A stretch of 64,000 bases of DNA from Burkholderiales bacterium (GTDB lineage: Bacteria > Pseudomonadota > Gammaproteobacteria > Burkholderiales > SG8-41). The position numbers and the translations under genes were made by a program. Shown here piece after piece: positions 1-64,000 of the stretch. The notes beneath the pieces were generated by a model. The model was not told the DNA's origin. It did not search any database and saw only the letters and a list, made by a program, of their open reading frames with translations. The DNA lies in assembly GCA_035259205.1 (NCBI GenBank), contig DATFWO010000318.1:7954-71953 (forward strand). The letters run 5' to 3'. Positions within the stretch are counted from its first letter, which is position 1. Each line of letters opens with the position of its first letter.

Positions 1-15
1 TCGGAAATTTTTACA
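1..15 (+). promoter_or_regulatory. Window-truncated copy of the 17-bp box TGTCGG-N5-TTTTACA; candidate enhancer (UAS) for a sigma-54 activator
   Basis: tcggaaatttttaca matches positions 3-17 of the box found 9 more times in this window. It ends 88 bp upstream of the sigma-54 promoter at 103, in the same orientation as the downstream gene. Confidence 0.55.
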
Positions 16-102
16 ACTGGCCCGGTCCGGCGAGCCGTCCCAGCGACGTGCTAAGGCAAAAATTCATACCGTACAGGGTGTTATGGCGTTTGGGTCGGCG
101 TT

Positions 103-118
103 TGGCGCGAAACTTGCT
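103..118 (+). promoter_or_regulatory. Sigma-54 (-24/-12) promoter
   Basis: TGGCGC-GAAAC-TTGCT has exact GG-N10-GC spacing. It is intergenic, about 95 nt upstream of the ATG at 212. Confidence 0.6.
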
Positions 119-211
119 TTCGCAAAGCTGGGGTAAACAAATAGGCGCATGCCTCTGTGTGGGCCTGCGTTTTGGCCTATTCTGGGGCCTGTTCCCATGG
201 GAGATACGGCT

Positions 212-703
212 ATGAAGAAGACACGAGTTTTGGCTTTTGTTATTTTCCTTGTCGCCTGCTCGGGCCCCGCATTCGCTGGATGCGGCAGTAATCCCTCCAA
301 ATTGACTCAGGCTCAGGTAGAGACGATTCTGCCGGGAAATTTTGCATGCGCCAGATCGACGACATTGGATCCCCCGGGATGGAACGAACGGCATCTCGGG
401 AGTGCCCCAGGAGGAACCCTGCAGGAGCAGCACGAAGGGGGTAGTACCGTCGAAACGGTGGGAACCTGGGCTACATCCACGCAGGGCGGTAACGGTAGAG
501 TGACTCATACCTATTCCGCTACCGTAGCCCCGATATACGAAATCGCGGTGGTCGCAGACGGAAATTGCAATCCCAACTGCACGAACCTTCCTCAGAACTA
601 TCAATTTTGTCCTGTTGGTGGTCCAGGGGCGCCCGCTGCCCCGATCACGGTCCTCGTCACGACGGCAGCTCCCACGCTGGCCGGCTGCCCTTCCAACCCT
701 TAG
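212..703 (+). CDS. Small secreted lipoprotein, function unknown
   Basis: Internal ATG of ORF 149..703, preceded by gggaga. The N-terminus MKKTRVLAFVIFLVAC has a signal peptide plus lipobox (LVAC). The mature part is Gly/Thr/Pro-rich with paired Cys. Confidence 0.6.
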   Translation: MKKTRVLAFVIFLVACSGPAFAGCGSNPSKLTQAQVETILPGNFACARSTTLDPPGWNERHLGSAPGGTLQEQHEGGSTVETVGTWATSTQGGNGRVTHTYSATVAPIYEIAVVADGNCNPNCTNLPQNYQFCPVGGPGAPAAPITVLVTTAAPTLAGCPSNP

Positions 704-720
704 TCGTCATCGCTACATGA

Positions 721-756
721 GGTCGCCCGGGATGTTTGATCCGCATCCCGGCGACC
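721..756 (+). terminator. GC-rich imperfect hairpin downstream of the lipoprotein gene (possible terminator, no U-tract)
   Basis: ggtcgcccgggatg / catcccggcgacc forms an inverted repeat with a 9-nt loop, beginning 18 nt after the stop at 703. Confidence 0.3.
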
Positions 757-1068
757 GACGACTGCCGCGACCGGCGGCGTGCGCTTTGTTGTTACCCTGG
801 TTCCGACGCTACTCGATCCTCGCTTGCCCGTTTCGGCGCCCGGGCTCGGTACCGCTGGCTTCGTCCGCTGCGCGTGACTCTCCGCCTTCCTGATCAGCGG
901 CAGGATTTCGTTGCGGTATCGCGCGTAGCGTCGGACAACCGGGTAATTTAGTATTCTGGCGTCGCGACGATGCATGCCTCGGCGCCAGCCCGCTCGCATG
1001 CGCGGCGTGCACAGCCGCATCGAGATCCATTGACGAGCCCATATACCGAAAGTGACTCCAGCCGGCGC

Positions 1069-4000
1069 ATGACCTTGGCCGTCGCCGCCGGCTGCTACCT
1101 GCTGTTCGTCGTCTATGGCAGCTTGGTGCCGCTGGACTTCAATCCCCGGCCACTGGAAACAGCGTGGCGGGAATTTCTCGATACAAAATATCTGACACTG
1201 GGTGTCCAGTCGCGCGCGGATTGGGTCGCCAACATCCTGCTCTACATTCCGCTCGCGTATCTGCTGAGCGCCGCGTTCGGGGCGCGCACTCGGTCTGCGG
1301 CCGCTCGCGTGCTGCTGGCTGGCGCGGTGTGGCTCGCGTGTGCCGCGCTTGCGCTGGGTATCGAGTTTACGCAGTTGTTTTTCCCGCCGCGCACGGTATC
1401 CCTTAACGACATCGTCGCCGAATTCATGGGGAGCGCGCTCGGCGTCGCCATCTGGCTCGGTTGGGGCGATGCGCTTCAGCGGCTGTGGGTCGAAATGATG
1501 CGCGGCGGATTGCCGGCAATCCGCGCCGCGGTCGTTCTCTACGTGCTGGCGTATCTGGCCTTGAGCTTCTTTCCGTACGATTTTCTCGTTTCGCTGAAGG
1601 AGTTCTCGGACAAGCTCGCCTCCGGCAACTATGGATTGCTCATGGCGCCCCAAACCTGCGAGCAATTGTCGATTTGCGCCAGCAAGCTCATCGCGGAGAT
1701 CGTAGTCGTCGTTCCGCTCGGCGTATTGCTGGGCATGGCGCTCGGCAGAGCTGCGCGGCACGCCTACGCCATCGCTGCGCTGTGCGGTGTGGTGCTCGGC
1801 CTGACGATAGAGGCTGTACAGCTGGTCATCGCGTCGGGAATCTCGCAGGGCGTGTCGGTGGCGACGCGCGCGGTGGGAATGGCGATCGGCGTGGCCTGGT
1901 ACCGGCATATGCGCTGGCAGTGGCTGTATGGACTGCGGCCGTACGCCATCCTTGCCGTCCTGCTGGCGATCCCGGCCTATCTGTTTGCCGTGATGTGGGC
2001 CAACGGCTGGTTCAGCGCGCGTTGGGGAGGGCTCGAGCACGCCCATGCCAGCCTGCAGGAGGTGAACTGGCTGCCCTTCTACTACCATTACTACACCACC
2101 GAAACGGAGGCCCTGCGCAGCGCGCTGACCAACGTCGCCATCTACATGCCGATCGGTGTCCTTTACTGGATGTGGACCCTGCGCCGCTCGCATACCTATT
2201 CCGACGGTTTGACCCTGGTTCCGGCCTTGATCGCCGCGCCGCTCGCGGTGGCGATGGAAGTAGGCAAGCTGTTCGTCCCGGGAAAACATCCCGATCCGAC
2301 CGACGTGCTGATTGCGACGGTTACGGCGCCGGCAGCCTACGTCCTGGCGCGGCAATTGCAAAGATGGGCAGTGGAAGGCGAATCGGGGGCCGGGCGTATC
2401 GCGGCACACCGTGGCTCGTCGGGCGCGGCTCAGGCCGTCCCCGTTGCGTCGCAAAGCGCGGGAAGAGTGGCGGCGGCGTTGCTGCTGCTCGCCGGCACCG
2501 GCATCGCGGCGTTCTACTATCCGCTCGGCGGCGGCTGGCTGGGGTTGGCGCTGGGGCTCTACGCCGCCGTGTTGTGGCGCCATCCGGGAGCGTCCCTGCC
2601 CGCCGTGCTCGCGCTGCTGCCTTTGCTCAACTTCGCGCCGTGGAGCGGCTGGATACTGCTCAATGAATTCGACCTGCTCGTCGCGGTTACGCTGGCGGTG
2701 CGCCTGCTGCGGCCACCCCCGCCAGTTCGCGGTCCCGTCCTTACCGGGTCTGCAAAGTACGCGATTGGACTGCTCGCAGTGTCCTTCCTCGCAAGCGCCA
2801 GCGTCGGTCTCCTGCCGTTGCCGTCGTTCGACCAGAATGCGCTGGTGAGCTACTACACGGGGTTCAACAGCCTCAGGCAATTGAAGGGCTTCGCGTGGGC
2901 GCTGGCGCTGCTGCCGCTGCTGATCGAGGAGACGCAAAACCGGCGCATGGATCAGCGACTGGCTGCGGGTACGCTCGCCGGACTGTGCGCGGTGGTTGCG
3001 GTGGTCGTTTGGGAGCGCGTCGTGTTTGCGAGCCTGAAGGATTTTGCCGGCGAGTATCGTGTCGACGGCCCGTTCCCGGAGCTGCACACCGGGGGCGGGG
3101 ACGTTCACGCCTATCTCGTGATGGCGATACCGCTCGTCGTGGCGTGGATCGCGCTGCGGCCCAATGCGATCCGGATCGCGTTTGGAACCGCCCTGTTTGC
3201 ACTTGCGAGCTACGCGCTCGCAATGACCTTCACCAGGGGTGGCTACGTGGGGTACTGCGGCGCGCTGGGGGTGCTCGCGGTCTCGGCGGTGATCTACTGG
3301 GTGCGGCAGCGCGCGTGGAGGCTCGGCCCCGTCGTTGTGGCTGGCGCGCTCGGGTTGGCCGGTCTCGCAGTCATGGTCCCGATCGTATCCGGCTCCTTCA
3401 TGGGGAGCCGGCTGGCGGCAGCGCATTCGGATGCCGCTACTCGCACGCGGCACTGGGCCGAGGCCATCAACATGATGGACCGCGGCACGGCGACTGCGCT
3501 GTTCGGGATGGGGCTGGGCAGTTTTCCGAAGACCGTCGTCTTCAAGGAGCGCGACGCAGCTTCGGCGACGTTCAGCTACAGGCAGGAAGGCGGCAACAGC
3601 TATGTGCGTCTGGGCTCGGGAAAAGCCCTGTATCTCGATCAGAGGGTAGCCGTCGAGGCTGGAAAGGCGTACACGATTTCGCTGGATCTGCGCAGCCCAA
3701 ACCGGGGGGCGAAGGTTGACATTCCCATCTGCGAAAAGAGCTTCCAGTACTCGTTCCGGTGCGGAAGCGTGAGCTTTGCGGTCAAGACGCCGGGGACGGG
3801 CTGGGAACACAACGAAGCTGCTTTCAACTCGAAGGAAGTCGGATCGGGTGCGCGGTTTCTGCAGCGTCCGGTGGCGCTCGGTCTTACCAATGCGCAGCCG
3901 GGCACCCTCGTTGACGTGGACAACGTGCGGCTGCTGGATGAAAAGGGCCGCAATCTTATCGCCAACGGAGATTTCTCGCGGGGCGGCGAGCGCTGGTTCT

Positions 4001-4353
4001 TTGCGGCCGACGACCATTTGCCGTGGCACATTTTCAATCTCTGGGTGCAGGTCCTGTTCGAGCAGGGATGGGTCGGTGTCGTGGCGCTTGCGGTAGCCGT
4101 CCTGATGTCGCTGGCGCGGCTCGCAAGCGGAGCGTGGAGGGGCGAGCTCGTTTCCGGGGCGCTGCTTGCGGCCCTGTGCGGATTTCTCCTGGTCGGCCTC
4201 ACCGAGAGCCTGTTCGATGGGCCGCGCGTAACGACGTTATTTTTCCTGTTGCTGTTTGCCGGGCTTCTGCGATCTGCCGGACAGAGCGCTATCGACCGCT
4301 CCCAGCGCGATTCTGCGTCCGGCGGTTTGACTTCCGTCCATTCGATATCCTAA
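1069..4353 (+). CDS. Polytopic membrane protein: VanZ-like N-terminal repeats, O-antigen ligase (Wzy_C)-like core and a periplasmic carbohydrate-binding-like insert
   Basis: VanZ-like motifs are EFTQLFFPPRTVSLNDIVAEFMGSALG and MEVGKLFVPGKHPDPTDVLIA. There are many TM helices. Ligase-like elements are TFTRGGYVGY and ALFGMGLGSFP. A soluble stretch with NGDFSRGGERWFF resembles CBM4_9, and two more TM helices follow. The start could be the ATG at 970 rather than 1069. Confidence 0.7.
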   Translation: MTLAVAAGCYLLFVVYGSLVPLDFNPRPLETAWREFLDTKYLTLGVQSRADWVANILLYIPLAYLLSAAFGARTRSAAARVLLAGAVWLACAALALGIEFTQLFFPPRTVSLNDIVAEFMGSALGVAIWLGWGDALQRLWVEMMRGGLPAIRAAVVLYVLAYLALSFFPYDFLVSLKEFSDKLASGNYGLLMAPQTCEQLSICASKLIAEIVVVVPLGVLLGMALGRAARHAYAIAALCGVVLGLTIEAVQLVIASGISQGVSVATRAVGMAIGVAWYRHMRWQWLYGLRPYAILAVLLAIPAYLFAVMWANGWFSARWGGLEHAHASLQEVNWLPFYYHYYTTETEALRSALTNVAIYMPIGVLYWMWTLRRSHTYSDGLTLVPALIAAPLAVAMEVGKLFVPGKHPDPTDVLIATVTAPAAYVLARQLQRWAVEGESGAGRIAAHRGSSGAAQAVPVASQSAGRVAAALLLLAGTGIAAFYYPLGGGWLGLALGLYAAVLWRHPGASLPAVLALLPLLNFAPWSGWILLNEFDLLVAVTLAVRLLRPPPPVRGPVLTGSAKYAIGLLAVSFLASASVGLLPLPSFDQNALVSYYTGFNSLRQLKGFAWALALLPLLIEETQNRRMDQRLAAGTLAGLCAVVAVVVWERVVFASLKDFAGEYRVDGPFPELHTGGGDVHAYLVMAIPLVVAWIALRPNAIRIAFGTALFALASYALAMTFTRGGYVGYCGALGVLAVSAVIYWVRQRAWRLGPVVVAGALGLAGLAVMVPIVSGSFMGSRLAAAHSDAATRTRHWAEAINMMDRGTATALFGMGLGSFPKTVVFKERDAASATFSYRQEGGNSYVRLGSGKALYLDQRVAVEAGKAYTISLDLRSPNRGAKVDIPICEKSFQYSFRCGSVSFAVKTPGTGWEHNEAAFNSKEVGSGARFLQRPVALGLTNAQPGTLVDVDNVRLLDEKGRNLIANGDFSRGGERWFFAADDHLPWHIFNLWVQVLFEQGWVGVVALAVAVLMSLARLASGAWRGELVSGALLAALCGFLLVGLTESLFDGPRVTTLFFLLLFAGLLRSAGQSAIDRSQRDSASGGLTSVHSIS

Positions 4354-4411
4354 CCTACCATCGTCTGGACCAAGACGGTTTCGTGCTAACCCGTCGAAGA
4401 GAGGACATTGA

Positions 4412-5887
4412 ATGGATACTCCGCTGACTCGCCTGCAGCCGCAGGCCGCGACACTGAACAGCGCACGGCGCTACGCGATCGTGCTCGCGGGCGGTTCCGG
4501 AACGCGACTCTGGCCGCTGTCGCGCGCGACCATGCCCAAGCAGTTGCTCGCCCTGAACGGCGCCGAGACGCTCTTGCAGCAGACCGCTCTCAGGCTCGCG
4601 CCGATGGTCGATCCCCGACACGTCGTCACCGTAACCCACGCCGATCACCGCTTCGAAGTAACCGGACAACTGCACGCGCTCGATTCACGCCTTGCCGAGG
4701 GCGTGCTGGCGGAACCGATCGGGCGCAACACGCTCCCTGCCATCGCTTGGGCGGTCGCGCGCATCGCCCGGGAGACGCCTGATGCGCTGGTCGGCGTCTT
4801 TTCTTCCGACCATGCAGTCGCGGATCCGGCGGCGTTTCTCGCTGCCTGGCAGACGGCGGAATCGGCGGCTGAAGCGGGCTATATCACGTTGTTCGGCATG
4901 CGTCCGACCGAGCCCGCGACCGGCTTCGGTTACATCGAGGCGGGTGCGCCGCTGCAATTGCCTGCGCAGGCGGGTGCGGTGCCGCAACCCGTGCGACGGG
5001 TCGCGCGCTTCGTGGAGAAGCCCAACCTCGAAAAAGCGCGCGAATTTGTCGAGCGCGGCAACTACTATTGGAACGGCGGCATGTTCGTGTTCCGTGCCGA
5101 TCGGCTGCTCGCGACCCTGGAACGCTGTCAGCCCGTCCTCTCCTCGGCATTGCCGGATCTGGCCCGCAGCGAGCGGCTCGCGCCCGTCGAGCTGTACCGG
5201 GACTTGCCCGACACGTCCATCGACTACGGCGTTCTCGAGCACACCGATAACGTGGCCGTGGTGCCGGTGGAGATGGGCTGGAGCGATCTTGGCGGGTGGG
5301 ATGCGCTGTATCAGCAACGCGTCAAGGACAGCGACGGCAACGTGATGCAGGGTGATGTGGTGGCGGTGGGCAGCCGTAACAATCTGCTGTGGAGCGAGCA
5401 CGGCACGTTGGCGACCCTCGGGCTGGAAAACATTGTGGTCGTGCAGACGCGCGACGCGACGCTCGTGTGCGACCGCGATCAGGCCGTCGATCTGAAGCAG
5501 CTGGTTACCCGCCTGAAGACCAAGCACGGCAATCTCACGGAGATGCACCTTACGGTAGCGCGACCCTGGGGAACCTACACGACCCTGGAAGAGGGGCACC
5601 GCTACAAGATCAAGCGTATCGTAGTGAATCCGGGCGCGAAGCTATCGCTGCAGATGCACTATCATCGCTCGGAGCATTGGGTGGTGATCGCCGGTACCGC
5701 GAAGATCGTGAACGGGGAGCAGGAGATATTTCTGGAGGAAAACCAGTCCACCTACATCCCCAAAACCCACCGTCACCGCCTCGAGAATCCCGGCAAGATC
5801 CCGCTCCAGATCATCGAGATCCAGACCGGTCCCTACCTCGAAGAAGACGACATCGTGCGCTTCGGGGACGTCTACGGGCGGTCATGA
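4412..5887 (+). CDS. manC: Mannose-1-phosphate guanylyltransferase / mannose-6-phosphate isomerase (bifunctional GMP/PMI type)
   Basis: N-terminal LAGGSGTRLWPLSR nucleotidyl-transferase motif. C-terminal cupin with HYHRSEHWVV and HRLENPG. The length of 491 aa is typical, and a strong RBS (gaagagagga) precedes the start. Confidence 0.9.
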   Translation: MDTPLTRLQPQAATLNSARRYAIVLAGGSGTRLWPLSRATMPKQLLALNGAETLLQQTALRLAPMVDPRHVVTVTHADHRFEVTGQLHALDSRLAEGVLAEPIGRNTLPAIAWAVARIARETPDALVGVFSSDHAVADPAAFLAAWQTAESAAEAGYITLFGMRPTEPATGFGYIEAGAPLQLPAQAGAVPQPVRRVARFVEKPNLEKAREFVERGNYYWNGGMFVFRADRLLATLERCQPVLSSALPDLARSERLAPVELYRDLPDTSIDYGVLEHTDNVAVVPVEMGWSDLGGWDALYQQRVKDSDGNVMQGDVVAVGSRNNLLWSEHGTLATLGLENIVVVQTRDATLVCDRDQAVDLKQLVTRLKTKHGNLTEMHLTVARPWGTYTTLEEGHRYKIKRIVVNPGAKLSLQMHYHRSEHWVVIAGTAKIVNGEQEIFLEENQSTYIPKTHRHRLENPGKIPLQIIEIQTGPYLEEDDIVRFGDVYGRS

Positions 5888-6583
5888 CCGGCTCTGATAG
5901 ATGATATGCCGCGAGTCCCGCTTCACCACGATCCAGTGGGCTTCGTCGAAGACGTGCGGGTGTAGCGGCTCGACGTAGATTACGAACACGTCGCGCGGGC
6001 TCTTCCGGAGCGAACGTTCGATGTTACCGACCACCTCCCGCATGACGATCTCCCCGAAAGGGTTGTAGAAGTAGCACACGAGTGGATCGTCGGGTAGCTC
6101 GAGGTCCGCGGCATCGCCGAGGACAGCCTGTATATTCCTGCATCCGTTGGTCCGACCGAGGAGCGCGGCAATATTCTTCTGGAGGATCTCATGCAGCTCT
6201 CGTGAGAATTCCACTCCGAGAATTCTCCGGAACGGAAACTCGGCCGCCAATAGCATCACACGGCCCTTGCCGCAGCCGAAATCGATGAAAACAAAATCCG
6301 AATACCTGATGCCGCAGTCGCGGAGGATTTGTCTTACGAGGTCGACTCCGCTGGGTTGATAGCGCCCCGCATGCGCGGCGTGGCGCGAATCGATGTCGAG
6401 CGAGCCTATCTCCCTGATCTCGGTCGTCTCGACCCCGAGTGCCTCGTCGAGCGAACGACCCGAGGGATCGGATTCCCCGCGCCTCCCGATCCGTCGCAGG
6501 TAGTATCCGGCGTTGTAGGCGAGCAAATAGCAGAACTTGGCGAAGCCGTGCCGCCGAAAAGCCTTGAGCGCTCGCTTGAACAT
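5882..6583 (-). CDS. Class I SAM-dependent methyltransferase
   Basis: SAM-binding motif I is FIDFGCGKGRVMLLAA, followed by ILGVEFS. It is convergent with manC, with a 6-nt overlap. Confidence 0.7.
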   Translation of the reverse strand: MFKRALKAFRRHGFAKFCYLLAYNAGYYLRRIGRRGESDPSGRSLDEALGVETTEIREIGSLDIDSRHAAHAGRYQPSGVDLVRQILRDCGIRYSDFVFIDFGCGKGRVMLLAAEFPFRRILGVEFSRELHEILQKNIAALLGRTNGCRNIQAVLGDAADLELPDDPLVCYFYNPFGEIVMREVVGNIERSLRKSPRDVFVIYVEPLHPHVFDEAHWIVVKRDSRHIIYQSRS

Positions 6584-6665
6584 CGATACCGTCTATTTGC
6601 GGCTGGAACCAGGCTCCCGATGATATCGTGCAGGCGGCGTGACGGCACGACATGCTCGCGCCGCG

Positions 6666-7547
6666 TTACGCGGCCCTGCGCACCAGGCGCCGTACCGCGT
6701 TCTTCAAGCCGACACTGTCCAGCACGCGTCCCGTCGATGCCGTCAACGCATCGACGGCCGCGTGCAGACGAACGCACAGGAGATTCCAGGCGTTGCGGCG
6801 GTAGAAATAGACGTCCGCACAGTGCACGTGATCGGTGGCGAAAAACGCTTTCTGCTGCCCTTCGCCCTCGGTGAAATCGAATATCCGGTAGCAGCCCTCG
6901 TCGAACAGCTTTTTCAATATCACGTACTGCAGTACGGTTCCAGGGGATAGATGCCGGCAGGACGCATCGTAGCCGACGTACTGATAGACGAGAACGCCGG
7001 CGTGGAGTGGACAATAAACGTACGCCGCGGGCTGGTCACCGTTGAACAGCAGGTACGCGCGCACCTCCCCCCGAGCGCCGGCGTCGAGCATCTGCTCTTT
7101 GAATTCGACGCACGCCGGCAGCCCGCTGTGGAGCAGACGCTCCTGATAAGTCCTGCTCGAGAGCTCGCGGGCGAGGCGGTAGAACTCTGCGAGTTCCGCC
7201 GGCGAGCGGTACTCCTTCCAGACGAGTTCCCCGCCGCTCGTGCTGGCGTAGCGACGCACCTTGCGCGCGAGGGTCGATCGGGACTTTGAAGAGAAACGCT
7301 TGAGGTAGCCCTCGAAATCTCCCCTCAAATCGACGTAGAACCTTTTATATTGATGCGGCACGTACCTGATCCAATCGCGGTCAACGCTGATGCGTGGGAG
7401 CGGAGGGTTGACGGGAAGAGATCGCATCAGGAACGGGCCATTGCCGGGGGGGAGTCGATTCGCCGGCGAAAAATGCGGCTCCTCGCCGCCGGAGGAACCG
7501 CAGAATCGGCGGTTGTAGGAAAACCCGTTCTGCACCCAGGTAAACAT
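6666..7547 (-). CDS. GNAT-fold acetyltransferase of the FemAB/BcsL-like type found in EPS and PEP-CTERM loci
   Basis: C-terminal GTVLQYVILKKLFDEGCYRIFDFTEGEGQQKAFFAT and the KSRSTLARKVRR block resemble the Acetyltransf_6 (FemAB-like) family. The start is uncertain: the ORF extends to a GTG at 7607, the first ATG is at 7547, and another ATG is at 7427. Confidence 0.55.
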   Translation of the reverse strand: MFTWVQNGFSYNRRFCGSSGGEEPHFSPANRLPPGNGPFLMRSLPVNPPLPRISVDRDWIRYVPHQYKRFYVDLRGDFEGYLKRFSSKSRSTLARKVRRYASTSGGELVWKEYRSPAELAEFYRLARELSSRTYQERLLHSGLPACVEFKEQMLDAGARGEVRAYLLFNGDQPAAYVYCPLHAGVLVYQYVGYDASCRHLSPGTVLQYVILKKLFDEGCYRIFDFTEGEGQQKAFFATDHVHCADVYFYRRNAWNLLCVRLHAAVDALTASTGRVLDSVGLKNAVRRLVRRAA

Positions 7548-7910
7548 GGAGATCTCGCCGAGGCGATAGCTCAGCCGGACGCTGGCGGGCGACCAGTCCG
7601 GGCTCACGGATCTCTCGCGCTGGCCTGCTCGACTATGCCCGTCTCATCGGGCTCCAAGGCCAATCTTGGCCAGTCTTGCTGGGACGGCCGCAGGTCGGCA
7701 TGAAGAGCTTGAAGGTTTTGGGAATTCTTCATCGACTTTCGGCCCAACTCAGGATTGCACGCTCGGAGATCGAAGGCAACGGCAAGCGAGCTGGCACCCA
7801 TCGATGTTGCGTTGACTCATGGTGCGCGCCAACCGGTGCGAAATAACGAACGAGGGATGGAACCTCAACGCATTCATAGGGTCAGTGAGTGGCGAACATT
7901 CTGCGCAGTT

Positions 7911-7927
7911 TGTCTAAAAATTTTACA
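7911..7927 (+). promoter_or_regulatory. 17-bp box copy (TGTCTAAAAATTTTACA)
   Basis: Matches TGTC..-N5-TTTTACA. It ends 63 bp upstream of the sigma-54 promoter at 7990, in the same orientation as the downstream gene. Confidence 0.6.
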
Positions 7928-7989
7928 AAACCCGCCTGCGCCGCTACCGAACGGCCAAAAACATTAAAGTAATCAGAGGGGGGCGCGAT

Positions 7990-8005
7990 TGGCTCAAAAA
8001 TTGCT
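7990..8005 (+). promoter_or_regulatory. Sigma-54 (-24/-12) promoter
   Basis: TGGCTC-AAAAA-TTGCT has correct spacing and lies 36 nt upstream of the ATG at 8041. Confidence 0.65.
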
Positions 8006-8040
8006 TCAGCGTGCATAGTTAATCTCTCGATTTCAAGCCC

Positions 8041-8949
8041 ATGAAACGAGCAATTATCCTGTTCATGGCGGTTATGGGATGGGCGCCGGCTGCGGTGTGG
8101 GCACTGGGCGAACCGGCGGTGCCGATCGAGGCACTCGAAGAATCGGCCGCGCGCACGGGCGATCCCGAAGCAATGACGCTGCTGGCGCAGAAGTACGAGC
8201 ACGCCGAAGGCGTCGCCAAAGATTTCAACCGGGCCAATGAGCTCTACTGCAAGGCCGCGAAACTCGGCTATGCGGAGGCGCAGTTCAAGCTCGGCTGGGT
8301 CTATGCCAATGGGCGCGGTGTGCCGCGCGACGACCACGTCGCGGCGGCGCTGTTTGCGTTGGCGGCCGATCAGGGCCACGAGTACGCCGCAAAGCTCCTT
8401 CCGTATGTGCGCCGCGATTCCGAGGCGAAATTGCCCGACTGCATGTTACCCGACACGGTCCGGGTCGCAACCGATGATCCTTTGGACTCGCCGCGCGGCC
8501 GCAGCGAGATCGAGTTGCTGGTGCACAGGCTGGCGCCGCAGTTTGCGGTGGATCCGAAGCTCGCGCTGGCGGTGATCTCCGTCGAATCTGCCTTCAATCC
8601 CGCGGCGATCTCGCCCAAGAACGCGCAAGGGTTGATGCAATTGATACCCGAGACCGCGGAGCGCTTCGGCGTGAAGCAGATCTTCAGCCCGGTCGAGAAC
8701 ATCAAGGGCGGGCTGGCGTATCTGCGCTGGCTGCTGGCGTTCTTCCAGGGCGACGTGCCGCTGGTCCTCGCGGCGTACAATGCGGGCGAGCGCGCGGTCG
8801 AGAAGTATCGCGGCATCCCTCCCTACGCGGAAACCCGCAACTACGTCAGAAAGATTACCAGCGTTTACCGCCAACCTCTTCATCCCTTCGATGCCGGCGT
8901 CGTCGAGCCTTCGCAGATCATGATCGAGGCGAAGCGCATCCGGCGCTAA
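8041..8949 (+). CDS. Secreted Sel1-repeat / lytic transglycosylase (SLT domain) protein
   Basis: Signal peptide MKRAIILFMAVMGWAPAAVWA. Sel1 repeats (AQKYEHAEGVAKDFNRANELYCKAAKLGYAEAQFKLGWVYANGRGVPRD). SLT catalytic region ISVESAFNPAAISPKNAQGLMQLIPETA and AAYNAGERAV. Confidence 0.8.
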   Translation: MKRAIILFMAVMGWAPAAVWALGEPAVPIEALEESAARTGDPEAMTLLAQKYEHAEGVAKDFNRANELYCKAAKLGYAEAQFKLGWVYANGRGVPRDDHVAAALFALAADQGHEYAAKLLPYVRRDSEAKLPDCMLPDTVRVATDDPLDSPRGRSEIELLVHRLAPQFAVDPKLALAVISVESAFNPAAISPKNAQGLMQLIPETAERFGVKQIFSPVENIKGGLAYLRWLLAFFQGDVPLVLAAYNAGERAVEKYRGIPPYAETRNYVRKITSVYRQPLHPFDAGVVEPSQIMIEAKRIRR

Positions 8950-9038
8950 TTTCGGGCTTCCTTCTGCTCTAAAATCTGGAACTTCCGCCACTGCTGGGGG
9001 CCCGAACCAGGGGTGGACACCGCGCAACCAATCGGCGC

Positions 9039-10949
9039 ATGCTTTCCTTCGTGCAAACGCCCAATTTGAGAATCCGCGTTTTCGTGGCGGTATTCGCGCT
9101 CGCCTGCATTGCGAGCCTCGCGTTTGTTTTTGCGCGCCCTGCCGTATACGCCGGCAGCGCTCGCCTGCAGGTAGAGATGCTGCCCGGTTCGTCCCAGAGC
9201 GGGGACGGCGATAACACCGCTCCCAATCTGCTCGTGGCGGCGCAGGCCCTTACCAGCAACGTGGTCCTCGACGAGGTCGCACGCCAGCTCGGCGGCTCGC
9301 CGTCGCTCAATGCGGACGCGCTGCGGGGCATGCTGAGCGCGGCGCCGGTCGAGGGAACCAACGTTATCGACCTGCACGGCGAAGGCGGCGATCGCGAGCT
9401 TCTGCTGCGCGCGCTCAGGGCATGGACCGAAGCCTGGCGGCGGACTGAAACCGATGCCCACGCTCAATCGTCTACGGCCACGCTCGAGGATGCGCGCACC
9501 AGCGTGGAACAGCTCAAGCGGGACGTCGCCGCCAAGCGCCAGGAGCTCGAGCAGTTCCGCAAGAAGTTTGACATCGTATCGGGGGAGCGGGATGAAAATC
9601 AATCCGCCGCGCGACTGAGAGCGCTGAATAGCGCCATCAACGAGGCGCGCAACCGGGAAGTGAAGGCCGAGGCGGCCTTGAACGCCATGCGCGAGAACAT
9701 GGCCGCCGGCAAGCCGGTTGCGGGAGCGGCGGAGCGTGCCGTCGTGGCCGACCTGGAAAGGCGGGCGAGTGATCTGCGTGACCGGATGAAGGATCTCGAG
9801 CAGGAGTTCACTCCCCACTATCTGTCGTTCGATCCCAAATACAAGGCGATGAAGGCGAACCTGACGCGGCTCGAGCAGCAGATCGAGCAGGAGAGGCGAG
9901 GCAGCGCTGCTCAGGCTGTACAGGCTGCGGAGGACGAACTCGCAAGCTCGAGGCAGGCCCAGCTGCGCTTGCAACAGGAGTTCACTGTACGCAAACGGGA
10001 GACCCAGGAGTTCTCCACGCGATTTTCCGAGCAGACCGCGCTGGTCAATGAGCTCAAGCGGCTGGAGGAATCGTACGACGGCGAGAAGGCGCGCCTTGCG
10101 GCGCTCGATGCAGGAAGGAAGCGCGCTGGTCCGAAGATGACCGTATTGGCGGTTCCCTCGGTCCCCGAGCGCCCCATCCGCCCCGATTACTGGCGCGACG
10201 CCCTGATCGGCATTGCCGGTTCTTGCGCGCTCGGCTTCGCGGCGGTTTGGTTCGTGGAATTTTTCAAGCGCTCCGGTGTGCCGCGCCTGGAGCCGGCTAC
10301 GCAACCCATCATCCATATCTCCTATCCGCCCGGCATAACGCTCGATCGCGCGGTGCCGGTACTGGCCTCTGACGCACCGCGCCTCATCGAGCGGATCCCC
10401 CAGTTTCCCCGCGAACTGTCCGGGCCCGAGGTCTACGCGCTGTGGAACGCCGCGGGCCCGGACGCACGGGTGGTCGTCGCCGGATTGCTCGGTGGCCTGT
10501 CGCTCGAGGATCTCACCGCGTTGCGCCATGAGGATGTCGATTTCGACGCCAACAGCATGCGGATCCCCAGCGTTTCAGGCCGGTCAGGCGCTTTGCGCGA
10601 CCCGTTGCGGCGTTTGTTGATCGAGCGGCGGCCGGCGACTGGCAGCGGAGCCGCGCTGAGCGACCGGCAAGGGAAACCGCTGTCGAACGCGGACCTCGAG
10701 GGCCTGGTCGCATGCGCCGCCTGCGACGCGGGTCTATCGAACCCGGTCGAGGTAACCTCCGAAGCGCTGCGCCACACCTATTTTGCATATCTCATCCGGC
10801 AGGGCGCGCGGTTGGCGGACATCGGCGAATTCATAGGCCATATTTCGCCTGCGGCTTTCCGCGACTACGGTCGGCTCTCGCCGGCCGGACCCGGACTGCC
10901 GCTCGAGCAGATAGACCCGGTTTTTCCCGCGCTGCGCGTCCAAGGCTAG
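9039..10949 (+). CDS. Polysaccharide co-polymerase (Wzz/GumC-like chain-length determinant) with a C-terminal tyrosine-recombinase-like domain
   Basis: N-terminal TM helix, a long periplasmic coiled-coil (ELEQFRKKFD, LEQQIEQERR) and a second TM helix (ALIGIAGSCALGFAAVWFVEFF). A cytoplasmic tail of about 178 aa (nt 10413-10946) then aligns by eye to integrase catalytic-domain blocks: GLSLEDLTALRHEDVDFD, ALRHTYFAYLIRQGARLADIGEFIGH, RDYGRL. Confidence 0.7.
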   Translation: MLSFVQTPNLRIRVFVAVFALACIASLAFVFARPAVYAGSARLQVEMLPGSSQSGDGDNTAPNLLVAAQALTSNVVLDEVARQLGGSPSLNADALRGMLSAAPVEGTNVIDLHGEGGDRELLLRALRAWTEAWRRTETDAHAQSSTATLEDARTSVEQLKRDVAAKRQELEQFRKKFDIVSGERDENQSAARLRALNSAINEARNREVKAEAALNAMRENMAAGKPVAGAAERAVVADLERRASDLRDRMKDLEQEFTPHYLSFDPKYKAMKANLTRLEQQIEQERRGSAAQAVQAAEDELASSRQAQLRLQQEFTVRKRETQEFSTRFSEQTALVNELKRLEESYDGEKARLAALDAGRKRAGPKMTVLAVPSVPERPIRPDYWRDALIGIAGSCALGFAAVWFVEFFKRSGVPRLEPATQPIIHISYPPGITLDRAVPVLASDAPRLIERIPQFPRELSGPEVYALWNAAGPDARVVVAGLLGGLSLEDLTALRHEDVDFDANSMRIPSVSGRSGALRDPLRRLLIERRPATGSGAALSDRQGKPLSNADLEGLVACAACDAGLSNPVEVTSEALRHTYFAYLIRQGARLADIGEFIGHISPAAFRDYGRLSPAGPGLPLEQIDPVFPALRVQG

Positions 10950-10994
10950 CCCTCGCCGTGCGGCGTGTGCCGGCCAATGGCCGACGGGCTGTCC

Positions 10995-11834
10995 TTATTC
11001 GAATCCGGCGATCTTTGCGTTCCGCAGCATCTCGCGGATGTACTGGGACGGAATCGCATAAGTAATTCCGCTGGGCCGGCTGATCGCCGCCTCACGGGTT
11101 CCCTGCACGAATACGGCATTGATGATCCCATAGACCGTTCCGTCATCCGGATCGTATAGCGGACTGCCGCTGTTGCCGGGATACGCGGTGCCGTCGAGCT
11201 GGAACACGTGGTAGAAGGAATTGCGGATGCGATCTATCGCCTGCGCGGTCAGCTGCTGGGCGGTGATGCCCGGAAGAGCGACGGGCGTGATCGCGGCAAT
11301 CATGGCGCGGTGGGTCGCTGGATGAAAGCCGAGCACGGCGACGATGGGAAACCCCGTTAGAACGAGCTGCTGGCCTTCGCGCACCCCGGCCGAATCGCCA
11401 AGCTTGAGCGCTGGCAGTGGATCACCGGCGATCTTCAGTAGCGCCAGATCATGGTCCTTGTCGACCGCCACGACTTCGGCCGCTCGAACCTGGCCTGCGC
11501 CGTCCTTGGAAACGAGCACCACGCGCGATTCTTTCTTCTCCTCGTCGAGGGGCCGCATGGCGACGTGGGCGTTGGTCACGACGTACCGGCCGTCGGCGAC
11601 CACGAAACCGGTGCCGCCGAACTGAACGGCCGGGCTGCGGACCTTGAGAAACGTGCCGATTGCAACGATGGACGGCTTCACCCGTTCAATGGTCTGCGTC
11701 AGCTCGGCGCCGCCGGCCGGATGAGGTATCGCCAGGCTTGCGGTGAGCGATAAGAAGAGCAGCAACTGGGTGATATGCCGGAGGGCACAGTCGAGCAGAA
11801 GGTTGAGGGGCGCGGACCTCATTGAGGTAGCCAT
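10995..11834 (-). CDS. Secreted trypsin-like serine protease (S1 family, DegP-like protease domain, no PDZ)
   Basis: Catalytic triad contexts VVTNAHV, DLALLKI and GNSGSPL, with an N-terminal hydrophobic signal-like segment. Confidence 0.8.
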   Translation of the reverse strand: MATSMRSAPLNLLLDCALRHITQLLLFLSLTASLAIPHPAGGAELTQTIERVKPSIVAIGTFLKVRSPAVQFGGTGFVVADGRYVVTNAHVAMRPLDEEKKESRVVLVSKDGAGQVRAAEVVAVDKDHDLALLKIAGDPLPALKLGDSAGVREGQQLVLTGFPIVAVLGFHPATHRAMIAAITPVALPGITAQQLTAQAIDRIRNSFYHVFQLDGTAYPGNSGSPLYDPDDGTVYGIINAVFVQGTREAAISRPSGITYAIPSQYIREMLRNAKIAGFE

Positions 11835-12025
11835 TTTACGTGTTTGCCATTAGACTTGGCGCGTTTTGGCGTTCATCCGGAACGTCGCGCCCGCCAGTTG
11901 CGGGTGCGGGCAAAAAAATGGCGGTCGGCTTGCGTCGGCCCGCATGAACCGCCGCTGGTGAAGGGCCTCACCGCGCCGGCGCGCCGGAAACGGGACTGCC
12001 TGCTGTCAATAATACAGAGCACGGA

Positions 12026-13309
12026 TTGATGAGCGTAATCGCTGTCGTTGGGCTTGGATACGTGGGCTTGCCGCTTGCCGTGGAGTTCGGCAAGAAGGGC
12101 GAGACCATTGGGTTCGACTTGTCGCGGGAGAAGGTCGAGAGCTACCGCCGCTTCGAGGACCCGACCGGCGAGGTGGCGAGCGCGGATCTGCGCGCCGCGA
12201 AGCATCTGACAGTGACCTCGGAGCCGGCGGCACTCGCGCGGGCTGATTTCATCATCGTTGCGGTGCCGACGCCGGTCGACGGTGCGCATCAGCCCGATCT
12301 GAGCCCGCTCGTACGCGCGAGCGAAACGGTGGGCAGGAATCTGAAACGCGGCGCCATCGTCGTCTATGAATCGACGGTCTACCCGGGCGCGACGGAGGAA
12401 GTGTGCATTCCGGTCATCGAGAAATTTTCCGGAAAGCGCTGGAAACACGATTTCCACGTCGGCTATTCTCCGGAGCGCATCAATCCCGGCGACAAGGAAC
12501 ATACGCTGACCCGGATCCTGAAAGTGGTGTCCGGAGACGATGCCGAGACGCTCGAAAAGGTCGCCGCGCTCTACGAAAGCATCGTCACCGCCGGAGTGTA
12601 CCGGGCGTCGAGCCTCAAAGTAGCGGAGGCCGCCAAAGTGATAGAGAACACGCAGCGCGACCTCAATATCGCCCTGATGAACGAGCTTGCGATCCTGTTC
12701 GACCGGATCGGCATCGATACACTCGAAGTGCTGCAGGCCGCCGGGACGAAATGGAACTTCCTGCCGTTCCGGCCGGGTCTCGTCGGCGGACACTGCATCG
12801 GCGTCGATCCCTATTACCTTACCCACAAGGCCGACATGCTGGGCTACCACCCGCAGGTGATCCTGGCGGGGCGCCGGATCAACGACGGCATGGGCAAGTT
12901 CATAGCCGAGCAGACCGTCAAGCACATGATCCGCAACGGCTCGCAGATCAAGGGCTCGAAGGTCAACGTCCTCGGATTGACCTTCAAGGAAGACTGTCCC
13001 GACATCCGCAATACGCGGGTGATCGACGTCGTCCACGAGTTACAGGCGTACGGCGTCGACGTGCACGTCCATGATCCCGTGCCCAATGCGGACGAGGCGC
13101 GACACGAGTACGGGATCGTGCTCGAGTCGTGGGAAGCGTTGCCGCGCGCGAGCGCGGTGATTGTGGCGGTCGTGCACCGCGAGTTCGTGACGAAGCCGAT
13201 GTCCGAGTTCGTCGCCAAAGTCGTCGACGGGGGCTGCTTCATCGACGTCAAGGCCCGCTTTGATGTGGCCGCATTGCGGAAAGCGGGTCTGACGGTCTGG
13301 CGGTTGTGA
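12026..13309 (+). CDS. Nucleotide-sugar 6-dehydrogenase (UDP-N-acetyl-hexosamine dehydrogenase, TviB/WbpO/CapL-like)
   Basis: Rossmann [15 protein letters not shown], catalytic [11 protein letters not shown], 427 aa. The ORF opens with TTG at 12026; the ATG at 12029 is the likely start. Confidence 0.85.
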
Positions 13310-14388
13310 TTGCCAGGGTCGGCGTGACGTCCAGATATCAGGAGGTTAAGGCGTCCCTGCAGCGTGGCCCGCGCCGGTGGCTGGTCACGGGCGCCGCGGG
13401 CTTTATCGGTTCGCACCTCGTGGAGGCGTTGCTCCAGCTCGATCAGGACGTCGTCGCGCTCGACAACTTCGCGACCGGGTACGCGCACAATCTCGAGGAG
13501 GTGAAGAAGCTGGTCGGCGACCAGCGCTGGCGCAGGCTGAACTTCATCGAGGGCGATATCCGGGATCTCGCACACTGCCGCCGCGCATGCGCCGGCGTCG
13601 CCTATGTGCTTCATCACGCGGCCCTGGGCTCCGTGCCGCGTTCGATCGAGGAGCCGCTGAAGAGCCATGAATCCAACGTAACGGGGTTCGTCAACATGCT
13701 CGTTGCAGCGCGCGATGCAGGGGTCGAGCGTTTTGTCTACGCGGCGTCGAGCTCCACCTATGGCGATCATCCGGGTCTACCCAAGGTCGAGGATGTTATC
13801 GGACGACCCCTGTCACCGTATGCCGTCACGAAGTACGCGAACGAGCTCTACGCCGATGTCTTTGCCCGCTGCTATGGCGTCGCTTCAGTCGGACTGCGCT
13901 ATTTCAACATCTTCGGATCGCGGCAGGATCCCGACGGCGCATACGCGGCGGTCATCCCGAAGTGGATCGCCCAGTTTCTCAGCGGCCAGCCCGTGTACAT
14001 CAACGGTGACGGCGAAACCAGCCGCGATTTTTGCTACGTCGAAAACGCGATCCAGGCGAACCTGCTCGCCGCGGCCACTGCCGATGCGGCCGCTCTGAAC
14101 CAGGTCTACAACGTTGCGGTCGCCGAACGCACAACGCTTAACGAGCTGTTCGAAATGCAGCGCGATCTGCTGGTGGAGCATGTTCCGTGGGTGCGCGACT
14201 CCAAGCCGCATTACCGGGAATTCCGAGAGGGCGACGTGCGCCACTCCCAGGCCGATATCTCCAAGGCCGAGAAGCTCCTCGCTTACGTGCCGACCCATCG
14301 CCTACGCGAGGGCCTCAAGGAGGCGATGGGATGGTATGTCAGAAACCTGCGGCAGCAGGCCGGGAACGATCCAGCCAAGGCGACGTGA
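13306..14388 (+). CDS. NAD-dependent nucleotide-sugar 4-epimerase (TviC/WbpP-like SDR)
   Basis: [11 protein letters not shown] and [11 protein letters not shown] (YxxxK) motifs. The GTG start overlaps the upstream stop, suggesting translational coupling with the dehydrogenase. Confidence 0.85.
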
Positions 14389-14434
14389 GAGTACTCCTGC
14401 CGCGCGTTACGATCGGCGGGCCACGCAAAAACGC

Positions 14435-14755
14435 CTAGCTCTGGACCAGATCTTCCAGGCGGCGTCTGGGTAGGGTTCCCCTTTGAGTCCCACCACTGGC
14501 GCATAGCAGGCTGGTGAGAGGGTTTCTGCGCTGGCGCCGCCGCCGTTCCTGGTGAGGGGCGCCATCGGAGACCCATTCCCCCTGAGCGAGCGGGGCGCGG
14601 GCCTGTTCCAGTCGCGCTACGACCATCTCGTTGCTGTGTAACAGGAATTCGAGAATGGTGCGCGTCTGGTTCTCTATCTTTAGCGACAGCATGTAGATGG
14701 CGGTTGCAGTCACCGCCAGTCCCACCACTATCAGCCACCCGATTAATTCATTCAT
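14435..14755 (-). CDS. Small single-pass membrane protein, unknown function
   Basis: ATG preceded by AGGA. N-terminal TM helix LIGWLIVVGLAVTATAIYML, then a short helical segment and an Arg-rich tail. A sigma-54 promoter and a 17-bp box lie upstream in the correct orientation. Confidence 0.35.
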   Translation of the reverse strand: MNELIGWLIVVGLAVTATAIYMLSLKIENQTRTILEFLLHSNEMVVARLEQARAPLAQGEWVSDGAPHQERRRRQRRNPLTSLLCASGGTQRGTLPRRRLEDLVQS

Positions 14756-14865
14756 CTAGCCATCCTGACGTCATGATGCTTTACACTTGCCACGTAGCCG
14801 CACGCGTCGCCTAGACCTCGAGGAGCGACCGACCCATGAGCATTTCGACTTCCTCACCACCCACA

Positions 14866-14881
14866 CGCAATTTCCACGCCA
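14866..14881 (-). promoter_or_regulatory. Sigma-54 (-24/-12) promoter (minus strand)
   Basis: The reverse complement reads TGGCGT-GGAAA-TTGCG, about 110 nt upstream of the ATG at 14755. Confidence 0.5.
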
Positions 14882-14944
14882 AGAAATGTTTATGTAATTG
14901 AAACAGATACTTGTTAAAGTGCTCCAGCCGGCTATGGCGCCGTT

Positions 14945-14961
14945 TGTAAAATATTTCGACA
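14945..14961 (-). promoter_or_regulatory. 17-bp box copy (reverse complement TGTCGAAATATTTTACA)
   Basis: Oriented toward the minus-strand small ORF, 64 bp upstream of the minus-strand promoter at 14866-14881. It is also about 200 bp upstream of the plus-strand promoter at 15159. Confidence 0.6.
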
Positions 14962-15158
14962 GAAATTCGAGGAATTGCCGGGTAGACATTTCGCTGCTGC
15001 AAGACTCAAATCGCACAACGCGTCACGCTTCCGCCCTGTCATAAAGTCGACACGTGCGCTGAATTTCAATCACTGAGACGCACTGGTTTGGATCGGGCAT
15101 TGCCCTTTAACACCATGATTGTATTGAATTATAGGTGTTTACCTCGACGCGTTGCCGG

Positions 15159-15174
15159 TGGCACGCGGTTTGCG
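15159..15174 (+). promoter_or_regulatory. Sigma-54 (-24/-12) promoter in front of the sugar-transferase-prsK-prsR operon
   Basis: TGGCAC-GCGGT-TTGCG is a near-consensus match. The GC of the -12 element is only about 15 nt from the ATG at 15188. Confidence 0.55.
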
Positions 15175-15187
15175 GTGTAGGGCTGTC

Positions 15188-16579
15188 ATGATCCCGATAT
15201 TCAGCCATTACGTTCCCGGCAGACTGATATTTCTCGCCGCTCTGGAGGCGGGAGTACTGTTGCTCGCTGCCTATGTCGGTATTTCCATGCACATGGCCGA
15301 GCCCGGCGTGATCGCCAGTTCCGCGCCCTCGCTGCCGCCGCAGATCGTCGCGTTTGTGTTCGGCATGTTGATCGTCATGTCGAGCATGGGTCTTTACCAG
15401 CCCGATCTGTGGGGCAATACCCAGGCGGTTGGCGTGCGCCTCGTTGCCGCGCTCGTGCTGGGATTTACTGTCATCGGGCTCGTTTCGCATCTGGTTCCGT
15501 CGCTGCACTTCGGTCCGCACGCACTCGGCGGCGCGCTGGTCGTAGCGCTGACCGGAAGCATTGTCGTCCGCGCCGCATTTTTCAAGTGGAGCAACCTGGG
15601 CGTATTCAAATCACGGGTGCTGGTGCTCGGCACGGGCTCGCGCGTGATGAGGCTTGCAGAATTTGCCCAGCACAATCCGAATCACGTCGTGATCGGGTAC
15701 GTCGCTCTCCAGGAGTCCAAGCACTACATTCCGCTGCCTCACGTGTTGCCCATGGAGCCCGGGGAATCGCTGTTGTCCATCGTCAGGAAGTACTCGATCG
15801 ACCAGATCGTCATTGCGGTGCGCGACCGGCGCGGAGGCGGCTTCCCGGTGCAGCCGCTGCTGGAGTGCCGCCTGAACGGCGTCAAGGTCACCGAGCTGCC
15901 GACGTTCTTCGAACGCGAGTACCGTCAGGTGCTGCTCGAGTCGCTCAACCCGAGCTGGATGGTCCTCGGAGAAGGTTTCCGTCAGGGATTTTTCCGCAAT
16001 TCCGTAAAGCGCTTGTTCGATCTGGCCGTGAGCGGTGTGCTGCTCCTGCTGACGCTGCCGATCATGTTCATCACCGCTATCTGTATCGCGCTCGAAAGCG
16101 GACTGCCCGTCCTGTATCGCCAGGACCGCGTCGGCCAGGGTGGCCGCATTTTCACGCTCTACAAGTTCCGCAGCATGAAGAACGATGCGGAGAACGACGG
16201 AACGCCGCGCTGGGCGGCCACCGACGATGACCGTACCACGTACGTGGGGAAGATCATCCGCAAGCTGCGGATCGATGAGCTGCCGCAGATCATCAACGTG
16301 CTGAAGGGCGACATGAGCTTTGTCGGACCGCGCCCGGAACGGCCGTATTTCGTCGACCAGCTCGGGAGGCAGATACCGTACTATGCATTGCGGCACAGCG
16401 TTAAGCCGGGGATCACCGGCTGGGCTCAGGTGCGTTACCCCTATGGCGCGTCAGTTGACGATGCGATCGAAAAACTTCAGTATGATCTGTACTATGTGAA
16501 GAATCACTGCCTCTTCCTCGATCTCATGATCCTGATCGATACCGTGCAAGTCGTATTGTGGGGCAAGGGGGCGAGATAG
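15188..16579 (+). CDS. Undecaprenyl-phosphate sugar phosphotransferase (priming sugar transferase, PEP-CTERM-locus EpsB/WbaP type)
   Basis: N-terminus MIPIFSHYVPGRL followed by TM helices. The C-terminal bacterial sugar transferase domain includes YKFRSM, DELPQIINVLKGDMSFVGPRPERP and GITGWAQV. The ORF-track start at 15152 is a TTG lying inside the promoter. Confidence 0.85.
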   Translation: MIPIFSHYVPGRLIFLAALEAGVLLLAAYVGISMHMAEPGVIASSAPSLPPQIVAFVFGMLIVMSSMGLYQPDLWGNTQAVGVRLVAALVLGFTVIGLVSHLVPSLHFGPHALGGALVVALTGSIVVRAAFFKWSNLGVFKSRVLVLGTGSRVMRLAEFAQHNPNHVVIGYVALQESKHYIPLPHVLPMEPGESLLSIVRKYSIDQIVIAVRDRRGGGFPVQPLLECRLNGVKVTELPTFFEREYRQVLLESLNPSWMVLGEGFRQGFFRNSVKRLFDLAVSGVLLLLTLPIMFITAICIALESGLPVLYRQDRVGQGGRIFTLYKFRSMKNDAENDGTPRWAATDDDRTTYVGKIIRKLRIDELPQIINVLKGDMSFVGPRPERPYFVDQLGRQIPYYALRHSVKPGITGWAQVRYPYGASVDDAIEKLQYDLYYVKNHCLFLDLMILIDTVQVVLWGKGAR

Positions 16580-16617
16580 CAAGAGGCTGTTGACCGGGCG
16601 CTGGACGGAAATAACCG

Positions 16618-18696
16618 ATGGCACTACCTGTCGGGACCTTGGGGTACGCCGCTGCAGCAGCGGCGTTTCTTTTTCTATCCGTGCTGTTGGTGATGAGCTG
16701 GCGCGGCCGCTTGCCCGGCATTTTGCTGGCCGCGGGCAGTCTCACGACCGTAGCGTGGGCGGGCGCAACAGCGTATCTCATCGCTCGGCCCGACCCCTCT
16801 CTATTCGCCGCCGACCTGCTCGAGGTTCTGCGCACCGCCGCATGGCTCATTTTCCTGATGGTGCTGCTCGGGTACGGCAGCAAGGAGGTCGGGCGCCTGC
16901 GGCTGTTCGCTGTTGCCCTGGTGGTGTTTTGCGGCGTGCTCTTCGCGGCGACGTTCTTTTCGGGCTATACGTTCGCGACCAGGCTGGGCGCCTTCGGCAT
17001 TTTCGGCCGGCTGACTCTGGCGGTGGTCGGCATGATCCTGGTCGAGCAGCTCTACCGCAACGTCAATCCGCAGCAGCGGTGGGGCATCAAGTTCCTGTGC
17101 CTCGGATTCGGCGGAATTTTCGCCTGCGATTTTTATCTTTACGCCGACGCGCAGTTGTTCCGGCGCGTGGACGGCGACATCTGGGCGGCGCGTGGTGTCG
17201 TCAACGCGCTGGTCGTCCCGCTCCTCGCCATCGCGACTGCGCGCAACCCGACGTTGTCGCTGGATGTGACCATTTCGCGTCGAATCGTGTTCCACTCCAC
17301 GGCGATGCTCGGGGCGGCGACGTACCTGCTGTTGATGGCGCTCGCCGGATTCTACATACGCTACTTCGGCGGCAACTGGGGCTCGGTGCTTCAGGTCATC
17401 TTCCTGTTCGGCGCCGTGATGTTGCTCTGCGCAATCCTGTTCTCGGGCACCCTCCGCGCCCGCCTGAAGGTCTTTCTCAGCAAGAACTTTTTCAGCTACC
17501 ACTACGATTACCGCGACGAATGGCTGCGCTTCACGCAAACGTTGTCGGAAGGCGAGCCCGGCACGCAATTGCGCGAGCGCTCCATCCAGGCGATCGCCGG
17601 CCTGGTCGACAGTCCGGGCGGCGCGCTGTGGCTGGCCCAGGAATCGGGGACTTTCGAGCTGAGCGCGCACTGGAACACTCCGAGCGCGAGCGGGACCGAG
17701 CAGGCCGACGGCGCGCTCTGCCAGTTCCTGGAACGGCGCCATTGGGTCATCGACCTCGACGAGTACGTGACGCACCCTGAGCTCTACGAGGGGCTCAAGA
17801 TCCCGGAATCGGTGCGTTTGGTCCCGCTCGCCTGGCTCGTGGTGCCGCTGACGCTTCACGAGCGGCTGGTGGGATTTGTGGTGCTCGTCCGGTCGCAGGG
17901 CCGCGTCAAGCTCAATTGGGAAGTGAACGACCTGCTGAAGACCGCCGGCCGGCAGGCGGCGAGCTACCTCGCACAGCTGGAGGCTGCCAAGGCGTTGCTG
18001 GTGGCGCGGCAGTTCGAATCTTTCAACCGCATGTCCGCATTCGTGGTGCACGACCTCAAGAACCTGGTGGCGCAGCTGTCGCTGCTCCTTTCGAATGCAG
18101 ACCGGCACAAGCACGAGCCCGCATTCCAGCAGGACATGATAGAGACGGTGGCCCATTCGGTCGAAAAGATGAGCCGGCTGTTGTTCCAGTTACGTGGCGG
18201 CTATACTCTGGAAGCTCCGAAGCCGGTCTCGCTCGAGGAGCTGCTGCGGCAGGTAGTCGCTGCACGTTCGGGCCTGAAGCCGGCTCCACGACTCGAGGTG
18301 CGAGACGGCTCGATGAGCGTGGTCGCCCACCGCGCGCGCCTCGAGCGCGTGATCGGCCACCTGGTCCAGAATGCCATTGACGCGACGCCCGCGGAGGGCA
18401 ATGTGGTAGTCCAGCTTTTGCGGCAGAATAGCTCTGCGGTGATCGAAATCGCCGATACCGGATGCGGAATGAGCGAGCAGTTCATCCGCTACCGGCTGTT
18501 CAAGCCGTTCGAGTCGACGAAAGCTGCGGGCATGGGAATCGGCACTTATGAGACGCAGCAGTATGTGAGGGAGCTCGGCGGACGCATCCATGTGGAGAGC
18601 CGGGAGGCGCGGGGAACCACCTTCCGCGTCGACCTCCCGTTACATGCCCATGCGGATGCCGCGGGAGAGGGTGTGGCGGTGGAGGACCAGGCTTGA
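16618..18696 (+). CDS. prsK: PEP-CTERM system sensor histidine kinase
   Basis: About 8 N-terminal TM helices and a GAF-like middle region. H-box FVVHDLKNLVAQL, N-box LVQNAIDAT and G-box IADTGCGM. It lies immediately upstream of, and overlaps, the sigma-54 activator gene. Confidence 0.85.
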   Translation: MALPVGTLGYAAAAAAFLFLSVLLVMSWRGRLPGILLAAGSLTTVAWAGATAYLIARPDPSLFAADLLEVLRTAAWLIFLMVLLGYGSKEVGRLRLFAVALVVFCGVLFAATFFSGYTFATRLGAFGIFGRLTLAVVGMILVEQLYRNVNPQQRWGIKFLCLGFGGIFACDFYLYADAQLFRRVDGDIWAARGVVNALVVPLLAIATARNPTLSLDVTISRRIVFHSTAMLGAATYLLLMALAGFYIRYFGGNWGSVLQVIFLFGAVMLLCAILFSGTLRARLKVFLSKNFFSYHYDYRDEWLRFTQTLSEGEPGTQLRERSIQAIAGLVDSPGGALWLAQESGTFELSAHWNTPSASGTEQADGALCQFLERRHWVIDLDEYVTHPELYEGLKIPESVRLVPLAWLVVPLTLHERLVGFVVLVRSQGRVKLNWEVNDLLKTAGRQAASYLAQLEAAKALLVARQFESFNRMSAFVVHDLKNLVAQLSLLLSNADRHKHEPAFQQDMIETVAHSVEKMSRLLFQLRGGYTLEAPKPVSLEELLRQVVAARSGLKPAPRLEVRDGSMSVVAHRARLERVIGHLVQNAIDATPAEGNVVVQLLRQNSSAVIEIADTGCGMSEQFIRYRLFKPFESTKAAGMGIGTYETQQYVRELGGRIHVESREARGTTFRVDLPLHAHADAAGEGVAVEDQA

Positions 18697-20075
18697 GCAA
18701 AGACGGGAAAATTCTGCTGATCGTCGAGGATGACCCCGGCCTGCAGAAGCAGATGCGCTGGAGCTTCGACGCCCATGAAACGCTCGTTGCGGGTGATCGC
18801 GAGAGTGCACTCGCATTGCTGCGCCGGCACGAGCCTCCGGTCGTTACCCTGGACCTGGGGCTTCCTCCGGACGCCGATGGGGCGTCGGAAGGGCTTGCGA
18901 CCCTGGAACAGATACTGGCCCTCGTGCCGGACACGAAGGTGATCGTGGTAACCGGCAATCAGGATCGCGCCAACGCGGTGAAGGCGGTCGGCATGGGCGC
19001 CTACGATTTCTACCAGAAGCCGTTCGAGCCGGAAGTACTGGGACTCGTCGTCGACCGGGCGTTTCGCCTGCATTCCCTGCAGCAGGAAAACCGCCGGCTG
19101 CAACAGCAGGCGTCGGAATCCGAAACCAAGGGCATCATCACCCGCGATCCGGCGATGCTCAAGGTATGTCGCAGCGTGGAGAAGGTGGCGCCCTCGGACG
19201 CCACGGTTCTGCTGCTGGGCGAGTCCGGCACGGGCAAGGAGTTGCTGGCCAAGGCCCTGCACCAGTCGAGCCCCCGTTCGGCCAAGCGGTTTGTCGCGAT
19301 CAACTGCGCGGCAATTCCGGAAACCCTGCTCGAGTCGGAGCTGTTCGGCTACGAGAAGGGGGCGTTTACCGGCGCGAACAAGCAAACCCGTGGCAAGATC
19401 GAGTTCGCCGATGGTGGTACGTTCTTTCTCGACGAGGTCGGGGATCTCTCGGCCGCATTGCAGGCGAAGTTGCTGCGCTTCCTTCAGGAACGCGTGGTCG
19501 AGCGCGTCGGGGGGCGGGAAGAGATTCCGGTCGATGTGCGCATCGTGTGCGCTACTCATCAGAACCTGAAGCAGCTGATCGCGGACGGCCGGTTCCGGGA
19601 GGATCTCTACTATCGTCTGAGTGAAATCGTGATCGCTATCCCGCCCCTCCGCGAGCGGCCCGGAGACGCGGCGCTGCTCGCGCACGCGTTCATGCATGCG
19701 TTCAGCCGCCAGCAAGGACGCTCCCTGCTCGGTTTCAAGCAGGATGCGCTCGACGCGATCGAGAACTATACCTGGCCGGGCAACGTGCGCGAGCTCGAGA
19801 ATTACATCAAGCGCGCGGTCATCATGGCCGATGGATCCCAGCTCAGTGCCGGTGATCTGGGGCTCGCGGTATCGCCTGGAGAGGCCGAGCCGGTCAACCT
19901 GCGGGAGGTGCGCGACGAGGCGGAACGGAAGGCAATCGTCAGAGTTCTGAGCCGGGTGGACGGCAACGTTGCCGACGCAGCGCAGTTGCTGGGCGTAAGC
20001 CGGCCCACGTTGTACCACTTGATCAATCGCTACGGCCTCAAGCAGCCCGGATCGTTCAAGCCGGAAGAGGCATGA
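18693..20075 (+). CDS. prsR: PEP-CTERM-box response regulator, sigma-54-dependent transcriptional activator
   Basis: Receiver domain (LLIVEDD, TLDLGLPPD), AAA+ domain (GESGTGKE, GAFTGA, the sigma-54 contact loop) and a C-terminal Fis-type HTH (AAQLLGVSRPTLYHLINRYGL). The TTG start overlaps the prsK TGA stop. Confidence 0.85.
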   Translation: MSKDGKILLIVEDDPGLQKQMRWSFDAHETLVAGDRESALALLRRHEPPVVTLDLGLPPDADGASEGLATLEQILALVPDTKVIVVTGNQDRANAVKAVGMGAYDFYQKPFEPEVLGLVVDRAFRLHSLQQENRRLQQQASESETKGIITRDPAMLKVCRSVEKVAPSDATVLLLGESGTGKELLAKALHQSSPRSAKRFVAINCAAIPETLLESELFGYEKGAFTGANKQTRGKIEFADGGTFFLDEVGDLSAALQAKLLRFLQERVVERVGGREEIPVDVRIVCATHQNLKQLIADGRFREDLYYRLSEIVIAIPPLRERPGDAALLAHAFMHAFSRQQGRSLLGFKQDALDAIENYTWPGNVRELENYIKRAVIMADGSQLSAGDLGLAVSPGEAEPVNLREVRDEAERKAIVRVLSRVDGNVADAAQLLGVSRPTLYHLINRYGLKQPGSFKPEEA

Positions 20076-20094
20076 GCGGCCGAGAGGGGGAAAC

Positions 20095-20135
20095 AAGAAA
20101 GGGCACGGCGATCGACGCCGTGCCCTTTTCGTTTT
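20095..20135. terminator. Rho-independent, potentially bidirectional terminator between convergent prsR and a PEP-CTERM gene
   Basis: A 10-bp perfect GC-rich stem gggcacggcg / cgccgtgccc with a 5-nt loop. It is flanked by aagaaa upstream and ttttcgtttt downstream. Confidence 0.75.
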
Positions 20136-20168
20136 AGTCCCGGTCTTGAAGACCGCTGCTGCGCACCC

Positions 20169-20954
20169 TCAGCTGCCGAGAATGGCGCGGCGTCGCACTA
20201 AAGCTGCCAGCCCGAAGAGTCCAATCCCGAGCAACGCCACTGTGCCAGGCGATGCTACGACCTGGGATGTGCGGAATCCGGGACTGAGCATATCCACCTT
20301 CCAGTTGTCGCCGCCCAGCACGCCCGCAACGAGGAGGTAGCGCGGTGCGCTGCCTCCTTGTCCCCCTGAGCCGCCTGTATCCACACCAGACCCACCGCCA
20401 CTGAGGGAGGGGATACTGCCGGTGTACACCACGAGGTTATTGGTGGTGCTTGAAGAAGAGTCGTTCGTCGTGCCCTGAGTCGTGTTCGCACACCCGCTGA
20501 AACAGGCGTAGGTGAAATCGTAATTCCCGTTGGGATTCTGGCTCCCGAAAAACACCGAAAGCTCTGGCGCGCCTTGCGCCCCGGAACCGGAGCCGGAACT
20601 ATCCGGCCAACCCAGCCGCAAGGCGTCTGCGTCGAGTCCCTCTGCTGGCAACTCGAACACCGCCACGGCTACGGTGCCGCCCGCATACTTCGTTAACGAT
20701 CCCCCTTCGTAGCTGCCGCCGGCAAGCTGGTTGCCAGTCCCGAATCCTCCGCTGTAGAGCGCGAGCTGGAGAATGTTCGTGAAGAGACTGCTACCCCCAA
20801 TCGAGCCGGTATTCACGCTCGAATACTGACCGGTATTAGCGGCTACCTGATAGGTACCTTGGGTGGTATAAGACGACAGCCACTGCGTCGCCCCCACAGG
20901 CGCAGCAATGAGGACTCCGAAGATCGCTGCCAAGAACACCAAAATTCGTACCAT
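20169..20954 (-). CDS. PEP-CTERM-type sorting-domain protein (variant motif), Gly/Ser/Thr-rich secreted protein
   Basis: Signal peptide MVRILVFLAAIFGVLIAAPVGA. C-terminus VASPGTVALLGIGLFGLAALVRRRA has the motif, TM helix and Arg cluster, with SPG in place of PEP. The start was chosen at the internal ATG because the longer ORF would include the sigma-54 promoter. Confidence 0.75.
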   Translation of the reverse strand: MVRILVFLAAIFGVLIAAPVGATQWLSSYTTQGTYQVAANTGQYSSVNTGSIGGSSLFTNILQLALYSGGFGTGNQLAGGSYEGGSLTKYAGGTVAVAVFELPAEGLDADALRLGWPDSSGSGSGAQGAPELSVFFGSQNPNGNYDFTYACFSGCANTTQGTTNDSSSSTTNNLVVYTGSIPSLSGGGSGVDTGGSGGQGGSAPRYLLVAGVLGGDNWKVDMLSPGFRTSQVVASPGTVALLGIGLFGLAALVRRRAILGS

Positions 20955-21021
20955 TTTTGCTACTTTCACGCTGTCTACGCGCTCGAGCACCGGCGCAATG
21001 CTCCCTCCTCGACCGACTGTG

Positions 21022-21037
21022 AGCAAGTTTCGGGCCA
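21022..21037 (-). promoter_or_regulatory. Sigma-54 (-24/-12) promoter (minus strand)
   Basis: The reverse complement reads TGGCCC-GAAAC-TTGCT, about 68 nt upstream of the ATG at 20954. Confidence 0.65.
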
Positions 21038-21135
21038 TTCGTCGCCCGTTACTATGTAACTACATGTTCTGTAACGAAGTTTATAGATGAGCATCGTCGA
21101 CCTGGAAGCGCCCATCGCGTCCGTGAAGTCCATTT

Positions 21136-21152
21136 TGTAAAAAACATGGACA
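21136..21152 (-). promoter_or_regulatory. 17-bp box copy (reverse complement TGTCCATGTTTTTTACA), proximal site
   Basis: Lies 99 bp upstream of the promoter at 21022-21037, in gene orientation. Confidence 0.55.
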
Positions 21153-21267
21153 AGGATCGCTGGAGTTGATGCATGCTTTAGCCCCAATTTTACGCTGAGA
21201 TCATCTATAACATATTGATTTAAGGACACTTCAGTTACTGGTCACACATGCTTTCGTCAATTTCAAT

Positions 21268-21284
21268 TGTAAAAAAAACCGACA
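21268..21284 (-). promoter_or_regulatory. 17-bp box copy (reverse complement TGTCGGTTTTTTTTACA), distal site
   Basis: Lies 132 bp from the proximal copy. It is identical to the copy at 24899-24915. Confidence 0.6.
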
Positions 21285-21345
21285 GCGACAAAGCTGACCT
21301 CCAACCCATCCAAAAGCCCGTGGCGAGCGGCTTGCGAAAGCTTGT

Positions 21346-24147
21346 TCACGGCCCCAAGGACTTCAATAACGCCTGCGCGTCGTCGGAGTGAGGGAATGCC
21401 TTGCCGGCGCCGAGTATGTTCCTCAATTCGGCGCGCGCGCGCGTCTTGTCGCCCGCCTGAACCAGTGCCTGTGCGAGATGATACCGGATTTCCCGGTTCT
21501 CGCCGTCGAGGGCGACTGCCTTGAGGAGCATCTGTATGCCTTCGTGCAGCTTGCCTCGACTCACGAGTATCCACCCAAAGGTGTCGAGGACGGCCGGTTC
21601 GCCGGGGGTGAGCTGGTAGGCGCGCTCCGCGAAATCGAAAGCGGCCCCATCTCCCACGGCGTGCAGCGACCACGCGAGGTTATTGAGCGTGCGGGCATCC
21701 TGAGGCTTGCGTCGGTCCAGTTCCACGTAGTGCGGAATGGCTTCCTTGTAGCGGCCTTTGGCGCTCAACGCCTCCGCCAGGTAGGTACGCGTCGCCACGT
21801 CGTCCGGGTTCTTCTGCACCCATTCTTCGAGGGGTGCCTCTCGCGCCTGATCGGGGCTCGCGACCGACAAGGCTCGATGCACATTGGTCAGCATCTGTCC
21901 GCTGGGCTCCAACTTGGCCGCGGCCTCGAATGCCTTCACGGCGCCGCGCCCTTCGCCTTGTGCCAGCAGGATATCCCCTTCGAGCCTGAAGCCAACAACG
22001 GATTTCGGATTGTCACGCTGGACCTGCCGGGCCAGATCGAGCGCCTCACCATACTTCTTGTTCGAGATCAAAATGTTGGCAAGGAGCGCCTTGGCGTCCT
22101 GACTGCGCGGATTGCGCTTGAGCGCGCCGCGGACCACCTCCGTCGCCGTGCGGGAGTCCCCGTTAGCCATGTTGGCCGAAGCCAGCAGAAGGTAGGCCTC
22201 GACCGAACCGGATTGCACCATGGTCAGCGTGCTGAACGTTGTTATGGCGCCGGAGTAGTCCTTCGCAGCCATCTGAACGGTGCCCAACGTCTTCAGCACC
22301 TTGGGATCGCGCGGCCGCAGCCTCAGCGCCTGCTTCGCCGACTGGACCGACTCCTTGAGTTCACCCGCGCCCACCTGTGCTTCAGCGATCATGAGCAACG
22401 CCGTAATCGATTCCGGATGCGCATCAGCCGCCTGGCGTGCCCATTTAAGGCCCTCGGCGCGCTGGCCCGCCTTGAATTCGAGCTGCGCCATCGACAACAG
22501 TGCTTCGAGGTGCGTCGGATTCTTGTTCAGAACTTCCGAGATCCGTTTTCGGGCTGAATCAGGCTTGCCCTCGTCGAGGTCCATTCCGGCGAGCTCCTGG
22601 ACCGCCGGGAAATAGGCCGTGTTCAGTTGCGTGGCACGTTGAAAGGCGAGGCGCGCACCGGACGCATCACCTGCGGCGCGCATTACTACTCCCTTGAGCA
22701 TATGCGTTTCCGGGTTGGACGGAAGGCGCCGCTCGACGGCAAGGGCGGCTTCGCGCGCCTTCTCGATCCGTTTGTCGGCAACGAGCATCATGATCAGCCC
22801 GTAATCGGCTTTCGTATTCGGGGGATTCATAGCAATTGCCGCGCGGAAATCGGCTTCTGCGCGCTCGCGCATTCCGCTCGCGAGGTGCGTCATCGCCAAC
22901 GCTGTACGGAATTCCACGTCCTGCGGCGCCAGCTTCACCGCCTTGGCGAGCGTCTCGCGCGCCTCCTGGACGTCTCCGAGCTGCAGCATGGCCTGTCCGG
23001 CAAGTCCGAGTAGCTGCGGGTCTTCCACCTCACCCGCGAGTAGCGGCCTCAGGACGTTGAGGGCGGCCTGCCCGTAGTTCTTGGCGAGGAGAGTTGCGGC
23101 CAGCAACTTGCGCGCATTGGTATCCGTTGGATATCTGGTGAGGTAGCGAACCAGGGCTGTCTGAGCCTGCTCCAGCTCGCCCGTCGCGTAGCTGAGCTGT
23201 CCCGAAACGAGCAGCGCTGGCGCGTACTGGGGCAGGACGTCCAGCACTTTTTGCAGGTATTGACTGCATGTCTGGTATCGCTTCTCTTTGCACTCGATGA
23301 GCCCCTGGGCGAAGTTGAGCAGGGGCCCGGCCGGCGCCATCTTGCTGGCTCGCTCCAGAACCGGCCGTGCATCCGCGATGCGATCGGCGCTGACGAGTGC
23401 AATGCCCTGGAGCAGGGCGAGATTTACATTGCTGGGTTCGAGCTTCGCCGCTTCCACATACTCCGGCAGCGCCTGCTCCAGCTCCCCGGCGGTGCGCCGC
23501 AGCTCGGCCAGGGCAAGATGAGCCTCGGCGCTGCGTGGATTCGATGCAAGAACCTCGGCGATCAGGCTTTCGGCCCGTTGCCGCTCGTCTTTCCGTGCCA
23601 GAGCAAGTCGCGCCAATCCGAGTCTGGCCTTGTCAGGCGATGCTCCCATGGCAAGCTGGAACTGGGTGTTGGCGCTCGTGAGATCGCGCTCCGCGAGGTA
23701 GGCAAGGCCGCGCAGCACCGCAAATTCCGCAAGCGTCTTGGCGTCCGTGGGCTGGGGGCGCTTGGGATCCGGCTCGAGGAGCTGGAGCAACTCCTTGGAC
23801 TTGTCGAGGTCGAGCAATACCGGGCCGAGCACGGGTATGACGTCCACCGCCGGCTTTCCGAGATCGATGGCCTGACGGAGGAAGCTTTCCGCCTCCGGCA
23901 ATATGCTCGAATCCGCCAGTATCTTGCCGAGTTGGAAGGCCGCCTCGGCATGTTTTGGGTCGCGTGCCAGAAGCGCCCTGAACGTGATCGCTGCCGAGAT
24001 TCGGTCGCCATTGGCGAGATAGACGCTGCCCTCGCGCTCCAAACTCTCGACGCTATCGCATCCCGGGAGGAGGAGCATCAATACCGCAGCCAGCAGCAGC
24101 GGCTGGCGGGCGACCACCCGCTTACCGGTCGATCGAATCAACATCAT
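21346..24147 (-). CDS. prsT: PEP-CTERM system TPR-repeat lipoprotein (paralog 1 of 4)
   Basis: About 930 aa of tandem TPR repeats. Lipoprotein signal LLLAAVLMLLLPGC. Start chosen at the internal ATG pair (MMLIRS). It lies near prsKR and PEP-CTERM genes. Confidence 0.8.
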   Translation of the reverse strand: MMLIRSTGKRVVARQPLLLAAVLMLLLPGCDSVESLEREGSVYLANGDRISAAITFRALLARDPKHAEAAFQLGKILADSSILPEAESFLRQAIDLGKPAVDVIPVLGPVLLDLDKSKELLQLLEPDPKRPQPTDAKTLAEFAVLRGLAYLAERDLTSANTQFQLAMGASPDKARLGLARLALARKDERQRAESLIAEVLASNPRSAEAHLALAELRRTAGELEQALPEYVEAAKLEPSNVNLALLQGIALVSADRIADARPVLERASKMAPAGPLLNFAQGLIECKEKRYQTCSQYLQKVLDVLPQYAPALLVSGQLSYATGELEQAQTALVRYLTRYPTDTNARKLLAATLLAKNYGQAALNVLRPLLAGEVEDPQLLGLAGQAMLQLGDVQEARETLAKAVKLAPQDVEFRTALAMTHLASGMRERAEADFRAAIAMNPPNTKADYGLIMMLVADKRIEKAREAALAVERRLPSNPETHMLKGVVMRAAGDASGARLAFQRATQLNTAYFPAVQELAGMDLDEGKPDSARKRISEVLNKNPTHLEALLSMAQLEFKAGQRAEGLKWARQAADAHPESITALLMIAEAQVGAGELKESVQSAKQALRLRPRDPKVLKTLGTVQMAAKDYSGAITTFSTLTMVQSGSVEAYLLLASANMANGDSRTATEVVRGALKRNPRSQDAKALLANILISNKKYGEALDLARQVQRDNPKSVVGFRLEGDILLAQGEGRGAVKAFEAAAKLEPSGQMLTNVHRALSVASPDQAREAPLEEWVQKNPDDVATRTYLAEALSAKGRYKEAIPHYVELDRRKPQDARTLNNLAWSLHAVGDGAAFDFAERAYQLTPGEPAVLDTFGWILVSRGKLHEGIQMLLKAVALDGENREIRYHLAQALVQAGDKTRARAELRNILGAGKAFPHSDDAQALLKSLGP

Positions 24148-24270
24148 TTTTTGCGCTTGGTGTGCTGAGCTGGAAAAGACGTGGTGCTGCGCCCCAGGTT
24201 CGCTCCCAATCATGCCATGGATTACCGGGAGGTGCTTAGCCCGCACGATTTACCGAGAGCCTTCCCATGT

Positions 24271-24286
24271 TGGTCCGGAAATTGCT
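24271..24286 (+). promoter_or_regulatory. Sigma-54 (-24/-12) promoter
   Basis: TGGTCC-GGAAA-TTGCT lies 37 nt upstream of the ATG at 24323. Confidence 0.55.
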
Positions 24287-24322
24287 TCTATGCCCCAGAG
24301 GGAATAAATCAAGGGGTCGCAA

Positions 24323-24580
24323 ATGAAGATCCTGTCCGCCGAGAAATCCAAGCTGCTGGCCGAGCAGAATGGCTGGTCGCTGGAATTTGCGCAAGGTTTT
24401 GTCGACGGCGAAACGTCGCGCAGACTCGGCAAGGCGCCTGCGCTGCTTGCGCTGGTCGGAATCGACGAGCGTTCCATGGGCTTTCGGGCCGGATACTTCG
24501 AGCGGGTGAACCTTGAGCCCGCGCGGACTGCGAAATCGGACACGCCCGTCAGGCGTCGTGAGCAGGTTCGGGTCGGCTGA
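24323..24580 (+). CDS. Conserved small cytoplasmic protein (85 aa), paralog of 58858..59088, unknown function
   Basis: RBS aagggg. About 60 percent identity by eye over 61 aa to the second copy (ILSxEKxKxLAExNGWSL, GFVDGE, LVGIDE, GFRAGYFER). No signal peptide or TM helix. Confidence 0.65.
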   Translation: MKILSAEKSKLLAEQNGWSLEFAQGFVDGETSRRLGKAPALLALVGIDERSMGFRAGYFERVNLEPARTAKSDTPVRRREQVRVG

Positions 24581-24898
24581 CCCTCCCCAGCACGTAGAAA
24601 CTTCGACAAATTAGTCGGCGCCGCGACGCCATGGTCTTGGCGGGCGCTGTCGCATTGGCGAAATTTTTCACGAATGCGCCGGACCTGAAAAAACAGCAGA
24701 GGATGCGTCCGCGCGATCGCGCGACGCGACCGGCGGTCGGCAAGGGCTCGGCATCGGAATCCCCTTTGTCAGATTTCCTTACGGTCAAATTTGCAGCAGA
24801 GCCTGGTCGAAAATCCTTTCCCGGCCCTTAAACAATTAATAATCAATATCTTGAGATCGACTTTTCACCCTTTCTTACACGCATCTTACGATTTTCCC

Positions 24899-24915
24899 TG
24901 TCGGTTTTTTTTACA
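24899..24915 (+). promoter_or_regulatory. 17-bp box copy (TGTCGGTTTTTTTTACA)
   Basis: Lies 207 bp upstream of the PEP-CTERM gene start at 25122, in gene orientation. Confidence 0.6.
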
Positions 24916-25121
24916 AGACGCCTCGATAGCGGATTTTGAGTCCTGGGTTTGTTGCATAGAAAACAATATGAAACAATGAGTTGAACTAATACCTCGATTA
25001 TGAGCATGAATATTGCTTCCGGTTTCCGGTGCAATTTTCCGGTTGTTAAGTAAAGGCGTTACTGGCGTACGCCTTGTCCACTAGACCCGGCTGGTGGAAT
25101 CTGGTTTTTGGGGAGGGGTGA

Positions 25122-26219
25122 ATGCCTCGCAAGTTCCATGAAAGTCGGCGGTTGCCTGTTGCTGTACAGTTGGCGACCGCATGGGCTCTACTGTGGGTCA
25201 GCGGAGCCGTGATGGCTGCCAATCCCGTGTCGTCGTCCTGCGCCACGCCCGATCCCAATACACCGTCCATTACCACGTGTTTCTTCGACCTGACCGCGTC
25301 GCCGTCGACCACGGCAGTTCCCGCGTCTGCAGTGTTGAATGGCGGGATTTTCCAGGTGCCTGGCCCGAACGACCCGCTCGGGCAGGGGTTCATAACGGGT
25401 ACCGGCGTATTCAACCCGTTCGTGCGCATCCAGGAGTCGGGCAACGGGAACGCAGCTTCCAACGGCGTCGAGACCGGCTTCAATACCGACGGGCGTAGCG
25501 GCGTCGGGCAGCTTGCGACGGAGCTGGACAATCACGACAAAGGCGGCAGCAACTGGAACCATTCAATCAAGCTGGGCGACATCAACATCGTGACCGTCGG
25601 TGGCAAGCAGTACTATGAGTTTTTGCTCGACAGCAACGAGCAGGGGAATACCAAGAACTCCGGAATTTCACTGGACGAATTCAAGGTGTTCACCGCCGCG
25701 ACCGGCGACATCCACAGTGGCTATACGGGACAGGACGACACCGCGGGATTCACCAACTTCCAGTTGAACAACGGAGCGACGCTCAAGTATGACATGGACG
25801 CCGGTCCGGGAGGGGATTCATCGATCTTGATGGATTACAGCAACTTCAGCGGGAGCGGGAATGGCGTCGATCTTCAGGCGCTGGTGCCGGTGACAAACTT
25901 TGCCGGTGTTTCCCCCGACAGTTTCGTCTACCTCTACTCGAAGTTCGGATGGACATCCAACCAATGCACGGTGACCGGGCAACAAGTCAGCCCTTGCCTG
26001 ACTCCGGACGGAACGACGGGTCAAGGCACGCCATTGGGAGGTGCCGGGACAAAGGTAGGCAGCTTGAATTTCGAAGTGGACGCCGGATTCGAGGAATGGT
26101 CGATACGCAAGAGAACTCCGGTGCCTGCTACTGCACTGTTGCTGGGTATCGGCTTGGCGGGATTGGCGGCAGTGCGCAAGGGTAAGGGCCGTAAGAAGGC
26201 TCCGGGCCTTTCCGCCTAG
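25122..26219 (+). CDS. PEP-CTERM-type sorting-domain protein (variant motif)
   Basis: Strong RBS ggggagggg. Signal peptide ending SGAVMAA. C-terminus TPVPATALLLGIGLAGLAAVRKGKGRKK has VPA in place of PEP, followed by a TM helix and a basic cluster. Confidence 0.75.
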   Translation: MPRKFHESRRLPVAVQLATAWALLWVSGAVMAANPVSSSCATPDPNTPSITTCFFDLTASPSTTAVPASAVLNGGIFQVPGPNDPLGQGFITGTGVFNPFVRIQESGNGNAASNGVETGFNTDGRSGVGQLATELDNHDKGGSNWNHSIKLGDINIVTVGGKQYYEFLLDSNEQGNTKNSGISLDEFKVFTAATGDIHSGYTGQDDTAGFTNFQLNNGATLKYDMDAGPGGDSSILMDYSNFSGSGNGVDLQALVPVTNFAGVSPDSFVYLYSKFGWTSNQCTVTGQQVSPCLTPDGTTGQGTPLGGAGTKVGSLNFEVDAGFEEWSIRKRTPVPATALLLGIGLAGLAAVRKGKGRKKAPGLSA

Positions 26220-26236
26220 AAGATAGCTATTGCTCG

Positions 26237-26259
26237 TGGTGCGCCCTGGGGGCGCACCA
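26237..26259 (+). terminator. GC-rich hairpin after the PEP-CTERM gene (possible terminator or attenuator, no U-tract)
   Basis: tggtgcgccc / gggcgcacca forms a 10-bp stem with a 3-nt loop, 18 nt after the stop. Confidence 0.3.
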
Positions 26260-26442
26260 GCATAACCGGGGGCGCACGTCGCGCCCCTGTTCACATGCAA
26301 GCACGGTTACTGCCTTCGGCTGTTGCCCTCGGCGGTCTATCGCTGTTTTAACGGGTTTATTCACTATCCACCCGTCGAGTGCTACTCTTTCGGGGGTTAG
26401 CACGTTGCCGCGGCCAGGGCACCGCGGTTTTCCATTCCTTTT

Positions 26443-29211
26443 ATGACTATACGGTGCAAGGGCAGGGTGATCGTTGCGCTCCTGGCGAGCGTGCTGGTGA
26501 TCGCCTGCAGCCCGCCAGATACCGACAAAATGATGCTGGAGGCGAAGCAATACCAGCAGAAAGGAGATCTCAAAGCCGCCGTCATCGTGCTGAATAACGT
26601 CCTGCAGCTGAAACCTGAGGAAGGTGAAGCTCGCCTGATAATGGGCACGATCTCCATGCAGAACCGGGACCCGCGCGCAGCCGAGCACCATTTTCGCGCG
26701 GCCCTCGAAGCAAAGGTCGATCCGAAGGTCCTGCTTCCGCTCCTTGCCCAGGCACTGTTCGAACAGGCTGAATTTCAAAAGCTTCTGGATGCCACGCGGG
26801 CGAGCGATTACGGCGACGCGGCGCAGCAGCCGGAGATACTCAGTTTTCGGGGCCACTCGCAGCTTTCCCTCGGACGCCTCGAAGAAGCGGCCGCATCGTT
26901 CCAGGAAGCACTGAAGCGCAGACCCGAATATGCTCCGGCGCTGCTGGGAGAGGCACGCCTCGCCTTGCTCAAGAGGGATGTCCCCGCCACCGTAACCTTG
27001 GTCGATCGCGCGCTCGCCGCTGACCCCTCCAACATCGACGCCTGGTTGATCAAGGGCGACCTCGACCGGGCCGCAGGTAATTTCCGCGCAGCCCTTGCCG
27101 ATTACGAGAAGGGGCTCGCCCTCAGCCCCAAAAGTCTCGCCGCCAACCTCAATCTGGCCTCGTTGCACATGCAACAGGGGGAGCTCGAGCTCGCGCGCAA
27201 GCACGTTCGCTCCGTGCTGGAGACGGCGCCCGACAGCCCGATCGGCTATTACCTGCTCGGATTGCTGGAATTCCAGAGCAAGAATTTTGCCGCCGCCAAC
27301 GATGCGATCCAGCAGGTTCTGAAGGCCGCGCCCAGCTACCTCCCCGCGACCGCACTGGCTGGAGTAGTCGCCTACACGGTAGGCGCGAACGAGCAGGCAG
27401 AGCAGCGCTTGGGCGATGCAGTGGCTAGGTATCCGACCAGCGTCTCCCTGAGGAAGTTGTTTGCTGCGGCCCTGTTGAGGAGCGGCAAGGCGAGGCGCGC
27501 GATCGACGTGCTGGAGCCCGCGCTCAAGGCCGCGCCGAGCGATACGGGCCTGCTGGTCTTGTTCGCCGAGGCCAAGTCGCTCAATGGTGAAGCTCCGGTT
27601 GCGCGGAAGTACTTTGAACTGGCCGCCAAGTACTACCCGCAGAGTCCCGGCGTGCGCGCCGGCCTCGGGATGACGCGGCTTGCGACCGGGGAGATTGACA
27701 AGGCGTTGGCCGATCTGGAGGCGGCGGTCGAGCTTGGCAGCGGTGTCGCGGAGATTTCCCTGGTGAAGGCGCTCGTGTCGATGAAGCGCTACGACAAGGC
27801 GCTCGAGGCCGTAGCTCGACTGGAAAAGAAGCGGCCCGAGGATCCAGTAACGTTCAATCTCAAGGGAGCGGTGCTGTTCGCGAAAGGCGATACGGCAGGG
27901 GCGCGCAAGGCATTCGAGCAGGCTGTAGCGCTGCAGCCATCGAAGTTTGCCGCGGCCAGGAATCTTGCGCAGCTCGACGTGCGCGAAAACAATCCGGCCG
28001 CAGCGCGCATACGTTTCGAGAAGATCCTCGAGCGCGACGCGGAGAACGTGCCCGCTATGCTCGCGCTCGCCGAACTCACAGCTGCGGCCGGCAACAGCGC
28101 AGAGGCGCTATCGTGGGTGAAGCGGGCAAGGGATGCGCAGCCAAAATCCTACGCGCCTTCCATGGCACTCGCGCATCTGTACTTCGCCGCGGGGGACTAC
28201 GCCAGCGCCATCGCCGCGGTGCGCGATGCGGTGGCCGCCGACCCCGACAGCGCCGATGCTCTCAACCTGCTGGCTTATTCACAGCTGCGGCTCGGCCAGC
28301 GAACGCAGGCTCTGGCCACTTATTCGGTGCTCGTCAGCCGCTATCCGAAATCGGCGGAAGCGCACTACGGGTTGAGCGGGGCGCTGTCCGCGGATGGCCA
28401 GTACAGAGCCGCGGAACGCAGCCTCAAGACGGCGCTGCAACTGAGGCCGGGCTTTCCCGAGGCGATGTATGCCCTCGCCGCATTGCAACTGCGGATGGGA
28501 AAGACCGCGGAAGCAGGAAAGCTCGTGGGCGATGCGCAAAAATGGCTGCCGCAGACATCCCTGGCGTCCGTCATTGCCGGCGACACGGCCATGGCGGAGA
28601 AGCGTTACGACCGCGCCGTACAGGCGTATGGGGTGGCCTTCGCTGCGGAGAAATCCCGCGAAATGCTGCTGAGACTCCATGGCGCGTTGCTCGGCGCCGG
28701 TAAGACCGCCGCCGCAGAAGCGCTGACCACGGAATGGCTGAAGAAGAATCCGGACGACGTTCAGGTGCGCTATCTGGTGGCCGACACGGCAATCCGCAAT
28801 CAAAACTTCCGCCTTGCAGCGGAGCAATACGAGTACGTGCTGAAGATCGAGGGCACCAAGCTGCCCCTGCTGCACAACCTCGGAATGGTCTACGAGCGGA
28901 TGAATGATCCACGCGCGCTGGAGCTCGCCGAGACGGCATACAAGATAGCGCCCGAGCAGCCGGGTGTCCTGTTCAACCTGGGCCGACTTGTGCTGCAAAA
29001 GGGGGATGCCGAGCGCGCGGTCAAGCTGCTGGAGAAGGCGCGGACCATGTCGCCTGACTCCCAGCTGGTCCGTTACGATCTCGCCAAGGCCTACATCAAA
29101 GTGGGCTCCAACGACCTTGCGCGGATTGAACTGCAGCAATTGCTCCGCAGCCGCCAGGAATTTCCCGAACGCGCCGAAGCCGAAGACCTGCTGCGGAAAC
29201 TCAAGAATTGA
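26443..29211 (+). CDS. PrsT-like TPR-repeat lipoprotein (paralog 2 of 4)
   Basis: 922 aa of TPR repeats. Lipobox VLVIAC. Collinear by eye with the other three paralogs. Confidence 0.8.
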   Translation: MTIRCKGRVIVALLASVLVIACSPPDTDKMMLEAKQYQQKGDLKAAVIVLNNVLQLKPEEGEARLIMGTISMQNRDPRAAEHHFRAALEAKVDPKVLLPLLAQALFEQAEFQKLLDATRASDYGDAAQQPEILSFRGHSQLSLGRLEEAAASFQEALKRRPEYAPALLGEARLALLKRDVPATVTLVDRALAADPSNIDAWLIKGDLDRAAGNFRAALADYEKGLALSPKSLAANLNLASLHMQQGELELARKHVRSVLETAPDSPIGYYLLGLLEFQSKNFAAANDAIQQVLKAAPSYLPATALAGVVAYTVGANEQAEQRLGDAVARYPTSVSLRKLFAAALLRSGKARRAIDVLEPALKAAPSDTGLLVLFAEAKSLNGEAPVARKYFELAAKYYPQSPGVRAGLGMTRLATGEIDKALADLEAAVELGSGVAEISLVKALVSMKRYDKALEAVARLEKKRPEDPVTFNLKGAVLFAKGDTAGARKAFEQAVALQPSKFAAARNLAQLDVRENNPAAARIRFEKILERDAENVPAMLALAELTAAAGNSAEALSWVKRARDAQPKSYAPSMALAHLYFAAGDYASAIAAVRDAVAADPDSADALNLLAYSQLRLGQRTQALATYSVLVSRYPKSAEAHYGLSGALSADGQYRAAERSLKTALQLRPGFPEAMYALAALQLRMGKTAEAGKLVGDAQKWLPQTSLASVIAGDTAMAEKRYDRAVQAYGVAFAAEKSREMLLRLHGALLGAGKTAAAEALTTEWLKKNPDDVQVRYLVADTAIRNQNFRLAAEQYEYVLKIEGTKLPLLHNLGMVYERMNDPRALELAETAYKIAPEQPGVLFNLGRLVLQKGDAERAVKLLEKARTMSPDSQLVRYDLAKAYIKVGSNDLARIELQQLLRSRQEFPERAEAEDLLRKLKN

Positions 29212-29313
29212 CTCCGGCCGATGCAAGCTCTCGTCCCCGGAAAGAGATAGGATTACACTGAACGTACGGGCCTTGACCGGGCGACCATTTCACGCGCGCA
29301 AGAGGTGAATCCC

Positions 29314-32109
29314 ATGGTCGACTTGCAACTTACGCGAGGGTATGCAACGCGCGTCGCGCTGTTGCTGATGATCGTGCTGTGCATCGGCAGCTGTGGCAAG
29401 AAGATGCCCAGCGTCGAAGACGCGATGGCCAGCGCCAAGCAGGAGCGCGCGAAGGGTAACAATGCGGCGGCCATCGTCCATCTCAAGAACGTGATCCAGA
29501 GAGCCCCCGACAACGCGGAGGCGCGCTATCTTCTGGGACTGGGCTACGTCGACACCGGCGACTTCGCTTCGGCGGAAAAGGAGCTGCGCCAGGCGCTCGA
29601 ACTGCGCTACGACGCGGCGCAGATCGTTGCGCCGCTCGGTAAGTCGCTGCTGGCGCAGGGCGAATTTCAGAAAGTCCTCAACGATATCCGCGTCGACGCT
29701 GCAACCGGCAACGCAGCGCAGGCGGAGATCCTCTCGCTGCGGGGACTCGCTGCGCTCGGTGCGGGGCGCACCCGCGACGCCCGCGAAGCGTTCGAGCAGG
29801 CGCTCGCCAAGCAGCCGGAATTCGCCGATGCATTGCTCGGCCAGGCGCGGCTCGCCGCCGGTGAGCGCAAACTCGACGAAGCCGCGGCTCTGATCGAGCG
29901 CGCCATCGCCAGCGCTCCGAACAGCGTCGACGCATGGCTCATGAAGGGGGATCTGCAGCGGATTCTGAAGCAGGAAGGCGCGGTCGCCTCCTACCAGAAA
30001 GTACTCGAGCTCAAGCCGGATAACGTCCCCGCCCGACTGAACGTGGTTTCAATGGAGATCGCCGCCGGGAATTTCGACGCCGCCAACAAGCAGCTCGAGC
30101 AGGTGCGCCAGGTCGCTCCAAAGAGCCCGATGGTCAAGTACATGGAGGCGCTCATCGAGTTCCGGAAGGGCAACTACGCCGCCGCGCGCGATGCCGTGCT
30201 GCAGGTCCTCAAGGTCGCGCCCAACCATCTGCCCAGCGTGCTGCTGGCGGGCGCAATCGAGTATGCGCTGGGGTCGCATTCCCAGGCGCAATCGTACCTC
30301 GCGCGCGTGGTCGAACGGGCGCCGGGCAACCTCTATGCGCGCAAGCTCCTGATCGCGTCGCTCGCAAGAAGCGGCAACATGCAGCGGGCTCAGGAAGTGC
30401 TCGAGCCCGGATTGAGACAGTCGCCTAACGATGCGGGGTTGCTGGCGCTCGCCGGAGAGGTGGCAATGCAGGCCAATGATTTCGCCCGGGCGAGAGAGTA
30501 CTTCGACAAGGCCGCCAAGCTCGATCCCAAGAGCGCCGGCGCCCGCACCGGGCTTGCCGTGAGCCGTCTCGCTTCCGGCGAGGCGGACCGCGCGCTGGCC
30601 GACCTCGAGGCGGCGGTGCAGCTCGATTCCGACAAGTACCAGGCGGACATATTGCTCGTGACGTCGCATCTGCAACGCGGCGAGTTCGACCAGGCGCTCA
30701 AGGCGCTGCAAAGCTTGGAAAAGAAGCAGCCCGACAATCCGCTCACCTACAATCTGAAAGCCGCCGCGTACCTTGGCAAGAAAGACAGCCTGAACGCGCG
30801 CAAGAACCTGGAGCGGGCGCTCGAGCTTCGGCCCACCTACCTGCCCGCGGCATTGAACCTCGCACAACTCGACTTGCAGGACAAGAATCCCCAGGCCGCC
30901 CGCCGCCGGGTCGAGGCGATCGTCGAGAAAGACCCGAACCACGTGCAGGCTTTGCTTGCGCTCGCGAATCTCGGGCCGCGGCTTGGGGCGACGGTAAAGG
31001 AGCAGGTCGAGTGGCTGGAGCGCGCCCAGCGGGCGAGTCCCGCAACGCCTCAGCCGCAGCTCATGCTGGCGCGTCTCTACATCCAGACCGGCGAGCCGAA
31101 AAAAGCGCTCGAGCTGGCGCAGAAGGCGCAAGCAGCGAACCCGAACAGCATCGAAGTGCTCGATGCCCTCGGCGCCATCCAGATCGCGGCAGGCGAGAGG
31201 AACCAGGCCCTTGCGACCTACGGCAAGCTGGCGACCTTGCAACCCAAGTCGGCGGTCGCCCAGTACCGTCTCGCTACCGCGCAGTCCATCAACGGCGACA
31301 CCACGGGGGCTGCGAATTCGCTGCACAAGGCGCTCGCGCTGCAGCCCGACTTCGTGGATGCGCAGGCGGCGCTCGCCGAGCTGGAGCTGCGCGCCGGCCG
31401 CTCGGCGGAAGCGCTCAAGATCGCACGGCAGCTGCAGAAGCAGGCCACCTCTTCCGCCGTGGGCTACACCCTCGAAGGCGATGCCCTGATGGCGGAAAAG
31501 AAGTTCCTCCCGGCGGCGAAGTCGTACGAAACGGCCTACGGCATGGACAAGAACGGCGTGCTCGCGGCGAAAATGCACGCGGCATACCTGCAGGGCGGGA
31601 AGCCCGATGAGGCGGAAGCGCGGCTGGCGCAATGGCTGAAAGCCTCACCCGAAGACAGCGCCGCGCGGCTGTACTCCGCGGATGCCAGCCTCAGGACCGG
31701 CAAGTACAAGAGCGCGATCGAGCAGTACGAATGGCTGCAGCAGAAGCAGCCCGACAATATCATCGTGCTGAACAACCTCGCCTGGGTGTACCAGCAGGTG
31801 AAGGATCCGCGGGCGCTGGCGACCGCCGAGCGGGCGTACAAGCTCAAGCCCGACAACCCCGCCGTCGCCGACACCCTCGGCTGGATGCTGGTGGAGCAGG
31901 GCAACACCGCGCGTGGCGTCGAGCTGCTGCGGAAAGCGGTGGTGGCGGCGCCCCAGTCGCCCACCATCCGTTACCATCTCGCTCAGGCATGGCTGAAGTC
32001 CGGCGACAAGGCGAAAGCCCGCGACGAGCTGGAGGGGTTGCTGTCCACCGGCACGAAGTTCCCGGAGCAAAACGAAGCGCAGAACCTGCTGAAAGAATTG
32101 CGCAGGTAG
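29314..32109 (+). CDS. PrsT-like TPR-repeat lipoprotein (paralog 3 of 4)
   Basis: TPR repeats throughout. Lipobox CIGSC. The ATG at 29314 lies 8 nt after the aagagg RBS, whereas the ORF track begins at a GTG at 29305. It is the closest paralog of 55899..58685 (shared blocks NAEARYLLG, EQALAKQPEFADALL, SAPxxVDAWLMKGDL). Confidence 0.8.
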   Translation: MVDLQLTRGYATRVALLLMIVLCIGSCGKKMPSVEDAMASAKQERAKGNNAAAIVHLKNVIQRAPDNAEARYLLGLGYVDTGDFASAEKELRQALELRYDAAQIVAPLGKSLLAQGEFQKVLNDIRVDAATGNAAQAEILSLRGLAALGAGRTRDAREAFEQALAKQPEFADALLGQARLAAGERKLDEAAALIERAIASAPNSVDAWLMKGDLQRILKQEGAVASYQKVLELKPDNVPARLNVVSMEIAAGNFDAANKQLEQVRQVAPKSPMVKYMEALIEFRKGNYAAARDAVLQVLKVAPNHLPSVLLAGAIEYALGSHSQAQSYLARVVERAPGNLYARKLLIASLARSGNMQRAQEVLEPGLRQSPNDAGLLALAGEVAMQANDFARAREYFDKAAKLDPKSAGARTGLAVSRLASGEADRALADLEAAVQLDSDKYQADILLVTSHLQRGEFDQALKALQSLEKKQPDNPLTYNLKAAAYLGKKDSLNARKNLERALELRPTYLPAALNLAQLDLQDKNPQAARRRVEAIVEKDPNHVQALLALANLGPRLGATVKEQVEWLERAQRASPATPQPQLMLARLYIQTGEPKKALELAQKAQAANPNSIEVLDALGAIQIAAGERNQALATYGKLATLQPKSAVAQYRLATAQSINGDTTGAANSLHKALALQPDFVDAQAALAELELRAGRSAEALKIARQLQKQATSSAVGYTLEGDALMAEKKFLPAAKSYETAYGMDKNGVLAAKMHAAYLQGGKPDEAEARLAQWLKASPEDSAARLYSADASLRTGKYKSAIEQYEWLQQKQPDNIIVLNNLAWVYQQVKDPRALATAERAYKLKPDNPAVADTLGWMLVEQGNTARGVELLRKAVVAAPQSPTIRYHLAQAWLKSGDKAKARDELEGLLSTGTKFPEQNEAQNLLKELRR

Positions 32110-32116
32110 AGCTGGC

Positions 32117-35089
32117 TTAGGGCGCTATGCTGTGCGCGGCCAGGATGAAAAACAGCATCTGTGACTGCGCATCGGGGGCGATTTCCCCCCGATAGCGCGA
32201 CCACAGCTCCCGAGCGGCTGGCTTGTTTCTTTGCGCGATATGGCCCAGCATCGCCACCATCACCAGGTAACGCGTGCGCTGCGGAGTCAAGCCGCCGCCT
32301 TGGAGCAGATGCTCGGCGAGCTTGGTCATCTCCTTCGAGTTGCGATTCCCTATCATTTTCAATAGGGCGAGCCAATCATTTTCCACGGCGTTCAATTGCG
32401 AGCCGCAGGGCTGCGTCTCGATCCAGCGCCAGATCGGCACGAGCTCCTCGGGGCGCAAATATGGCACCACAGCCATGCCGACGTTGAGCATGCCGTCGAT
32501 CTTATCACCACGCACCGCGGGCTCGGCGCAGCTTGCCGCTGCGCGCCTCGGCACCGCCGTTGATGCGTCTCGCAGCACTGTCGCGGCACGATATAACTGG
32601 CTCGCTCGATAATACTCGGACGCGGTAATGCTGGTCGTATCCGTAACCGCCAGTCGCACGCCCAGTAACTCCAGCGCCGGAACCGGCACCGCCGCCAGCG
32701 CTATGAGGTCCCCCGCGTTCAATTGAAGGAACCGCGTACGCGCCGCGTTCTGGTCCAGCACCGGATAGTAGTCAGAATTGGCGGCGATAGGGATGCGGGC
32801 AAGCAACGGGGCGAGCAGCTCCTTTGTCGCGATATGCCGCACCTCCACGTCCGCCGTCTGGTTGATGCCCACACGGGCCAGCTCCCCGGCGAACCGCGGC
32901 ACCTGGAACAGCGAACCATCGATCGGTGGCAGAGGCGCACCGTTGCGGGCAACGATGAGGATGTCACCATCGTTCGCAGCGAATATCGCGTAATGATCGA
33001 AATGCGACCCCAGTGCCTTGAGCACCGAAGCGACCAGGATAAAGTCGACTTCGTAGAGTTGCAGCCATTGGACCAGCATGCCGCCTTCTCGGAGTTGGTG
33101 CCGCACCAGACGATAGAACTCCACGGAAAACAGTCCTGCCACGCCGCTCACCCAGGGATTTGACGGCTCGGAAATAATGAGATCGTATTTCTCGTTGTGG
33201 GTCAAAAAAAAAGTCTTGGCGTCCTCGAAATGGATGTGGCTGCGCGGATCGCTGTATGCGAGTTCGTTACGGACTCGGAACCTCCTGGCGAGCGCCACCA
33301 TTGCCGGTTCGATTTCCACTGTATCGACCTGCTCCACCGATGGATGCGTGAGCACCACGTGGGTACTTACGCCGGAGCCGAACCCGATATTCGCCACCCG
33401 CTTTGCCTGCGGGTTCAAGAGCAATCCCAAGGTTCCGGACAGTACCATCGTCGATTCGTCCGATGCAACCTTCCCACCTCCCGTCACGTTTACCGAAGCG
33501 TCTATCTTTCCATTGGTGCGGATCGACAGTAGATCCTGCTGCTGCGTCAGGTGAACAGTGGCGGTCTTGCCGTCCCTGTGGTCTACCACGTCGACATCGA
33601 CAGGCGACAAGAGCGTGCCCAGCCGAAACACGCCGGACGCCATTTTGTGCGGGTCGAGTTGCACCCAAATGAGCGTCGCCGCCACCGCGCTGACGCCTAA
33701 TGCCGTCCCCAGCGCGGGTAGGCGCCAGCCGTCGCGCTTCCACCCCCACCACAGGAGCGCCACGCCGAGCCCCATGTCCACGGCAGACCCGAAGGCGATC
33801 AGCCCTTTCAGGCCCAGCAGCGGCATGCCGAGGTGGACTGCTGCGAACACCCCGGTGATCGCGCCCACGGTATTGGCCGCGTATACCGCTCCGATGCTGC
33901 CTTCCCCCCAGCCTCCCCGCAGCAGCGTGTAGGTGACGAGCGGCAGTGTCATCCCGGCGCAGAAGGTGGCGGGCAACATCACGGCGAGCGCGATGCCGTG
34001 GCTGCCCAGGTTGAACCACGAATAGCCCGTTTCGGTCCTGGGCAGCATGTCCAGCATCCACTTCATGACGTCGAAGGTGTGGCTGTAGACCAGCAGCGTA
34101 GAGAGCGCCAGCAGCCCCATGAAGAACTGCACGTATCCCAGATAGCGCAGGGGATCGATAATCCCATCTATACGGCGGCGGATCCACAGCCCGCCGAAGG
34201 CCAGGCCGAAAATGAAGGCGCTCAACATCAGCTCGAACGCATGGGTCGAACTGCTCAGTACCAGACTCAACATGCGGATCCAGCCGATCTCGTAAATCAG
34301 CGAGGCGAACCCCGTCAGTAACGATGCGGCCAGCAACAGGCGGTGCATGGCATCGTCAGCGGAATGTTCTCCCGGACTCGCCGCTATCGGCGCGGGTTTC
34401 CTCGTCTCGGGCTCGTCGCCGGCGAACCGCCACACCAAAACCGCCAGCGCGATATTGATGATTCCAGCCAATCCGATGGTGCCAGGGAGCCCCACCAGCT
34501 TTATGAGCCAGAAGCCGCTGGCCAGCACTCCCACGGCGCCACCGATGCTGTTGGTGAAGTAGAGCAGCGCTATGGTTTCGCCTGGTCTGAGGGGAAAACG
34601 CCGGATCATGCCGGCGCTCATGAGAGGGAAGGTCATTCCGAGCAGCACCGACTGCGGCAGAATGAGAAGCGCTCCGCCGCCCCACTTGAAAGCGGTCGCT
34701 GCAGCCGTGGACCCGAGCTCGGGTATGACGATGGAATACGCGACGTTCACGAAGCCGTCAAAGACGGGATGGAAAACCACGGCCAGGAGCCCGATTATCC
34801 CCTCCGTGACCGCGTAGCCTTTGAGCAGGTTGCTCCAGCGGGCGGAATAGCGGCTGCACAGCCACGAGCCGGCTCCCAGTCCTGCCATGAAGATGGCCAG
34901 CACGAGCGTCTGGGCATACGCCGCATGACCGAGGAACAGCTTCAGGTAATGCGTCCAGATGGACTCGTAAATGAGACCGGCGAACCCCGAGACCGTGAAT
35001 ATGAGGAAGAAGACCTTGCGCAAGGGACGGTGGGACCGGGAATTATGGCCGCTGCCTTTAAGTCGAGGATGGTAGCAGAGACCGCGCAT
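32117..35089 (-). CDS. Fused polytopic membrane / spermidine-synthase-like (class I methyltransferase fold) protein with an extra C-terminal domain of about 300 aa
   Basis: About 12-14 N-terminal TM helices beginning FTVSGFAGLIYESIWTHYL. Spermidine-synthase-like core IGFGSGVSTHVVL, VDTVEIEP and YDLIISEPSNPWVSG. The C-terminal region is not recognised. Confidence 0.7.
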   Translation of the reverse strand: MRGLCYHPRLKGSGHNSRSHRPLRKVFFLIFTVSGFAGLIYESIWTHYLKLFLGHAAYAQTLVLAIFMAGLGAGSWLCSRYSARWSNLLKGYAVTEGIIGLLAVVFHPVFDGFVNVAYSIVIPELGSTAAATAFKWGGGALLILPQSVLLGMTFPLMSAGMIRRFPLRPGETIALLYFTNSIGGAVGVLASGFWLIKLVGLPGTIGLAGIINIALAVLVWRFAGDEPETRKPAPIAASPGEHSADDAMHRLLLAASLLTGFASLIYEIGWIRMLSLVLSSSTHAFELMLSAFIFGLAFGGLWIRRRIDGIIDPLRYLGYVQFFMGLLALSTLLVYSHTFDVMKWMLDMLPRTETGYSWFNLGSHGIALAVMLPATFCAGMTLPLVTYTLLRGGWGEGSIGAVYAANTVGAITGVFAAVHLGMPLLGLKGLIAFGSAVDMGLGVALLWWGWKRDGWRLPALGTALGVSAVAATLIWVQLDPHKMASGVFRLGTLLSPVDVDVVDHRDGKTATVHLTQQQDLLSIRTNGKIDASVNVTGGGKVASDESTMVLSGTLGLLLNPQAKRVANIGFGSGVSTHVVLTHPSVEQVDTVEIEPAMVALARRFRVRNELAYSDPRSHIHFEDAKTFFLTHNEKYDLIISEPSNPWVSGVAGLFSVEFYRLVRHQLREGGMLVQWLQLYEVDFILVASVLKALGSHFDHYAIFAANDGDILIVARNGAPLPPIDGSLFQVPRFAGELARVGINQTADVEVRHIATKELLAPLLARIPIAANSDYYPVLDQNAARTRFLQLNAGDLIALAAVPVPALELLGVRLAVTDTTSITASEYYRASQLYRAATVLRDASTAVPRRAAASCAEPAVRGDKIDGMLNVGMAVVPYLRPEELVPIWRWIETQPCGSQLNAVENDWLALLKMIGNRNSKEMTKLAEHLLQGGGLTPQRTRYLVMVAMLGHIAQRNKPAARELWSRYRGEIAPDAQSQMLFFILAAHSIAP

Positions 35090-35290
35090 GTCGTATCACG
35101 GGCCGAGCCAACGCAGAATCAGGACCCGCACGGCGCTCACACAAAGCGGGTGACATCAGCGAAAACGATGCGTTCGTCATGCGGACGCACGACTTTTATC
35201 CTATGATGTGCGCGGGAGCTGCTCGCGGAATACTCGTCTGCCGGGGCGGCAGTTCCGCTCATAAATCCTACACAACCACAGGAGAGGGCG

Positions 35291-35614
35291 ATGGCCTATT
35301 ACATGATCCAGACTGCGTTCACCGCAGATGCGTGGGGGACGATGCTGAAGAACCCGCAGAACCGCGCCGAGCAGGTGCGCCCGATGATCGAGAAGCTGGG
35401 GGGCAAGCTGGAAGGCTACTGGAGCTGCTTCGGCGACTACGACACGGTGCTGATCGTGCAGGCGCCGGACAACGTTGCCGCCGCAGCCCTGTCACTCGCT
35501 GCCGCAGGCGGAGGGGCGCTGCGCTCGGCCAAGACGACCCCGTTGATGACGATGGACGAGACGGTGCAGGCGTTGAAGCGCGCCGGCAAGGCGGGGTACA
35601 AAATCCCCGGCTGA
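35291..35614 (+). CDS. GYD-domain protein
   Basis: 107 aa. MAYYMIQTAFT ... GDYDTVLIVQAPD fits the GYD family pattern. Confidence 0.65.
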   Translation: MAYYMIQTAFTADAWGTMLKNPQNRAEQVRPMIEKLGGKLEGYWSCFGDYDTVLIVQAPDNVAAAALSLAAAGGGALRSAKTTPLMTMDETVQALKRAGKAGYKIPG

Positions 35615-35690
35615 ACTCCCTCGGTCCAGCTGCCGCCGCCAGGGGCAGCGAGAAGCCGCGCACGATGGAACGGGCGAGCGCCGCGCGCGG

Positions 35691-36428
35691 CTATCTTTTC
35701 TGCGCAATTTCCTCGGCGACGGTGCGGTAGAGCGAGCGGACCAGGAAATTGACGTCCTTTCCCACCCGCCCCGTGTTTATTCTCGAGGGAATGCGTTCGC
35801 CGCGGTGTTCGATCGCGCCGCCGATGACTTGAGGCCTGGTTCCGATAAGTCTGCCGATGCTGCTCACCTCTCTCGGTTCGGTCAGCATGAAAAGCGTTTC
35901 TATGCCATTCAACCGTGCGAGCTCGACGACGCCAAAGAAGAGGCCAGCCGAAATATACGGGAAGCGGGGATTTTTCCAGGTGCCGAAGTTCTTGTCGGCA
36001 GTTCCCTGCGGAGTCTGCGCTTCGCCCTTGCGCTTGCGAAACCGGGAGATGACGGCGAGCCGCGAGATCTCGCCGATGCTCTCGCGCGGGAGCTTGGCCG
36101 GATCGACGATGGAGCGATCCAGCGTGGCCGCGCAGCTTTTCTCGAACGGCAGCGGTTGGTGACGATCGTCGGCCCGTGTGCGGACGATGCGCGTGCAGCC
36201 GATGAAGTCGCCGAGCTGCACGCTGCGTATCAGCACGTGCAACGATTGAGCGTCGTAGGCGTCGGTCTCGCGCTCGTCCGGCCGCTCCCGTTCAAAGCCC
36301 AGGTCCACGCAATAGACCTGGTGGCGCAGCCGATAGACTTCGTCCTTCAACGTATCCGTGAGCGCCGGGACGATTTCGAAGTATTGCCTGAAGCCCTTAC
36401 CCAGATTCAATATTTCGGGTAAAAACAC
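35691..36428 (-). CDS. PEP-CTERM/exosortase-system-associated acyltransferase (long-chain N-acyl amino acid synthase-like, GNAT/LuxI-like fold)
   Basis: N-terminal FEIVPALTDTLKDEVYRLRHQVYCVDLGFE and ETDAYDAQSLHVLIRS ... IGCTRIV fit the pattern of the exosortase-associated NAS family. The genomic context (PEP-CTERM locus) agrees. Confidence 0.65.
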   Translation of the reverse strand: MFLPEILNLGKGFRQYFEIVPALTDTLKDEVYRLRHQVYCVDLGFERERPDERETDAYDAQSLHVLIRSVQLGDFIGCTRIVRTRADDRHQPLPFEKSCAATLDRSIVDPAKLPRESIGEISRLAVISRFRKRKGEAQTPQGTADKNFGTWKNPRFPYISAGLFFGVVELARLNGIETLFMLTEPREVSSIGRLIGTRPQVIGGAIEHRGERIPSRINTGRVGKDVNFLVRSLYRTVAEEIAQKR

Positions 36429-36469
36429 GGCGCGATATCCTGCAGCATCCCGTCGTCTGCCGCCCGGTG

Positions 36470-37231
36470 CTATTCAAGCCTTTGCAGGTAGTCCTTGGTG
36501 AAAACCCGGTCGGGCAGGTCGCGCAGTTTCATCCCCGAGTATTCCAGCACCGACTCATCGCCCTTGCGCAGCGCATCCTCCATTACCATGCGCGTCGGTC
36601 GCGCCTTGCCGAGCATGGTCTGGAAGTTCTCGTAGCGGGCGGTTTTGAGCAGACGGTTGGACAACGAGTAGAACTCGGCGCGGTGAGGCCAGAAATTGGA
36701 CTGCTTAACCCAGTAGACGACTTTTTGATAGGTCACGCCGCGGTCGACGGCGGTGAGTTCCAGCACGTAATAGGGCTCGCCGTCGATGGTGTCGGTGCGC
36801 AGGATCTTGGGATTGTAGTCGCCGCTGAAGTTCGATCGAGCGAGGTCACCATTGGCGACCTGGCCGGTGAGGCGCTGCGCCAGCCCGAGCCGCACCGGCT
36901 GCGATACGCTGGGCATGAATATCCACAGGTCGCGGCCTTTCATGAGCATGATCTGCCCGCGCTCGGCGACGGGCTCGGTGATCTGGACCACCGTATTCTC
37001 GTTGCCCTTGGACAGCACGCGATATTTCCGGACTTCGGCCGGCTGGCCCGGGGAGGTCGTGTTGATGGCGATCTCCACCTGAAAGCCCTCGCGCGGGAAG
37101 CGTATCTGGTCCGATTTTTCCAGTATACTTCTGGCGAGATCATCATCCGCAGCCCGGGCCACGTGGATGCCGGGCCCAGCGAGGCACAACAGCGCAGCGA
37201 TCAGCGCGCGTCTCAAGAATCGTCTTGTCAT
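36470..37231 (-). CDS. Periplasmic LolA-like outer-membrane lipoprotein-sorting-type protein
   Basis: Signal peptide MTRRFLRRALIAALLCLAGPGIHVARA. The remaining 250 aa resemble the LolA_like family often encoded with FtsX/MacB ABC transporters. The start is taken at the internal ATG because the longer ORF would overlap the divergent ABC gene. Confidence 0.6.
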   Translation of the reverse strand: MTRRFLRRALIAALLCLAGPGIHVARAADDDLARSILEKSDQIRFPREGFQVEIAINTTSPGQPAEVRKYRVLSKGNENTVVQITEPVAERGQIMLMKGRDLWIFMPSVSQPVRLGLAQRLTGQVANGDLARSNFSGDYNPKILRTDTIDGEPYYVLELTAVDRGVTYQKVVYWVKQSNFWPHRAEFYSLSNRLLKTARYENFQTMLGKARPTRMVMEDALRKGDESVLEYSGMKLRDLPDRVFTKDYLQRLE

Positions 37232-37282
37232 ATCCGCTCTGTGAAAGGGTGTCTGCACCCGCACATTTGAGGAGGGACTTGC

Positions 37283-38056
37283 ATGAGTGTTGCAAGCGTA
37301 GTTCGAATTGAAAACGTATGCAAAGACTACCAGATGGGCGGGCAGCAAGTCCATGCCCTGAAAAGCATTACGCTCAACATCGAGGATGGAGTTTTTCTCG
37401 CCATCGCCGGGCCGTCAGGCAGCGGCAAATCCACGCTGCTCAACCTGATGGGCTGCATCGACACGCCTACGACGGGCAAGATCTATATCAACGGGCAGGA
37501 CGTCACCGGCAAGACGCCCGACCAGCTCGCCGACCTCAGGGCGCGGACCATCGGGTTCATTTTCCAGACGTTCAACCTGCTGCCCGTGCTGACCGCGGCG
37601 GAGAACGTCGAGTATCCCCTCCTGAGGATGAAGGAACTGAGCGCCGCGGAGCGCCGCGACCGGGTCGCAAAATATCTCGGCATCGTCGGCCTCGAGAAGT
37701 ATCGCGACCGTCGTCCCAACCAGCTGAGCGGCGGCCAGCGGCAGCGGGTAGCGATTGCGCGCGCCCTGGCGACGCACCCCAAGATCGTGCTGGCGGACGA
37801 GCCGACCGCGAACCTGGATCACAAGACCGGCTCAGGGATCCTGCAGCTGATGAAGGAGAGCAACCGCTACTACAAGACCACCTTCATTTTTTCCACCCAC
37901 GATCGGCGCGTGATGGACATGGCGGACCGGCTGATCATGGTCGAGGACGGCGAGATTCGCATGTTCGGCATCAAGGGGGCGAACAAATGGTTGATGGTGA
38001 ACGAGCGTATGGGCACTATGGAGGACGCTCCGATCGTGGAAGACAACCTCATTTAG
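37283..38056 (+). CDS. ABC transporter ATP-binding protein (MacB/LolD-type)
   Basis: Walker A GPSGSGKST, Q-loop, signature LSGGQRQRVAIARAL and Walker B IVLADEPT. RBS ggaggga. No permease gene is adjacent. Confidence 0.85.
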   Translation: MSVASVVRIENVCKDYQMGGQQVHALKSITLNIEDGVFLAIAGPSGSGKSTLLNLMGCIDTPTTGKIYINGQDVTGKTPDQLADLRARTIGFIFQTFNLLPVLTAAENVEYPLLRMKELSAAERRDRVAKYLGIVGLEKYRDRRPNQLSGGQRQRVAIARALATHPKIVLADEPTANLDHKTGSGILQLMKESNRYYKTTFIFSTHDRRVMDMADRLIMVEDGEIRMFGIKGANKWLMVNERMGTMEDAPIVEDNLI

Positions 38057-38106
38057 CTTCTTGGCATCTTGATGTCGGACAACCCTTAACACAACGGGTC
38101 ATTCGA

Positions 38107-38520
38107 TTAAGCGATCGAAGGACGCTGCCCTTTAAGGCCGGGAAGCGCAACATCCACGAACACCCGTACATTCGGCGCTAGAAGTCGCGCCGTGCGGGTA
38201 GACAATCTGAACGGGTAGCGGTGGCGGCTCGAACGCACCGAAGACTCGCCGTAGTTTTTGCTTCGCTACCAGCAATTCAACTTGGAAGTAGGGGAACTGC
38301 GCGCAGCCAGGCCGGTGCGTTGCCGCGTCGGTCGCGACCTCAAAACTGGTTGGTGCGCAGAACCGGCTGAATCGGAACGCGTGCAGGCGACTACACGTCG
38401 GCGATCCGCCTCGTCCCGAGAGACCTCGTGCTCGCCTTCATCGTGGGGCTGCTCGACGGCGCTGTTCCCGGCGCGACGCGCATCCCGCTGGTCTACGTAC
38501 TGCCGCAGAAACGTCTGATT
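38107..38520 (-). pseudogene. Remnant of a LysR-family regulator (C-terminal substrate-binding half only, frameshifted, with an in-frame stop)
   Basis: Minus-strand translations in shifting frames give VLRTNQF(stop), FEVATDAATHRPGCAQFPYFQ, ELLVAKQKLRRVFGAFEPPPLPVQIVYPHG and LLAPNVRVFVDVAL(stop). Together these resemble the end of a LysR effector domain. No HTH-encoding 5' part is present. Confidence 0.45.
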
Positions 38521-38537
38521 CCAGGAAACGCGGGGGT

Positions 38538-39722
38538 TCAGGCTTCGAGGCCGACCTCCTTGTAGCTCAGGCCGAGCTTGCCCAGTGTCTTGGAGATCGC
38601 GCGCTGCAGGAGCACCTTGTAGCGCGACGCGAATTCCGCCACTTCGAAGGCGTTGCGCCAATAAACCGGATCGTTCTCCCGAAAGCGGATCATTTCGGCG
38701 AATTCCGGCTCGAAGCTGCAATAGCCGATGGTCTTGAAGTCGATCGCGGTCATGATCGAGAGCACCTGATTGTTGGTCAGGATGGGCGAGGAATCGATCT
38801 CGGGCATCAGTTGCGCGCTCTCGAGCTCGCCCAGTATGGCGGCCTTGTCCGGGCGCCAGGCGACGAAGGGTATTACATACTGCGGGACGCGATCGGGGTC
38901 CTTGCCCGTGCCGTCCCAGAACAGACCCTGGTCTTCCTTGGAGAAGATGTCGGCGATCTTGAAGCCCGAGCGCCGCTCCATGCGGTCGGTCAGCGTGCGC
39001 GAGCACATGTCCTCGAACGGCATGACGTAATAGGAATGGAACTGCATGATCAATTCCTGCGCGAAATCGACGCCCGCCAGCACCAGCGGAATGTCCATGT
39101 CGTAGGCGTAGTAGAAGCCCAGCATCTGGTTGAGCGTGCCGTCGAGGCGGTCGACCGTCTGATAGCTGCCCTTCATCTCGACGTTCTGCAGGGTGTAGCG
39201 GTAGAGTGTCTTGTAAACGGAGGAGCGCGGCTTGTAGACGATGTGGTCGAGGTCCAGCTTGGCCGCGACTTCCTTGCAGCGCTGCAGCGAGAGGATGGAG
39301 TAGAAGCCGTTGTCCCAGGTCATGAGCAGCAGGCGCAGGCCGGGATATTCCTTGCCCAGGCGTGAGAGCATATAGCAGCTGTCCTTGCCGCCGCTGAACA
39401 GGACGATGGCGTCGTAGCGGCCGCGCCCCTTGCCCTGGTGGCTTTTCAGCAGTTGATCGAGCTCCTTGCGCTGGTGCTCGACGTACTTCTTCTGCCAGAG
39501 CGTCTCGTCGTCGTTCGCCTTCAGCTTGTTGTGCTCGTGGCACAGGTTGCAGACGCCATCGGTCAGCGTGACGTAGGGCACGCGCGAGGAAATCACGCAC
39601 TGATTGCAGCGCTGCGCGACCGAGCCCTTGAACAGGCCGCGGACAAAGGGCCAGACATTCCGCGAAACGAAGTCAAACCGCCGCAAGTCATCGAGAATTT
39701 CTTGGTCGATATCACGCGCCAT
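38538..39722 (-). CDS. PP-loop ATP-pyrophosphatase family protein, N-acetyl sugar amidotransferase-like (WbuX/PseA/LfnA type)
   Basis: N-terminal zinc-ribbon-like CNQC ... CNLC, then YDAIVLFSGGKDSCYML (SGGxDS PP-loop). About 390 aa, as in that family. Confidence 0.6.
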   Translation of the reverse strand: MARDIDQEILDDLRRFDFVSRNVWPFVRGLFKGSVAQRCNQCVISSRVPYVTLTDGVCNLCHEHNKLKANDDETLWQKKYVEHQRKELDQLLKSHQGKGRGRYDAIVLFSGGKDSCYMLSRLGKEYPGLRLLLMTWDNGFYSILSLQRCKEVAAKLDLDHIVYKPRSSVYKTLYRYTLQNVEMKGSYQTVDRLDGTLNQMLGFYYAYDMDIPLVLAGVDFAQELIMQFHSYYVMPFEDMCSRTLTDRMERRSGFKIADIFSKEDQGLFWDGTGKDPDRVPQYVIPFVAWRPDKAAILGELESAQLMPEIDSSPILTNNQVLSIMTAIDFKTIGYCSFEPEFAEMIRFRENDPVYWRNAFEVAEFASRYKVLLQRAISKTLGKLGLSYKEVGLEA

Positions 39723-39762
39723 GGGCTCCTCCCGGGAAACGCATTGTGAGATGTGGACGAAC

Positions 39763-40029
39763 TCAGCCGGCCTTACCGCCGCGGGACGGCACCTTCACCA
39801 GCGGATGCACGCGGATATGGTTCTGGCGGAACTTCTGGCCGTCCAGCGCGTCCACCGCCCCCTTCGGGTCCGGGGTGTCCAGCTCGACATGGGCGTAAGG
39901 CTCACGGGTCGGGTTGACCCAGTCGGCATGCAAATCCACGGACAAGACCTTGCCATAAGGCTCAAAAAGCTTGCGGATGAAAGCCTCGTCGGCCTGGAAC
40001 GGAAGGCTGCTGATGAAAATGGTCGCCAT
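39763..40029 (-). CDS. RRM-type RNA-binding protein
   Basis: 88 aa. RNP-like IFISSLPF and YAHVEL. Strong RBS gaggagag. It is directly upstream of, and co-oriented with, the PP-loop gene. Confidence 0.7.
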   Translation of the reverse strand: MATIFISSLPFQADEAFIRKLFEPYGKVLSVDLHADWVNPTREPYAHVELDTPDPKGAVDALDGQKFRQNHIRVHPLVKVPSRGGKAG

Positions 40030-40564
40030 ATCCAACTCTCCTCGCACTGCGCCGAGTTCGCCTCTTCCCGGCGACTTGCTCCAGTCTGTTCCAGAATGAC
40101 GGCAAGATCAACCGGCCCGCAATTTCGCGGCAGCGAATTCCCCTCGGGAATATATTGCAAGGCCCAGTGCAAAGCAAGCGCTCTTCCGCGGCTGCGTTAT
40201 CCGGTATCGGCAGCTGCGCGTGCTCGCTTACCCGCTGCCCAACGCTCCCCCGCGCACTGCGTGCGCAAGGGCGGGCGAAACGAGGTAGCTTCCCGCGCAC
40301 CATACGAGTGTCGGTTCGGGAAATTATGACCACATCTTATCCGACAATTCTGACTGGTGCGGCTCAAACTCTGGTACGCTTTTACCTGTGATCTCCCGCG
40401 TCTATTGGCGAAAACTCGGGGATTCACAATGACCGTCGTACAGGTCAAACCCTGGCGAATCCCCCGGCGGAGCCGGGGCTTGCCTTTGCGAGTTAGCGCG
40501 ATTCGCCCACAATCCGGAAAGCTCGAACCGATCTTCCTGCGAGGTCACTCGGACAGCCGGCCCC

Positions 40565-42241
40565 ATGCCTGAAGAAAACGCCACGCCCATCATCAGTGCG
40601 TTCGATCCCCGCAGCAATCTGAGCGCTGCGCTCGTCGCGTGGCGAGCGATCCTCGGCGACCCCAACGTGCTCGTCGACGATGCGGCGCGCGATCGCTACG
40701 CCCGCAGCACCTCGTCGTCCAGCCGACGCCCGGCGGCAATCCTGAAGCCGGCCTCGCGCGACGAGGTCGTGGAACTCGTCAAAGTGGCGCGCCGCTGCCG
40801 GACGCCGCTCTATCCGATCAGCACTGGCCAAAACTGGGGCTACGGCGACGCCTGCGCGGTTTTCGATGGCCAGGTGATCGTCGATCTTGGCCGCATGAAC
40901 CGGATCCACCATGTCGACACCGAGCTGGGCTACGCCGTCATCGAGCCCGGCGTCACGCAGCGCCAGCTGTCCCGGTACCTCGCTCACCAGAACGTAGCGT
41001 TCTGGGTCGATTGCACGGGCGCAGGACCGAATACCAGCTTGATCGGGAACATCGTCGAGCGCGGTATGGGGCACAGCCCCTACGGTAACCGATTCCAGAC
41101 GATTTCGGGGATGGAGGTCGTGCTCGGAACCGGAGATGTGCTGCGCACAGGATTCGGCCAATTCCCGGGCGCAAAGACCACCCACCTCTATCCGTACGGC
41201 ATAGGCCCGTACCTCGACGGGATTTTCACCCAATCGAATTTCGGGATCGTCACCGAGCTTGGGCTGTGGCTGCTGCCGGTACCGGAGTCGTTCTGTCCGT
41301 ACATTGTGCTGTTCAACGAGGACCAGGACTTGCTCGGCGCCCTCGCGCCGCTGCGGGAGCTGCGGCTCCACCGGATACTGCAAAGCGTGCCCCACATCGG
41401 AAATGACCTTCGGGCGCTGGCCGCGGACGCGCCGTTTCCGCGCGACCGGCTGCCAGGACGCACCCGACTGACACCGGAGATCAGGGCGGCCCTGCGGAAG
41501 CGCGCGGGCATCGGTGCATGGTCGATGTCAGGCGCGTTCTACGGCACGTCACGCCAGGTTGCACTGCACAAGAGGCTTTTGAGGCGCGCGTTAGGCGGGG
41601 TCAACGCAAAGGTGATGTTCCTTCCACGGCACATTCTCGCGGCCGGACGGCTCTTTGTGCGGCTCTTCGGCCACTTGGCGTCGTTCCGGGGGTTGGAGAA
41701 GAAGATCCGCTTGGGCTCGGCACTCGCCGGCATGCATAGCGGCACGCCGACGGGGGCGTTCCTTCGTGGATGCTATTGGCGCCACCAAACAGGAGGACCG
41801 GCCGATTTTTCCGACGATACCGATCTCGCGGGCGAGCGCATCGGGATCATGTGGATGGCCCCGATCATCCCCTTCCGGCAGGACGATCTCGCGCTGCTCA
41901 ACCGGGAGATGGACACACTTTTTTCGCGCTTCGACTTCGATTGCCACGTTACCCTCAACATGATCAACGACCGCGCCCTGGCGGCCGTGTACACGATCGA
42001 ATACGATGCGGAAGACGACGCGGAAACTCGGAGGGGTATCGCGTGTTACGAGGCCGGCGTTCGCAGGCTGTTCGAGCTCGGCTACCCGTTATATCGATCC
42101 TCCGTGAGGGGGATGGCGCTCCTGCCATCGCAAGGCGATGGCAGCGTTGGCGATGCGGTCGGCCGGTTGAAAGGGGCGCTCGATCCGGACGGGGTCATTG
42201 CCCCCGGGCGCTACGATTGGCAGGACCAAGACACGAGGTGA
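40565..42241 (+). CDS. FAD-binding oxidase (FAD_binding_4 / vanillyl-alcohol-oxidase superfamily)
   Basis: PAAILKPASRDEVVELVKVARRCRTPLYPISTGQNWGYG is a typical FAD-binding PCMH segment. 558 aa. Confidence 0.7.
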   Translation: MPEENATPIISAFDPRSNLSAALVAWRAILGDPNVLVDDAARDRYARSTSSSSRRPAAILKPASRDEVVELVKVARRCRTPLYPISTGQNWGYGDACAVFDGQVIVDLGRMNRIHHVDTELGYAVIEPGVTQRQLSRYLAHQNVAFWVDCTGAGPNTSLIGNIVERGMGHSPYGNRFQTISGMEVVLGTGDVLRTGFGQFPGAKTTHLYPYGIGPYLDGIFTQSNFGIVTELGLWLLPVPESFCPYIVLFNEDQDLLGALAPLRELRLHRILQSVPHIGNDLRALAADAPFPRDRLPGRTRLTPEIRAALRKRAGIGAWSMSGAFYGTSRQVALHKRLLRRALGGVNAKVMFLPRHILAAGRLFVRLFGHLASFRGLEKKIRLGSALAGMHSGTPTGAFLRGCYWRHQTGGPADFSDDTDLAGERIGIMWMAPIIPFRQDDLALLNREMDTLFSRFDFDCHVTLNMINDRALAAVYTIEYDAEDDAETRRGIACYEAGVRRLFELGYPLYRSSVRGMALLPSQGDGSVGDAVGRLKGALDPDGVIAPGRYDWQDQDTR

Positions 42242-42424
42242 TTTGCGGCTGAGGCGAGGCGCGAGCTCCGGATCGCTCTGGACGCGCCTATCCTCGTTCG
42301 ATTGATGCCTTTCCGGTAAGGTGTGCTGTCGGGCTTGCACCATCCGGCAGGCGCGCCTTGGCGGCAGGATGAAACCAAAAAAAACGGCAGCCCTGCGGCT
42401 GCCGTTTCAGAACGCGCGCTGTTG

Positions 42425-43411
42425 CTATACAGAAGACTTGCTGCGGCGTGCCGCCACCCCGAATCCGGCCAGGGCCAGACCGAGAAGGGCGAGCGTGCCC
42501 GGCTCGGGAGCCGTCAGGACTTGGAACTGGAAGTCGCCGCGGGCAAACGGGTCGACGCCGTCTACGTATGTAGCGCCCGTCGTTGAAAGCCCCTTACCAC
42601 CTTGTACGGTGCCTGACCCCTTGAAGTCGACGGGAAACAGGGGATTGCCAAAGAAGGGGCAGCCTGCAGGAGGCAAGTTGGTGTCGCAAATCTGCGGGTC
42701 CACATCCGGCCCGGTGCCGCCCGCCCCTTGCTGGAACGCGAAGTCGGGCGTGCCAACAATGCCGGTGACTTGCTTCACGAGCGAGGGGTTGTCGCTTGCA
42801 GTAATTGTCAGGTGCTCGTTGCCGGCCGGCGCCCCGCTAGCCCCCGTGAACACAACGTTCCAAAATAACGTCCCGTTCGAAGCGCCCGTCAGGCAACTAG
42901 ACAAGCTGACTTGGGCACCGGCGAGCGCGGTGTTGCAGTCACCGGCAGCGAGATCCATATCCGCGATCGGGCCGTCCCAAGTACGGGCGATGGTGCCGGC
43001 CGGCGCCCCGGCGGTAGCCGCCGCTGGTATTACTAGTCCGGGCGCGAAGGGTACCGTATTAGAAAGGAATCCCGTGGGATTCGCGCCAAAAACAAAGAGG
43101 AATTGCCCGGGTCCAGCAGGGATCTTGGTAAGTACAAACTGATCTATGATACCGGTGAACTCGGGCGGAGTGATGGTAACCGAGCTGCCGGGCCCCGTGG
43201 CGGGGTGAGTTGACTGAACCGTGATGATCGCGACGATGCTGTCGCCCTTGTCGATCAAGCCATTCCCGTTCCGGTCGATAAAAAAGTCGAGCAGGTCGTC
43301 CTCGAACGCCGTGCCCGCCGGTCCGAAGAACGTGGGTGCAGCCGTCGCCGTCCCCCCCAGCCCCATGCCCAGTGCAAGCGCGACGCTTGCGGAAAGTGTT
43401 TTCAGTTTCAT
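42425..43411 (-). CDS. PEP-CTERM sorting-domain protein (canonical motif)
   Basis: Signal peptide MKLKTLSASVALALGMGLGGTATA. C-terminus VLTAPEPGTLALLGLALAGFGVAARRSK. RBS aaggga. Confidence 0.85.
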   Translation of the reverse strand: MKLKTLSASVALALGMGLGGTATAAPTFFGPAGTAFEDDLLDFFIDRNGNGLIDKGDSIVAIITVQSTHPATGPGSSVTITPPEFTGIIDQFVLTKIPAGPGQFLFVFGANPTGFLSNTVPFAPGLVIPAAATAGAPAGTIARTWDGPIADMDLAAGDCNTALAGAQVSLSSCLTGASNGTLFWNVVFTGASGAPAGNEHLTITASDNPSLVKQVTGIVGTPDFAFQQGAGGTGPDVDPQICDTNLPPAGCPFFGNPLFPVDFKGSGTVQGGKGLSTTGATYVDGVDPFARGDFQFQVLTAPEPGTLALLGLALAGFGVAARRSKSSV

Positions 43412-43473
43412 AGTTTGTCCCTTCGATGCCGGTTAATGTGTTGCGCCAAAAGCTTTTACCACACCCCTCGTAA

Positions 43474-43489
43474 AGCAACGGCCGTGCCA
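43474..43489 (-). promoter_or_regulatory. Sigma-54 (-24/-12) promoter (minus strand)
   Basis: The reverse complement reads TGGCAC-GGCCG-TTGCT, a consensus-grade match, 63 nt upstream of the ATG at 43411. Confidence 0.7.
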
Positions 43490-43563
43490 TAATTTATAAC
43501 TACTTGATACTTAGAATAAATATAAATACCCGCCCCAGACCACTGGCTTATCCGAAGCCGATT

Positions 43564-43580
43564 GATAAAATTTTCCGACA
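43564..43580 (-). promoter_or_regulatory. 17-bp box copy (reverse complement TGTCGGAAAATTTTATC), proximal site
   Basis: Lies 75 bp upstream of the promoter at 43474-43489, in gene orientation. Confidence 0.55.
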
Positions 43581-43676
43581 AAAAACAGGCGCAATTTACG
43601 CAGATGAGACCGGCTCTGGACGGCGTATTCGACAGCTTTCTTCATTTAATCCTTTAGTTACAGCTTGAAACCCGGT

Positions 43677-43693
43677 TGTAAAATTTACCGACA
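43677..43693 (-). promoter_or_regulatory. 17-bp box copy (reverse complement TGTCGGTAAATTTTACA), distal site
   Basis: Lies 113 bp from the proximal copy, in gene orientation. Confidence 0.6.
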
Positions 43694-44073
43694 AAACGCA
43701 GCGGCCGTGCGGGAAGCGAAGTAAGACATTGTTTTAAATAGATACCCAAACTACAGCGGAAAGCACCCGCCACTGGTCCAACCATCCGTTCACGGAATCG
43801 GACGCCTGCCCCGGTCATCGCTTCCAGAACGCTCGTCTGAACAACCCGTGAAAACGACAGGCCTTGCGGCACGTCCCCTCGTTCCTCGCATTATGGGCGC
43901 CCGGTGTGGCCCTAGCAAACGGCGGCGCACTACCCCATCGGGACGGCCGTAGATCGCCGCCTGCAGCGGCAGCGAGGCATGGTCTTCGCACCGCAACGGC
44001 TACAGGCCACGCACCTGCGGGCCGCGTGCAGAGGGTGCGTGGGGGCTCTTATGTCGCGCCGCCAGCTCGCGGG

Positions 44074-46017
44074 TTACCGGCGGGAAACGACATGGAAATT
44101 CGACGCGTGGACGTACTCGAACCGGCGCGCTATCTCGTAATCCATCGCGGCGAGGTACGATCGGAAGCGTTCGACGTTCGCGTTCGCCACTTCGACGAGC
44201 ATCGGCGGCCGGTGTGCCGCGACTAGCCGGCGCCCTCCTTGCAGGACCTCGATTTCCATGCCCTCGGCATCGATCTTCAGGAAATTGACCGGGCCTTCGA
44301 CAAGTTCATCCAGCGGCCATGCCTCGACGCCTGTCGCGTCGAGGCTCGGAGTCAGGCAGGTTGCCCCGAGGTTGTCCGCCTCCTTGGACACCAGTTTGAA
44401 CTGCCCGCGCCGATCCGCCGCCGCGACACGACGGATGGTCACGGCGGCGCCGTCCAGCCCATTCGCCCGGAGATTCGCCTCGAGCAGCGCGACCGCCGCC
44501 GGGTTGGGCTCTACGAGCAGCATCGATGACGGGCTGGTGAAGAGCCCCAGGAACACCGCGTGATTCCCGACGTGGGCGCCGACCTCCACGATACGCGCGC
44601 CGGCGGGCACGTGCTCGCGCAGGTAACGCAGCTCCGCAGCCTCGAAGAACCCTCCGGCGATGAAATGGCGGTCGATCGAGTCGCGCGGGTTTCCCACGTG
44701 GAATGTAATCTCGCGTCCCTCGAACGGGAAGCTGCAAGGTGCCGTGCGCCCGCGGAACCACGCCCGGATCCGGGCTTCCGCCGCGTCGCTCCATTGTGCC
44801 CCGGACGCCGACCGCGGCCCGACCGAGTGCCTGCCCCTGCGGTTGTGAAAGAGCGGCCGGGGCAGCTTCAGGCAGCGCGCGGAGTCCCACACGCGCAGGT
44901 AGTAGTCGAAATCCTCTCCCGCATCCAGGGACTCGTCGAACAGATGGTGCGACGCAATCCCCGTGCGCACAAAGTGCCCCATCTGCAGCGTGAGCGAAGG
45001 GTGCAGGAACAGCACGTCAGAGAGGCTTGCCGAGCACCAGAGCTGGTCGGCGCGAAGGATCGCGTCGGCGGGACGATCCCGAAACGTGGAAATTGCGCCC
45101 CAGATGGCATCGTGCTCGGCGAGATACGGAGCAACGACCGCGAACGCGTCCGCGCTCATCGTGTCGTCCGCATCGAGAAAGAACACGTAGTCGAAGCCCT
45201 CGGCCGCCGCCTGCCGCGTGCCCTCGTTGCGAGCCCGCGAACGGCCCAGCGCGCCTTGTCGGTCGTCGATGCGAAGATGGCGCACCTCGGCAAAACGCCC
45301 TGGGTCGGCAACGAACGCGCACTCTACCGACCGCGCACATTCATCCGCCAAATCCACGTGGCCGGGACCCACGGGCGTGATCACGGCGCACCGCAGGTCG
45401 CGCGCCGCTGCGTCGAGACGGGCCGTCACACACGGGTCCGGCGCCCGCCCCAGGCGCCGCAGCGCCTCCCGGCGGTTGTAGGCCGCCTCGACAAAGGACG
45501 GTGCTTGAGCGAGGGCCGCGTCGAACTCGGCGAGTGCCGCTGCGACTTCCCCGCGCTCAAGCAGTGCGCCACCGAGGGCGTTATGTGCGGCAGGCAGTAC
45601 CGGGTTCAAGCGCAGTGCGCGGCGCCAGCACTCCCCGGCCATTTCGAATTCACCGCACTCGCGCAGAGATGCGCCCAAAGCCGCGAGCATCTGGGCATCC
45701 GCACTCGGCAATCGTAATGCCGCTACCAACGCGGCGCGCGCCTCGGACAGTTTGCCGGTCTTGAGCAGGACCGAGCCCTGGAAAAAGCGGACCACCGCGC
45801 TCTCCCCGCCCAGGCGCAGAGCGTCGCCGGCGAGGCGCGCCGCGACCGCATAGTTGCCCACCTGATCGGCGATGACGGCGAGCATGTACGTCGCGCCGGC
45901 ATGGCGGGGATTCCATTCGATGGCCTTGCGATACAGGGTCTCGGCCTCGCGCAGCCGGCCTGCCTGGTGCGCCCGCAGCGCGCGTTGATACGGCGAATCG
46001 GCCGGACGTCTTGTCAT
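44074..46017 (-). CDS. Triple-fusion protein: TPR repeats, family-2 glycosyltransferase and FkbM-type methyltransferase
   Basis: N-terminal TPR region (AETLYRKAIEWNPRHAGA and following). GT2 core ITPVGPG ... VFFLDADD. C-terminal FkbM-like VEVGAHVGNHAVFLG ... FLKIDAEGMEIEVLQG. Confidence 0.7.
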   Translation of the reverse strand: MTRRPADSPYQRALRAHQAGRLREAETLYRKAIEWNPRHAGATYMLAVIADQVGNYAVAARLAGDALRLGGESAVVRFFQGSVLLKTGKLSEARAALVAALRLPSADAQMLAALGASLRECGEFEMAGECWRRALRLNPVLPAAHNALGGALLERGEVAAALAEFDAALAQAPSFVEAAYNRREALRRLGRAPDPCVTARLDAAARDLRCAVITPVGPGHVDLADECARSVECAFVADPGRFAEVRHLRIDDRQGALGRSRARNEGTRQAAAEGFDYVFFLDADDTMSADAFAVVAPYLAEHDAIWGAISTFRDRPADAILRADQLWCSASLSDVLFLHPSLTLQMGHFVRTGIASHHLFDESLDAGEDFDYYLRVWDSARCLKLPRPLFHNRRGRHSVGPRSASGAQWSDAAEARIRAWFRGRTAPCSFPFEGREITFHVGNPRDSIDRHFIAGGFFEAAELRYLREHVPAGARIVEVGAHVGNHAVFLGLFTSPSSMLLVEPNPAAVALLEANLRANGLDGAAVTIRRVAAADRRGQFKLVSKEADNLGATCLTPSLDATGVEAWPLDELVEGPVNFLKIDAEGMEIEVLQGGRRLVAAHRPPMLVEVANANVERFRSYLAAMDYEIARRFEYVHASNFHVVSRR

Positions 46018-46105
46018 GGCAGAACTTGATTTAAAACGCGAATCGCACCAGCGAGCGGGCCGTTATTGTATAGGGGAGTCAGGGGTTTCAGGGTGTGGCC
46101 GACTT

Positions 46106-47677
46106 ATGGCAGAGTTACGCGATAACCACGCCAACGGCCGATCGGCGAGGGAGCAGCGTGTGAGCAGACCGGTAGCCGGCGCGGGAATGCGGCATCAAGT
46201 CGCCCGGTTCCTCGAACGGGCCCAGGCACAATTTCAGGCGGCGGCCTACCGGGAGGCCGGCGATATCGCCCAGCGGGTCCTGGCACTCGACGCGAACAAC
46301 GCGGAGGCCTATCACCTGCTCGGGGCGATCGCGCACCGGGAAGAGCGGTTTGCCGAGGCGGAGGCCCTGCTCGACAAGGCCATCAGTCTCAACCGCCGCT
46401 CTCCGTACTTCCGGCATAGCTTGGGAAACGTCTATCGCGCGCAGGGAAAGTTCGAAGCGGCGGAGGCTGCGTACCGCCAGGCGCTGAAGCTCGATCCCGG
46501 GCTGTCGGCCGCGTACCTCGGCCTGGCCACGGCATTGCGAACGCTCGGCCGGTCGCGTGATGCGGTCGTGTACCTGGAGCGGTATCTGCAGCGTGAACCG
46601 AACGATGCAGAGGCCTACAACGAACTGGGGCTGAACTACCTGGAGCTGGGAAGGCTTGATCTGGCTGTCGAGCAGTTGCGGGCGGCATTGAGACTCAACC
46701 CCGCTCACAAGGCCGCCCGGGACAATATCGCGCTGGTCCTCCTCCTCGCCGAAAACTTCCGGGAGGGGTGGCCCGCTTGGCTGCGCAGCCTGACGGAACT
46801 TCCTTTTCCGCATCCGTCTACCGCGACTGCGCCGTTCGAAGGCAGGCGCGTCCTCATCCATGGCAGCATGGGTGTGGGCGACGAAATCATGTACGCTTCC
46901 TGCCTTCCCGCGCTCACTCCGCATGCCGAGGAAGTCACGCTGCATTGCGACCGCAGGCTGGCGCCCCTCTTCGAGCGCTCTTTCCCGTCCGTGCGCACGG
47001 TTGGCGTGGATAGGCAAGGTCATACGCAGCACGTTATCGGCATTCTGGCGCCGGATGAAATCCACATCGCGGGTTCTTTCCTGCCTGCTTACTTCCCGCC
47101 GAACATCGAACGCTTCGCGCGGCGCAGATCTTTCCTCGTGGCCGACCCGGCGCAGGTCGCCGAGTGGCGCAAACGGTTTGACGGACTCGGTACGGGACTC
47201 AGGATCGGCCTGTCGTGGCGGGGCGGCGCCGATCCCGTCAATCGCCGTCAGCGGTCCATTCCGCTTGCGGCATGGGGCTCCATTCTTGCCGTTCGGGGCG
47301 TTCACTTCGTCAACCTCCAGTATGGGGATGTGGACGGGGAGATCGAGGAGGCGCGGCTCGCGGTGCCGATTAACCGCTGGCGCGATGCGAACCCGCTCGC
47401 CGATCTCGACTTCTTCGCCGCCCAGATCGCGGCGCTGGACCTCGTCATCTCGGTGGACAACACGACCGTCCACATGGCCGGCGCGCTCGGGATAGCCACG
47501 TGGGCACTGCTGCCGAAAGTGCCGGATTGGCGGTGGACGATGGCGGGGACGACGACCCACTGGTACCCGTCCGTGCGCCTCTTGCGTCAGCAGGAAGCGG
47601 GCCGGTGGGAAGGCGTGATGCAGGAAGTGGCAACGAGACTCGAAAGTTGTGTCGCTGCAGGGCTCGTCGATACCTAG
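46106..47677 (+). CDS. TPR-repeat protein with a C-terminal GT9 (heptosyltransferase-like) glycosyltransferase fold
   Basis: TPR region (NAEAYHLLGAIAHRE, AEAAYRQALKLDP, AEAYNELGLNYLE). C-terminal RIGLSWRGG ... FVNLQYGD ... ISVDNTTVHMAGALG. The start is uncertain (ATG at 46106 or 46187); the ORF-track start at 46016 would overlap the divergent gene's start codon. Confidence 0.6.
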   Translation: MAELRDNHANGRSAREQRVSRPVAGAGMRHQVARFLERAQAQFQAAAYREAGDIAQRVLALDANNAEAYHLLGAIAHREERFAEAEALLDKAISLNRRSPYFRHSLGNVYRAQGKFEAAEAAYRQALKLDPGLSAAYLGLATALRTLGRSRDAVVYLERYLQREPNDAEAYNELGLNYLELGRLDLAVEQLRAALRLNPAHKAARDNIALVLLLAENFREGWPAWLRSLTELPFPHPSTATAPFEGRRVLIHGSMGVGDEIMYASCLPALTPHAEEVTLHCDRRLAPLFERSFPSVRTVGVDRQGHTQHVIGILAPDEIHIAGSFLPAYFPPNIERFARRRSFLVADPAQVAEWRKRFDGLGTGLRIGLSWRGGADPVNRRQRSIPLAAWGSILAVRGVHFVNLQYGDVDGEIEEARLAVPINRWRDANPLADLDFFAAQIAALDLVISVDNTTVHMAGALGIATWALLPKVPDWRWTMAGTTTHWYPSVRLLRQQEAGRWEGVMQEVATRLESCVAAGLVDT

Positions 47678-47892
47678 TCCGGTAACGAAATCGCTTCGTT
47701 GGCGGTATTCGTCGGTAGATTGTCGCTTAATTGCGGATGTTTGCTGATTGAGGAAGCGGTATAGCTTAGGCTAGCACCGCGGCGCGCGACGGTGGTATAA
47801 CTGGCCGGTCCTGGAGTTCACGAAATGCGCCATCTGCTCCTCGATCGTCGGCAGGCACGCGGCTCGGGGCGGCGGTCGGCGACTCGATAAAC

Positions 47893-49122
47893 ATGCGATC
47901 GCTCTTGCTCGATTTCTCGCTGGCGTTGCGTAATGTCCTGCGCCACCGGCGCCGCAGTGCCGTGGCGATCGGCGCCGTCGCGTTCGGCATCATGGCGCTC
48001 CTGATCGCAGGCGGTTTCATCGAGTGGATCTTCCAGGATCTTCGCGAGTCCACGATCCAGTCGCAACTGGGCCATTTGCAGATCGCCAGGCCGGGGTATC
48101 ACGACGCCGGCAAGGCCGATCCCTACGCGTATCTGTTGCCCGATGAGATCCCGCAGTTCGAGACGCCGAACGAGTCGCGGCGCATCAAGACTGTGGCCCC
48201 ACGCTTGTCCTTCAGCGGGCTTGCCAGCCACGGCGACGCGAGCGTTTCGTTCATCGGCGACGGCGTCAGTCCGCGGGATGAAGCCCTGTTCGGCCGGGGC
48301 GTGCTGATCACCGCGGGCAGGAATCTTGCGCCGGACGAGCCGCTCACCGTGATCATGGGGGAGGGACTCGCGCGCAACCTCGGAGTGAAGATCGGCGACA
48401 AGGTCGTGCTCCTCGTCAATACCGCGACCGGGGGCACCAACGGGGTCGAGCTGACCGTGACCGGCCTGTTTGCTACGGTCAGCAAGGCCTACGACGATGC
48501 GGCGCTGCGCATGCCCATCGCGACGGCGCGCACGCTGCTGCGCACGAAGGGCTCGCACGTCTGGGTCGTGCTGCTGAACGAAACCGCCGCTACCGACGGC
48601 ATGCTCGCGCGGCTGAGCGCCGCGCTGCCGAAGGACCAGTTCGAGGTTGTGCCGTGGCACCAGCTCGCGGACTTCTACAACAAGATGAAACGGCTTTTCA
48701 CCCAGCAGGTCCACGGCGTGCGCCTGATCATCGCGCTGATCATCCTGCTCAGCATCTCGAACACCATGACGATGAGCGTGCTCGAGCGGATCAGCGAGAT
48801 CGGGACGTCCATGGCGCTCGGGAGCAAGCGCGTCGGCGTCCTGCGCCAGTTCGTCGGCGAAGGCGTGCTGCTCGGCTGTTTCGGCGGGTTGCTGGGCTTG
48901 CTGGTGGGCACCGCGCTGGCCGCCACGATCTCGGCCATCGGCATTCCGATGCCGCCGCCGCCCGGCCTGTCGTACGGCTTGACCGGCCAGATCATCGTGA
49001 CCTGGCAAATTGCGCTCGAGGCGCTGCTCCTCGCGATCGCCACGACGCTCGTCGGCAGCATGTACCCGGCCTGGACCGCGTCGCGCAAGCAGATCGTGGA
49101 CGCGCTGCGTCACAGCCGCTGA
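47893..49122 (+). CDS. ABC transporter permease (FtsX/MacB-LolC type), subunit 1
   Basis: N-terminal LALRNVLRHRRRSAVAIGAVAFG, a large periplasmic loop and three C-terminal TM helices with the FtsX signature (ISEIGTSMALGSKR). Confidence 0.8.
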   Translation: MRSLLLDFSLALRNVLRHRRRSAVAIGAVAFGIMALLIAGGFIEWIFQDLRESTIQSQLGHLQIARPGYHDAGKADPYAYLLPDEIPQFETPNESRRIKTVAPRLSFSGLASHGDASVSFIGDGVSPRDEALFGRGVLITAGRNLAPDEPLTVIMGEGLARNLGVKIGDKVVLLVNTATGGTNGVELTVTGLFATVSKAYDDAALRMPIATARTLLRTKGSHVWVVLLNETAATDGMLARLSAALPKDQFEVVPWHQLADFYNKMKRLFTQQVHGVRLIIALIILLSISNTMTMSVLERISEIGTSMALGSKRVGVLRQFVGEGVLLGCFGGLLGLLVGTALAATISAIGIPMPPPPGLSYGLTGQIIVTWQIALEALLLAIATTLVGSMYPAWTASRKQIVDALRHSR

Positions 49123-49135
49123 TCCCGGCATCGCC

Positions 49136-50347
49136 ATGATTTCCCTCGCGCTGCGCAATGTCCTTCGCCAGAAGGCGCATACCGCGATGACGCTGACGGC
49201 GATCAGCTTCGGCGTGATCGGCCTCGTGCTCGCGGGCGGATGGGTGAACGACATCTTCGTGCAGCTCGGCGAGGTGCTCATCCACTCGCAATCCGGGCAC
49301 CTGCAGGTCTACCGGAGCGGCTTCTACGCATCCGGCGCGCGCAGTCCCGAGAAATACCTGATCGCCGACCCGGAGCCGGTCAAGCAGCGCATCGCGGGCA
49401 TCGCGGGCGTCCAGAGCGTGATGGCGCGGCTTAACTTCTCGGGTCTCATCAACACCGGGCGCAGCGACCTGCCGATCATCGGCGAAGGGGTGGAGCCCGG
49501 CAAGGAAGCCGAGCTCGGCGCCTCGCTTAGAATTACCGCGGGACGCCAGCTCGCGGACAAGGACGCGTTCGGCATCTTGATCGGCTCCGGCGTCGCGCAC
49601 GCGCTCAAGCTCAAGCCCGGAGACCGGGTAACGCTGCTTGCCAACACGCCCGAGGGCGCGCTGAACAGCCTGGACCCGGAGGTGATCGGCGTATTCCAGA
49701 GCTTCTCCAACGATTACGACGCCCGCGCGGTGAAGATTCCGCTCGCCGCGGCCCAAGAGCTGCTCGGAACCCGGGGCGCCAATGCGCTCGTCGTCACCCT
49801 CGGGAAAACGGCGGACACGGATCGCGTCGCGACGTCGTTGAAGAAGCAGCTGGGTAAGGAGGGCATGGAGATCAAGACCTGGATCGAGCTAAACGATTTC
49901 TACGAAAAAACCGTCCAGCTCTACAAGCGCCAGTTCGGCTTCCTGCAGCTCATCATACTCATCATGGTGCTGCTGAGCGTGACCAACAGCGTGAACATGA
50001 GCGTTTTCGAGCGCGTGGGCGAGTTCGGCACCATGATGGCGCTCGGCAACCGCAGCGGCGAGGTGTTTCGGCTGATCGTGACCGAAGCCGTCGTGCTCGG
50101 GCTCGTCGGGGGCATATTGGGTGTGCTGCTCGGCGTGGCACTGGCGCTCGCCATTTCGGCTGTCGGCATTCCGATGCCGCCGCCGCCGAACGCGAACATG
50201 GGCTATACAGCCCACATCCAGGTGATTCCCCGGTCGCTCGTGGTGGCCTTCTTCATCGGCTTCAGCGCGACGGTCCTGGCAGTGCTGATGCCCGCCAGAC
50301 GCGTGACGCGTATAGAGGTGGTCGAGGCGCTGCGGCAAAATATCTAG
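49136..50347 (+). CDS. ABC transporter permease (FtsX/MacB-LolC type), subunit 2
   Basis: MISLALRNVLRQKAHTAMTL and the FtsX C-terminal domain (VGEFGTMMALGNRS). The internal ATG lies 14 nt after the upstream stop. Confidence 0.8.
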   Translation: MISLALRNVLRQKAHTAMTLTAISFGVIGLVLAGGWVNDIFVQLGEVLIHSQSGHLQVYRSGFYASGARSPEKYLIADPEPVKQRIAGIAGVQSVMARLNFSGLINTGRSDLPIIGEGVEPGKEAELGASLRITAGRQLADKDAFGILIGSGVAHALKLKPGDRVTLLANTPEGALNSLDPEVIGVFQSFSNDYDARAVKIPLAAAQELLGTRGANALVVTLGKTADTDRVATSLKKQLGKEGMEIKTWIELNDFYEKTVQLYKRQFGFLQLIILIMVLLSVTNSVNMSVFERVGEFGTMMALGNRSGEVFRLIVTEAVVLGLVGGILGVLLGVALALAISAVGIPMPPPPNANMGYTAHIQVIPRSLVVAFFIGFSATVLAVLMPARRVTRIEVVEALRQNI

Positions 50348-50363
50348 CGCGCTGCGGAGCCGA

Positions 50364-51974
50364 TCAGAACGAGTAGCGCAGCTCGGCGTAGACCCGGTCG
50401 TTGTTGTCGTAGCGGCCGAATAGCCCTATCGGCGGACCACCGAAAATGTCGGCCCCCGCCGACAGGCGCCAGTTCTTTTCGAACGTCCAGGTGACTTTCG
50501 GCCGGACCAGCCAGTCGCTGCGATTGAGGCTGTGGGCGAGCAGCAGCCGCCCTTCCACATTGTTGGCAAGCTTGACGGCGTCGAAGAGCACGCTCAGGCC
50601 GGTCTCGTACTTGTCGAGCAAGGTGTCGGCGTCGTGATCGAGGAAGGCGCGCTGGAAGACCTGCAAGTTGAGCCGCGCGTCCTTCGGCAGGGCGAAATCG
50701 AGCCCGATCGCCCAGTCGATAGTGTCCTGCTCGACGAGGCCATTGGGCTGGGTGAGACGAGTCACGTTGAACTGGCGGCCGTTGGTGTAGACCGCCTCGG
50801 CTTTGAACACGAAGCTCTGGAGATCCTTGGAAACGGTGCCGCCGAACTGGTTGATCTTGTCGTGCCGCGCCTGATAGAGGAACACCGGCGCTCCCGGCGC
50901 GACGCCGGGTACCAGCGGCAATCCCGGCGCCGGCGCAGCCAGGACTTGCCGGTAAAAGGTGGGAGTGATGTCGAGGCTGTGGTAGTAGAAAGCCGACATG
51001 TCCCAGCCGCTCTTCAGCGCGGACAGGCGCGCGCCGTAATTCGTATTCGAAAGGCCGCGGGCAGGCGTATCCTCGCCGAGGAATTGGCTGCCGCCCGGCC
51101 CCGGGATCGGATACGGATAGAAATCCGCCCCCGCCGCTCCCTTGACCCCGTTAATGCCGGGCTTGCCGATATTGTCGAAGGTCGGGACCGGAATCCACAG
51201 GAGCTCGGCCTTCATGTCCTTGCCGAAATATTCCGCGCGCGCGGCCCATTGCGGGGTGCGCAGTACCTGGAGCTCGGGTTCGGGCAGGATGAATTCCCGC
51301 ATATCCCGCGCCGACACGACGTCGGCTATGAACACTCCGACCATCTCGCCCCACACCACGTGCTGCCGGCCGAGGCGGATTTCCCAGTTGCCGCGGGTCG
51401 AAATGTCGAGGTAGTTTTCGCGCAAGGTGAACTCGTAGCGCTGATCGCGGCGCACGTCAGGCGCGTAGAAGTCCAGCAGATCGTAGGCGGCGTCATAGTC
51501 CGCCCGGCCGCCGATCTTCCACTTCACGTTTTCGCTGAACTGTCCCTGGCGGGTCACATCGGCCCGCAACCGCAACTTGGACCAATGCTCCGGATCGCGA
51601 TAGGCGCGCGCTACTTCGCCCTGGATGAAGCCTCTCCAAGCGGACCCGGGCTGCGGTTTGCCCGCTGGAGGGGGGGCATCGTCGCCGAACAGGGAATCGC
51701 GCGTCGTCGGCTGCGGTTTTTGCGCCGGAGGCGCATCGTCCTCGAACAGGGAGTCGCGCGTCCCCGGCTTGGCGGCTTGGGCGATGACCTTGGGAGTCGT
51801 GGAATCAGCGGAGCGCGCTTCCTCGACAGGCGGCGGGAAAGCTTCCGCGAACGAGCCCGCTGCGGTGAACGCCATTGCACAGGCAGCCAGAGCAGGGAGG
51901 CCGGCACATCGCCGCGCCACAGCGCTCTCTCGATCGGCCCGTGTTCGCCTCATCCGAAATTTTCCATTCCGCAA
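50364..51974 (-). CDS. Outer-membrane beta-barrel protein (DUF1302-like)
   Basis: Signal peptide ending SFAEA. An N-terminal tandem repeat, then alternating beta-strand pattern and a terminal YAELRYSF (C-terminal Phe). WRGFIQGEVARAYRDP ... KIGGRADYDAAYDL resembles DUF1302. Confidence 0.6.
   Translation of the reverse strand: MRNGKFRMRRTRADRESAVARRCAGLPALAACAMAFTAAGSFAEAFPPPVEEARSADSTTPKVIAQAAKPGTRDSLFEDDAPPAQKPQPTTRDSLFGDDAPPPAGKPQPGSAWRGFIQGEVARAYRDPEHWSKLRLRADVTRQGQFSENVKWKIGGRADYDAAYDLLDFYAPDVRRDQRYEFTLRENYLDISTRGNWEIRLGRQHVVWGEMVGVFIADVVSARDMREFILPEPELQVLRTPQWAARAEYFGKDMKAELLWIPVPTFDNIGKPGINGVKGAAGADFYPYPIPGPGGSQFLGEDTPARGLSNTNYGARLSALKSGWDMSAFYYHSLDITPTFYRQVLAAPAPGLPLVPGVAPGAPVFLYQARHDKINQFGGTVSKDLQSFVFKAEAVYTNGRQFNVTRLTQPNGLVEQDTIDWAIGLDFALPKDARLNLQVFQRAFLDHDADTLLDKYETGLSVLFDAVKLANNVEGRLLLAHSLNRSDWLVRPKVTWTFEKNWRLSAGADIFGGPPIGLFGRYDNNDRVYAELRYSF
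51648..51761 (-). repeat. In-frame tandem duplication (2 x 19 aa) in the barrel protein's N-terminal region
   Basis: TRDSLFEDDAPPAQKPQPT followed by TRDSLFGDDAPPPAGKPQP. The repeat is also visible at the DNA level. Confidence 0.7.
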
Positions 51975-52295
51975 GCCGCTAAAGCTCGTTATCAGCCGGT
52001 CGAGCTAATGCGATGATTTAACACAAAGTTGTTGAAAAGCCCAGCGTTTCTTGATGAATTCGGAGGTCTGTGCCAGGGCTGTTGTCTTTTTGCAACCCGA
52101 AGCTCCCATCGGGCTCCCGAGGGAAGGACGGCGGACGCCGCCTGGTCGATGGGAAGCGGAGGGACATCGTGGCGGCATATGACGGATAGAATCGCCTTCG
52201 TTGCGGCGACTTCCGACGATGCGTTGTAACATTAGCCGCTTACAGGGGATTTCCATACAAGATCGATATCCTGGCGGTCGTCACGGCCGGACTGA

Positions 52296-55200
52296 ATGCA
52301 TCCGCAGACCATCTATACCAAAACCCCCAAAGGGGTCCTTGAGATCAAGAACAAGACCATACGGCTGCCGCGCGATCTCGGCTTGTTGTTCCTCGCTGTC
52401 GACGGGAAAAGCACGGTTGCCGAGTTGCCGCAAAAAGCGCACATGGACGCCGCAAGCCTGACGCCGGCGCTCGACAGGCTCGTCGCCGACGGTTACATCA
52501 AGGTGTTTTACCAACCGTCCGAAGCGGGGCAGGCCGCGGCTCTATCCGCTGACGATCTCGACCTCGACTTCACCTCGGCCGAAGCGGTAGCCCAGCTCAA
52601 CGACGAAGCCAGAACGCGCGCGAGGGCCGAGGCGGAGGCCAAGGCGCGGGCTGATGCGGCAGCGCGCGCCGCCGCCGAGGCGAAGGCGCGTCAGGAGGCC
52701 GAAGCCAAGGCGCACGCCATCGCGCAGGCCAAAGCGAAGCTGGAGTCCGAAGGCAAGGCTCGCGCCGAAGCGGCGGCCGCTGCTGCTGCGCAGGCGCGGG
52801 CTCGAGCCGAAGCGGAGATCAAGGCGGCGACCGAAGCCCAGGCGCGCGCAGCCGCTGAGGCGCGTATGCGCGCGGCGATGGAAGCGAAGGAAAAGGCGGA
52901 AGCAGAAGCAGCCGCACGCGCCGAAGCCGAAAGCAAGGCCAAGCTCGAGGTCGCAGCCGCGATGCAGGCGGAGGCGCGCGCGCGCGCCGAGGCCGAAGCC
53001 AGAGTACGCGCCGAAACCGAAGCGCGCGCGCACGCCGGAGCCGAGGCCCGGGCGCGCGAGGCGGTCGAAGCCAAGATGCACGCCATGGAAGTGGCGCTGC
53101 GGCAGGCGGAGGAGCGGGCGAAGGCCGAGGCCGAAGCGCGCATCAGAGCCGAAGCCGAGGCCCAGGAGCGAGCGGCAGCCGAGGCCCAGGCGCGTGTCGC
53201 GGCCGATGCGCGCGCCAAAGCCGCGGAAGAGGCGATCGCGCATGCGCGAGCGATGGCTGAGGCCGCCTCGGCGGCCAGAGCCGAAGCCGAGGCGCGCGCC
53301 AAGGCCGAAGCCGAAGCGCGGGCGGCGGCGGAAGGGCGCTTCAAGGAGCGCGCGGGCGATGAGCTCAGGGGTGAAACTGAGGCGATCGTCAAAGCGGCGG
53401 AAGCAGCGCGCCAAGAGGCGCTCGCCAAGGCGCAGCAGGCGGAGCGCGCGCTCGCCGAAGCTCAGGCCAGAGCCAGAGCCGAAGCGGAAGCGCGCGCGAA
53501 AGCTGACGTGGAGGCGAGAGCCGAAGCCGAGCGGCGCGCGCAGGAGGCGGGCGAAAAACTGAAGCGCGAGAGCGAGCTGCAGATCGCTCGCGAGGAAGCG
53601 CAGGCGAGGACCCGCGCCGAGATGCGGGCGCTTGAGGACAACATCCGCAAGGCGCGCGAGGAGGCCGAGTCGAGCGCCGCAGCCGAGCGCAGGGCGCGTG
53701 AAGAGGCGGAAGCGAGCGCCGCAGCCGAGCGCAGGGCGCGCGAGGAAGCCGAGGCGACCGTCGCGACCGAGCGCAAGGCGCGCACCGAGGCGGAGGCGCA
53801 AACGGAGTTGGAGCGCCAGCTACACGAAGAAGCGTTGAAAAAAGCGTACGCCGAAATGGAGGCGCAGCTCGAAGTCGAGCGCCGGTTGCGCGCGGATGCG
53901 ATCAAGAAGGCCCGCGAGGAGGCGGAAGCCAAGGCGCGCACCGAAATCGAAGCGCGGATCGAGGCCGAGCGCAAGGCGCGCGAGGAGGCCCAGGTCAGGC
54001 TCGAGATCGAGCGCCAGGCCCGAGAGGAAGCCGAGCGCAAGGAACAGCTCGAGGTCCAGGCGCGGCTCGATGCCGAGCGCAAGGCGCAAGCCGACGCCGA
54101 GGCCAAGGCTGCGGCTGCGGCGGCAGCCAGTGCAGCCGCCGAAAAACTGATGCGGGAGGCCGCCGAAAGGTCCACGTCCACCGTGGACCTGCACGCCGTT
54201 CGCGATGAAGCCGAAAAACTGGTGGGCAATGCACGCAAGGCGCATGCGGAAGCGATCGCGAAAGCGCAGGCGGAGATGATGGCGCGCGTGCAGGCCGAGC
54301 AGCAGGCGATTGCCGAAAAGCGCGTGCGCGCCGTAGCCGAGGATCGGGCCAAGGACGAAACCGTTGCGCTCGCCACCCGGGAGCGCGACGCGCGCGAGCG
54401 CGCCGAGCGGGAGGTGATGGCCAAGCTCGAGGCCGAAAACAGGGCGCGCGAGCAGGCCGAGCTCGAAGCCGATGCCAGGGCGCGTGCCGAGGCCCAGAAG
54501 CGGGCGGAGGCGATGGCGGCCCAGTATCTGGCGGAGCGGAAGGCGGCCAGAGACGCCGCCGCCAGGGCCAGAGAGCCGGTCAAGTGGGGGCGGCTGGTGA
54601 CGATTGGCGCCCTAGCGCTGATCGCGCTCGTGGTCAGCCTGCTGCACATCGTGCCGCTATCGGTCGGCGGCACTGAAAAACTGCTAACCGAACAGTTGCA
54701 GGAGCCTGTCAGCATCGGCGCGCTGCGTTTCGCGGCGTTTCCGTCGCCGCATTTGACGGTGCAACGCATCTTCATCGGCAAGGGACAGGATGCCATGATA
54801 GAGGCGGCGACGGTTCCGGCGAGCCCGCTCGCGCTGTTCCGGGACCGGAAGCACTTTGACGAAGTACGGCTCTCCGGCGTCACGATCGATCAGGACGTCG
54901 TGCCGCGCATGGCGGGCTGGACCAAGTCAAAGAGCGGTGAGCGAAGCCTGCAGATCGACCGTCTGGAGATGAGCGGGCTCAGGGTGGCGCTGCGTGACGT
55001 CAAGCTGCCAAGCTTGAGCGCCACGATTACGCTGGGCAAGGACGGCGCGCTTCAAAAGATGGTCCTGCGCGAGCCTACCTTGAGCGTGGAGTTTACGCCG
55101 GCCGGGGATCAGGCGTGGCAGGCCGATTTCAAGGGCAAAGGCTGGCGCCCGCCGCTCGGCTTGGGAATGGAGTTCTCCGACCTGAGCGGCAGTGCGCGCA

Positions 55201-55769
55201 TCACTTCCGGGCAGGCTGTGGTCTCCGGTTTCGACGGCACGCTCTATAACGGGTCGGTCAAAGGCGAGGCGACGATCAAATGGGGCAGCAACATCAACGC
55301 GGAGGGCCGATTCAACGTGAAAGGCTCCGACCTCGGGCAGTTGCTGCCGGCCATGGCGAGCGCGTTCAGCGCCAGTGGCGCGCTCGACACCAATGCGACG
55401 TTTGCAAGCGAAGGGCAAACCCCTGGCGAGTTGCTGGCGGCGCCGCGCGTGAATGCGACGTTCACGCTGCGCAAAGGCACGATCAACAACGTTGATGTGA
55501 TGCGGGCGCTGCAGGCGCCGGGACGCACCAGCGGCAAGACTCAATTCGACGAGATCACGGGTGAAGCGCAGGTTGAGGGCAATCGCATCGCCTATCGCAA
55601 CCTCAGGCTCAACTCCGCGCCGATGCAAGCCAGCGGCGCCATCGACGTCTTGCCGAATTCCGACCTTTCAGGTCGGATCACCGTGCAGGTGGGTACTCGA
55701 ACCACCACGGTGGCGCGCGGCACGCTCAACGTTGGCGGCAGCGTGAGGAGTACCCAGCTCACCCCCTAG
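52296..55769 (+). CDS. Giant bitopic protein: small N-terminal domain, charged Ala/Glu/Arg/Lys coiled-coil of about 650 aa, one TM helix and an AsmA-like C-terminal domain
   Basis: Residues 1-75 are globular (LPRDLGLLFLAVDGKSTVAEL). Residues 103-760 are EAKARAEAE-type repeats. The TM helix is LVTIGALALIALVVSLLHIV. The C-terminal 380 aa has AsmA-like blocks (FDGTLYNGSVKGEATI, VKGSDLGQLL, FDEITGEAQVEGNRIAYRNLRLNS). Confidence 0.7.
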   Translation: MHPQTIYTKTPKGVLEIKNKTIRLPRDLGLLFLAVDGKSTVAELPQKAHMDAASLTPALDRLVADGYIKVFYQPSEAGQAAALSADDLDLDFTSAEAVAQLNDEARTRARAEAEAKARADAAARAAAEAKARQEAEAKAHAIAQAKAKLESEGKARAEAAAAAAAQARARAEAEIKAATEAQARAAAEARMRAAMEAKEKAEAEAAARAEAESKAKLEVAAAMQAEARARAEAEARVRAETEARAHAGAEARAREAVEAKMHAMEVALRQAEERAKAEAEARIRAEAEAQERAAAEAQARVAADARAKAAEEAIAHARAMAEAASAARAEAEARAKAEAEARAAAEGRFKERAGDELRGETEAIVKAAEAARQEALAKAQQAERALAEAQARARAEAEARAKADVEARAEAERRAQEAGEKLKRESELQIAREEAQARTRAEMRALEDNIRKAREEAESSAAAERRAREEAEASAAAERRAREEAEATVATERKARTEAEAQTELERQLHEEALKKAYAEMEAQLEVERRLRADAIKKAREEAEAKARTEIEARIEAERKAREEAQVRLEIERQAREEAERKEQLEVQARLDAERKAQADAEAKAAAAAAASAAAEKLMREAAERSTSTVDLHAVRDEAEKLVGNARKAHAEAIAKAQAEMMARVQAEQQAIAEKRVRAVAEDRAKDETVALATRERDARERAEREVMAKLEAENRAREQAELEADARARAEAQKRAEAMAAQYLAERKAARDAAARAREPVKWGRLVTIGALALIALVVSLLHIVPLSVGGTEKLLTEQLQEPVSIGALRFAAFPSPHLTVQRIFIGKGQDAMIEAATVPASPLALFRDRKHFDEVRLSGVTIDQDVVPRMAGWTKSKSGERSLQIDRLEMSGLRVALRDVKLPSLSATITLGKDGALQKMVLREPTLSVEFTPAGDQAWQADFKGKGWRPPLGLGMEFSDLSGSARITSGQAVVSGFDGTLYNGSVKGEATIKWGSNINAEGRFNVKGSDLGQLLPAMASAFSASGALDTNATFASEGQTPGELLAAPRVNATFTLRKGTINNVDVMRALQAPGRTSGKTQFDEITGEAQVEGNRIAYRNLRLNSAPMQASGAIDVLPNSDLSGRITVQVGTRTTTVARGTLNVGGSVRSTQLTP
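52602..54575 (+). repeat. Low-complexity GC-rich coding repeat (GCx/GAG/CGC/AAG codons) encoding the coiled-coil
   Basis: About 2 kb of degenerate A-E-A-[KR]-A-R periodic sequence. It produces long spurious ORFs in most other frames on both strands. Confidence 0.8.
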
Positions 55770-55868
55770 CCCGCATGACTCACACGTACTGAGACTGTGC
55801 GGTTCTCGAGGCGGCGACGCTTTGTTTGGCGTCCGAGCATCGGGCTGACTACTTAATTCATGTAGCAG

Positions 55869-55894
55869 CTTGTCGGACGGCTGAGCCCGACAAG
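55869..55894. terminator. Hairpin between convergent genes (weak terminator candidate)
   Basis: cttgtcgg / ccgacaag forms an 8-bp stem with a 10-nt loop, 5 nt beyond the stop of the minus-strand PrsT paralog. There is no clear U-tract. Confidence 0.25.
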
Positions 55895-55898
55895 GTGC

Positions 55899-58685
55899 TC
55901 ACCGGCTGAGTTCCGCCAACAATTCTCTTGCTTCCTTGGCGAACCTTGAATCTGGGGAATTGGCCAGCAATTTCTCCAGTTCCTGTCGCGCTTTAGTACG
56001 ATCCCCCGTTTTGACGAGCGCCCGTGCCAGGTGGTACCGAGGTTCGGTAGCCTTGGGCATGTCGGTCACCGCCTTCTGCAGCAGCTCGAGCCCACGTTCG
56101 GCGTTGCCCCGCTCGACCAGCATCCAGCCGAGTGTGTCGGCGGCCGCCGCGTTGGGACTGAGCTTATAGGCGCGCTCCGCCGTCTCCAATGCGCGGGAAT
56201 CCTTGACGCCGTGATAGGCCACGGCGAGGTTGTTGAGCAGCTGCGCGTCGTCAGGCTGTTTTTTCAGCAACCACTCGTAGTCTTCGATTGCCTCCTTATA
56301 CATGCCGCTCTTGAGGTGATTGTCCGCGCGGTAACGCCGCACCATTGCGTCGTCCGGCGATTCCTTCAGCCACTGCGCCAGGCGCCCCTCAGCTTCCTCC
56401 GGCTTCCCGGCCCGCGTTAACGCCGCGTGCAGCTTGATCAGGACGGTGCCGCTCTTGCCCATGCCGTAGGCGACTTCGTACGCCTTGACGGCTTGCGGAA
56501 ATTTCCTCTCCGCCATCAGGACGTCGCCTTCGAGGACAAAGCCTGCGGGAGACTTGGCGGACCGCTTTTGCACCTGCTGCGCGATCTTCATCGCCTCCGA
56601 ATAACGCTTCGCGCGCAACTCGAACGCGGCGAGCGCCATTTGAGCGTCAGTGAAATCGGGCTGCAACGAAACCGCTTTGCGCAGCGCGTTCGTCGCTCTC
56701 GTCCGGTCGCCACTGACTGCGTATGCCTTAGCGAGTTGCATGAGGGCGGCCGCAGATTTGGGCTGGAGCGCGACGAGCTTCTCGTAGGTACTCACCGCCT
56801 GTTCATTCGCGCCGGCGCCGATCTGGGTGGCGCCCAATGTATGCAGCACTTCCGGATCATCCGGGCGCGCGGTCCGTGCCTGTTGTGCGACCTCCAGCGC
56901 TTTTTTCCAATCTTCGGACTTCGCGTAGGCGCGCGCCAGCATCAACTGCGGTTGCACCGAATTGGGACTCGCTTTGCGGGCGCGCTCCAACCAGTCGATC
57001 TGCTCTTTCGGCGTGGCGCCGATGCGCGCGGCGAAATTGCTGAGCGCCAGCAGAGCCTGCGTATTGTCCTTGTCCCTTTCGAGAATGGCCTCGAGGCGGC
57101 GACGCGCGCTCGCCGGCTGCTTATCCTCGAGGTCGAGTTGTGCGAGGTTAGTCGCCGCCGGCACGAAGGTCGGCTGCAGCTGGAGCGCGCGCTCGAAGGC
57201 CTTGCGCGCAGCCGCTCCTTCATTCTTGTTCCTATAGATCAAACCCTTCAGATTGTAGGTCAGCGGATTATTCGGCTGCTTCTTCTCGAAGGATTGCATC
57301 GCCTGCAGCGCCTGGTCGTAATTCGCCTGCTGCAGGAGCAACAGAACGAGCAGAAAGTCCGCGCGGTATGAGTTGGGGTCCACCGCCACCGCAGACTCTA
57401 GATCCGCCAGCGCGCGATCCGTTTCGCCGGCAGCCAATCGGCTTGCTCCCAGGCCGATGCGCGCCTCCGCGCTCTTGGGATCGAGCTTCGCCGCCTTCTC
57501 GAAATACTGGATCGCGATGGCGAACTCGTTGCTTCGCAGGTATACCTCGCCGGCGAGCGCCATCAGCGCTCCGTCTTCCGGCGCCTGCCGGAGGCTGGGC
57601 TGCAACACGTCGATGGCGCGCTGCGTCTGGCCGGCTTCCGCCAGCGACGCAATCAGCAGCTTCCGCGCATAGAGAAAGCCGGGCGCGCGTTCGACGACCT
57701 GTCCAAGGTGCGCCTGCGCTTGGGCGTGCGTTCCCAGGGCATACTCGGCCGCGCCCGCCAGCAATACGCTCGGCAGATAATCTGGCGCCACCTTGAGCAC
57801 TTCCAGCGCCGCGTCGTGCGCAACGGTGTACTTTTTCTGCTGAAACTCGATCAACGCAAGCAAGTGTTTCCTCTGTAGGAGGTTGGGAGCGAGCTTGCGC
57901 ACCTCTTCTAGTTGCTTGCGCGCCTCATCGAAGTTGCTGGCGGTGATGTGCTGCCACGCCATGTTGACGCGAGCTTGGACATCTTCCGGGCTGATCTCGA
58001 GGACCTTCTGGTAGGCCGCCATGGCGCCTGCCTGATCGGCCCTGAACCGGGCAAGATCGCCTTTCATCAGCCATGCATCTACGTTCTTCGGCGCGCTGGC
58101 GAGCGCCCGCTCGATCAATTTCGACGCTTCATCCGGTTTGTTCTGGATTGCCGCAAGGCGCGCCTGCGCGAGCAGCGCATCGGCGAACTCCGGCTGCTTG
58201 GCGAGCGCCTGCTCGAGCAGCTCGCGTCCTTCCGGGATGCGGTTGAGTCCGAACGACGCCATCGCCCGCAGTGTCAGGATTTCGGCTTGCACCGCGTCGC
58301 CGGCATTGGTGTCCGGAGGCACCTGGTCGAGCACCTTCTGGAATTCGCCCATCATCAGCAGCGACTTGCCGATCTTTACCTTGGCCAGGTCGTAACGCAG
58401 GTCCAGGGCCTTGCGCAGCTCTATTTCGGCCGATTTGAAATCACCCACGTCGTTGTAGGTCACGCCCAGGAGGTAACGCGCTTCGGCGTTCTGCGGAGAC
58501 TTCTGCAGCAGGCTCTTCAGGTGGACGATCGCGCTCCTATAGTGACCTTTGTCGCGCTCCTGCCTGGCGTCCGCAAGAATTTGCTCGGGGTTCGCGCTCT
58601 GCTCCTTGCAACCTGAGGAAAGCAGCAGGAGCGAGAGCACCACTGCGCACGCTGCGAAGCCGCGCATGTTTCTGGTTCTGATCAT
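55899..58685 (-). CDS. PrsT-like TPR-repeat lipoprotein (paralog 4 of 4)
   Basis: 928 aa of TPR repeats. Lipobox LLLSSGC. Highly similar to 29314..32109. Confidence 0.8.
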   Translation of the reverse strand: MIRTRNMRGFAACAVVLSLLLLSSGCKEQSANPEQILADARQERDKGHYRSAIVHLKSLLQKSPQNAEARYLLGVTYNDVGDFKSAEIELRKALDLRYDLAKVKIGKSLLMMGEFQKVLDQVPPDTNAGDAVQAEILTLRAMASFGLNRIPEGRELLEQALAKQPEFADALLAQARLAAIQNKPDEASKLIERALASAPKNVDAWLMKGDLARFRADQAGAMAAYQKVLEISPEDVQARVNMAWQHITASNFDEARKQLEEVRKLAPNLLQRKHLLALIEFQQKKYTVAHDAALEVLKVAPDYLPSVLLAGAAEYALGTHAQAQAHLGQVVERAPGFLYARKLLIASLAEAGQTQRAIDVLQPSLRQAPEDGALMALAGEVYLRSNEFAIAIQYFEKAAKLDPKSAEARIGLGASRLAAGETDRALADLESAVAVDPNSYRADFLLVLLLLQQANYDQALQAMQSFEKKQPNNPLTYNLKGLIYRNKNEGAAARKAFERALQLQPTFVPAATNLAQLDLEDKQPASARRRLEAILERDKDNTQALLALSNFAARIGATPKEQIDWLERARKASPNSVQPQLMLARAYAKSEDWKKALEVAQQARTARPDDPEVLHTLGATQIGAGANEQAVSTYEKLVALQPKSAAALMQLAKAYAVSGDRTRATNALRKAVSLQPDFTDAQMALAAFELRAKRYSEAMKIAQQVQKRSAKSPAGFVLEGDVLMAERKFPQAVKAYEVAYGMGKSGTVLIKLHAALTRAGKPEEAEGRLAQWLKESPDDAMVRRYRADNHLKSGMYKEAIEDYEWLLKKQPDDAQLLNNLAVAYHGVKDSRALETAERAYKLSPNAAAADTLGWMLVERGNAERGLELLQKAVTDMPKATEPRYHLARALVKTGDRTKARQELEKLLANSPDSRFAKEARELLAELSR

Positions 58686-58813
58686 GGAACGAAATACCCC
58701 CCCTCTTAGGACGGCGATTTTGCTCCGGCAGCGGTTTGCCGGACCAGGAATTTTCGCATTTTCTTGTTGCCCGGGAATACTACCTGATTCCGTGAATTTG
58801 TTCCGGCCCGGCT

Positions 58814-58829
58814 TGGCGCGCTAATTGCT
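58814..58829 (+). promoter_or_regulatory. Sigma-54 (-24/-12) promoter
   Basis: TGGCGC-GCTAA-TTGCT lies 29 nt upstream of the GTG at 58858. Confidence 0.55.
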
Positions 58830-58857
58830 TTCCCTGTCCGGCGGGGCAGGGGGAAAA

Positions 58858-59088
58858 GTGAGAATTCTTTCCAGGGAGAAATTCAAAGTGCTGGCCGAGA
58901 GAAACGGCTGGTCGCTCGCACGTGCGGAAGGCTTTGTCGACGGCGAATCGTTTCGTCGCCGCGGCAAACGGCCTCCAAATTACGTTCTCGTAGGAATTGA
59001 CGAGTATTGCCAGGGTTTTCGGGCGGGCTACTTCGAGCGCAAGCCGGCGTCCGCCAGGAATCAACCCTCGAGCGCAAAGAAGCTGTAG
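58858..59088 (+). CDS. Conserved small cytoplasmic protein (76 aa), paralog of 24323..24580
   Basis: The GTG start is preceded by agggggaaaa. The ORF-track TTG start at 58825 lies inside the -12 element. VRILSREKFKVLAERNGWSLARAEGFVDGE ... LVGIDEYCQGFRAGYFER aligns with the first copy from its residue 1. Confidence 0.6.
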   Translation: MRILSREKFKVLAERNGWSLARAEGFVDGESFRRRGKRPPNYVLVGIDEYCQGFRAGYFERKPASARNQPSSAKKL

Positions 59089-59441
59089 AGATTCTGTCGA
59101 GGTGTCGATACCGCGACACAGGCACGTAGAGCCCGTGTGACTTTGCGCACGCACCTGCCGTCGCTGACACCGTAATTGCCGCAGGCGTCTCATGCGCAGG
59201 GCACGCCGCCCTGCACGTGCAGATTCCCGCGATCGTTTCCCTGCCACGCGGCGTTCAGAAGCCGGCGCAGCCATTGCCGGCGGCTTCGGGCGATGAAGTC
59301 GAGCGCGAACGTGTCGCGCGGCTGAAATGCTGATTTCGCCGGTCGGGCGATGCAGTCATGCAAGTCTCCTGCTAAAATCCAAGCATTGCACCGGGTCGCC
59401 TCCCAAACCGCGCTGTTTCGGCGTGGCCGCTCGCATGAATC

Positions 59442-60662
59442 ATGCCTGACGCAGACCTGTCCAAGCTGCGCATCGACCGTGGCTCGGATGTTCGTCTTGG
59501 CAGTCCCGCGCGCCGGTGGCGACGCCGCGCGCTGTGGATTGCAGCATTGCTTGTGGTGGTAGCGACCATCGCAGGCACCTTTTTGCTCAACGCGGCCGTG
59601 CCAGTTGAAATCGCCGCGGTCACGACGGCCTATCCCTCGCAAGCGTATACACTGCTCAACGCCACGGGTTACGTGGTCGCGCAACGCAAGGCCGCCGTCG
59701 CATCGAAGGCGACCGGGCGCCTGGAATGGCTCGGTGTTCGAGAGGGCAGCCTGGTAAAGGAAAACGAGGTCCTGGCGCGCCTCGAGAACAGGGACGTGGT
59801 GGCCGCAATGGAGCAGGCGGCGGCGAACGTTCGCGTGGCGCGGGCCAATCTCGAGCAGGGCGTGGCGGAAGCGACGGAAGCCGAGCGGGCGCTCGCGCGC
59901 TCGCGCGACCTGCTGTCGAAGAACTTCGTGTCGCAGGCCGCGCACGACACGGCGGTAGCTCGCTACGAGAAGGCGCAGGCGGCGATCAGCGGCTTCAAGG
60001 CGGCCATTGCCGTCGCGCAGGCAAACTACCGCTCGGCGCAAGTCGCGGTTGACCAGACACTGATACGCGCGCCGTTCGACGGGGTGGTGCTCACCAAGAA
60101 CGCCAACGTCGGCGATGTCATCACGCCGTTTTCCTCGGCGCTCGGTTCGCAGGCGGCAGTGGTGACGATGGCCGACATGTCCACGCTCGAGGTCGAAGCC
60201 GACGTCTCCGAGGCGAGCCTCGGCAAGGTCAAGCTCGAGCAGCCCTGCGAGATCCAGCTGGATGCCCTGCCGGGCACTCGATTCCGCGGGGTCGTCGGGC
60301 GCATGGTGCCGACCGTCGATCGCTCCAAAGCCACCGTGACGGTAAAGGTGCGCTTCGTAGACAAGGATCCGCGCGTGCTTCCGGAGATGAGCGCCAAGGT
60401 CGCCTTTCTCGCGCAGGAGCTGCCGCCGGAGTTGCGCGAGCGGCGCACGGTCGTACAGCCACCGGCGATCGTCGAGCGCGGTGGAAAGCGCGTCGTTTAC
60501 GTTGTGCGGGGCGATAAGGCGGTCGAGACGCAGGTGGAGGTCGGCGGGAAGATCGGCGACATGGTCGAAATCCGCAATGGGGTGCAACCCGGCGAGAAGA
60601 TCGTCGCCAGGCCGCCGGAACGGTTGCACGACGGCGCCAAGGTGTCGCTTCGTGCAAAGTGA
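59442..60662 (+). CDS. Periplasmic adaptor (HlyD/MacA-type membrane fusion protein)
   Basis: N-terminal anchor LWIAALLVVVATIAG, lipoyl-like and coiled-coil hairpin segments (ANVRVARANLEQGVAEATEAERAL), and a beta-barrel region (IRAPFDGVVLTKNANVGD). Confidence 0.8.
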   Translation: MPDADLSKLRIDRGSDVRLGSPARRWRRRALWIAALLVVVATIAGTFLLNAAVPVEIAAVTTAYPSQAYTLLNATGYVVAQRKAAVASKATGRLEWLGVREGSLVKENEVLARLENRDVVAAMEQAAANVRVARANLEQGVAEATEAERALARSRDLLSKNFVSQAAHDTAVARYEKAQAAISGFKAAIAVAQANYRSAQVAVDQTLIRAPFDGVVLTKNANVGDVITPFSSALGSQAAVVTMADMSTLEVEADVSEASLGKVKLEQPCEIQLDALPGTRFRGVVGRMVPTVDRSKATVTVKVRFVDKDPRVLPEMSAKVAFLAQELPPELRERRTVVQPPAIVERGGKRVVYVVRGDKAVETQVEVGGKIGDMVEIRNGVQPGEKIVARPPERLHDGAKVSLRAK

Positions 60663-60717
60663 CGCATATCGGCCGCCAGATGCGGAGCCGGCCGCCGTTT
60701 TGGGAGCTGCGCAGCCC

Positions 60718-61398
60718 ATGGTCGAAATCCGGCACCTCGCCAAGTCGTACCGCCGCGGTGGCCAGACCGTGCCGGTGCTGGGCGACATCTCGCTCGACAT
60801 CGGCGCCGGTGAATTTACCGCCCTCATGGGACCCTCCGGCTCGGGCAAGAGCACGCTGCTCAACCTCATCGCCGGCATCGACAAGCCGGACAGCGGCGAG
60901 CTCCGGGTTGGCGGGCTCGATATCACCGCATTGACCGAAACCGAGCTCGCGCACTGGCGCGCGCGGCACATCGGCTTCGTCTTCCAGTTCTACAACCTGA
61001 TGCCCGTGCTCACCGCTTTCGAGAACGTGGAGCTGCCCCTCCTGCTGACGAGGCTGTCGCGGGCGGAGCGGCGCGAGCGCGTGGAATTGACGCTCGCGAT
61101 GGTGGCCCTGACCGATCGCAAGGAGCACTATCCTTCCGAGCTCTCGGGGGGACAGCAGCAACGGGTCGCCATCGCGCGAGCGGTGGTCTCGGATCCGGCG
61201 CTGGTCGTCGCCGACGAGCCGACGGGGGACCTCGACCGCGTGTCTGCCGCTGAAGTTCTGGAATTGATGAGACGGCTCAACGGGGAGCTGGGCAAGACGG
61301 TGCTCATGGTGACGCACGACGCGCAGGCGGCGAAGACGGCCCGGCGGCGGATCCAGCTGGAAAAGGGCGAGCTGATCGGGGAGGCACGAGTTAGCTAG
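60718..61398 (+). CDS. ABC transporter ATP-binding protein (MacB/LolD-type)
   Basis: Walker A GPSGSGKST, signature LSGGQQQRVAIARA and Walker B LVVADEPT. The internal ATG (MVEIRHLAKSY) is taken as the start. Confidence 0.85.
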   Translation: MVEIRHLAKSYRRGGQTVPVLGDISLDIGAGEFTALMGPSGSGKSTLLNLIAGIDKPDSGELRVGGLDITALTETELAHWRARHIGFVFQFYNLMPVLTAFENVELPLLLTRLSRAERRERVELTLAMVALTDRKEHYPSELSGGQQQRVAIARAVVSDPALVVADEPTGDLDRVSAAEVLELMRRLNGELGKTVLMVTHDAQAAKTARRRIQLEKGELIGEARVS

Positions 61399-61414
61399 TC
61401 CTGGCGGAGCGCGC

Positions 61415-62569
61415 ATGCACGTATTCAAGCTGATTTTCAAGAACGCGCTGCGCCACAAATTGCGTACCGCACTGACGGTCGTCGGCCTGCTGGTCGCGGT
61501 GCTCGCGTACGGGCTGCTGCAGACCGTGGTCGACGCGTGGTATGCCGGCGCGCAGGCCGCTTCCAGCGGGCGCCTGATCACGCGCAATTCGATATCCCTG
61601 GTGTTTTCCATGCCCGTCAGCTATGAGGCGCGTATCCGCGCCGTGGAGGGGGTGACGACAGTTGCACGGTCGAACTGGTTCGGCGGTGTCTATCAGGACA
61701 GCAGGAAGTTTTTCGCGCAATTCGCGGTATCCGACAACTATCTCGATCTCTACCCCGAGTTCGTGCTGCCCGCAGCCGAGCGTCAGGCCTGGCTGCGCGA
61801 TCGCAAGGGATGCGTCGTGGGAAGGCAGCTTGCCGAGCTCTACGGATTCAAGGTAGGCGACGTGCTGCCCCTGCGCGGCACCATTTTTCCAGGGACCTGG
61901 GAGTTCGTGGTGCGGGGGATATTCGACGGCAGTGACAGCACCAAGATCACCCGGCATATGCTGTTTCACTGGGACTACCTCAACGAGACGTTGCGCAAGA
62001 CCGCCAGACAGCGCGCCGACCAGGCGGGAATCTACATCGTGGGCATCGAGCATCCGGAAAACGCGGCGGCCGTCGCGCGGGCGATCGATGCGACGTTCAA
62101 GAACTCGCTGGCCGAGACCCTCACGGAATCCGAGCAGGCGTTCCAGCTCGGATTCGTCGCGATGTCGAACGAGATCATCGCCGCGATCCGGCTGGTCTCG
62201 TACGTCGTGATCCTGATCATCATGGCGGTAATGGCGAATACGATGGCGATGAGCGCGCGCGAGCGCACGCCCGAGTATGCGACGCTCAAGGCGCTCGGCT
62301 TCGGCCCGGGATTTCTCGCGCTGCTGATCTTCGGAGAATCGCTGGCGATCGCCGCGGTCGGCGGAGGACTCGGCGTCCTCGCGACGCCGCCAGCAGCGCA
62401 GGGGTTCAAGCATTTTGCGGGGACCTATTTCCCCGTATTCGAAGTGTCGGTCCTCACGCTCGGCCTGCAGTCGCTGTGCGCGGCGGTGGTCGGCGTCGCC
62501 GCGGCGGTCGTCCCTGCGATCCGCGTCTCTCACATACGCATCGCCGAGGGGCTGCGGGCGATCGGGTAG
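61415..62569 (+). CDS. ABC transporter permease (FtsX family), subunit 1
   Basis: MHVFKLIFKNALRHKLRTALT, a periplasmic loop and the FtsX C-terminal TM bundle (RTPEYATLKALGFG). Confidence 0.8.
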   Translation: MHVFKLIFKNALRHKLRTALTVVGLLVAVLAYGLLQTVVDAWYAGAQAASSGRLITRNSISLVFSMPVSYEARIRAVEGVTTVARSNWFGGVYQDSRKFFAQFAVSDNYLDLYPEFVLPAAERQAWLRDRKGCVVGRQLAELYGFKVGDVLPLRGTIFPGTWEFVVRGIFDGSDSTKITRHMLFHWDYLNETLRKTARQRADQAGIYIVGIEHPENAAAVARAIDATFKNSLAETLTESEQAFQLGFVAMSNEIIAAIRLVSYVVILIIMAVMANTMAMSARERTPEYATLKALGFGPGFLALLIFGESLAIAAVGGGLGVLATPPAAQGFKHFAGTYFPVFEVSVLTLGLQSLCAAVVGVAAAVVPAIRVSHIRIAEGLRAIG

Positions 62570-62589
62570 GCATCGTGGCCGTTCCGTAC

Positions 62590-63741
62590 ATGTATGTTGC
62601 TCGCAACCTGTGGACGCGGCGACTTACCACCGCGCTCACCGCGGGCGGTCTGGCGCTGGTCGTCTACGTCTTCACTACGGTGCTCATGCTGGACGCAGGG
62701 CTCAAGCGTACCCTCGTGACTACGGGCGAGTACGACAACGTGATCGTCATCCGCAAGGGCGCCGAGACCGAGATCCAGAGCGGCATCTACCGCGATCAGG
62801 CGGCGATCGTCGAAATGCATCCGGCCGTGGCACTCGGCCCCGGCGGCGAGCGCATGGCGTCGAAGGAAACCGTAGTGCTGATATCTCTTGCCAGGCGCGG
62901 GGACGACAAGCCCTCCAACGTCGTCATACGCGGCACCTCCGCGACGGGGCTCATGCTGCGACCGCAGGTAAGGCTCTCCGCAGGACGCATGTTCCGCCCT
63001 GGCACGTCCGAGATCGTCGTGGGCAGGAGCATCGCCGCCCGGTTCGAAGACGCGGACATCGGTGACGTGCTGCGCTTCGCGCAGCGCGACTGGATCGTCG
63101 TGGGGAGCTTCGATGCCGCGGGCAGCGGGTTCGACTCCGAGGTGTGGGGGGACGTCGAGCAGCTGATGCAGTCGTTTCGCCGCATCGCGTACTCCTCGAT
63201 GGTCGTGCGCCTCGCCGATACCGGGGCCTACGAACGCTTCAAGTCGGATATCGACGCGGATCCGCGGCTCAGCAACGAGAGCAAGCGCGAGCAGGTTTTC
63301 TACAGCGACCAGTCGCGAGTGCTGTCGAACTTCATCAGCATCCTCGGGTTGACGCTGTCGGCCATCTTCTCGATCGGCGCGATGATCGGCGCGATGATCA
63401 CGATGTACGCTTCGGTCGCAAACCGGGTGGGGGAGATCGGCACGCTGCGCGCGCTGGGATTTACACGGCGGGCAGTGCTCGGCGCCTTTCTCTTCGAGTC
63501 GCTGCTCCTGGGACTCGTGGGCGGAGCGGCGGGCCTGGTGCCGGCCTCGTTCATGCAGCTCGCGTCCTTCTCCACGATCAATTTCCAGACCTTTGCCGAC
63601 CTTTCCTTCCGCTTCGTCCTCACGCCCGGTATCGCTTTTCAGGCGCTGCTCTTCGCGTTGGTCATGGGCCTGATCGGCGGCTTCCTGCCCGCGGTGCGCG
63701 CAGCCAGGCTCAACATCGTCGATGCGCTGCGTGCTGCCTGA
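62590..63741 (+). CDS. ABC transporter permease (FtsX family), subunit 2
   Basis: MYVARNLWTRRLTTALTAGG and the FtsX C-terminal domain (VGEIGTLRALGFTR). The GTG at 62575 is an alternative start. Confidence 0.8.
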   Translation: MYVARNLWTRRLTTALTAGGLALVVYVFTTVLMLDAGLKRTLVTTGEYDNVIVIRKGAETEIQSGIYRDQAAIVEMHPAVALGPGGERMASKETVVLISLARRGDDKPSNVVIRGTSATGLMLRPQVRLSAGRMFRPGTSEIVVGRSIAARFEDADIGDVLRFAQRDWIVVGSFDAAGSGFDSEVWGDVEQLMQSFRRIAYSSMVVRLADTGAYERFKSDIDADPRLSNESKREQVFYSDQSRVLSNFISILGLTLSAIFSIGAMIGAMITMYASVANRVGEIGTLRALGFTRRAVLGAFLFESLLLGLVGGAAGLVPASFMQLASFSTINFQTFADLSFRFVLTPGIAFQALLFALVMGLIGGFLPAVRAARLNIVDALRAA

Positions 63742-63761
63742 GCCGCGCGACGGTTTCTAGC

Positions 63762-63778
63762 TGTCGAGGATTTTTACA
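63762..63778 (+). promoter_or_regulatory. 17-bp box copy (TGTCGAGGATTTTTACA), distal site of a pair
   Basis: Lies 21 nt after the permease stop, plus orientation, pointing at a gene beyond the window end. Confidence 0.55.
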
Positions 63779-63894
63779 ACAAAGACGAGAGGGGACGAGC
63801 GTATGGGTCGCTGCAGAGACACAATTTTTCAATTGGTTAGCGCACGAACCGGGTCCAGGGGGCTGAGGCCCATTCCCAATTCCGACCTGAACTC

Positions 63895-63911
63895 TGTCGG
63901 AAAATTTTACA
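63895..63911 (+). promoter_or_regulatory. 17-bp box copy (TGTCGGAAAATTTTACA), proximal site of a pair
   Basis: This is the best consensus copy, 133 bp from the distal copy. The target promoter or gene is presumably at or beyond position 64000. Confidence 0.6.
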
Positions 63912-64000
63912 GCGCCGCATTCGCACCGCCATGGGGCACCCGGCTAATCAGCAGGACAAACAGCAACTTGTACCGCAAATTTGATTTCTGGTACGGTCTA

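Follow-up and report, generated by a model that had tools for sequence, protein, structure and literature searches.

The element most closely related to the one described here is the PEP-CTERM box, introduced as "motif 1" by Haft, Paulsen, Ward, and Selengut in 2006 (BMC Biol 4:29, PMC1569441). It is 17 nt long, ends at the 3′ side in TTTACA, and is repeated in some cases. On the same strand it is followed by the −24 (GG) and −12 (GC) elements of a sigma-54 promoter after a spacer of 62.8 ± 10.6 nt (range 32–92). Motif 1 precedes 99 of 167 proteobacterial PEP-CTERM genes plus a few others; it is never found in coding DNA, and the intergenic regions that hold it are large and precede single PEP-CTERM genes. 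Its phylogenetic profile is identical to that of PrsR, PrsK, and PrsT, and PrsR is its predicted binder (PMC1569441).

Genetic work has been carried out in two organisms. According to the account given in PMC9012009, PrsK, PrsR, and RpoN are required in Zoogloea resiniphila for PEP-CTERM gene transcription and floc formation; the control of pepA by these three proteins is attributed there, in summary form, to Gao et al. 2018. In Aquincola tertiaricarbonis, the −24/−12 start site of pepA has been mapped, its transcription is RpoN1-dependent, and it is preceded by the "previously predicted enhancer sequence" (PMC9850573). These two organisms have been studied experimentally, whereas the organism of the present window (the whole 64-kb stretch of DNA that was analysed) is uncultured. 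No binding experiment with PrsR and the PEP-CTERM box was found in the literature searched; the assignment of PrsR to the box rests on co-occurrence.

Other upstream sites of sigma-54 promoters offer a wider frame. The enhancer site of NtrC (NR-I) is TGCACC-N5-GGTGCA; such sites are good dyads, occur mostly as adjacent pairs, and are functional in both orientations. The upstream activating sequence of NifA is TGT-N10-ACA, for which a face-of-the-helix dependence has been reported. Against this background, the ten 17-mers of the window are very probably (about 0.85) copies of the PEP-CTERM box, in the role of upstream activating sequences for the sigma-54 promoters of the PrsK/PrsR regulon.

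Sequence and Distribution of the Box

A first-pass annotation had listed ten copies of the box, and all ten are present in the 64-kb window with the positions, sequences, and strands that it gave. The motif in its title was typed as TGTCGG-N5-TTTTACA, which is 18 nt long and has no match; the correct form is TGTCGG-N5-TTTACA (17 nt), equivalently N4-TTTTACA. Every copy is a 17-mer, ending in TTTACA in nine cases and in TTTATC in one, and the following base is A in nine of ten, as the annotation had counted. The pattern TGTC-N7-TTTACA has 8 exact matches against 0.00 expected from 100 dinucleotide shuffles. When up to two mismatches to TGTCGG-N5-TTTACA are allowed, 11 matches are obtained against 1.8 expected, nine of them sites already annotated. 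The heptamer TTTTACA occurs nine times in the window, always inside a box. A position weight matrix (PWM), which the annotation had proposed as a check, separates the ten sites (25.6–31.5 bits; leave-one-out 18.5–30.3) from the best nonbox match (15.5 bits).

All ten copies are seen directly to lie in noncoding DNA, which amounts to 7.2 kb or 11% of the window, and every copy is directed toward its downstream gene; on both points the annotation was right. The motif is A/T-rich and intergenic GC is 48–55% versus about 63% overall, as would be expected if the boxes were chance matches in AT-richer islands or had been left behind by a small mobile repeat. This is extremely unlikely: base composition predicts about 0.01 matches in the intergenic DNA where 8 exact ones are observed, shuffles give none, and the same box is found in distant genera. 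The match counts refute such an origin. In addition, sequence similarity among the copies ends by about 25 nt, which leaves no transposon-like unit.

The weak dyad TGT-N11-ACA noted earlier is borne out, with symmetry limited to the outer TGT/ACA triplets. At each site the reverse strand scores 5–12 bits versus 25–31 for the forward strand, and the two-fold half-sites of an NtrC-type dyad are lacking. The centre is A/T-rich without exception, and the arms TGTCGG and TGTAAA (other strand) have only TGT in common. Such strong asymmetry, together with a locked orientation, is unusual for a symmetric-dimer site activated by looping.

The box and the NtrC site are alike in length (17 bp), in 6-5-6 geometry, and in beginning with TG and ending with CA. 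Both precede a −24/−12 element by about 100 bp or more, with action by looping, which for the box is proposed. NtrC and PrsR, the predicted binder, are both response-regulator-type sigma-54 activators with a Fis-type helix-turn-helix. Unlike the NtrC site, the box is asymmetric, mostly single, and orientation-locked in natural promoters. With the NifA site it shares the outer TGT/ACA triplets and the role of upstream activating sequence of sigma-54 promoters; it differs in having N11 instead of N10 and conserved nonsymmetric inner bases (CG left, TT right). PrsR is a two-component response regulator, whereas NifA is a GAF-domain protein.

Promoters and Target Genes in the Window

Seven box-bearing promoters are present in the window; three precede genes for PEP-CTERM-type secreted proteins, three precede other genes, and one has its target beyond the window. 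The pairing of box and −24/−12 element is directly visible. Canonical GG-N10-GC elements lie on the same strand and in intergenic DNA at 87, 62, 63, 98, and 74 nt past five proximal boxes. The spacers of 62, 63, 74, and 87 nt fall inside the published range, and that of 98 nt is slightly longer than any published (maximum 92). At three promoters a second, distal box is found 113–133 bp upstream of the proximal one. The distance of about 60–235 bp claimed earlier agrees with the measured 62–98 nt for proximal and 187–230 nt for distal boxes. The annotation needs correction for two boxes: the partner of box 24899 is noncanonical, and the window ends within the partner of box 63895. Leaders between canonical element and start codon measure 35–110 nt.

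The first box (1..15, + strand) is truncated by the window start, and its full sequence, TGTCGGAAATTTTTACA, is supplied by positions 418–434 of an independent contig, L202. Its sigma-54 element TGGCGCGAAACTTGCT (103..118, +) lies 87 nt downstream, and the target (212..703, +) encodes a lipoprotein-like protein of 163 aa without a PEP-CTERM domain; further downstream is a VanZ/Wzy_C membrane protein (970–4353). The remaining boxes were detected by pattern match and PWM, with the exception of box 43564. Box 7911..7927 (+, TGTCTAAAAATTTTACA) is followed after 62 nt by the element TGGCTCAAAAATTGCT (7990..8005, +) and by a gene for a Sel1-repeat and SLT lytic transglycosylase (8041..8949, +), next to which lies a chain-length-determinant-like gene (9039–10949). 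On the minus strand, box 14945..14961 (TGTCGAAATATTTTACA) is separated by 63 nt from the element TGGCGTGGAAATTGCG (14866..14881, −). Its target (14435..14755, −) encodes a small protein (106 aa) whose N-terminus contains a hydrophobic, putatively membrane segment; a family search with this protein gave no match, and the codon-position GC pattern of the gene is coding-like. These three targets outside the PEP-CTERM class are envelope or exopolysaccharide genes. That the box also fronts such genes, as the annotation had observed, was already reported in the 2006 paper (PMC1569441), but their share here (at least 3 of 7 promoters) is unusually large.

Of the three PEP-CTERM-type targets, only one is above curated domain thresholds. 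The first is served by a distal box at 21268..21284 (−, TGTCGGTTTTTTTTACA) and a proximal one at 21136..21152 (−, TGTCCATGTTTTTTACA), with the sigma-54 element TGGCCCGAAACTTGCT (21022..21037, −) 98 nt past the latter. It encodes a secreted Gly/Ser-rich protein (20169..20954, −) with a degenerate, subthreshold PEP-CTERM-like C-terminus. Box 24899..24915 (+, again TGTCGGTTTTTTTTACA) precedes an uncertain, candidate noncanonical element in which GG is replaced by AG, GAGCATGAATATTGCT (25002..25017, +); its 86-nt spacer agrees with the spacing ladder described below. The corresponding protein (25122..26219, +) is PEP-CTERM-like with PEP replaced by VPA, and is slightly subthreshold (PF07589 18.5 vs 20.7; TIGR02595 15.8 vs 16). 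The third target (42425..43411, −) is a PEP-CTERM protein above both thresholds (PF07589 26.7 vs 20.7; TIGR02595 21.8 vs 16). It lies behind a distal box at 43677..43693 (−, TGTCGGTAAATTTTACA), a proximal one at 43564..43580 (−, TGTCGGAAAATTTTATC) in which ACA is replaced by ATC and which was detected by mismatch-tolerant match and PWM, and a perfect sigma-54 element, TGGCACGGCCGTTGCT (43474..43489, −), 74 nt past the proximal box. This spacer is the only one with an IHF-consensus site (TATCAAGTAGTTA). The protein also matches the family of the flocculation protein PepA, but weakly and below cut-off (33.9 bits vs 80). The pepA gene of Aquincola adjoins prsT.

At the right end, a distal box (63762..63778, +, TGTCGAGGATTTTTACA) and a proximal box (63895..63911, +, TGTCGGAAAATTTTACA) are followed, 77 nt past the latter, by the probable −24 half of an element, TGGTACGGTCTA..., truncated by the window end (63989..64000, +). 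The target gene of this pair falls beyond the window.

TTTACA is one position off the −35 consensus TTGACA, and the boxes might on that account be read as −35 hexamers of ordinary sigma-70 housekeeping promoters rather than as enhancers. At all ten boxes, however, the hexamer 16–18 nt downstream matches the −10 consensus at three or fewer of six positions, and a consensus scan of 20900–25200 gave no sigma-70-type promoter. The TGTCG arm conserved 11 nt upstream and the fixed −24/−12 distance are likewise foreign to such a promoter, and this reading can hardly be correct.

The PrsK, PrsR, and PrsT Genes

The window, like the genomes that carry motif 1, encodes PrsK, PrsR, and PrsT. The prsK-prsR cluster opens with a TIGR03013 XrtA/PEP-CTERM system glycosyltransferase, epsB2-like (15152..16579, +), translation of which probably begins with the ATG at 15188. 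It is followed by the PrsK sensor histidine kinase (16618..18696, +; TIGR02916, 876 bits) and by PrsR, a sigma-54 enhancer-binding response regulator and the predicted binder of the box (18693..20075, +). The annotation had correctly recognised PrsR, which matches TIGR02915 over its full length (750 bits vs a cut-off of 503), carries GAFTGA and Walker A motifs and, at its C-terminus, a Fis-type helix-turn-helix, and is at most 73% identical to the species representatives searched. Four PrsT paralogues are present (21346..24246, −; 26443..29211, +; 29305..32109, +; 55899..58685, −), with TIGR02917 scores of 677–919 bits. PrsK, PrsR, and the four PrsT proteins all score far over the cut-offs of their equivalog models. 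The gene rpoN is absent from the 64-kb window.

The box could be the enhancer of these promoters and yet be bound by another enhancer-binding or accessory protein encoded elsewhere. The view of the genome is limited to 64 kb, a biochemical link between PrsR and box is missing from the literature searched, and symmetric dimers of the Fis type do not typically bind asymmetric sites. This is nevertheless improbable: the window encodes no sigma-54 activator other than PrsR, the species distribution of the motif is exactly that of PrsR, PrsK, and PrsT (Haft et al., PMC1569441), and Zoogloea prsK and prsR mutants are described in PMC9012009 as devoid of PEP-CTERM gene transcription. Moreover, the unit of box and promoter is enriched around PrsR orthologues and not around other enhancer-binding proteins, as reported in the next section.

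The Same Architecture in Other Genomes

The same architecture is found elsewhere. Loci of PrsR orthologues were searched in Dechloromonas, Propionivibrio, Rugosibacter, Sulfuriferula, Roseateles, and Alkalimonas (839 kb), and a box with a sigma-54 element was found there 12 times in the forward and twice in the reversed arrangement; control loci around unrelated enhancer-binding proteins (434 kb) gave one of each. Among 123 pattern matches in metagenomes, the sigma-54 element lies downstream in box orientation in 16 cases and is mirrored in 3. These orientation counts come from small, pattern-selected samples. About half of the genes downstream of box sites in other genomes have a classical VPEP...RRR sorting signal at their end.

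The comparison with the original description, which had been recommended, shows agreement on all features in the published text: length, TTTACA end, repeats, sigma-54 spacer, noncoding position, location before PEP-CTERM and a few further genes, and PrsR as predicted binder. Positions 1–11 were compared via other genera; sites from Dechloromonas, a genus used in PMC1569441, and from other genera have TGTCG(G) in common with the window. The reading of the annotation, in which the 17-mer is the candidate binding site of PrsR, is supported; it had left open whether the 17-mer equals the published consensus or is a variant of this lineage. Judged by these sites, the core TGTCG...TTTACA is common to other genera, and the constant T at position 11 and the A that follows ACA are lineage-specific additions. 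Nothing essential differs.

The spacers cluster at 63, 73, 86, 97, 106, and 115 nt, and a period of about 11 nt fits them best (Monte Carlo P = 0.003 for sites outside the main mode alone), which is consistent with face-of-helix looping. This ladder, the orientation bias (12:2 and 16:3 in other genomes, 5–7:0 in the window), and the A/T-rich centre between dissimilar arms may also indicate a composite polar element. The 17-mer would then join a PrsR half-site or dimer site to another function, located in the A/T tract and the TTTACA arm, for example intrinsic bending or the action of a further protein, and orientation and helical face would be mechanistically required. Against this, the IHF consensus is confined to one spacer, and at the metagenomic site L119 perfect or near-perfect sigma-54 elements flank the box on both sides, which suggests that it can serve both directions. 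The composite element is considered possible but rather unlikely; it would be a refinement of the PEP-CTERM box reading and is compatible with it.

Proposed Mechanism and Significance

Family knowledge and published genetics suggest how PrsR as binder, PrsK phosphorylation, looping, and RpoN dependence would fit together at the PEP-CTERM box. PrsK, a membrane kinase, would detect a signal and phosphorylate the receiver domain of PrsR, whose C-terminal helix-turn-helix would dock on the box. PrsR would oligomerise, and DNA looping would bring it into contact with sigma-54 RNA polymerase in the closed complex at the −24/−12 element, 62–98 nt downstream of the proximal box. The AAA+ domain, through its GAFTGA loop, would spend ATP on promoter opening. 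In this scheme the seven promoters of the window would be under PrsK/PrsR control.

The discovery of the box in the window is a rediscovery, since the element was published in 2006; the finding is correct and already known, and its interpretation is supported. Two modest additions are made to the description of this family of sites. The orientation of the box relative to its promoter is almost always the same, and the spacers between box and promoter form a ladder with steps of about 11 nt.

The PEP-CTERM Box in the Window

Ten copies of a 17-mer, TGTCGG-N5-TTTACA, occur in the window at 1, 7911, 14945, 21136, 21268, 24899, 43564, 43677, 63762, and 63895, all with the sequences and strands listed in the first-pass annotation. 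The formula that headed that list, TGTCGG-N5-TTTTACA, is 18 nt long, has zero matches, and is a miscount; the listed 17-mers themselves are correct. The window contains 8 exact matches to TGTC-N7-TTTACA, where 100 dinucleotide-preserving shuffles predict 0.00, and 11 matches to TGTCGG-N5-TTTACA with at most 2 mismatches, where 1.8 are expected; nine of these 11 are the complete sites already listed. Site 1, clipped by the window start, reads TGTCGGAAATTTTTACA in L202, an independent metagenomic contig identical through the region, so that the "tg" which had been guessed as its opening is borne out.

On a gene map that combines family searches with GC content by codon position, intergenic DNA makes up 11% of the window (7.2 kb), and the reported confinement of the boxes to it holds for all ten. 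The heptamer TTTTACA occurs nine times in the 64 kb, every time in a box. With a position weight matrix (PWM) made from the nine complete sites, these score 25.6-31.5 bits (18.5-30.3 when left out one at a time), and the best non-box score across the window is 15.5 bits; about 0.01 exact matches would be expected by chance in the AT-richer intergenic DNA. The 15.5-bit sequence, TGCCGGGAAATTTTGCA at 330-346, falls inside the coding sequence of the first gene under box control and is probably a chance match. On their reverse strand, the boxes score 5-12 bits, which is a strong asymmetry. Similarity around the boxes ends at about 25 nt with no extended repeat, which rules out a mobile repeat or a larger duplicated unit. 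A structured-RNA reading was dropped, as no Rfam family matches anywhere in the window.

These sites are copies of the PEP-CTERM box, an element already described in the literature, here in a new uncultured genome. In the available text of Haft et al. 2006 (PMC1569441), TTTACA is described as "the 3'-end of a 17 nucleotide motif, motif 1," which is "sometimes repeated" and is followed, after a spacer of mean 62.8 nt (SD 10.6, range 32-92), by the 17 nt motif 2 with a sigma-54 -24(GG)/-12(GC) pattern; the start codon lies a mean of 71 nt past motif 2. When compared with this text description, the window boxes show every feature that it gives for motif 1; a T at position 11 and an A after ACA are peculiar to the lineage of the window. 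The species distribution of motif 1 led the same authors to PrsR as the predicted binder, alongside PrsK and PrsT. In Zoogloea, as reported in the available text of PMC9012009, PEP-CTERM gene transcription and flocculation require PrsK, PrsR, and RpoN. The Aquincola pepA gene has a mapped, RpoN1-dependent -24/-12 start site, upstream of which lies "a previously predicted enhancer sequence," with "more experiments needed" (PMC9850573). A full-text literature search returned no paper stating the box consensus in words and none testing PrsR binding. The sequence comparison supports the proposal of the first-pass annotation that the boxes are predicted PrsR sites.

Genes of the Region and Box Targets

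The window is a PEP-CTERM/exosortase-type exopolysaccharide region. The TIGR03013 glycosyltransferase (epsB2), the sensor kinase PrsK, and PrsR are encoded consecutively at 15152-20075, and four PrsT paralogues, an exosortase-associated acyltransferase, sugar-nucleotide enzymes, and ABC exporters are also present; a gene for exosortase itself (XrtA/EpsH) was not seen in the window. PrsR combines a receiver domain, Walker A and GAFTGA motifs, and a C-terminal Fis-type helix-turn-helix, and no other sigma-54 activator is encoded in the window. The closest match to PrsR among 185,579 species representatives, at 73% identity, is in a Massilia metagenome-assembled genome, so that the source is probably an uncultured betaproteobacterium. 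Exact-protein look-ups for PrsR and the PepA-like protein of the window gave no record.

The box targets include one clear PEP-CTERM protein (42425-43411) and two proteins with degenerate PEP-CTERM-like tails, just under curated cut-offs (20169-20954 and 25122-26219). As had been noticed, the boxes also front non-PEP-CTERM genes, namely, a lipoprotein-like gene with a VanZ/Wzy_C membrane protein next downstream, a Sel1-SLT transglycosylase with a chain-length-determinant-like gene behind it, and a small protein whose N-terminus carries a hydrophobic segment. No homology of these non-PEP-CTERM targets to box-fronted genes elsewhere was found. The target of the 63895 region lies beyond position 64000, outside the window; exact-protein look-ups aimed at extending the sequence towards it yielded short contigs only.

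Other unusual genes were observed. The chain-length-determinant-like protein at 9039-10949 (TIGR03007/TIGR03017 below cut-off) has a C-terminal region weakly matching tyrosine recombinase models, an unusual fusion. A 990-aa fused MFS/spermidine-synthase-like membrane protein is encoded inside the exopolysaccharide locus at 32117-35089. In the 1157-aa ORF at 52296-55769, degenerate Ala/Glu/Arg-rich tandem repeats span about 2 kb (52590-54500); the N-terminus is weakly MarR-like, the C-terminus is AsmA-like, and GC content here reaches 72%.

Promoter Anatomy

The ten boxes are spread over seven intergenic regions and, as originally described, aim at the downstream gene in every one. A consensus scan for TGGCACG-N4-TTGCW, with GG and GC obligatory, places same-strand intergenic sigma-54 elements 3' of the proximal box in five of the seven regions: TGGCGCGAAACTTGCT for site 1 (spacer 87 nt), TGGCTCAAAAATTGCT for 7911 (62 nt), TGGCGTGGAAATTGCG for 14945 (63 nt), TGGCCCGAAACTTGCT for 21136 (98 nt), and TGGCACGGCCGTTGCT for 43564 (74 nt). 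Past box 63895, the sequence TGGTACGGTCTA lies 77 nt downstream and is clipped by the window end. The sole candidate in the 24899 region, GAGCATGAATATTGCT at 25002, is non-canonical, with AG for GG; it gains support from its 86-nt spacer, which fits the spacing ladder described below.

In three regions a second, distal box (21268, 43677, and 63762) lies 113-133 bp upstream of the first and 187-230 nt from the promoter. No second sigma-54 promoter was seen by eye between distal and proximal boxes, and the distal boxes are therefore taken to offer the activator additional sites at the same promoter. That TTTACA might instead be a sigma-70 -35 element was rejected, because none of the box copies has a -10 hexamer 16-18 nt past it. 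The idea that every promoter unit includes an IHF site was likewise rejected, the full consensus being confined to the 43564 spacer.

Sigma-54 elements without a facing box were also noted. Two paralogous small genes at 24271-24580 and 58814-59088 (85 and 76 aa, DNA identity 74-79%), each divergent from an adjoining prsT paralogue, are preceded by good -24/-12 elements, TGGTCCGGAAATTGCT and TGGCGCGCTAATTGCT, respectively; neither has an upstream PEP-CTERM box or a family match, and another activator, or a site that escaped recognition, may serve these putative sigma-54 genes. Almost on the start codon of the epsB2-prsK-prsR cluster lies a sigma-54-like element, TGGCACGCGGTTTGCG (15159-15174), 197 nt from box 14945. 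Autoregulation of this cluster is treated as unsupported, since box 14945 faces the opposite way and none of 25 other PrsR loci showed a box upstream of epsB2; in five of those 25 a sigma-54-like element (at most 2 mismatches) does occur there, at varying positions.

Recurrence, Orientation, and Spacing

Eighty loci around PrsR relatives were fetched, 50 of them PrsR orthologues, mostly at least 53% identical, and a box-promoter pair was defined as a PWM score of at least 13 bits followed by a sigma-54 element within 25-260 nt. The orthologue loci (839 kb) contain 12 forward and 2 reversed pairs, and the loci of unrelated enhancer-binding proteins (434 kb) contain 1 of each. The genera include Propionivibrio, Rugosibacter, Sulfuriferula, Roseateles, Alkalimonas, and Dechloromonas, the last already used in the 2006 paper, according to its available text (PMC1569441); the core TGTCG...TTTACA recurs across genera. 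Metagenome contigs were also scanned for TGTCGG-N4-TTTTACAA irrespective of orientation, which gave 123 matches, many necessarily due to chance; a sigma-54 element lies 25-130 nt past the ACA end in 16 and past the TGT end in 3. The TTTACA end nearly always faces the promoter. In one metagenomic contig (L119, 2108-2124), a box is flanked on both sides by near-perfect sigma-54 elements, 105 nt away in box orientation and 92 nt away in the mirrored one; this box departs from the orientation lock and may be a bidirectional enhancer.

Of the downstream genes, about half close with a VPEP...RRR sorting signal of the classical kind. The remainder include a conserved family of about 230 residues that adjoins prsR in Rhodocyclales (L008, L009, L012, L014, and L016, loci of Dechloromonas, Rugosibacter, and Propionivibrio), with a twin-arginine-like signal RRRLLK and the motif ASRPVLAWHCKSPS. 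A PEP-CTERM box and a sigma-54 promoter stand in front of it in each of those genomes, and by sequence the family is predicted to belong, in Rhodocyclales, to the PrsR regulon as a conserved component outside the PEP-CTERM proteins.

Pooling the window, the PrsR loci, and the metagenome matches gave 31 box-to-promoter spacers, which grouped at 60-64 (14 sites), 72-74, 85-87, 96-98, 105-108, and 114-117 nt, with a best period of 11.0-11.3 nt. Spacers outside the main mode are in phase with it and, taken alone, give a Rayleigh R of 0.66 (Monte Carlo P 0.003 over periods 9-13). Face-of-helix looping predicts such a ladder of about 11 nt. As the samples are small and partly pattern-selected, orientation and ladder are a lead, not a result.

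Proposed Mechanism and Significance

From family knowledge and published genetics, PrsK would give rise to phosphorylated PrsR at the box, the DNA would loop from the box to the sigma-54 holoenzyme, and an ATP-driven step would form the open complex. Beyond this scheme, the box may be a stereospecific polar enhancer that acts only with its TTTACA arm toward the promoter and from one helix face, serving in this lineage a PrsR regulon that extends past PEP-CTERM proteins; we give this combined reading roughly one chance in four. The ladder of about 11 nt (63, 73, 86, 97, 106, and 115 nt) supports its polar, face-specific part. Neither polarity nor the extended regulon is stated in the available text of the 2006 paper (PMC1569441). 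NtrC and NifA enhancers, in contrast, are orientation-independent; if the polar reading is true, PrsR makes an oriented complex on an asymmetric site.

Conceptually, the window offers nothing new; its seven promoters within 64 kb make it a clean example, and the orientation lock and the spacing ladder refine the picture of the predicted PrsR-box pair a little. PEP-CTERM proteins, exosortase, and the PrsK/PrsR system govern the formation of floc and biofilm matrix in activated-sludge and sediment bacteria, and with the enhancer known, the PrsR regulon becomes readable directly from sequence. The window suggests that this regulon can take in non-PEP-CTERM envelope genes and, if the extended reading is true, it would reach in this lineage to genes of wall remodelling and polysaccharide chain length.

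Follow-up and report, generated by a model that had tools for sequence, protein, structure and literature searches.

Putative sigma-54 promoters of three classes in an XrtA/PEP-CTERM exopolysaccharide locus

We consider it very likely that the DNA analysed here (the window, 64,000 nt) belongs to an uncultured soil proteobacterium and constitutes an XrtA/PEP-CTERM exopolysaccharide locus, that at least seven of eight predicted sites within it are functional sigma-54 promoters, and that these fall into three classes. Judged by enrichment, geometry and conservation in orthologous loci, the sites have the properties expected of true sigma-54 promoters, and all eight probably function as such (-24/-12 type). 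As originally predicted, sigma-54 control appears to extend beyond the PEP-CTERM substrates, the sites of a Sel1/SLT lytic transglycosylase, a lipoprotein, epsB2-prsKR and a small-protein family being conserved in orthologous loci even though the intergenic DNA there has diverged. The accompanying proposal of co-regulation is supported in part: the lipoprotein and transglycosylase genes are boxed like the substrates, but the eight promoters probably do not make up a single regulon. Only five promoters have the box, three classes can be distinguished, and no enhancer was recognised at the two small-protein genes.

Locus and promoter inventory

The locus encodes EpsB2-PrsK-PrsR, PrsT paralogues and three PEP-CTERM genes, and family models detect the PEP-CTERM domain in the window. 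Scores well in excess of the family cut-offs were obtained for the TIGR03013 glycosyltransferase, for PrsK and PrsR, and for three paralogues matching the PrsT model TIGR02917; another large TPR gene, the fourth (minus strand, 21346-24246), is termed PrsT-like on Pfam TPR matches only. PrsR contains GAFTGA and GESGTGK, and no other sigma-54 activator was seen in the window. The source of the window is a soil metagenome.

All eight 16-mers of the original prediction were found with positions, strands and letters as quoted (Table 1), and two further elements had been missed, namely the boxed PEP-CTERM gene 3 (25122) and a probable promoter truncated by the window end. Upstream of the former, a degenerate element is a candidate ninth promoter, for the PEP-CTERM-type gene 3 (25122-26219), orthologues of which in relatives L007 and L008 have a box and a good GG site.

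Table 1. Predicted regulatory elements and associated genes in the window (bits, approximate sigma-54 matrix score)
Feature	Sequence	Position	Strand	Remarks
PEP-CTERM box (motif 1), lipoprotein	..TCGGAAATTTTTACA	1..15	+	first two bases lost at window start
sigma-54 promoter, lipoprotein	TGGCGCGAAACTTGCT	103..118	+	15.0 bits; box spacer 87 nt
lipoprotein gene, 163 aa		212..703	+	lipobox LVAC; not PEP-CTERM protein
PEP-CTERM box, SLT gene	TGTCTAAAAATTTTACA	7911..7927	+	
sigma-54 promoter, SLT gene	TGGCTCAAAAATTGCT	7990..8005	+	14.8 bits; box spacer 62 nt; leader ~25 nt
Sel1-repeat + SLT lytic transglycosylase gene		8041..8949	+	
small single-pass membrane protein, 106 aa		14435..14755	-	conserved C-terminal RRRLED
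sigma-54 promoter, small membrane protein	TGGCGTGGAAATTGCG	14866..14881	-	11.3 bits; leader ~100 nt
PEP-CTERM box, small membrane protein	TGTCGAAATATTTTACA	14945..14961	-	perfect box
palindrome (TGT-N10-ACA)	TGTCATAAAGTCGACA	15037..15052	+	106 nt upstream of epsB2 -24 element
sigma-54 promoter, epsB2	TGGCACGCGGTTTGCG	15159..15174	+	14.7 bits
epsB2, prsK, prsR		15188..20075	+	TIGR03013 priming glycosyltransferase; TIGR02916; TIGR02915 (GAFTGA, Walker A)
PEP-CTERM-type gene 1	SPGTVALLGIGLFGLAALVRRR (C-terminal tail)	20169..20954	-	
sigma-54 promoter, gene 1	TGGCCCGAAACTTGCT	21022..21037	-	15.0 bits; proximal box spacer 98 nt; leader ~57 nt
proximal PEP-CTERM box, gene 1	TGTCCATGTTTTTTACA	21136..21152	-	
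distal PEP-CTERM box, gene 1	TGTCGGTTTTTTTTACA	21268..21284	-	
sigma-54 promoter, small protein A	TGGTCCGGAAATTGCT	24271..24286	+	12.8 bits; no box; leader ~26 nt
small protein A, 85 aa		24323..24580	+	divergent from PrsT-like TPR gene 21346-24246 (-)
PEP-CTERM box, gene 3	TGTCGGTTTTTTTTACA	24899..24915	+	absent from original prediction
degenerate sigma-54-like element, gene 3	GAGCATGAATATTGCT	25002..25017	+	AG replacing GG; box spacer 86 nt; candidate promoter
PEP-CTERM gene 2		42425..43411	-	PF07589 / TIGR02595
sigma-54 promoter, gene 2	TGGCACGGCCGTTGCT	43474..43489	-	18.2 bits, window's best; leader ~52 nt
proximal box variant, gene 2	TGTCGGAAAATTTTATCA	43563..43580	-	longer by one base; spacer to -24 element 73 nt
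distal PEP-CTERM box, gene 2	TGTCGGTAAATTTTACA	43677..43693	-	
sigma-54 promoter, small protein B	TGGCGCGCTAATTGCT	58814..58829	+	15.0 bits; no box; leader ~18 nt
small protein B, 76 aa		58858..59088	+	GTG start; divergent from PrsT paralogue D, 55899-58685 (-)
distal PEP-CTERM box, window end	TGTCGAGGATTTTTACA	63762..63778	+	absent from original prediction
proximal PEP-CTERM box, window end	TGTCGGAAAATTTTACA	63895..63911	+	
probable -24 half of further promoter	TGGTACGGTCTA	63989..64000	+	77 nt after box; cut by window end

Box architecture and the three promoter classes

The 17-bp box has the consensus TGTCG-N5-TTTTACA; searched as TGT-N7-TTTTACA with at most one mismatch, it occurs eight times in the window against 0.54 expected, always in intergenic DNA. 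It lies upstream of five of the eight promoters, as had been claimed, and these five together form the presumptive PrsR-type Class I (lipoprotein, Sel1/SLT, small membrane protein, PEP-CTERM genes 1 and 2), each with one or two copies 62-98 nt upstream of TGG. The degenerate promoter of PEP-CTERM gene 3 and the window-end promoter are also placed in this class. Spacers between box and promoter measure 62, 63, 73, 86, 87 and 98 nt in the window and cluster at 52, 61-65, 75-76 and 84-87 nt in relatives, thereby stepping by roughly one helical turn (Rayleigh R = 0.87 at an 11.5-bp period, in a post hoc test on partly orthologous sites). At PEP-CTERM gene 2, the IHF-like TATCAAGTAGTTA lies between the proximal box variant and the -24 element.

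Three Class I targets lie outside the PEP-CTERM family. Transcription of the lipoprotein gene, for which no family assignment was obtained, is predicted to start at about 129, so that the leader before the ATG at 212 would measure about 83 nt; in the orthologous loci of L043 and L044 the composite of box and promoter is present, with a complete box at the corresponding position (-213 and -217) and the sigma-54 site at -112 and -113, respectively. The composite of the SLT gene is kept in L002, L007, L010 and L173, with the sigma-54 site alone in L005 and a weaker pair in L174. The Wzz-like gene (9039-10949) starts 89 nt after the SLT gene, and because no convincing terminator was found between the two, it is plausible that the SLT gene heads it; the gene 3' of SLT varies among relatives. 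Homologues of the small membrane protein occur in L002, where its promoter was not found, and in L007, where the copy immediately follows SLT in the same orientation.

In the mechanism that we propose for Class I, an envelope signal would activate the kinase PrsK, which would phosphorylate PrsR; PrsR would bind the box and oligomerise, and looping of the DNA, with IHF possibly bending it, would allow the GAFTGA loop of PrsR to remodel the closed sigma-54 holoenzyme complex, whereupon sorted substrates and accessory envelope proteins would be switched on together.

Class II consists of the epsB2-prsK-prsR promoter, which is conserved in L002, L005, L006 and L016 and absent from the more distant relatives L007-L013, L017 and L018. 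Its candidate enhancer is a palindrome conserved in the window, L002 and L005 (the left half differs in L006, TCGACGCGAACTCGACA), and an IHF-like element resembling WATCAA-N4-TTR lies between palindrome and promoter. The simplest reading of this class is that PrsR regulates its own operon or that a second activator controls it. Class III comprises the genes of small proteins A and B, which are 67% identical. Their promoter is kept in six loci, at -44 to -55 and in relatives including L002, L005, L046 and L049, and homologues outside PEP-CTERM loci keep it as well, the L049 copy adjoining a type I secretion system. With no recognisable enhancer at the small-protein promoters, Class III probably answers to a different or non-canonically bound activator.

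We regard it as unlikely that all eight promoters constitute one PrsR regulon in which epsB2-prsKR and the small genes are served by distant, weak or TGT-N10-ACA sites. The lack of any other activator in the window fits such a view, as do the palindrome, whose right half, CGACA, is the box left half TGTCG in reverse complement, a box on the other strand some 200 bp upstream of the promoter of epsB2, and the position of the small genes of this window beside PrsT-like TPR genes. However, in none of the genomes examined does a box with at most two mismatches occur within 330 nt of the promoters of epsB2 or the small proteins, nor does TGT-N10/11-ACA within 320 nt of the small-protein promoters; the internal spacing of the palindrome is N10, not N11, and small-protein homologues such as that of L049 keep the sigma-54 promoter in neighbourhoods without PEP-CTERM genes.

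Within Class II, the predicted start at about 15185, some 3 nt before the ATG at 15188 and with no Shine-Dalgarno sequence, is unusual and would make the epsB2-prsK-prsR mRNA almost leaderless. The element at 15159-15174 might instead bind sigma-54 unproductively for epsB2, as a holoenzyme roadblock or poised complex, with the operon read from upstream. Such a role would suit a start 1-4 nt before an ATG that is firmly conserved in the window, L005 and L006, and the lack of the element in more distant relatives, but we judge it quite improbable: in L002 and L016 a distance of 53 nt separates the element from the ATG downstream, so that the leader would have an ordinary length of about 27 nt, palindrome and IHF-like element complete an enhancer-dependent promoter architecture, and no sigma-70-like promoter was found in 1-16000.

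Enrichment and conservation of the sigma-54 sites

The minimal pattern that accompanied the original prediction, TGG-N9-TTGC, was incorrect, its 17 matches including none of the listed sites; the correct form, TGG-N8-TTGC, has 23 matches in the window where 8.8 +/- 3.0 are expected, with none of 100 shuffles attaining 23. Scoring relied on a sigma-54 matrix whose frequencies only approximate the published consensus. Nine matches in the window reach at least 12.5 bits, and seven of these fall in intergenic regions and are oriented to a gene start, although such positions make up only 6.25% of strand positions (binomial p ~1e-7). For those regions, 1000 dinucleotide shuffles averaged 0.22 matches and peaked at 3, against the 7 observed, and at 11 bits or more promoter-oriented intergenic DNA holds 9 matches against 0.69 expected. 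High-scoring intragenic matches are present at 2345, 27277 and 57518; site 2345 is not conserved, so that conservation separates real from chance sites.

That three or more of the eight sites are chance matches, only the PEP-CTERM gene promoters being real and no wider regulon existing, is highly improbable: the minimal pattern does occur 15 more times in the window, intragenic high scorers exist, the earlier inspection covered intergenic DNA only and the 14866 site scores low, but the shuffled expectations are far exceeded, the non-PEP-CTERM promoters keep their start-codon distance in diverged orthologous loci, the unconserved match at 2345 behaves differently, and a perfect box precedes the 14866 site at the canonical spacing of 63 nt.

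Comparison with known systems

According to Gao et al. in 2018, PrsK-PrsR/RpoN is reportedly required for floc formation in Zoogloea resiniphila. This Zoogloea work is cited in PMC13453990. In Aquincola tertiaricarbonis RN12 transcription of pepA is RpoN1-dependent, with a mapped start, and that of prsT is not (PMC9850573). Judged by its predicted promoters, the window resembles both systems in a sigma-54-dependent PEP-CTERM gene with a TGGCAC...TGC promoter, an epsB2-prsK-prsR cluster and a predicted enhancer upstream. They differ in that PEP-CTERM genes were tested there and in that no transglycosylase, lipoprotein or small-protein target is reported in those studies.

NifA-/NtrC-type enhancers (TGT-N10-ACA; inverted repeats) lie about 100 bp upstream, with IHF between, an arrangement that the epsB2 palindrome and its IHF-like element recall; unlike in those systems, the window encodes no homologue of NifA or NtrC, and the palindrome may be bound by PrsR itself.

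Specialised lytic transglycosylases are co-regulated with envelope-spanning machines, including flagellar, type III and type IV secretion systems. Similarly, the SLT enzyme of the window shares promoter logic with exported cargo and adjoins polysaccharide export genes, and this co-regulation and synteny suggest that it may be dedicated to EPS or PEP-CTERM export. Its SLT domain matches best, in NCBIfam, the Borrelia flagellar-assembly transglycosylase NF047373, at 78.7 bits against a cut-off of 234, which is so far below the cut-off that only domain homology is indicated.

The closest precedent is the study of Haft, Paulsen, Ward and Selengut 2006 (BMC Biol 4:29, PMC1569441), in which a 17-nt motif 1 ending in TTTACA, sometimes repeated, is followed by a spacer of 62.8 +/- 10.6 nt (maximum 92 nt) and a sigma-54 motif 2 (-24 GG / -12 GC), in intergenic regions only and with the PrsK/R/T profile. 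The window shares these features, PrsK, PrsR and PrsT being encoded, but differs in the 98-nt spacer of PEP-CTERM gene 1, which lies beyond the published range, in spacers that advance in helical-turn steps, and in three of eight promoters without motif 1; in addition, its conserved non-PEP-CTERM targets can be named. Since the architecture was published in 2006, this kind of system is not new; the news, a modest one, is that the known circuit appears also to drive an enzyme that cuts the cell wall, together with a lipoprotein and a small membrane protein.

Sigma-54 promoter sites in the window

All eight sigma-54 sites of the original prediction, located upstream of a lipoprotein gene, a Sel1-repeat/SLT lytic transglycosylase gene (SLT), a small membrane protein gene, epsB2, PEP-CTERM genes 1 and 2, and the paralogous small-protein genes A and B, are found among the matches to TGG-N8-TTGC, with letters and strands exactly as quoted. 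The minimal pattern proposed at that time, TGG-N9-TTGC, was off by one; it has 17 matches, none of them a listed site. Across the whole window TGG-N8-TTGC occurs 23 times, against 8.8 ± 3.0 expected, a count reached in none of 100 dinucleotide shuffles, and the GG and GC of the promoters stand exactly 10 nt apart inside an extended match to TGGCAC-N5-TTGCW. On a weight matrix whose frequencies only approximate the published consensus YTGGCACG-N4-TTGCW, the listed sites score 11.3 to 18.2 bits and make up six of the seven positions in the window scoring at least 14.5 bits and seven of the nine scoring at least 12.5 bits.

On a gene map based on GC3 periodicity and family searches, promoter-oriented intergenic DNA (that facing a gene start) covers 6.25% of strand positions, and seven of the nine matches of at least 12.5 bits fall within it (binomial p ~1e-7). 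The 1000 dinucleotide shuffles of these regions averaged 0.22 matches at this threshold and never gave more than 3, while at 11 bits or more nine were observed against 0.69 expected. Intragenic matches number two or three, as chance predicts (~3 expected). The best of these, a possible internal promoter at 2345 (15.1 bits), was treated as chance, the site not being conserved in the orthologue of a related locus (L040). A simple sigma-70 consensus scan of window positions 1-16000 returned no promoter-like site, against 3.4 expected from shuffles, and a search of the whole window against Rfam at gathering thresholds returned no known RNA family.

The window is a soil-metagenome contig with a complete XrtA/PEP-CTERM regulatory and polysaccharide locus, which also includes an exosortase-associated acyltransferase gene. 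The sequencing runs in which the window occurs are all of soil-metagenome DNA, none of RNA. PrsR is an AAA+ activator with a GAFTGA loop (residue 223) and a Walker A motif (residue 176), and three paralogues match the PrsT model TIGR02917 with 724-919 bits; PrsK, PrsR and PrsT are thus all encoded, in line with the PrsK/PrsR/PrsT profile of Haft et al. 2006 (PMC1569441). The rpoN gene is absent from the window. In the genome collection, the closest relatives of PrsK (70-76% identity) belong to uncultured Burkholderiales and betaproteobacterial metagenome-assembled genomes.

Genes and promoter elements in the window (spacer, box end to TGG)
Feature	Position	Strand	Spacer (nt)	Remarks
EpsB2	15188-16579			TIGR03013 glycosyltransferase
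PrsK	16618-18696			TIGR02916, 876 bits
PrsR	18693-20075			TIGR02915, 750 bits
Fourth large TPR gene	21346-24246	-		Counted as PrsT paralogue; scanned against Pfam only
PEP-CTERM gene 1	20169-20954			PEP-CTERM-type tail
PEP-CTERM gene 2	42425-43411			PEP-CTERM-type tail
PEP-CTERM gene 3	25122-26219	+		PEP-CTERM-type tail
SLT promoter			62	
Small membrane protein promoter			63	
PEP-CTERM gene 2 promoter			73	
Lipoprotein promoter			87	
PEP-CTERM gene 1 promoter			98	
PEP-CTERM gene 3 candidate promoter	25002-25017		86	Degenerate -24 element GAGCAT
Promoter at window end	63989, cut by window end		77	TGGTACGGTCTA; gene beyond window
Palindrome TGTCATAAAGTCGACA	15037-15052			TGT-N10-ACA; 106 nt upstream of epsB2 promoter; left half differs in related locus L006
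TAAC..TGAT element	Between palindrome and epsB2 promoter			IHF-site-like; conserved in alignment

Box-bearing promoters and their predicted targets

Motif 1 of Haft et al. 2006 (PMC1569441), 17 nt long with TTTACA at its end, is the 17-bp box TGTCG-N5-TTTTACA of the window. In that paper a spacer of 62.8 nt on average (SD 10.6, range 32-92) separates it from the sigma-54 motif 2, and exceptions in which such composites precede non-PEP-CTERM genes are allowed for. Both RpoN dependence and a mapped transcription start have been published for pepA of Aquincola (PMC9850573), and this kind of element is therefore already known. In the window, TGT-N7-TTTTACA with at most one mismatch has eight copies, against 0.54 expected; one more, at 1-15, is truncated where the window begins, and a variant with a one-base insertion lies at 43563-43580. 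All copies are intergenic.

As had been anticipated, a box lies upstream of five of the eight listed promoters, namely those of the lipoprotein, SLT, the small membrane protein and PEP-CTERM genes 1 and 2. The list itself holds for all eight entries but overlooked two more box-bearing promoters, one before PEP-CTERM gene 3 and one at the window end. Counted from box end to TGG, and hence possibly a few bases off the distance to the published 17-nt motif 2, spacers of 62, 63, 73, 86 and 87 nt lie inside the published range and that of PEP-CTERM gene 1 (98 nt) slightly outside. The listed sites carry the -24 GG and -12 GC of motif 2, and the candidate at 25002 has AG replacing GG. The same form, GAGCATG-N4-TTGCT, with AG for the near-invariant GG, stands at a phased distance behind a box in each of two unrelated promoters, that of PEP-CTERM gene 3 and that of the L040 lipoprotein orthologue (~3860-3880, 61-nt spacer), and may be a tolerated weak form of the -24 element in this regulon.

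When the window was pooled with its relatives, taking for each relative the best sigma-54 match 30-130 nt downstream of the box, spacers clustered at 52, 61-65, 73-76, 84-87 and 98 nt, with a Rayleigh R of 0.87 at an 11.5-bp period in a post hoc test that includes some orthologous sites; this phasing fits an activator obliged to sit on one helix face. A second site before the small membrane protein gene (14777-14792, minus strand, 11.7 bits) was not adopted, as no box lies at a phased distance from it. At three of the box-bearing promoters, those of PEP-CTERM genes 1 and 2 and of the window end, a second box is present 113-133 bp farther upstream; these double boxes (21136-21284, 43563-43693 and 63762-63911) resemble a fixed double-enhancer arrangement. 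At PEP-CTERM gene 2, the stretch separating box and promoter contains an exact match to WATCAA-N4-TTR.

PEP-CTERM-type tails are encoded by three genes of the window, and the products of the lipoprotein, SLT and small membrane protein genes carry none. For SLT, a box at -127 to -135 and a sigma-54 element at -47 to -54 are found in the window and in four related loci (L002, L007, L010 and L173). L174/175 have a weaker pair spaced by 75 nt, and L005 has a sigma-54 element without a box; in L172, which has a transposase fragment upstream, neither element was found. Between SLT and the Wzz-like chain-length-determinant gene the window shows no convincing terminator, and the gene 3′ of SLT varies among relatives. 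In L010 (6271-13401) the boxed SLT promoter is followed on the same strand by tviB, tviC, prsK and prsR, with no epsB2, and may drive the regulator genes there. The Wzz-like gene (9039-10949) encodes a C-terminal Phage_integrase-like domain, just under the Pfam gathering score in the window; the gene following the locus genes in L040 and in the contig of P0229 also matches Pfam Phage_integrase, and the fusion may be conserved.

The lipoprotein homologues of L043 and L044 (58-59% protein identity) have a box at -213 and -217 and a sigma-54 element at -112 and -113, respectively, and that of L040 has a degenerate box, a 61-nt spacer and a GAGCAT-type -24 element. In the 5′ leader (window 165-211), a segment TTTGGGCCTATTCT..GGGCC.GTT...GGAGATA is kept in L043, L044 and L040 (56-59% protein identity); it has no Rfam match, and its GGCC/GGCC may form a hairpin directly ahead of the ribosome-binding site. 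The small membrane protein gene shows canonical box/sigma-54 geometry in the window, and no promoter was found at its homologue in L002; in L007 it lies directly 3′ of SLT on the same strand and would therefore share the SLT promoter.

A census of 120 metagenome loci with the exact composite pattern yielded 93 complete downstream open reading frames, 63 of which encode a PEP-CTERM-like tail. The other 30 are heterogeneous (S8 and trypsin-like proteases, endonuclease I, fn3, a 3D-domain protein and others), and some are probably miscalled or chance matches. None of the 120 composites precedes an SLT or lipoprotein homologue; those targets are therefore clade-specific rather than universal. On one metagenome contig (L084, 30-449, minus strand), a small 3D-domain protein with an MltA/RlpA-type cell-wall-binding fold is encoded behind an exact composite, a second murein-related target of this promoter type, non-homologous to SLT.

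Promoters without a box

Two further classes complete the set, the epsB2-prsK-prsR promoter (class II) and the two small-protein promoters (class III), besides the box-bearing class I. Within 330 nt of the epsB2 promoter TGGCACGCGGTTTGCG there is no box at up to two mismatches, and alignment with L002, L005 and L006 reveals two conserved elements upstream of it, a palindrome and an IHF-site-like element. The conserved N-terminus MI[RP]IF[SN]HY pins down where epsB2 starts, and the predicted leader is therefore only ~3 nt in the window; L005 and L006 would have leaders of 1-4 nt, L002 and L016 leaders of ~27 nt. In more distant relatives the epsB2 sigma-54 site was not found.

Small proteins A and B are 67% identical. 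Both window copies, and those of L002, L005, L046 and L049/50, have a sigma-54 element 44-55 nt ahead of the start codon, and no canonical site was found at the homologues of L045 and L047. No PEP-CTERM genes are present in the L049 neighbourhood, which encodes a type I secretion system. Upstream of these genes, in the window and the relatives examined, there is neither a box (up to two mismatches, 330 nt) nor a TGT-N10/11-ACA element. The 9-mer GCACCGTGC, the only one common to five of six loci, was rejected as a shared enhancer, being GC-rich and part of a terminator in one locus. A second TGTC-N8-GACA palindrome, TGTCGATACCGCGACA (59103-59118), closely follows small protein B, ahead of a MacA-like adaptor gene; on the plus strand there is no sigma-54 site downstream of the palindrome.

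Extent of the proposed regulon and relation to published systems

The proposed sigma-54 regulon wider than the PEP-CTERM substrates is partly supported by the sequence: control appears to reach conserved non-PEP-CTERM genes, yet the three promoter classes do not amount to a single PrsR regulon. The presence, enrichment, geometry and conservation of the elements, and a competent activator gene, are direct observations. By analogy with NtrC-family activators, PrsK would phosphorylate PrsR, which would bind the box and then oligomerise, contacting the closed sigma-54 holoenzyme complex through DNA looping.

Co-regulation and synteny suggest that the murein-cleaving SLT, controlled like the cargo, may clear space in the sacculus where the export machinery passes. 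We also entertain, as a doubtful extension, that the PrsK/PrsR circuit of this betaproteobacterial soil clade goes beyond a sorted-substrate switch and forms an envelope-remodelling programme, in which a dedicated transglycosylase would open murein for the exopolysaccharide/exosortase export apparatus and the lipoprotein and the RRRLED-tailed small membrane protein would be fired together with it from helically phased PrsR boxes. From its near-leaderless sigma-54 promoter, the sensor-regulator operon would then control its own expression by way of a second kind of PrsR site.

PEP-CTERM/exosortase systems are the basis on which soil and wastewater bacteria form flocs and biofilms, and to our knowledge the PrsK/PrsR regulon has so far been defined almost only through PEP-CTERM targets. 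The three conserved non-substrate targets, a murein-cleaving enzyme, a lipoprotein and a small membrane protein, offer handles on the passage of polymer and sorted proteins through the cell wall, and the three-class split implies that a sigma-54 promoter in an exosortase locus should not be equated with a PrsR target. The gain is incremental, since the 2006 paper already set out the architecture and raised the possibility that it extends to other genes; what is added is new members of that architecture.

Follow-up and report, generated by a model that had tools for sequence, protein, structure and literature searches.

The PEP-CTERM/exosortase system, in which PrsK, PrsR and PrsT take part, governs the formation of floc and biofilm matrix in environmental and activated-sludge bacteria. 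Haft et al. (2006) described a cis-element upstream of PEP-CTERM genes and of 'a few other genes' (PMC1569441). Motif 2 of that study is a sigma-54 site with -24 (GG) and -12 (GC) boxes upstream of the gene, and motif 1 is a 17-nt element ending in TTTACA that is located 32-92 nt upstream of motif 2 (PMC1569441). The RpoN dependence of one PEP-CTERM gene has since been demonstrated experimentally in Aquincola (PMC9850573), and it was stated by Haft et al. that further regulatory proteins of the system remained to be found (PMC1569441).

The window analysed here, a 64,000-nt stretch of contig DATFWO010000318.1 from a Burkholderiales bacterium, carries genes of this system. On the forward strand are found an EpsB2-type XrtA/PEP-CTERM priming glycosyltransferase (15152..16579; TIGR03013, 543 bits), the histidine kinase PrsK (16618..18696; TIGR02916, 876 bits) and the sigma-54-dependent response regulator PrsR (18693..20075; TIGR02915, 750 bits). 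Four PrsT paralogues were identified, all of them passing the curated PrsT cut-off of TIGR02917 (312 bits): PrsT1, a TPR lipoprotein (21346..24147, reverse strand; 677 bits), PrsT2 (26443..29211, forward; 724 bits), PrsT3 (29305..32109, forward; 919 bits) and PrsT4 (55899..58685, reverse; 863 bits). Two small genes on the forward strand, copy A (24323..24580) and copy B (58858..59088), are divergent from PrsT1 and PrsT4, respectively. Comparison with the system of Haft et al. (PMC1569441) shows that the family of these small genes shares its neighbourhood, lying beside prsR, prsT and epsB2, and uses the same class of -24/-12 promoter as the PEP-CTERM protein genes. The small protein, however, does not figure among the components described, no TIGRFAM/NCBIfam model covers it, and most small-gene promoters lack a clear enhancer motif 1.

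Both small ORFs were present as the earlier note described them. Copy A encodes 85 amino acids from an ATG at 24323, comprising a conserved helical core of 61 residues and a basic tail, and is supported by two family alignments (A1 and A2) and a profile HMM match (E 1e-34). Copy B encodes 76 amino acids (HMM match E 2e-39) from a GTG start that aligns with the ATG of two orthologues (L009 and L015); a longer version would start at a TTG (58825) that falls within the -12 promoter element. The copies are paralogous, with 42 of 61 residues identical (69%; BLASTP E 8e-29), somewhat above the 60% previously estimated by eye, and a profile HMM search of the window found no third paralogue. Shine-Dalgarno-like sequences are conserved for both, that of copy A reading AAGGGG in the sequence (24311..24316, forward strand), 6 nt 5' of the ATG. 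Against orthologues, dN/dS is 0.06-0.26 for copy A and 0.02-0.10 for copy B, with dS of about 1 or saturated; third codon positions are 2.2 times more variable than first and second positions, and GC3 is 0.74. Because dN/dS is as low as 0.02-0.26 while synonymous sites are near saturation, both ORFs are, judging by their substitution pattern, genuine genes. The comparison with orthologues also rules out, in practice, a recent duplication of non-coding DNA as the source of their similarity, a possibility that the earlier note had raised.

The small protein (approximately 9 kDa, pI approximately 10) is a predicted cytoplasmic member of an undescribed conserved family. No signal peptide or transmembrane segment was identified, in agreement with the earlier reading (maximum Kyte-Doolittle value over 19 residues, 0.67), and the family, which had not been recognised then, has no counterpart in Pfam or NCBIfam (no family for either copy at E<=1). 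A Pfam search with 135 members gave scattered matches only, all with E>0.002, a PHROGs search gave none, and a sequence profile search of the PDB gave chance motif matches only (best E 0.21). The number of clusters at 90% identity, initially 94, rose to at least 423, with 269 clusters at 50% identity (E<=1e-3); every one is annotated as 'hypothetical' and none contains a Pfam domain. The carriers so far are only uncultured Betaproteobacteria and MAGs labelled as Gammaproteobacteria, the habitat being soil and sediment for the uncultured Betaproteobacteria (Burkholderiales in the GTDB sense).

Structure prediction with AlphaFold (AF2), which had been proposed as a check, gave a confident model of the core (pLDDT approximately 90). 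Its 61 residues, which include two G-[FY]-x-[DA]-G helix motifs, are predicted to form four helices, and the tail behind them is variable, disordered and positively charged; Arg residues are among those conserved in the family. A hairpin from a first AF2 run (32 sequences, pLDDT 58) was gone with a deeper alignment. With a fold match defined as Foldseek E<=0.001 or TM>0.5 over the core, nothing significant was found in the PDB (best E 2.4, TMq 0.36) or in BFVD (best E 0.79, TMq 0.40), and no DNA-binding, RNA-binding or anti-activator family emerged as similar from the sequence, profile and structure searches. In two divergent cluster representatives (P0151 and P0164) the domain is fused to a C-terminal C4 zinc ribbon with CPxC...C(x4)C spacing, which weakly resembles the Ogr/Delta and IS1595 ribbons, with scores (16.7 and 14.3 bits) below the Pfam cut-offs of 25-26. 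This ribbon is missing from both window copies, and no free-standing homologue of it was found near any small gene. Long N-terminally extended 'homologues' (P0095, P0098 and an extended ORF over the L017 copy) were discarded as promoter read-throughs rather than real fusions, because their WPDNC is the translation of TGGCCCGATAATTGC.

Synteny was studied by tblastn over 110 non-redundant loci together with Pfam-annotated contigs, and 129 copies in related loci were covered. For the 105 copies with a usable upstream flank, the immediate upstream neighbour is most commonly EpsB2 (32), then another copy of the small gene (17), a divergent PrsT (13) or PrsR (10), with other genes in 33 cases. The gene-neighbourhood check that the earlier note had recommended thus places EpsB2 or another copy upstream more often than a divergent PrsT. 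The simplest recurrent layout, on one strand, is epsB2-prsK-prsR-small-prsT (L001, L003, L004, L034, L039 and L076), while genomes lacking prsKR at this site have epsB2-small-(small)-polysaccharide export genes (L008, L031, L033 and L095). A Prs or XrtA-EPS gene occurs in 45 of 69 loci with a flank of at least 2 kb; about a quarter of the flanked copies have unrelated neighbours, among them phaC (with the copy downstream of it) and a type I secretion ABC/outer-membrane pair. The family is linked to the XrtA/PEP-CTERM locus as a whole and not specifically to PrsT. It is an accessory gene of this exopolysaccharide locus, located between epsB2, with or without prsK-prsR, on one side and prsT or the export genes on the other.

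The divergent neighbours of both copies are PrsT-like lipoprotein genes about 175 bp away, as first noted: besides their TIGR02917 scores they possess lipoboxes (LLLPGC and LLSSGC), and the gaps are 175 bp for copy A, taking the probable PrsT1 start at 24147, and 172 bp for copy B. Homologues also adjoin PrsT genes in other genomes, 13 divergently and 8 co-directionally. The PrsT4-copy B arrangement recurs in four loci (L009, L018, L113 and L114), and PrsT3 is the co-directional follower of the small gene in others (L001-L004, L034 and L039). The description of the locus as a duplicated two-gene module did not hold, since PrsT1 and PrsT4 are only 35% identical, the least similar PrsT pairing bar one, whereas PrsT3 and PrsT4 share 59%; synteny identifies PrsT3 as the old partner of copy A.

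Each copy was said to have its own sigma-54 promoter 29-37 nt upstream of its start, and such elements, of the GG-N10-GC type, were located at 37 and 29 nt. The element of copy A, TGGTCCGGAAATTGCT (24271..24286, forward strand), ends 37 nt 5' of the start codon and recurs at the same distance in relatives, and that of copy B, TGGCGCGCTAATTGCT (58814..58829, forward strand), ends 29 nt 5' of the start codon; both agree with motif 2 of Haft et al. The pattern TGGYN7TTGCW occurs nine times in the window against 1.5 expected, a number reached by none of 100 shuffles, and motifs of this class also lie ahead of PEP-CTERM genes at 21037 and 43489 of the window (both reverse strand). Across the family, the promoter TGGCCCGGAAATTGC (TGG[CT]N7TTGC, up to 95 nt upstream) was found for 62 of 122 copies compared with 1.5% of random windows. 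Its presence depends on context: the site precedes 17/17 copies that follow another copy, 13/13 that are divergent from PrsT and 9/10 that follow PrsR, or 39 of the 40 copies adjoining these genes, and is lacking from 31 of 32 epsB2-linked copies. Site and start codon are separated by 29-42 nt, most often by 35-37. Nearly all copies other than those directly behind epsB2 have a sigma-54 promoter of their own, set at a constant distance from the start codon.

A motif 1-like sequence of the GGAAATTTTTACA type is clear at four other sigma-54 sites of the window, 60-95 nt upstream. Its likeness to this type and to motif 1 marks GGAATTTTCGCA (58747..58758, forward strand), which lies 55 nt ahead of the copy B -24 element, as a candidate enhancer resembling a PrsR site; the only motif 1-like word of copy A is a weak TTTTTTGCGC, 114 nt upstream. 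A conserved CCGTGA-(A/T-rich)-TCC element (58790..58804, forward strand) immediately precedes the -24 box of copy B, and a similar one, GCACGATTTACCG, precedes copy A (24243-24255). TTCCGTG, expected in 0.67 of the 52 non-redundant small-gene promoters, was found in 11 of them, at about -27 relative to the TGG; TTTACA-type motif 1 is not enriched in this set. A search for an enhancer common to all sigma-54-driven copies yielded subset motifs only, TTCCGTGA about 25 nt and TTGCACA about 59 nt upstream. Sigma-54 generally needs an enhancer-binding protein. As no shared activator site was found, the activation of the small-gene promoters by PrsR is presumed from location and from this general need.

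Since it is conserved inside EPS/PEP-CTERM clusters, usually with its own sigma-54 promoter, the small protein appears to be a part of the system that has been overlooked and is probably regulatory. We give nearly an even chance to its being a sigma-54-controlled cytoplasmic regulator or adaptor of the XrtA/PEP-CTERM system, and not a partner of PrsT. The PrsK/PrsR two-component system would, via sigma-54 RNA polymerase, switch on the small-gene copies together with the PEP-CTERM protein genes, and the small protein would then act in the cytoplasm as a regulatory adaptor, most likely as a feedback modulator of PrsR/sigma-54 output or of the transcription of adjacent EPS or prsT genes. Consistent with this are the helical core, the basic pI and tail, the lack of export or membrane segments, the zinc-ribbon fusions, and the differing promoters of paralogues, the site being absent from 31/32 epsB2-linked copies and present at 17/17 tandem second copies. 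Counted against it are that the commonest neighbour, epsB2, is an enzyme gene and not a regulator, that no DNA/RNA-binding or anti-activator family is similar and the ribbons score below Pfam cut-offs, that about a quarter of flanked copies lie beside unrelated genes, and that no upstream activator site is shared.

The strongest competing explanation starts from that enzyme gene, and would make the small protein a cytoplasmic cofactor of exopolysaccharide assembly, binding the cytoplasmic domain of EpsB2 or the Wzc-like tyrosine kinase/chain-length machinery and tuning polymer initiation; sigma-54-driven extra copies would raise its dose when PEP-CTERM proteins are made. EpsB2 is indeed the most frequent immediate upstream neighbour (32/105), and co-transcription of epsB2 and the small gene is suggested by their shared direction, a median gap of about 111 nt and the absence of a sigma-54 site in 31 of 32 cases. 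The genes that follow encode Poly_export, Wzz/GNVR, a ParA-type kinase, a BBP2_2 barrel and an AAA_16 ATPase. Where prsK-prsR is inserted after epsB2, however, the small gene is found after prsR, under a promoter of its own, and not beside epsB2 (the six loci of the simplest layout). Copies of the B type lie far from any EPS enzyme, beside PrsT4 and efflux genes, orphan copies occur outside EPS loci, and the zinc-ribbon fusions point rather to nucleic acid or RNA polymerase; we regard this role as possible but rather unlikely. A good deal less probable is the dedicated PrsT partner or chaperone favoured by the earlier note, which might bind pre-PrsT in the cytoplasm and have been inherited as a two-gene module that was then duplicated. 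The PrsT-adjoining copies, 13 divergent and 8 with PrsT directly downstream, speak for it, as does the synteny linking PrsT3 and PrsT4 (59% identical) to copies A and B, respectively. Most copies, though, lack a PrsT neighbour, the window holds four PrsT genes to two small ones, and PrsT1 and PrsT4 are only 35% identical. Since mature PrsT is a lipoprotein located beyond the cytoplasm, a small protein devoid of any export signal is unlikely, on topological grounds, to be its direct partner. The view of a cytoplasmic protein of the PEP-CTERM locus is upheld; its dedicated pairing with PrsT is not, as only 13 of 105 upstream neighbours are divergent PrsT genes.

Two explanations of another kind concern the nature of the product. 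A protein distantly related or analogous to ribosome modulation factor (RMF, PF04957), binding the 30S subunit and slowing translation during floc or biofilm formation, would likewise be small, basic and helical, and the G-[FY]-x-A-G...R helix motif is held in common. One of 135 members touches Pfam RMF (E 0.029, chance level for 135 queries), and the BFVD Foldseek list has a phage 'RMF' as its 11th entry (E 3.0), whereas none of the RMF chains in the PDB library is among the Foldseek matches. Homology was rejected by hhalign: against a purpose-built alignment of 33 RMF sequences the family gave a probability of 1.1% (E 0.047, 17 columns), alignment A1 gave 0.4% (16-17 aligned columns over both runs), and a single RMF sequence 0.5%. 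The small family also differs by one more helix at the N-terminus, by a second copy of the motif, and in genomic context and promoter type. Such a role is very improbable. That there is no protein at all, and that the likeness stems from a duplicated promoter or leader region or from a conserved non-coding RNA, could be argued from the shortness of the ORFs. This view is in practice refuted by the strong purifying selection that acts on the protein sequence while synonymous sites are saturated; residues are invariant over hundreds of clusters, the AF2 core is confident and no Rfam match occurs anywhere in the window. Its probability is negligible.

For the regulatory role favoured here, an analogy is available. 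Small negative regulators within sigma-54 regulons, such as PspA acting on PspF and HrpV on HrpS, bind their enhancer-binding protein. As in those pairs, the small cytoplasmic protein is encoded beside a sigma-54-dependent activator and probably activated by it, a layout that suits feedback, although neither sequence nor fold is similar and the likeness is one of analogy only. A bolder proposal, unlikely as it stands but worth stating, is that the family forms a new class of small sigma-54 transcription modulators, expressed from promoters that PrsR activates and binding PrsR or the sigma-54 holoenzyme so as to close a feedback loop. If so, the fused zinc ribbon would help binding in some relatives, and constitutive (epsB2-linked) and inducible (sigma-54) paralogues would set a threshold; the loop would time the production of PEP-CTERM proteins and exopolysaccharide, and hence floc and biofilm formation. 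The family, so far unannotated and with a function read from context alone, could receive a family model. Its position inside these loci and its use of the system's own promoter type make it a concrete candidate for a missing component of the PEP-CTERM system.

Two paralogous genes for a small protein were identified in the window (63% G+C), and a profile HMM found no copies there beyond these two. Copy A (24323-24580, +) encodes 85 amino acids from an ATG that is the sole start downstream of the preceding stop. The mechanical ORF of copy B (+) starts at TTG 58825, a codon within the -12 promoter element, and orthologues have an ATG at the exact position of GTG 58858; copy B was therefore taken to run from this GTG to 59088 (76 amino acids). 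The two products are identical at 42 of 61 ungapped positions (69%; BLASTP E 8e-29), while their tails beyond residue 61 are unrelated to each other. Copy A is divergent from PrsT1 (21346-24147, -), a TPR lipoprotein of the PEP-CTERM system, with a gap of 175 bp counted from the lipobox-compatible PrsT1 start at 24147, and copy B from PrsT4 (55899-58685, -) with a gap of 172 bp; PrsT1 and PrsT4 score 677 and 863 bits with the curated equivalog TIGR02917 (cut-off 312). Sigma-54-type GG-N10-GC elements, TGGTCCGGAAATTGCT (24271-24286) and TGGCGCGCTAATTGCT (58814-58829), end 37 and 29 nt before the starts of A and B, respectively, with purine-rich ribosome-binding sites in between. The earlier note's description of two paralogous small ORFs, each with its own sigma-54 promoter 29-37 nt before the start and a PrsT-like gene about 175 bp away, was thus accurate.

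Copies A and B are real genes. Against orthologues on other contigs, A and B have dN/dS of 0.06-0.26 and 0.02-0.10, respectively, over the 61-codon core, with synonymous divergence of about 1 or saturated, and among 101 copies departures from the consensus are 2.2 times as frequent at third as at first plus second positions. The duplication is old, since pN is 0.22 and pS 0.51 between A and B. Each subtype is seen again in several MAGs, and three MAGs carry two copies on one contig, 29-41 kb apart, as in the window.

The family comprises 94 clusters at 90% identity by word-seeded search and at least 423 by profile search; when 1.84 billion representatives were scanned exhaustively with HMMER, 269 clusters at 50% identity reached E<=1e-3 and 156 reached E<=1e-10. 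It is known so far from uncultured lineages only, and all members are named 'hypothetical protein' at source. No Pfam domain was found in family members, and Pfam, NCBIfam and PHROGs gave no match for the window's two proteins or for 135 members. Several long 'homologues' were discounted, their length arising because gene callers translate through the promoter in frame ('WPDNC'). The alignment consists of a 61-residue core, with N16, G17, W18, S19, L20, A23, G25, G29, E30, R33, R34, G36, G46, D48, Y50, G53, F54, R55, A56, G57, Y58, F59, E60 and R61 invariant or nearly so, followed by a variable tail (median 24 residues, net charge +3). An AlphaFold2 model (135 sequences; pLDDT about 90 at residues 11-60) predicts helices at 2-16, 20-35, 41-45 and 49-58 and a disordered tail; the motif G-[FY]-x-[DA]-G is present in both helix 2 and helix 4 of the core. 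Foldseek returned no significant match for the model in PDB or BFVD, and a sequence-profile search of PDB gave insignificant matches only. The protein has a pI of 10.0-10.5, and no hydrophobic segment was found in it. The sole domain fusion seen is a C4 zinc ribbon (CPxC...RRYQC(x4)CxWxG) at the C-terminus of two divergent members, P0151 and P0164; it bears a weak resemblance, scoring under the cut-offs, to the ribbons of IS1595 and Ogr/Delta.

The surroundings of the small genes are the known PrsK/PrsR/PrsT-XrtA system. NCBIfam models identified the XrtA/PEP-CTERM glycosyltransferase EpsB2 (15152-16579, TIGR03013), the histidine kinase PrsK (16618-18696), the response regulator PrsR (18693-20075), PrsT2 (26443-29211, +), PrsT3 (29305-32109, +) and an exosortase-associated acyltransferase (35691-36428, -; TIGR03694, 225 bits). 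The latter adjoins an unannotated gene for 294 amino acids (36470-37354, -), and the pair is kept downstream of PrsT in locus L001. A fused MFS/spermidine-synthase-like protein of 990 amino acids (32117-35089, -; NF037959, 74.7 bits, cut-off 40) directly follows PrsT3. Three genes are PEP-CTERM-like at the C-terminus (20169-21038, -; 25122-26219; 42425-43411, -). The longest ORF of the first overlaps its own sigma-54 promoter (21022-21037), and its start is probably ATG 20954 (MVRILVFLAAIFG...), which the promoter precedes by about 70 nt. The 1157-residue product of gene w52296 (52296-55769, +) matches no NCBIfam model and contains an Ala/Glu/Arg/Lys-rich repeat of about 700 residues, followed by a hydrophobic segment and a C-terminal domain; the gene is kept beside PrsT4-type genes in L009, L018, L113, L114 and L004.

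Loci of relatives were surveyed in GTDB species genomes (27), metagenomes (80) and several long Pfam-annotated contigs, with genes mapped by tblastn using window and reference proteins. The GTDB-genome loci are labelled as MAGs of Burkholderiales, Betaproteobacteria, Gammaproteobacteria or Nitrosomonadales, except L015 and L026, which are labelled uncultured Streptomycetaceae and Enterobacteriaceae, respectively. Immediately upstream of the 129 copies lies EpsB2 on the same strand (32), another family copy (17), a divergent PrsT (13), PrsR on the same strand (10), another mapped gene (5) or an unrelated or unknown gene (28); for 24 the flank was unavailable. Directly after the small gene lie a co-directional PrsT (8 copies) or polysaccharide export genes (6). 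Flanks of 2 kb or more are available for 69 loci, 45 of which include a Prs or XrtA-EPS gene. Roughly one in four copies with flanking sequence is located elsewhere, such as behind phaC or in divergent orientation beside a type I secretion pair. The pairing with PrsT proposed in the earlier note recurs in relatives, but EpsB2 is the commoner upstream neighbour.

Recurrent layouts are epsB2-prsK-prsR-small-prsT on a single strand (L001, L003, L004, L034, L039, L076), epsB2-small(-small)-Poly_export-Wzz/GNVR-ParA-type kinase-BBP2_2 barrel-AAA_16 ATPase (L008, L031, L033, L095) and, as in the window, w52296-PrsT4(-)-small B-efflux genes (L009, L018, L113, L114). Locus L002 has prsR-PEP(-)-PrsT1(-)-small-PrsT3, the window order minus the PEP/PrsT2 insertion. 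These layouts identify copy A as the small gene of prsR-small-prsT3, upstream of which PrsT1 and a PEP-CTERM-like gene have been inserted. Rows of Haft's original survey show one PrsT locus per genome; the 64-kb window holds four full-length paralogues (31-59% mutual identity), of which PrsT3 and PrsT4 resemble each other most (59%) and PrsT1 is only 31-35% identical to the others. This argues against the duplicated module of PrsT1 plus A and PrsT4 plus B; if a unit of small gene and PrsT was ever duplicated, it would be A with PrsT3 and B with PrsT4, with a change of orientation.

The sigma-54 promoter is conserved in the family. The window contains 9 instances of TGGYN7TTGCW (1.5 expected; 0 of 100 shuffles reach 9). 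Across the family, 62 of 122 copies have TGG[CT]N7TTGC in the 95 nt before the gene, compared with only 1.5% of 95-nt windows drawn at random from the loci of these copies. The consensus is TGGCCCGGAAATTGC, ending 29-42 nt, chiefly 35-37 nt, before the start. The motif precedes all copies that follow another copy (17/17) or diverge from PrsT (13/13), 9 of 10 after PrsR and 1 of 32 immediately following epsB2, for which the median gap is about 111 nt. Tandem small genes 250-550 bp apart behind epsB2 occur in many relatives (L006, L045, L048, L049, L051, L057, L064, L065, L068, L073, L086, L090, L094), the second having its own sigma-54 promoter in every case; given these frequencies, one copy in epsB2-small-small genomes is probably co-transcribed with epsB2 and the other sigma-54-dependent. 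No enhancer common to all sigma-54-driven copies was found among 52 promoters, only the subset motifs TTCCGTGA about 25 nt upstream (11/52) and TTGCACA about 59 nt upstream (6/52); GGAATTTTCGCA lies 55 nt upstream of the -24 element of copy B. In many PrsT-divergent copies the -24 box is preceded, at a distance of 10-35 nt, by CGTGA-(4-6 A/T-rich)-T(A/T)CC(G) (58790-58804 and 24243-24255 in the window; also L009, L015, L018, L022); this element could be a site for IHF or a regulator, or could belong to the divergent prsT promoter. A sigma-54 site (7990-8005) and a TTTACA-type upstream motif precede a lytic-transglycosylase-like gene (8041-8949, +), whose homologue has family copies on both sides in L026 and lies about 4.4 kb upstream of one in L019. 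At the window's very start, a further site (103-118, +; TGGCGCGAAACTTGCT) has GGAAATTTTTACA about 85 nt upstream, and the next long ORF runs from 970.

The small protein is a conserved cytoplasmic helical protein of XrtA/PEP-CTERM loci with a conserved sigma-54 promoter. Sigma-54 promoters require an enhancer-binding protein. PrsR has been assigned this role in the PEP-CTERM system from its phylogenetic profile (PMC1569441), and in Aquincola a PEP-CTERM gene whose -24/-12 start site has been mapped depends on RpoN (PMC9850573). Two of the window's three PEP-CTERM-like genes follow the sigma-54 motif, and 60-95 nt ahead of this motif lies an element resembling GGAAATTTTTACA; the two correspond to motif 2 and motif 1, respectively, of Haft et al. 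2006 (PMC1569441). PrsR would then drive transcription of the small genes, and their product may be a regulatory adaptor, most likely in feedback on PrsR/sigma-54 output or on transcription of adjacent genes. Several features point to regulation, as opposed to an enzymatic or structural function: the small size, basic charge and disordered basic tail, adjacency to prsR, the differing promoters of paralogues, orphan copies outside EPS loci and, in two divergent relatives, the fusion to a zinc ribbon with weak, sub-cut-off likeness to those of IS1595 and Ogr/Delta. The main competing explanation, to which the adjacency to epsB2 points, is a cytoplasmic cofactor of EpsB2 or of the assembly machinery. 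A PrsT-specific chaperone is unlikely, as PrsT neighbours are too infrequent and the topology is against it. An RMF-like role was tested and was unsupported.

The small protein is absent from the described components of the PrsK/PrsR/PrsT-XrtA system and has no family model, and no mention of the family was found in the literature searched. A known system thereby gains an unrecognised accessory family, probably regulatory, that is well defined and testable, its function being proposed from context.
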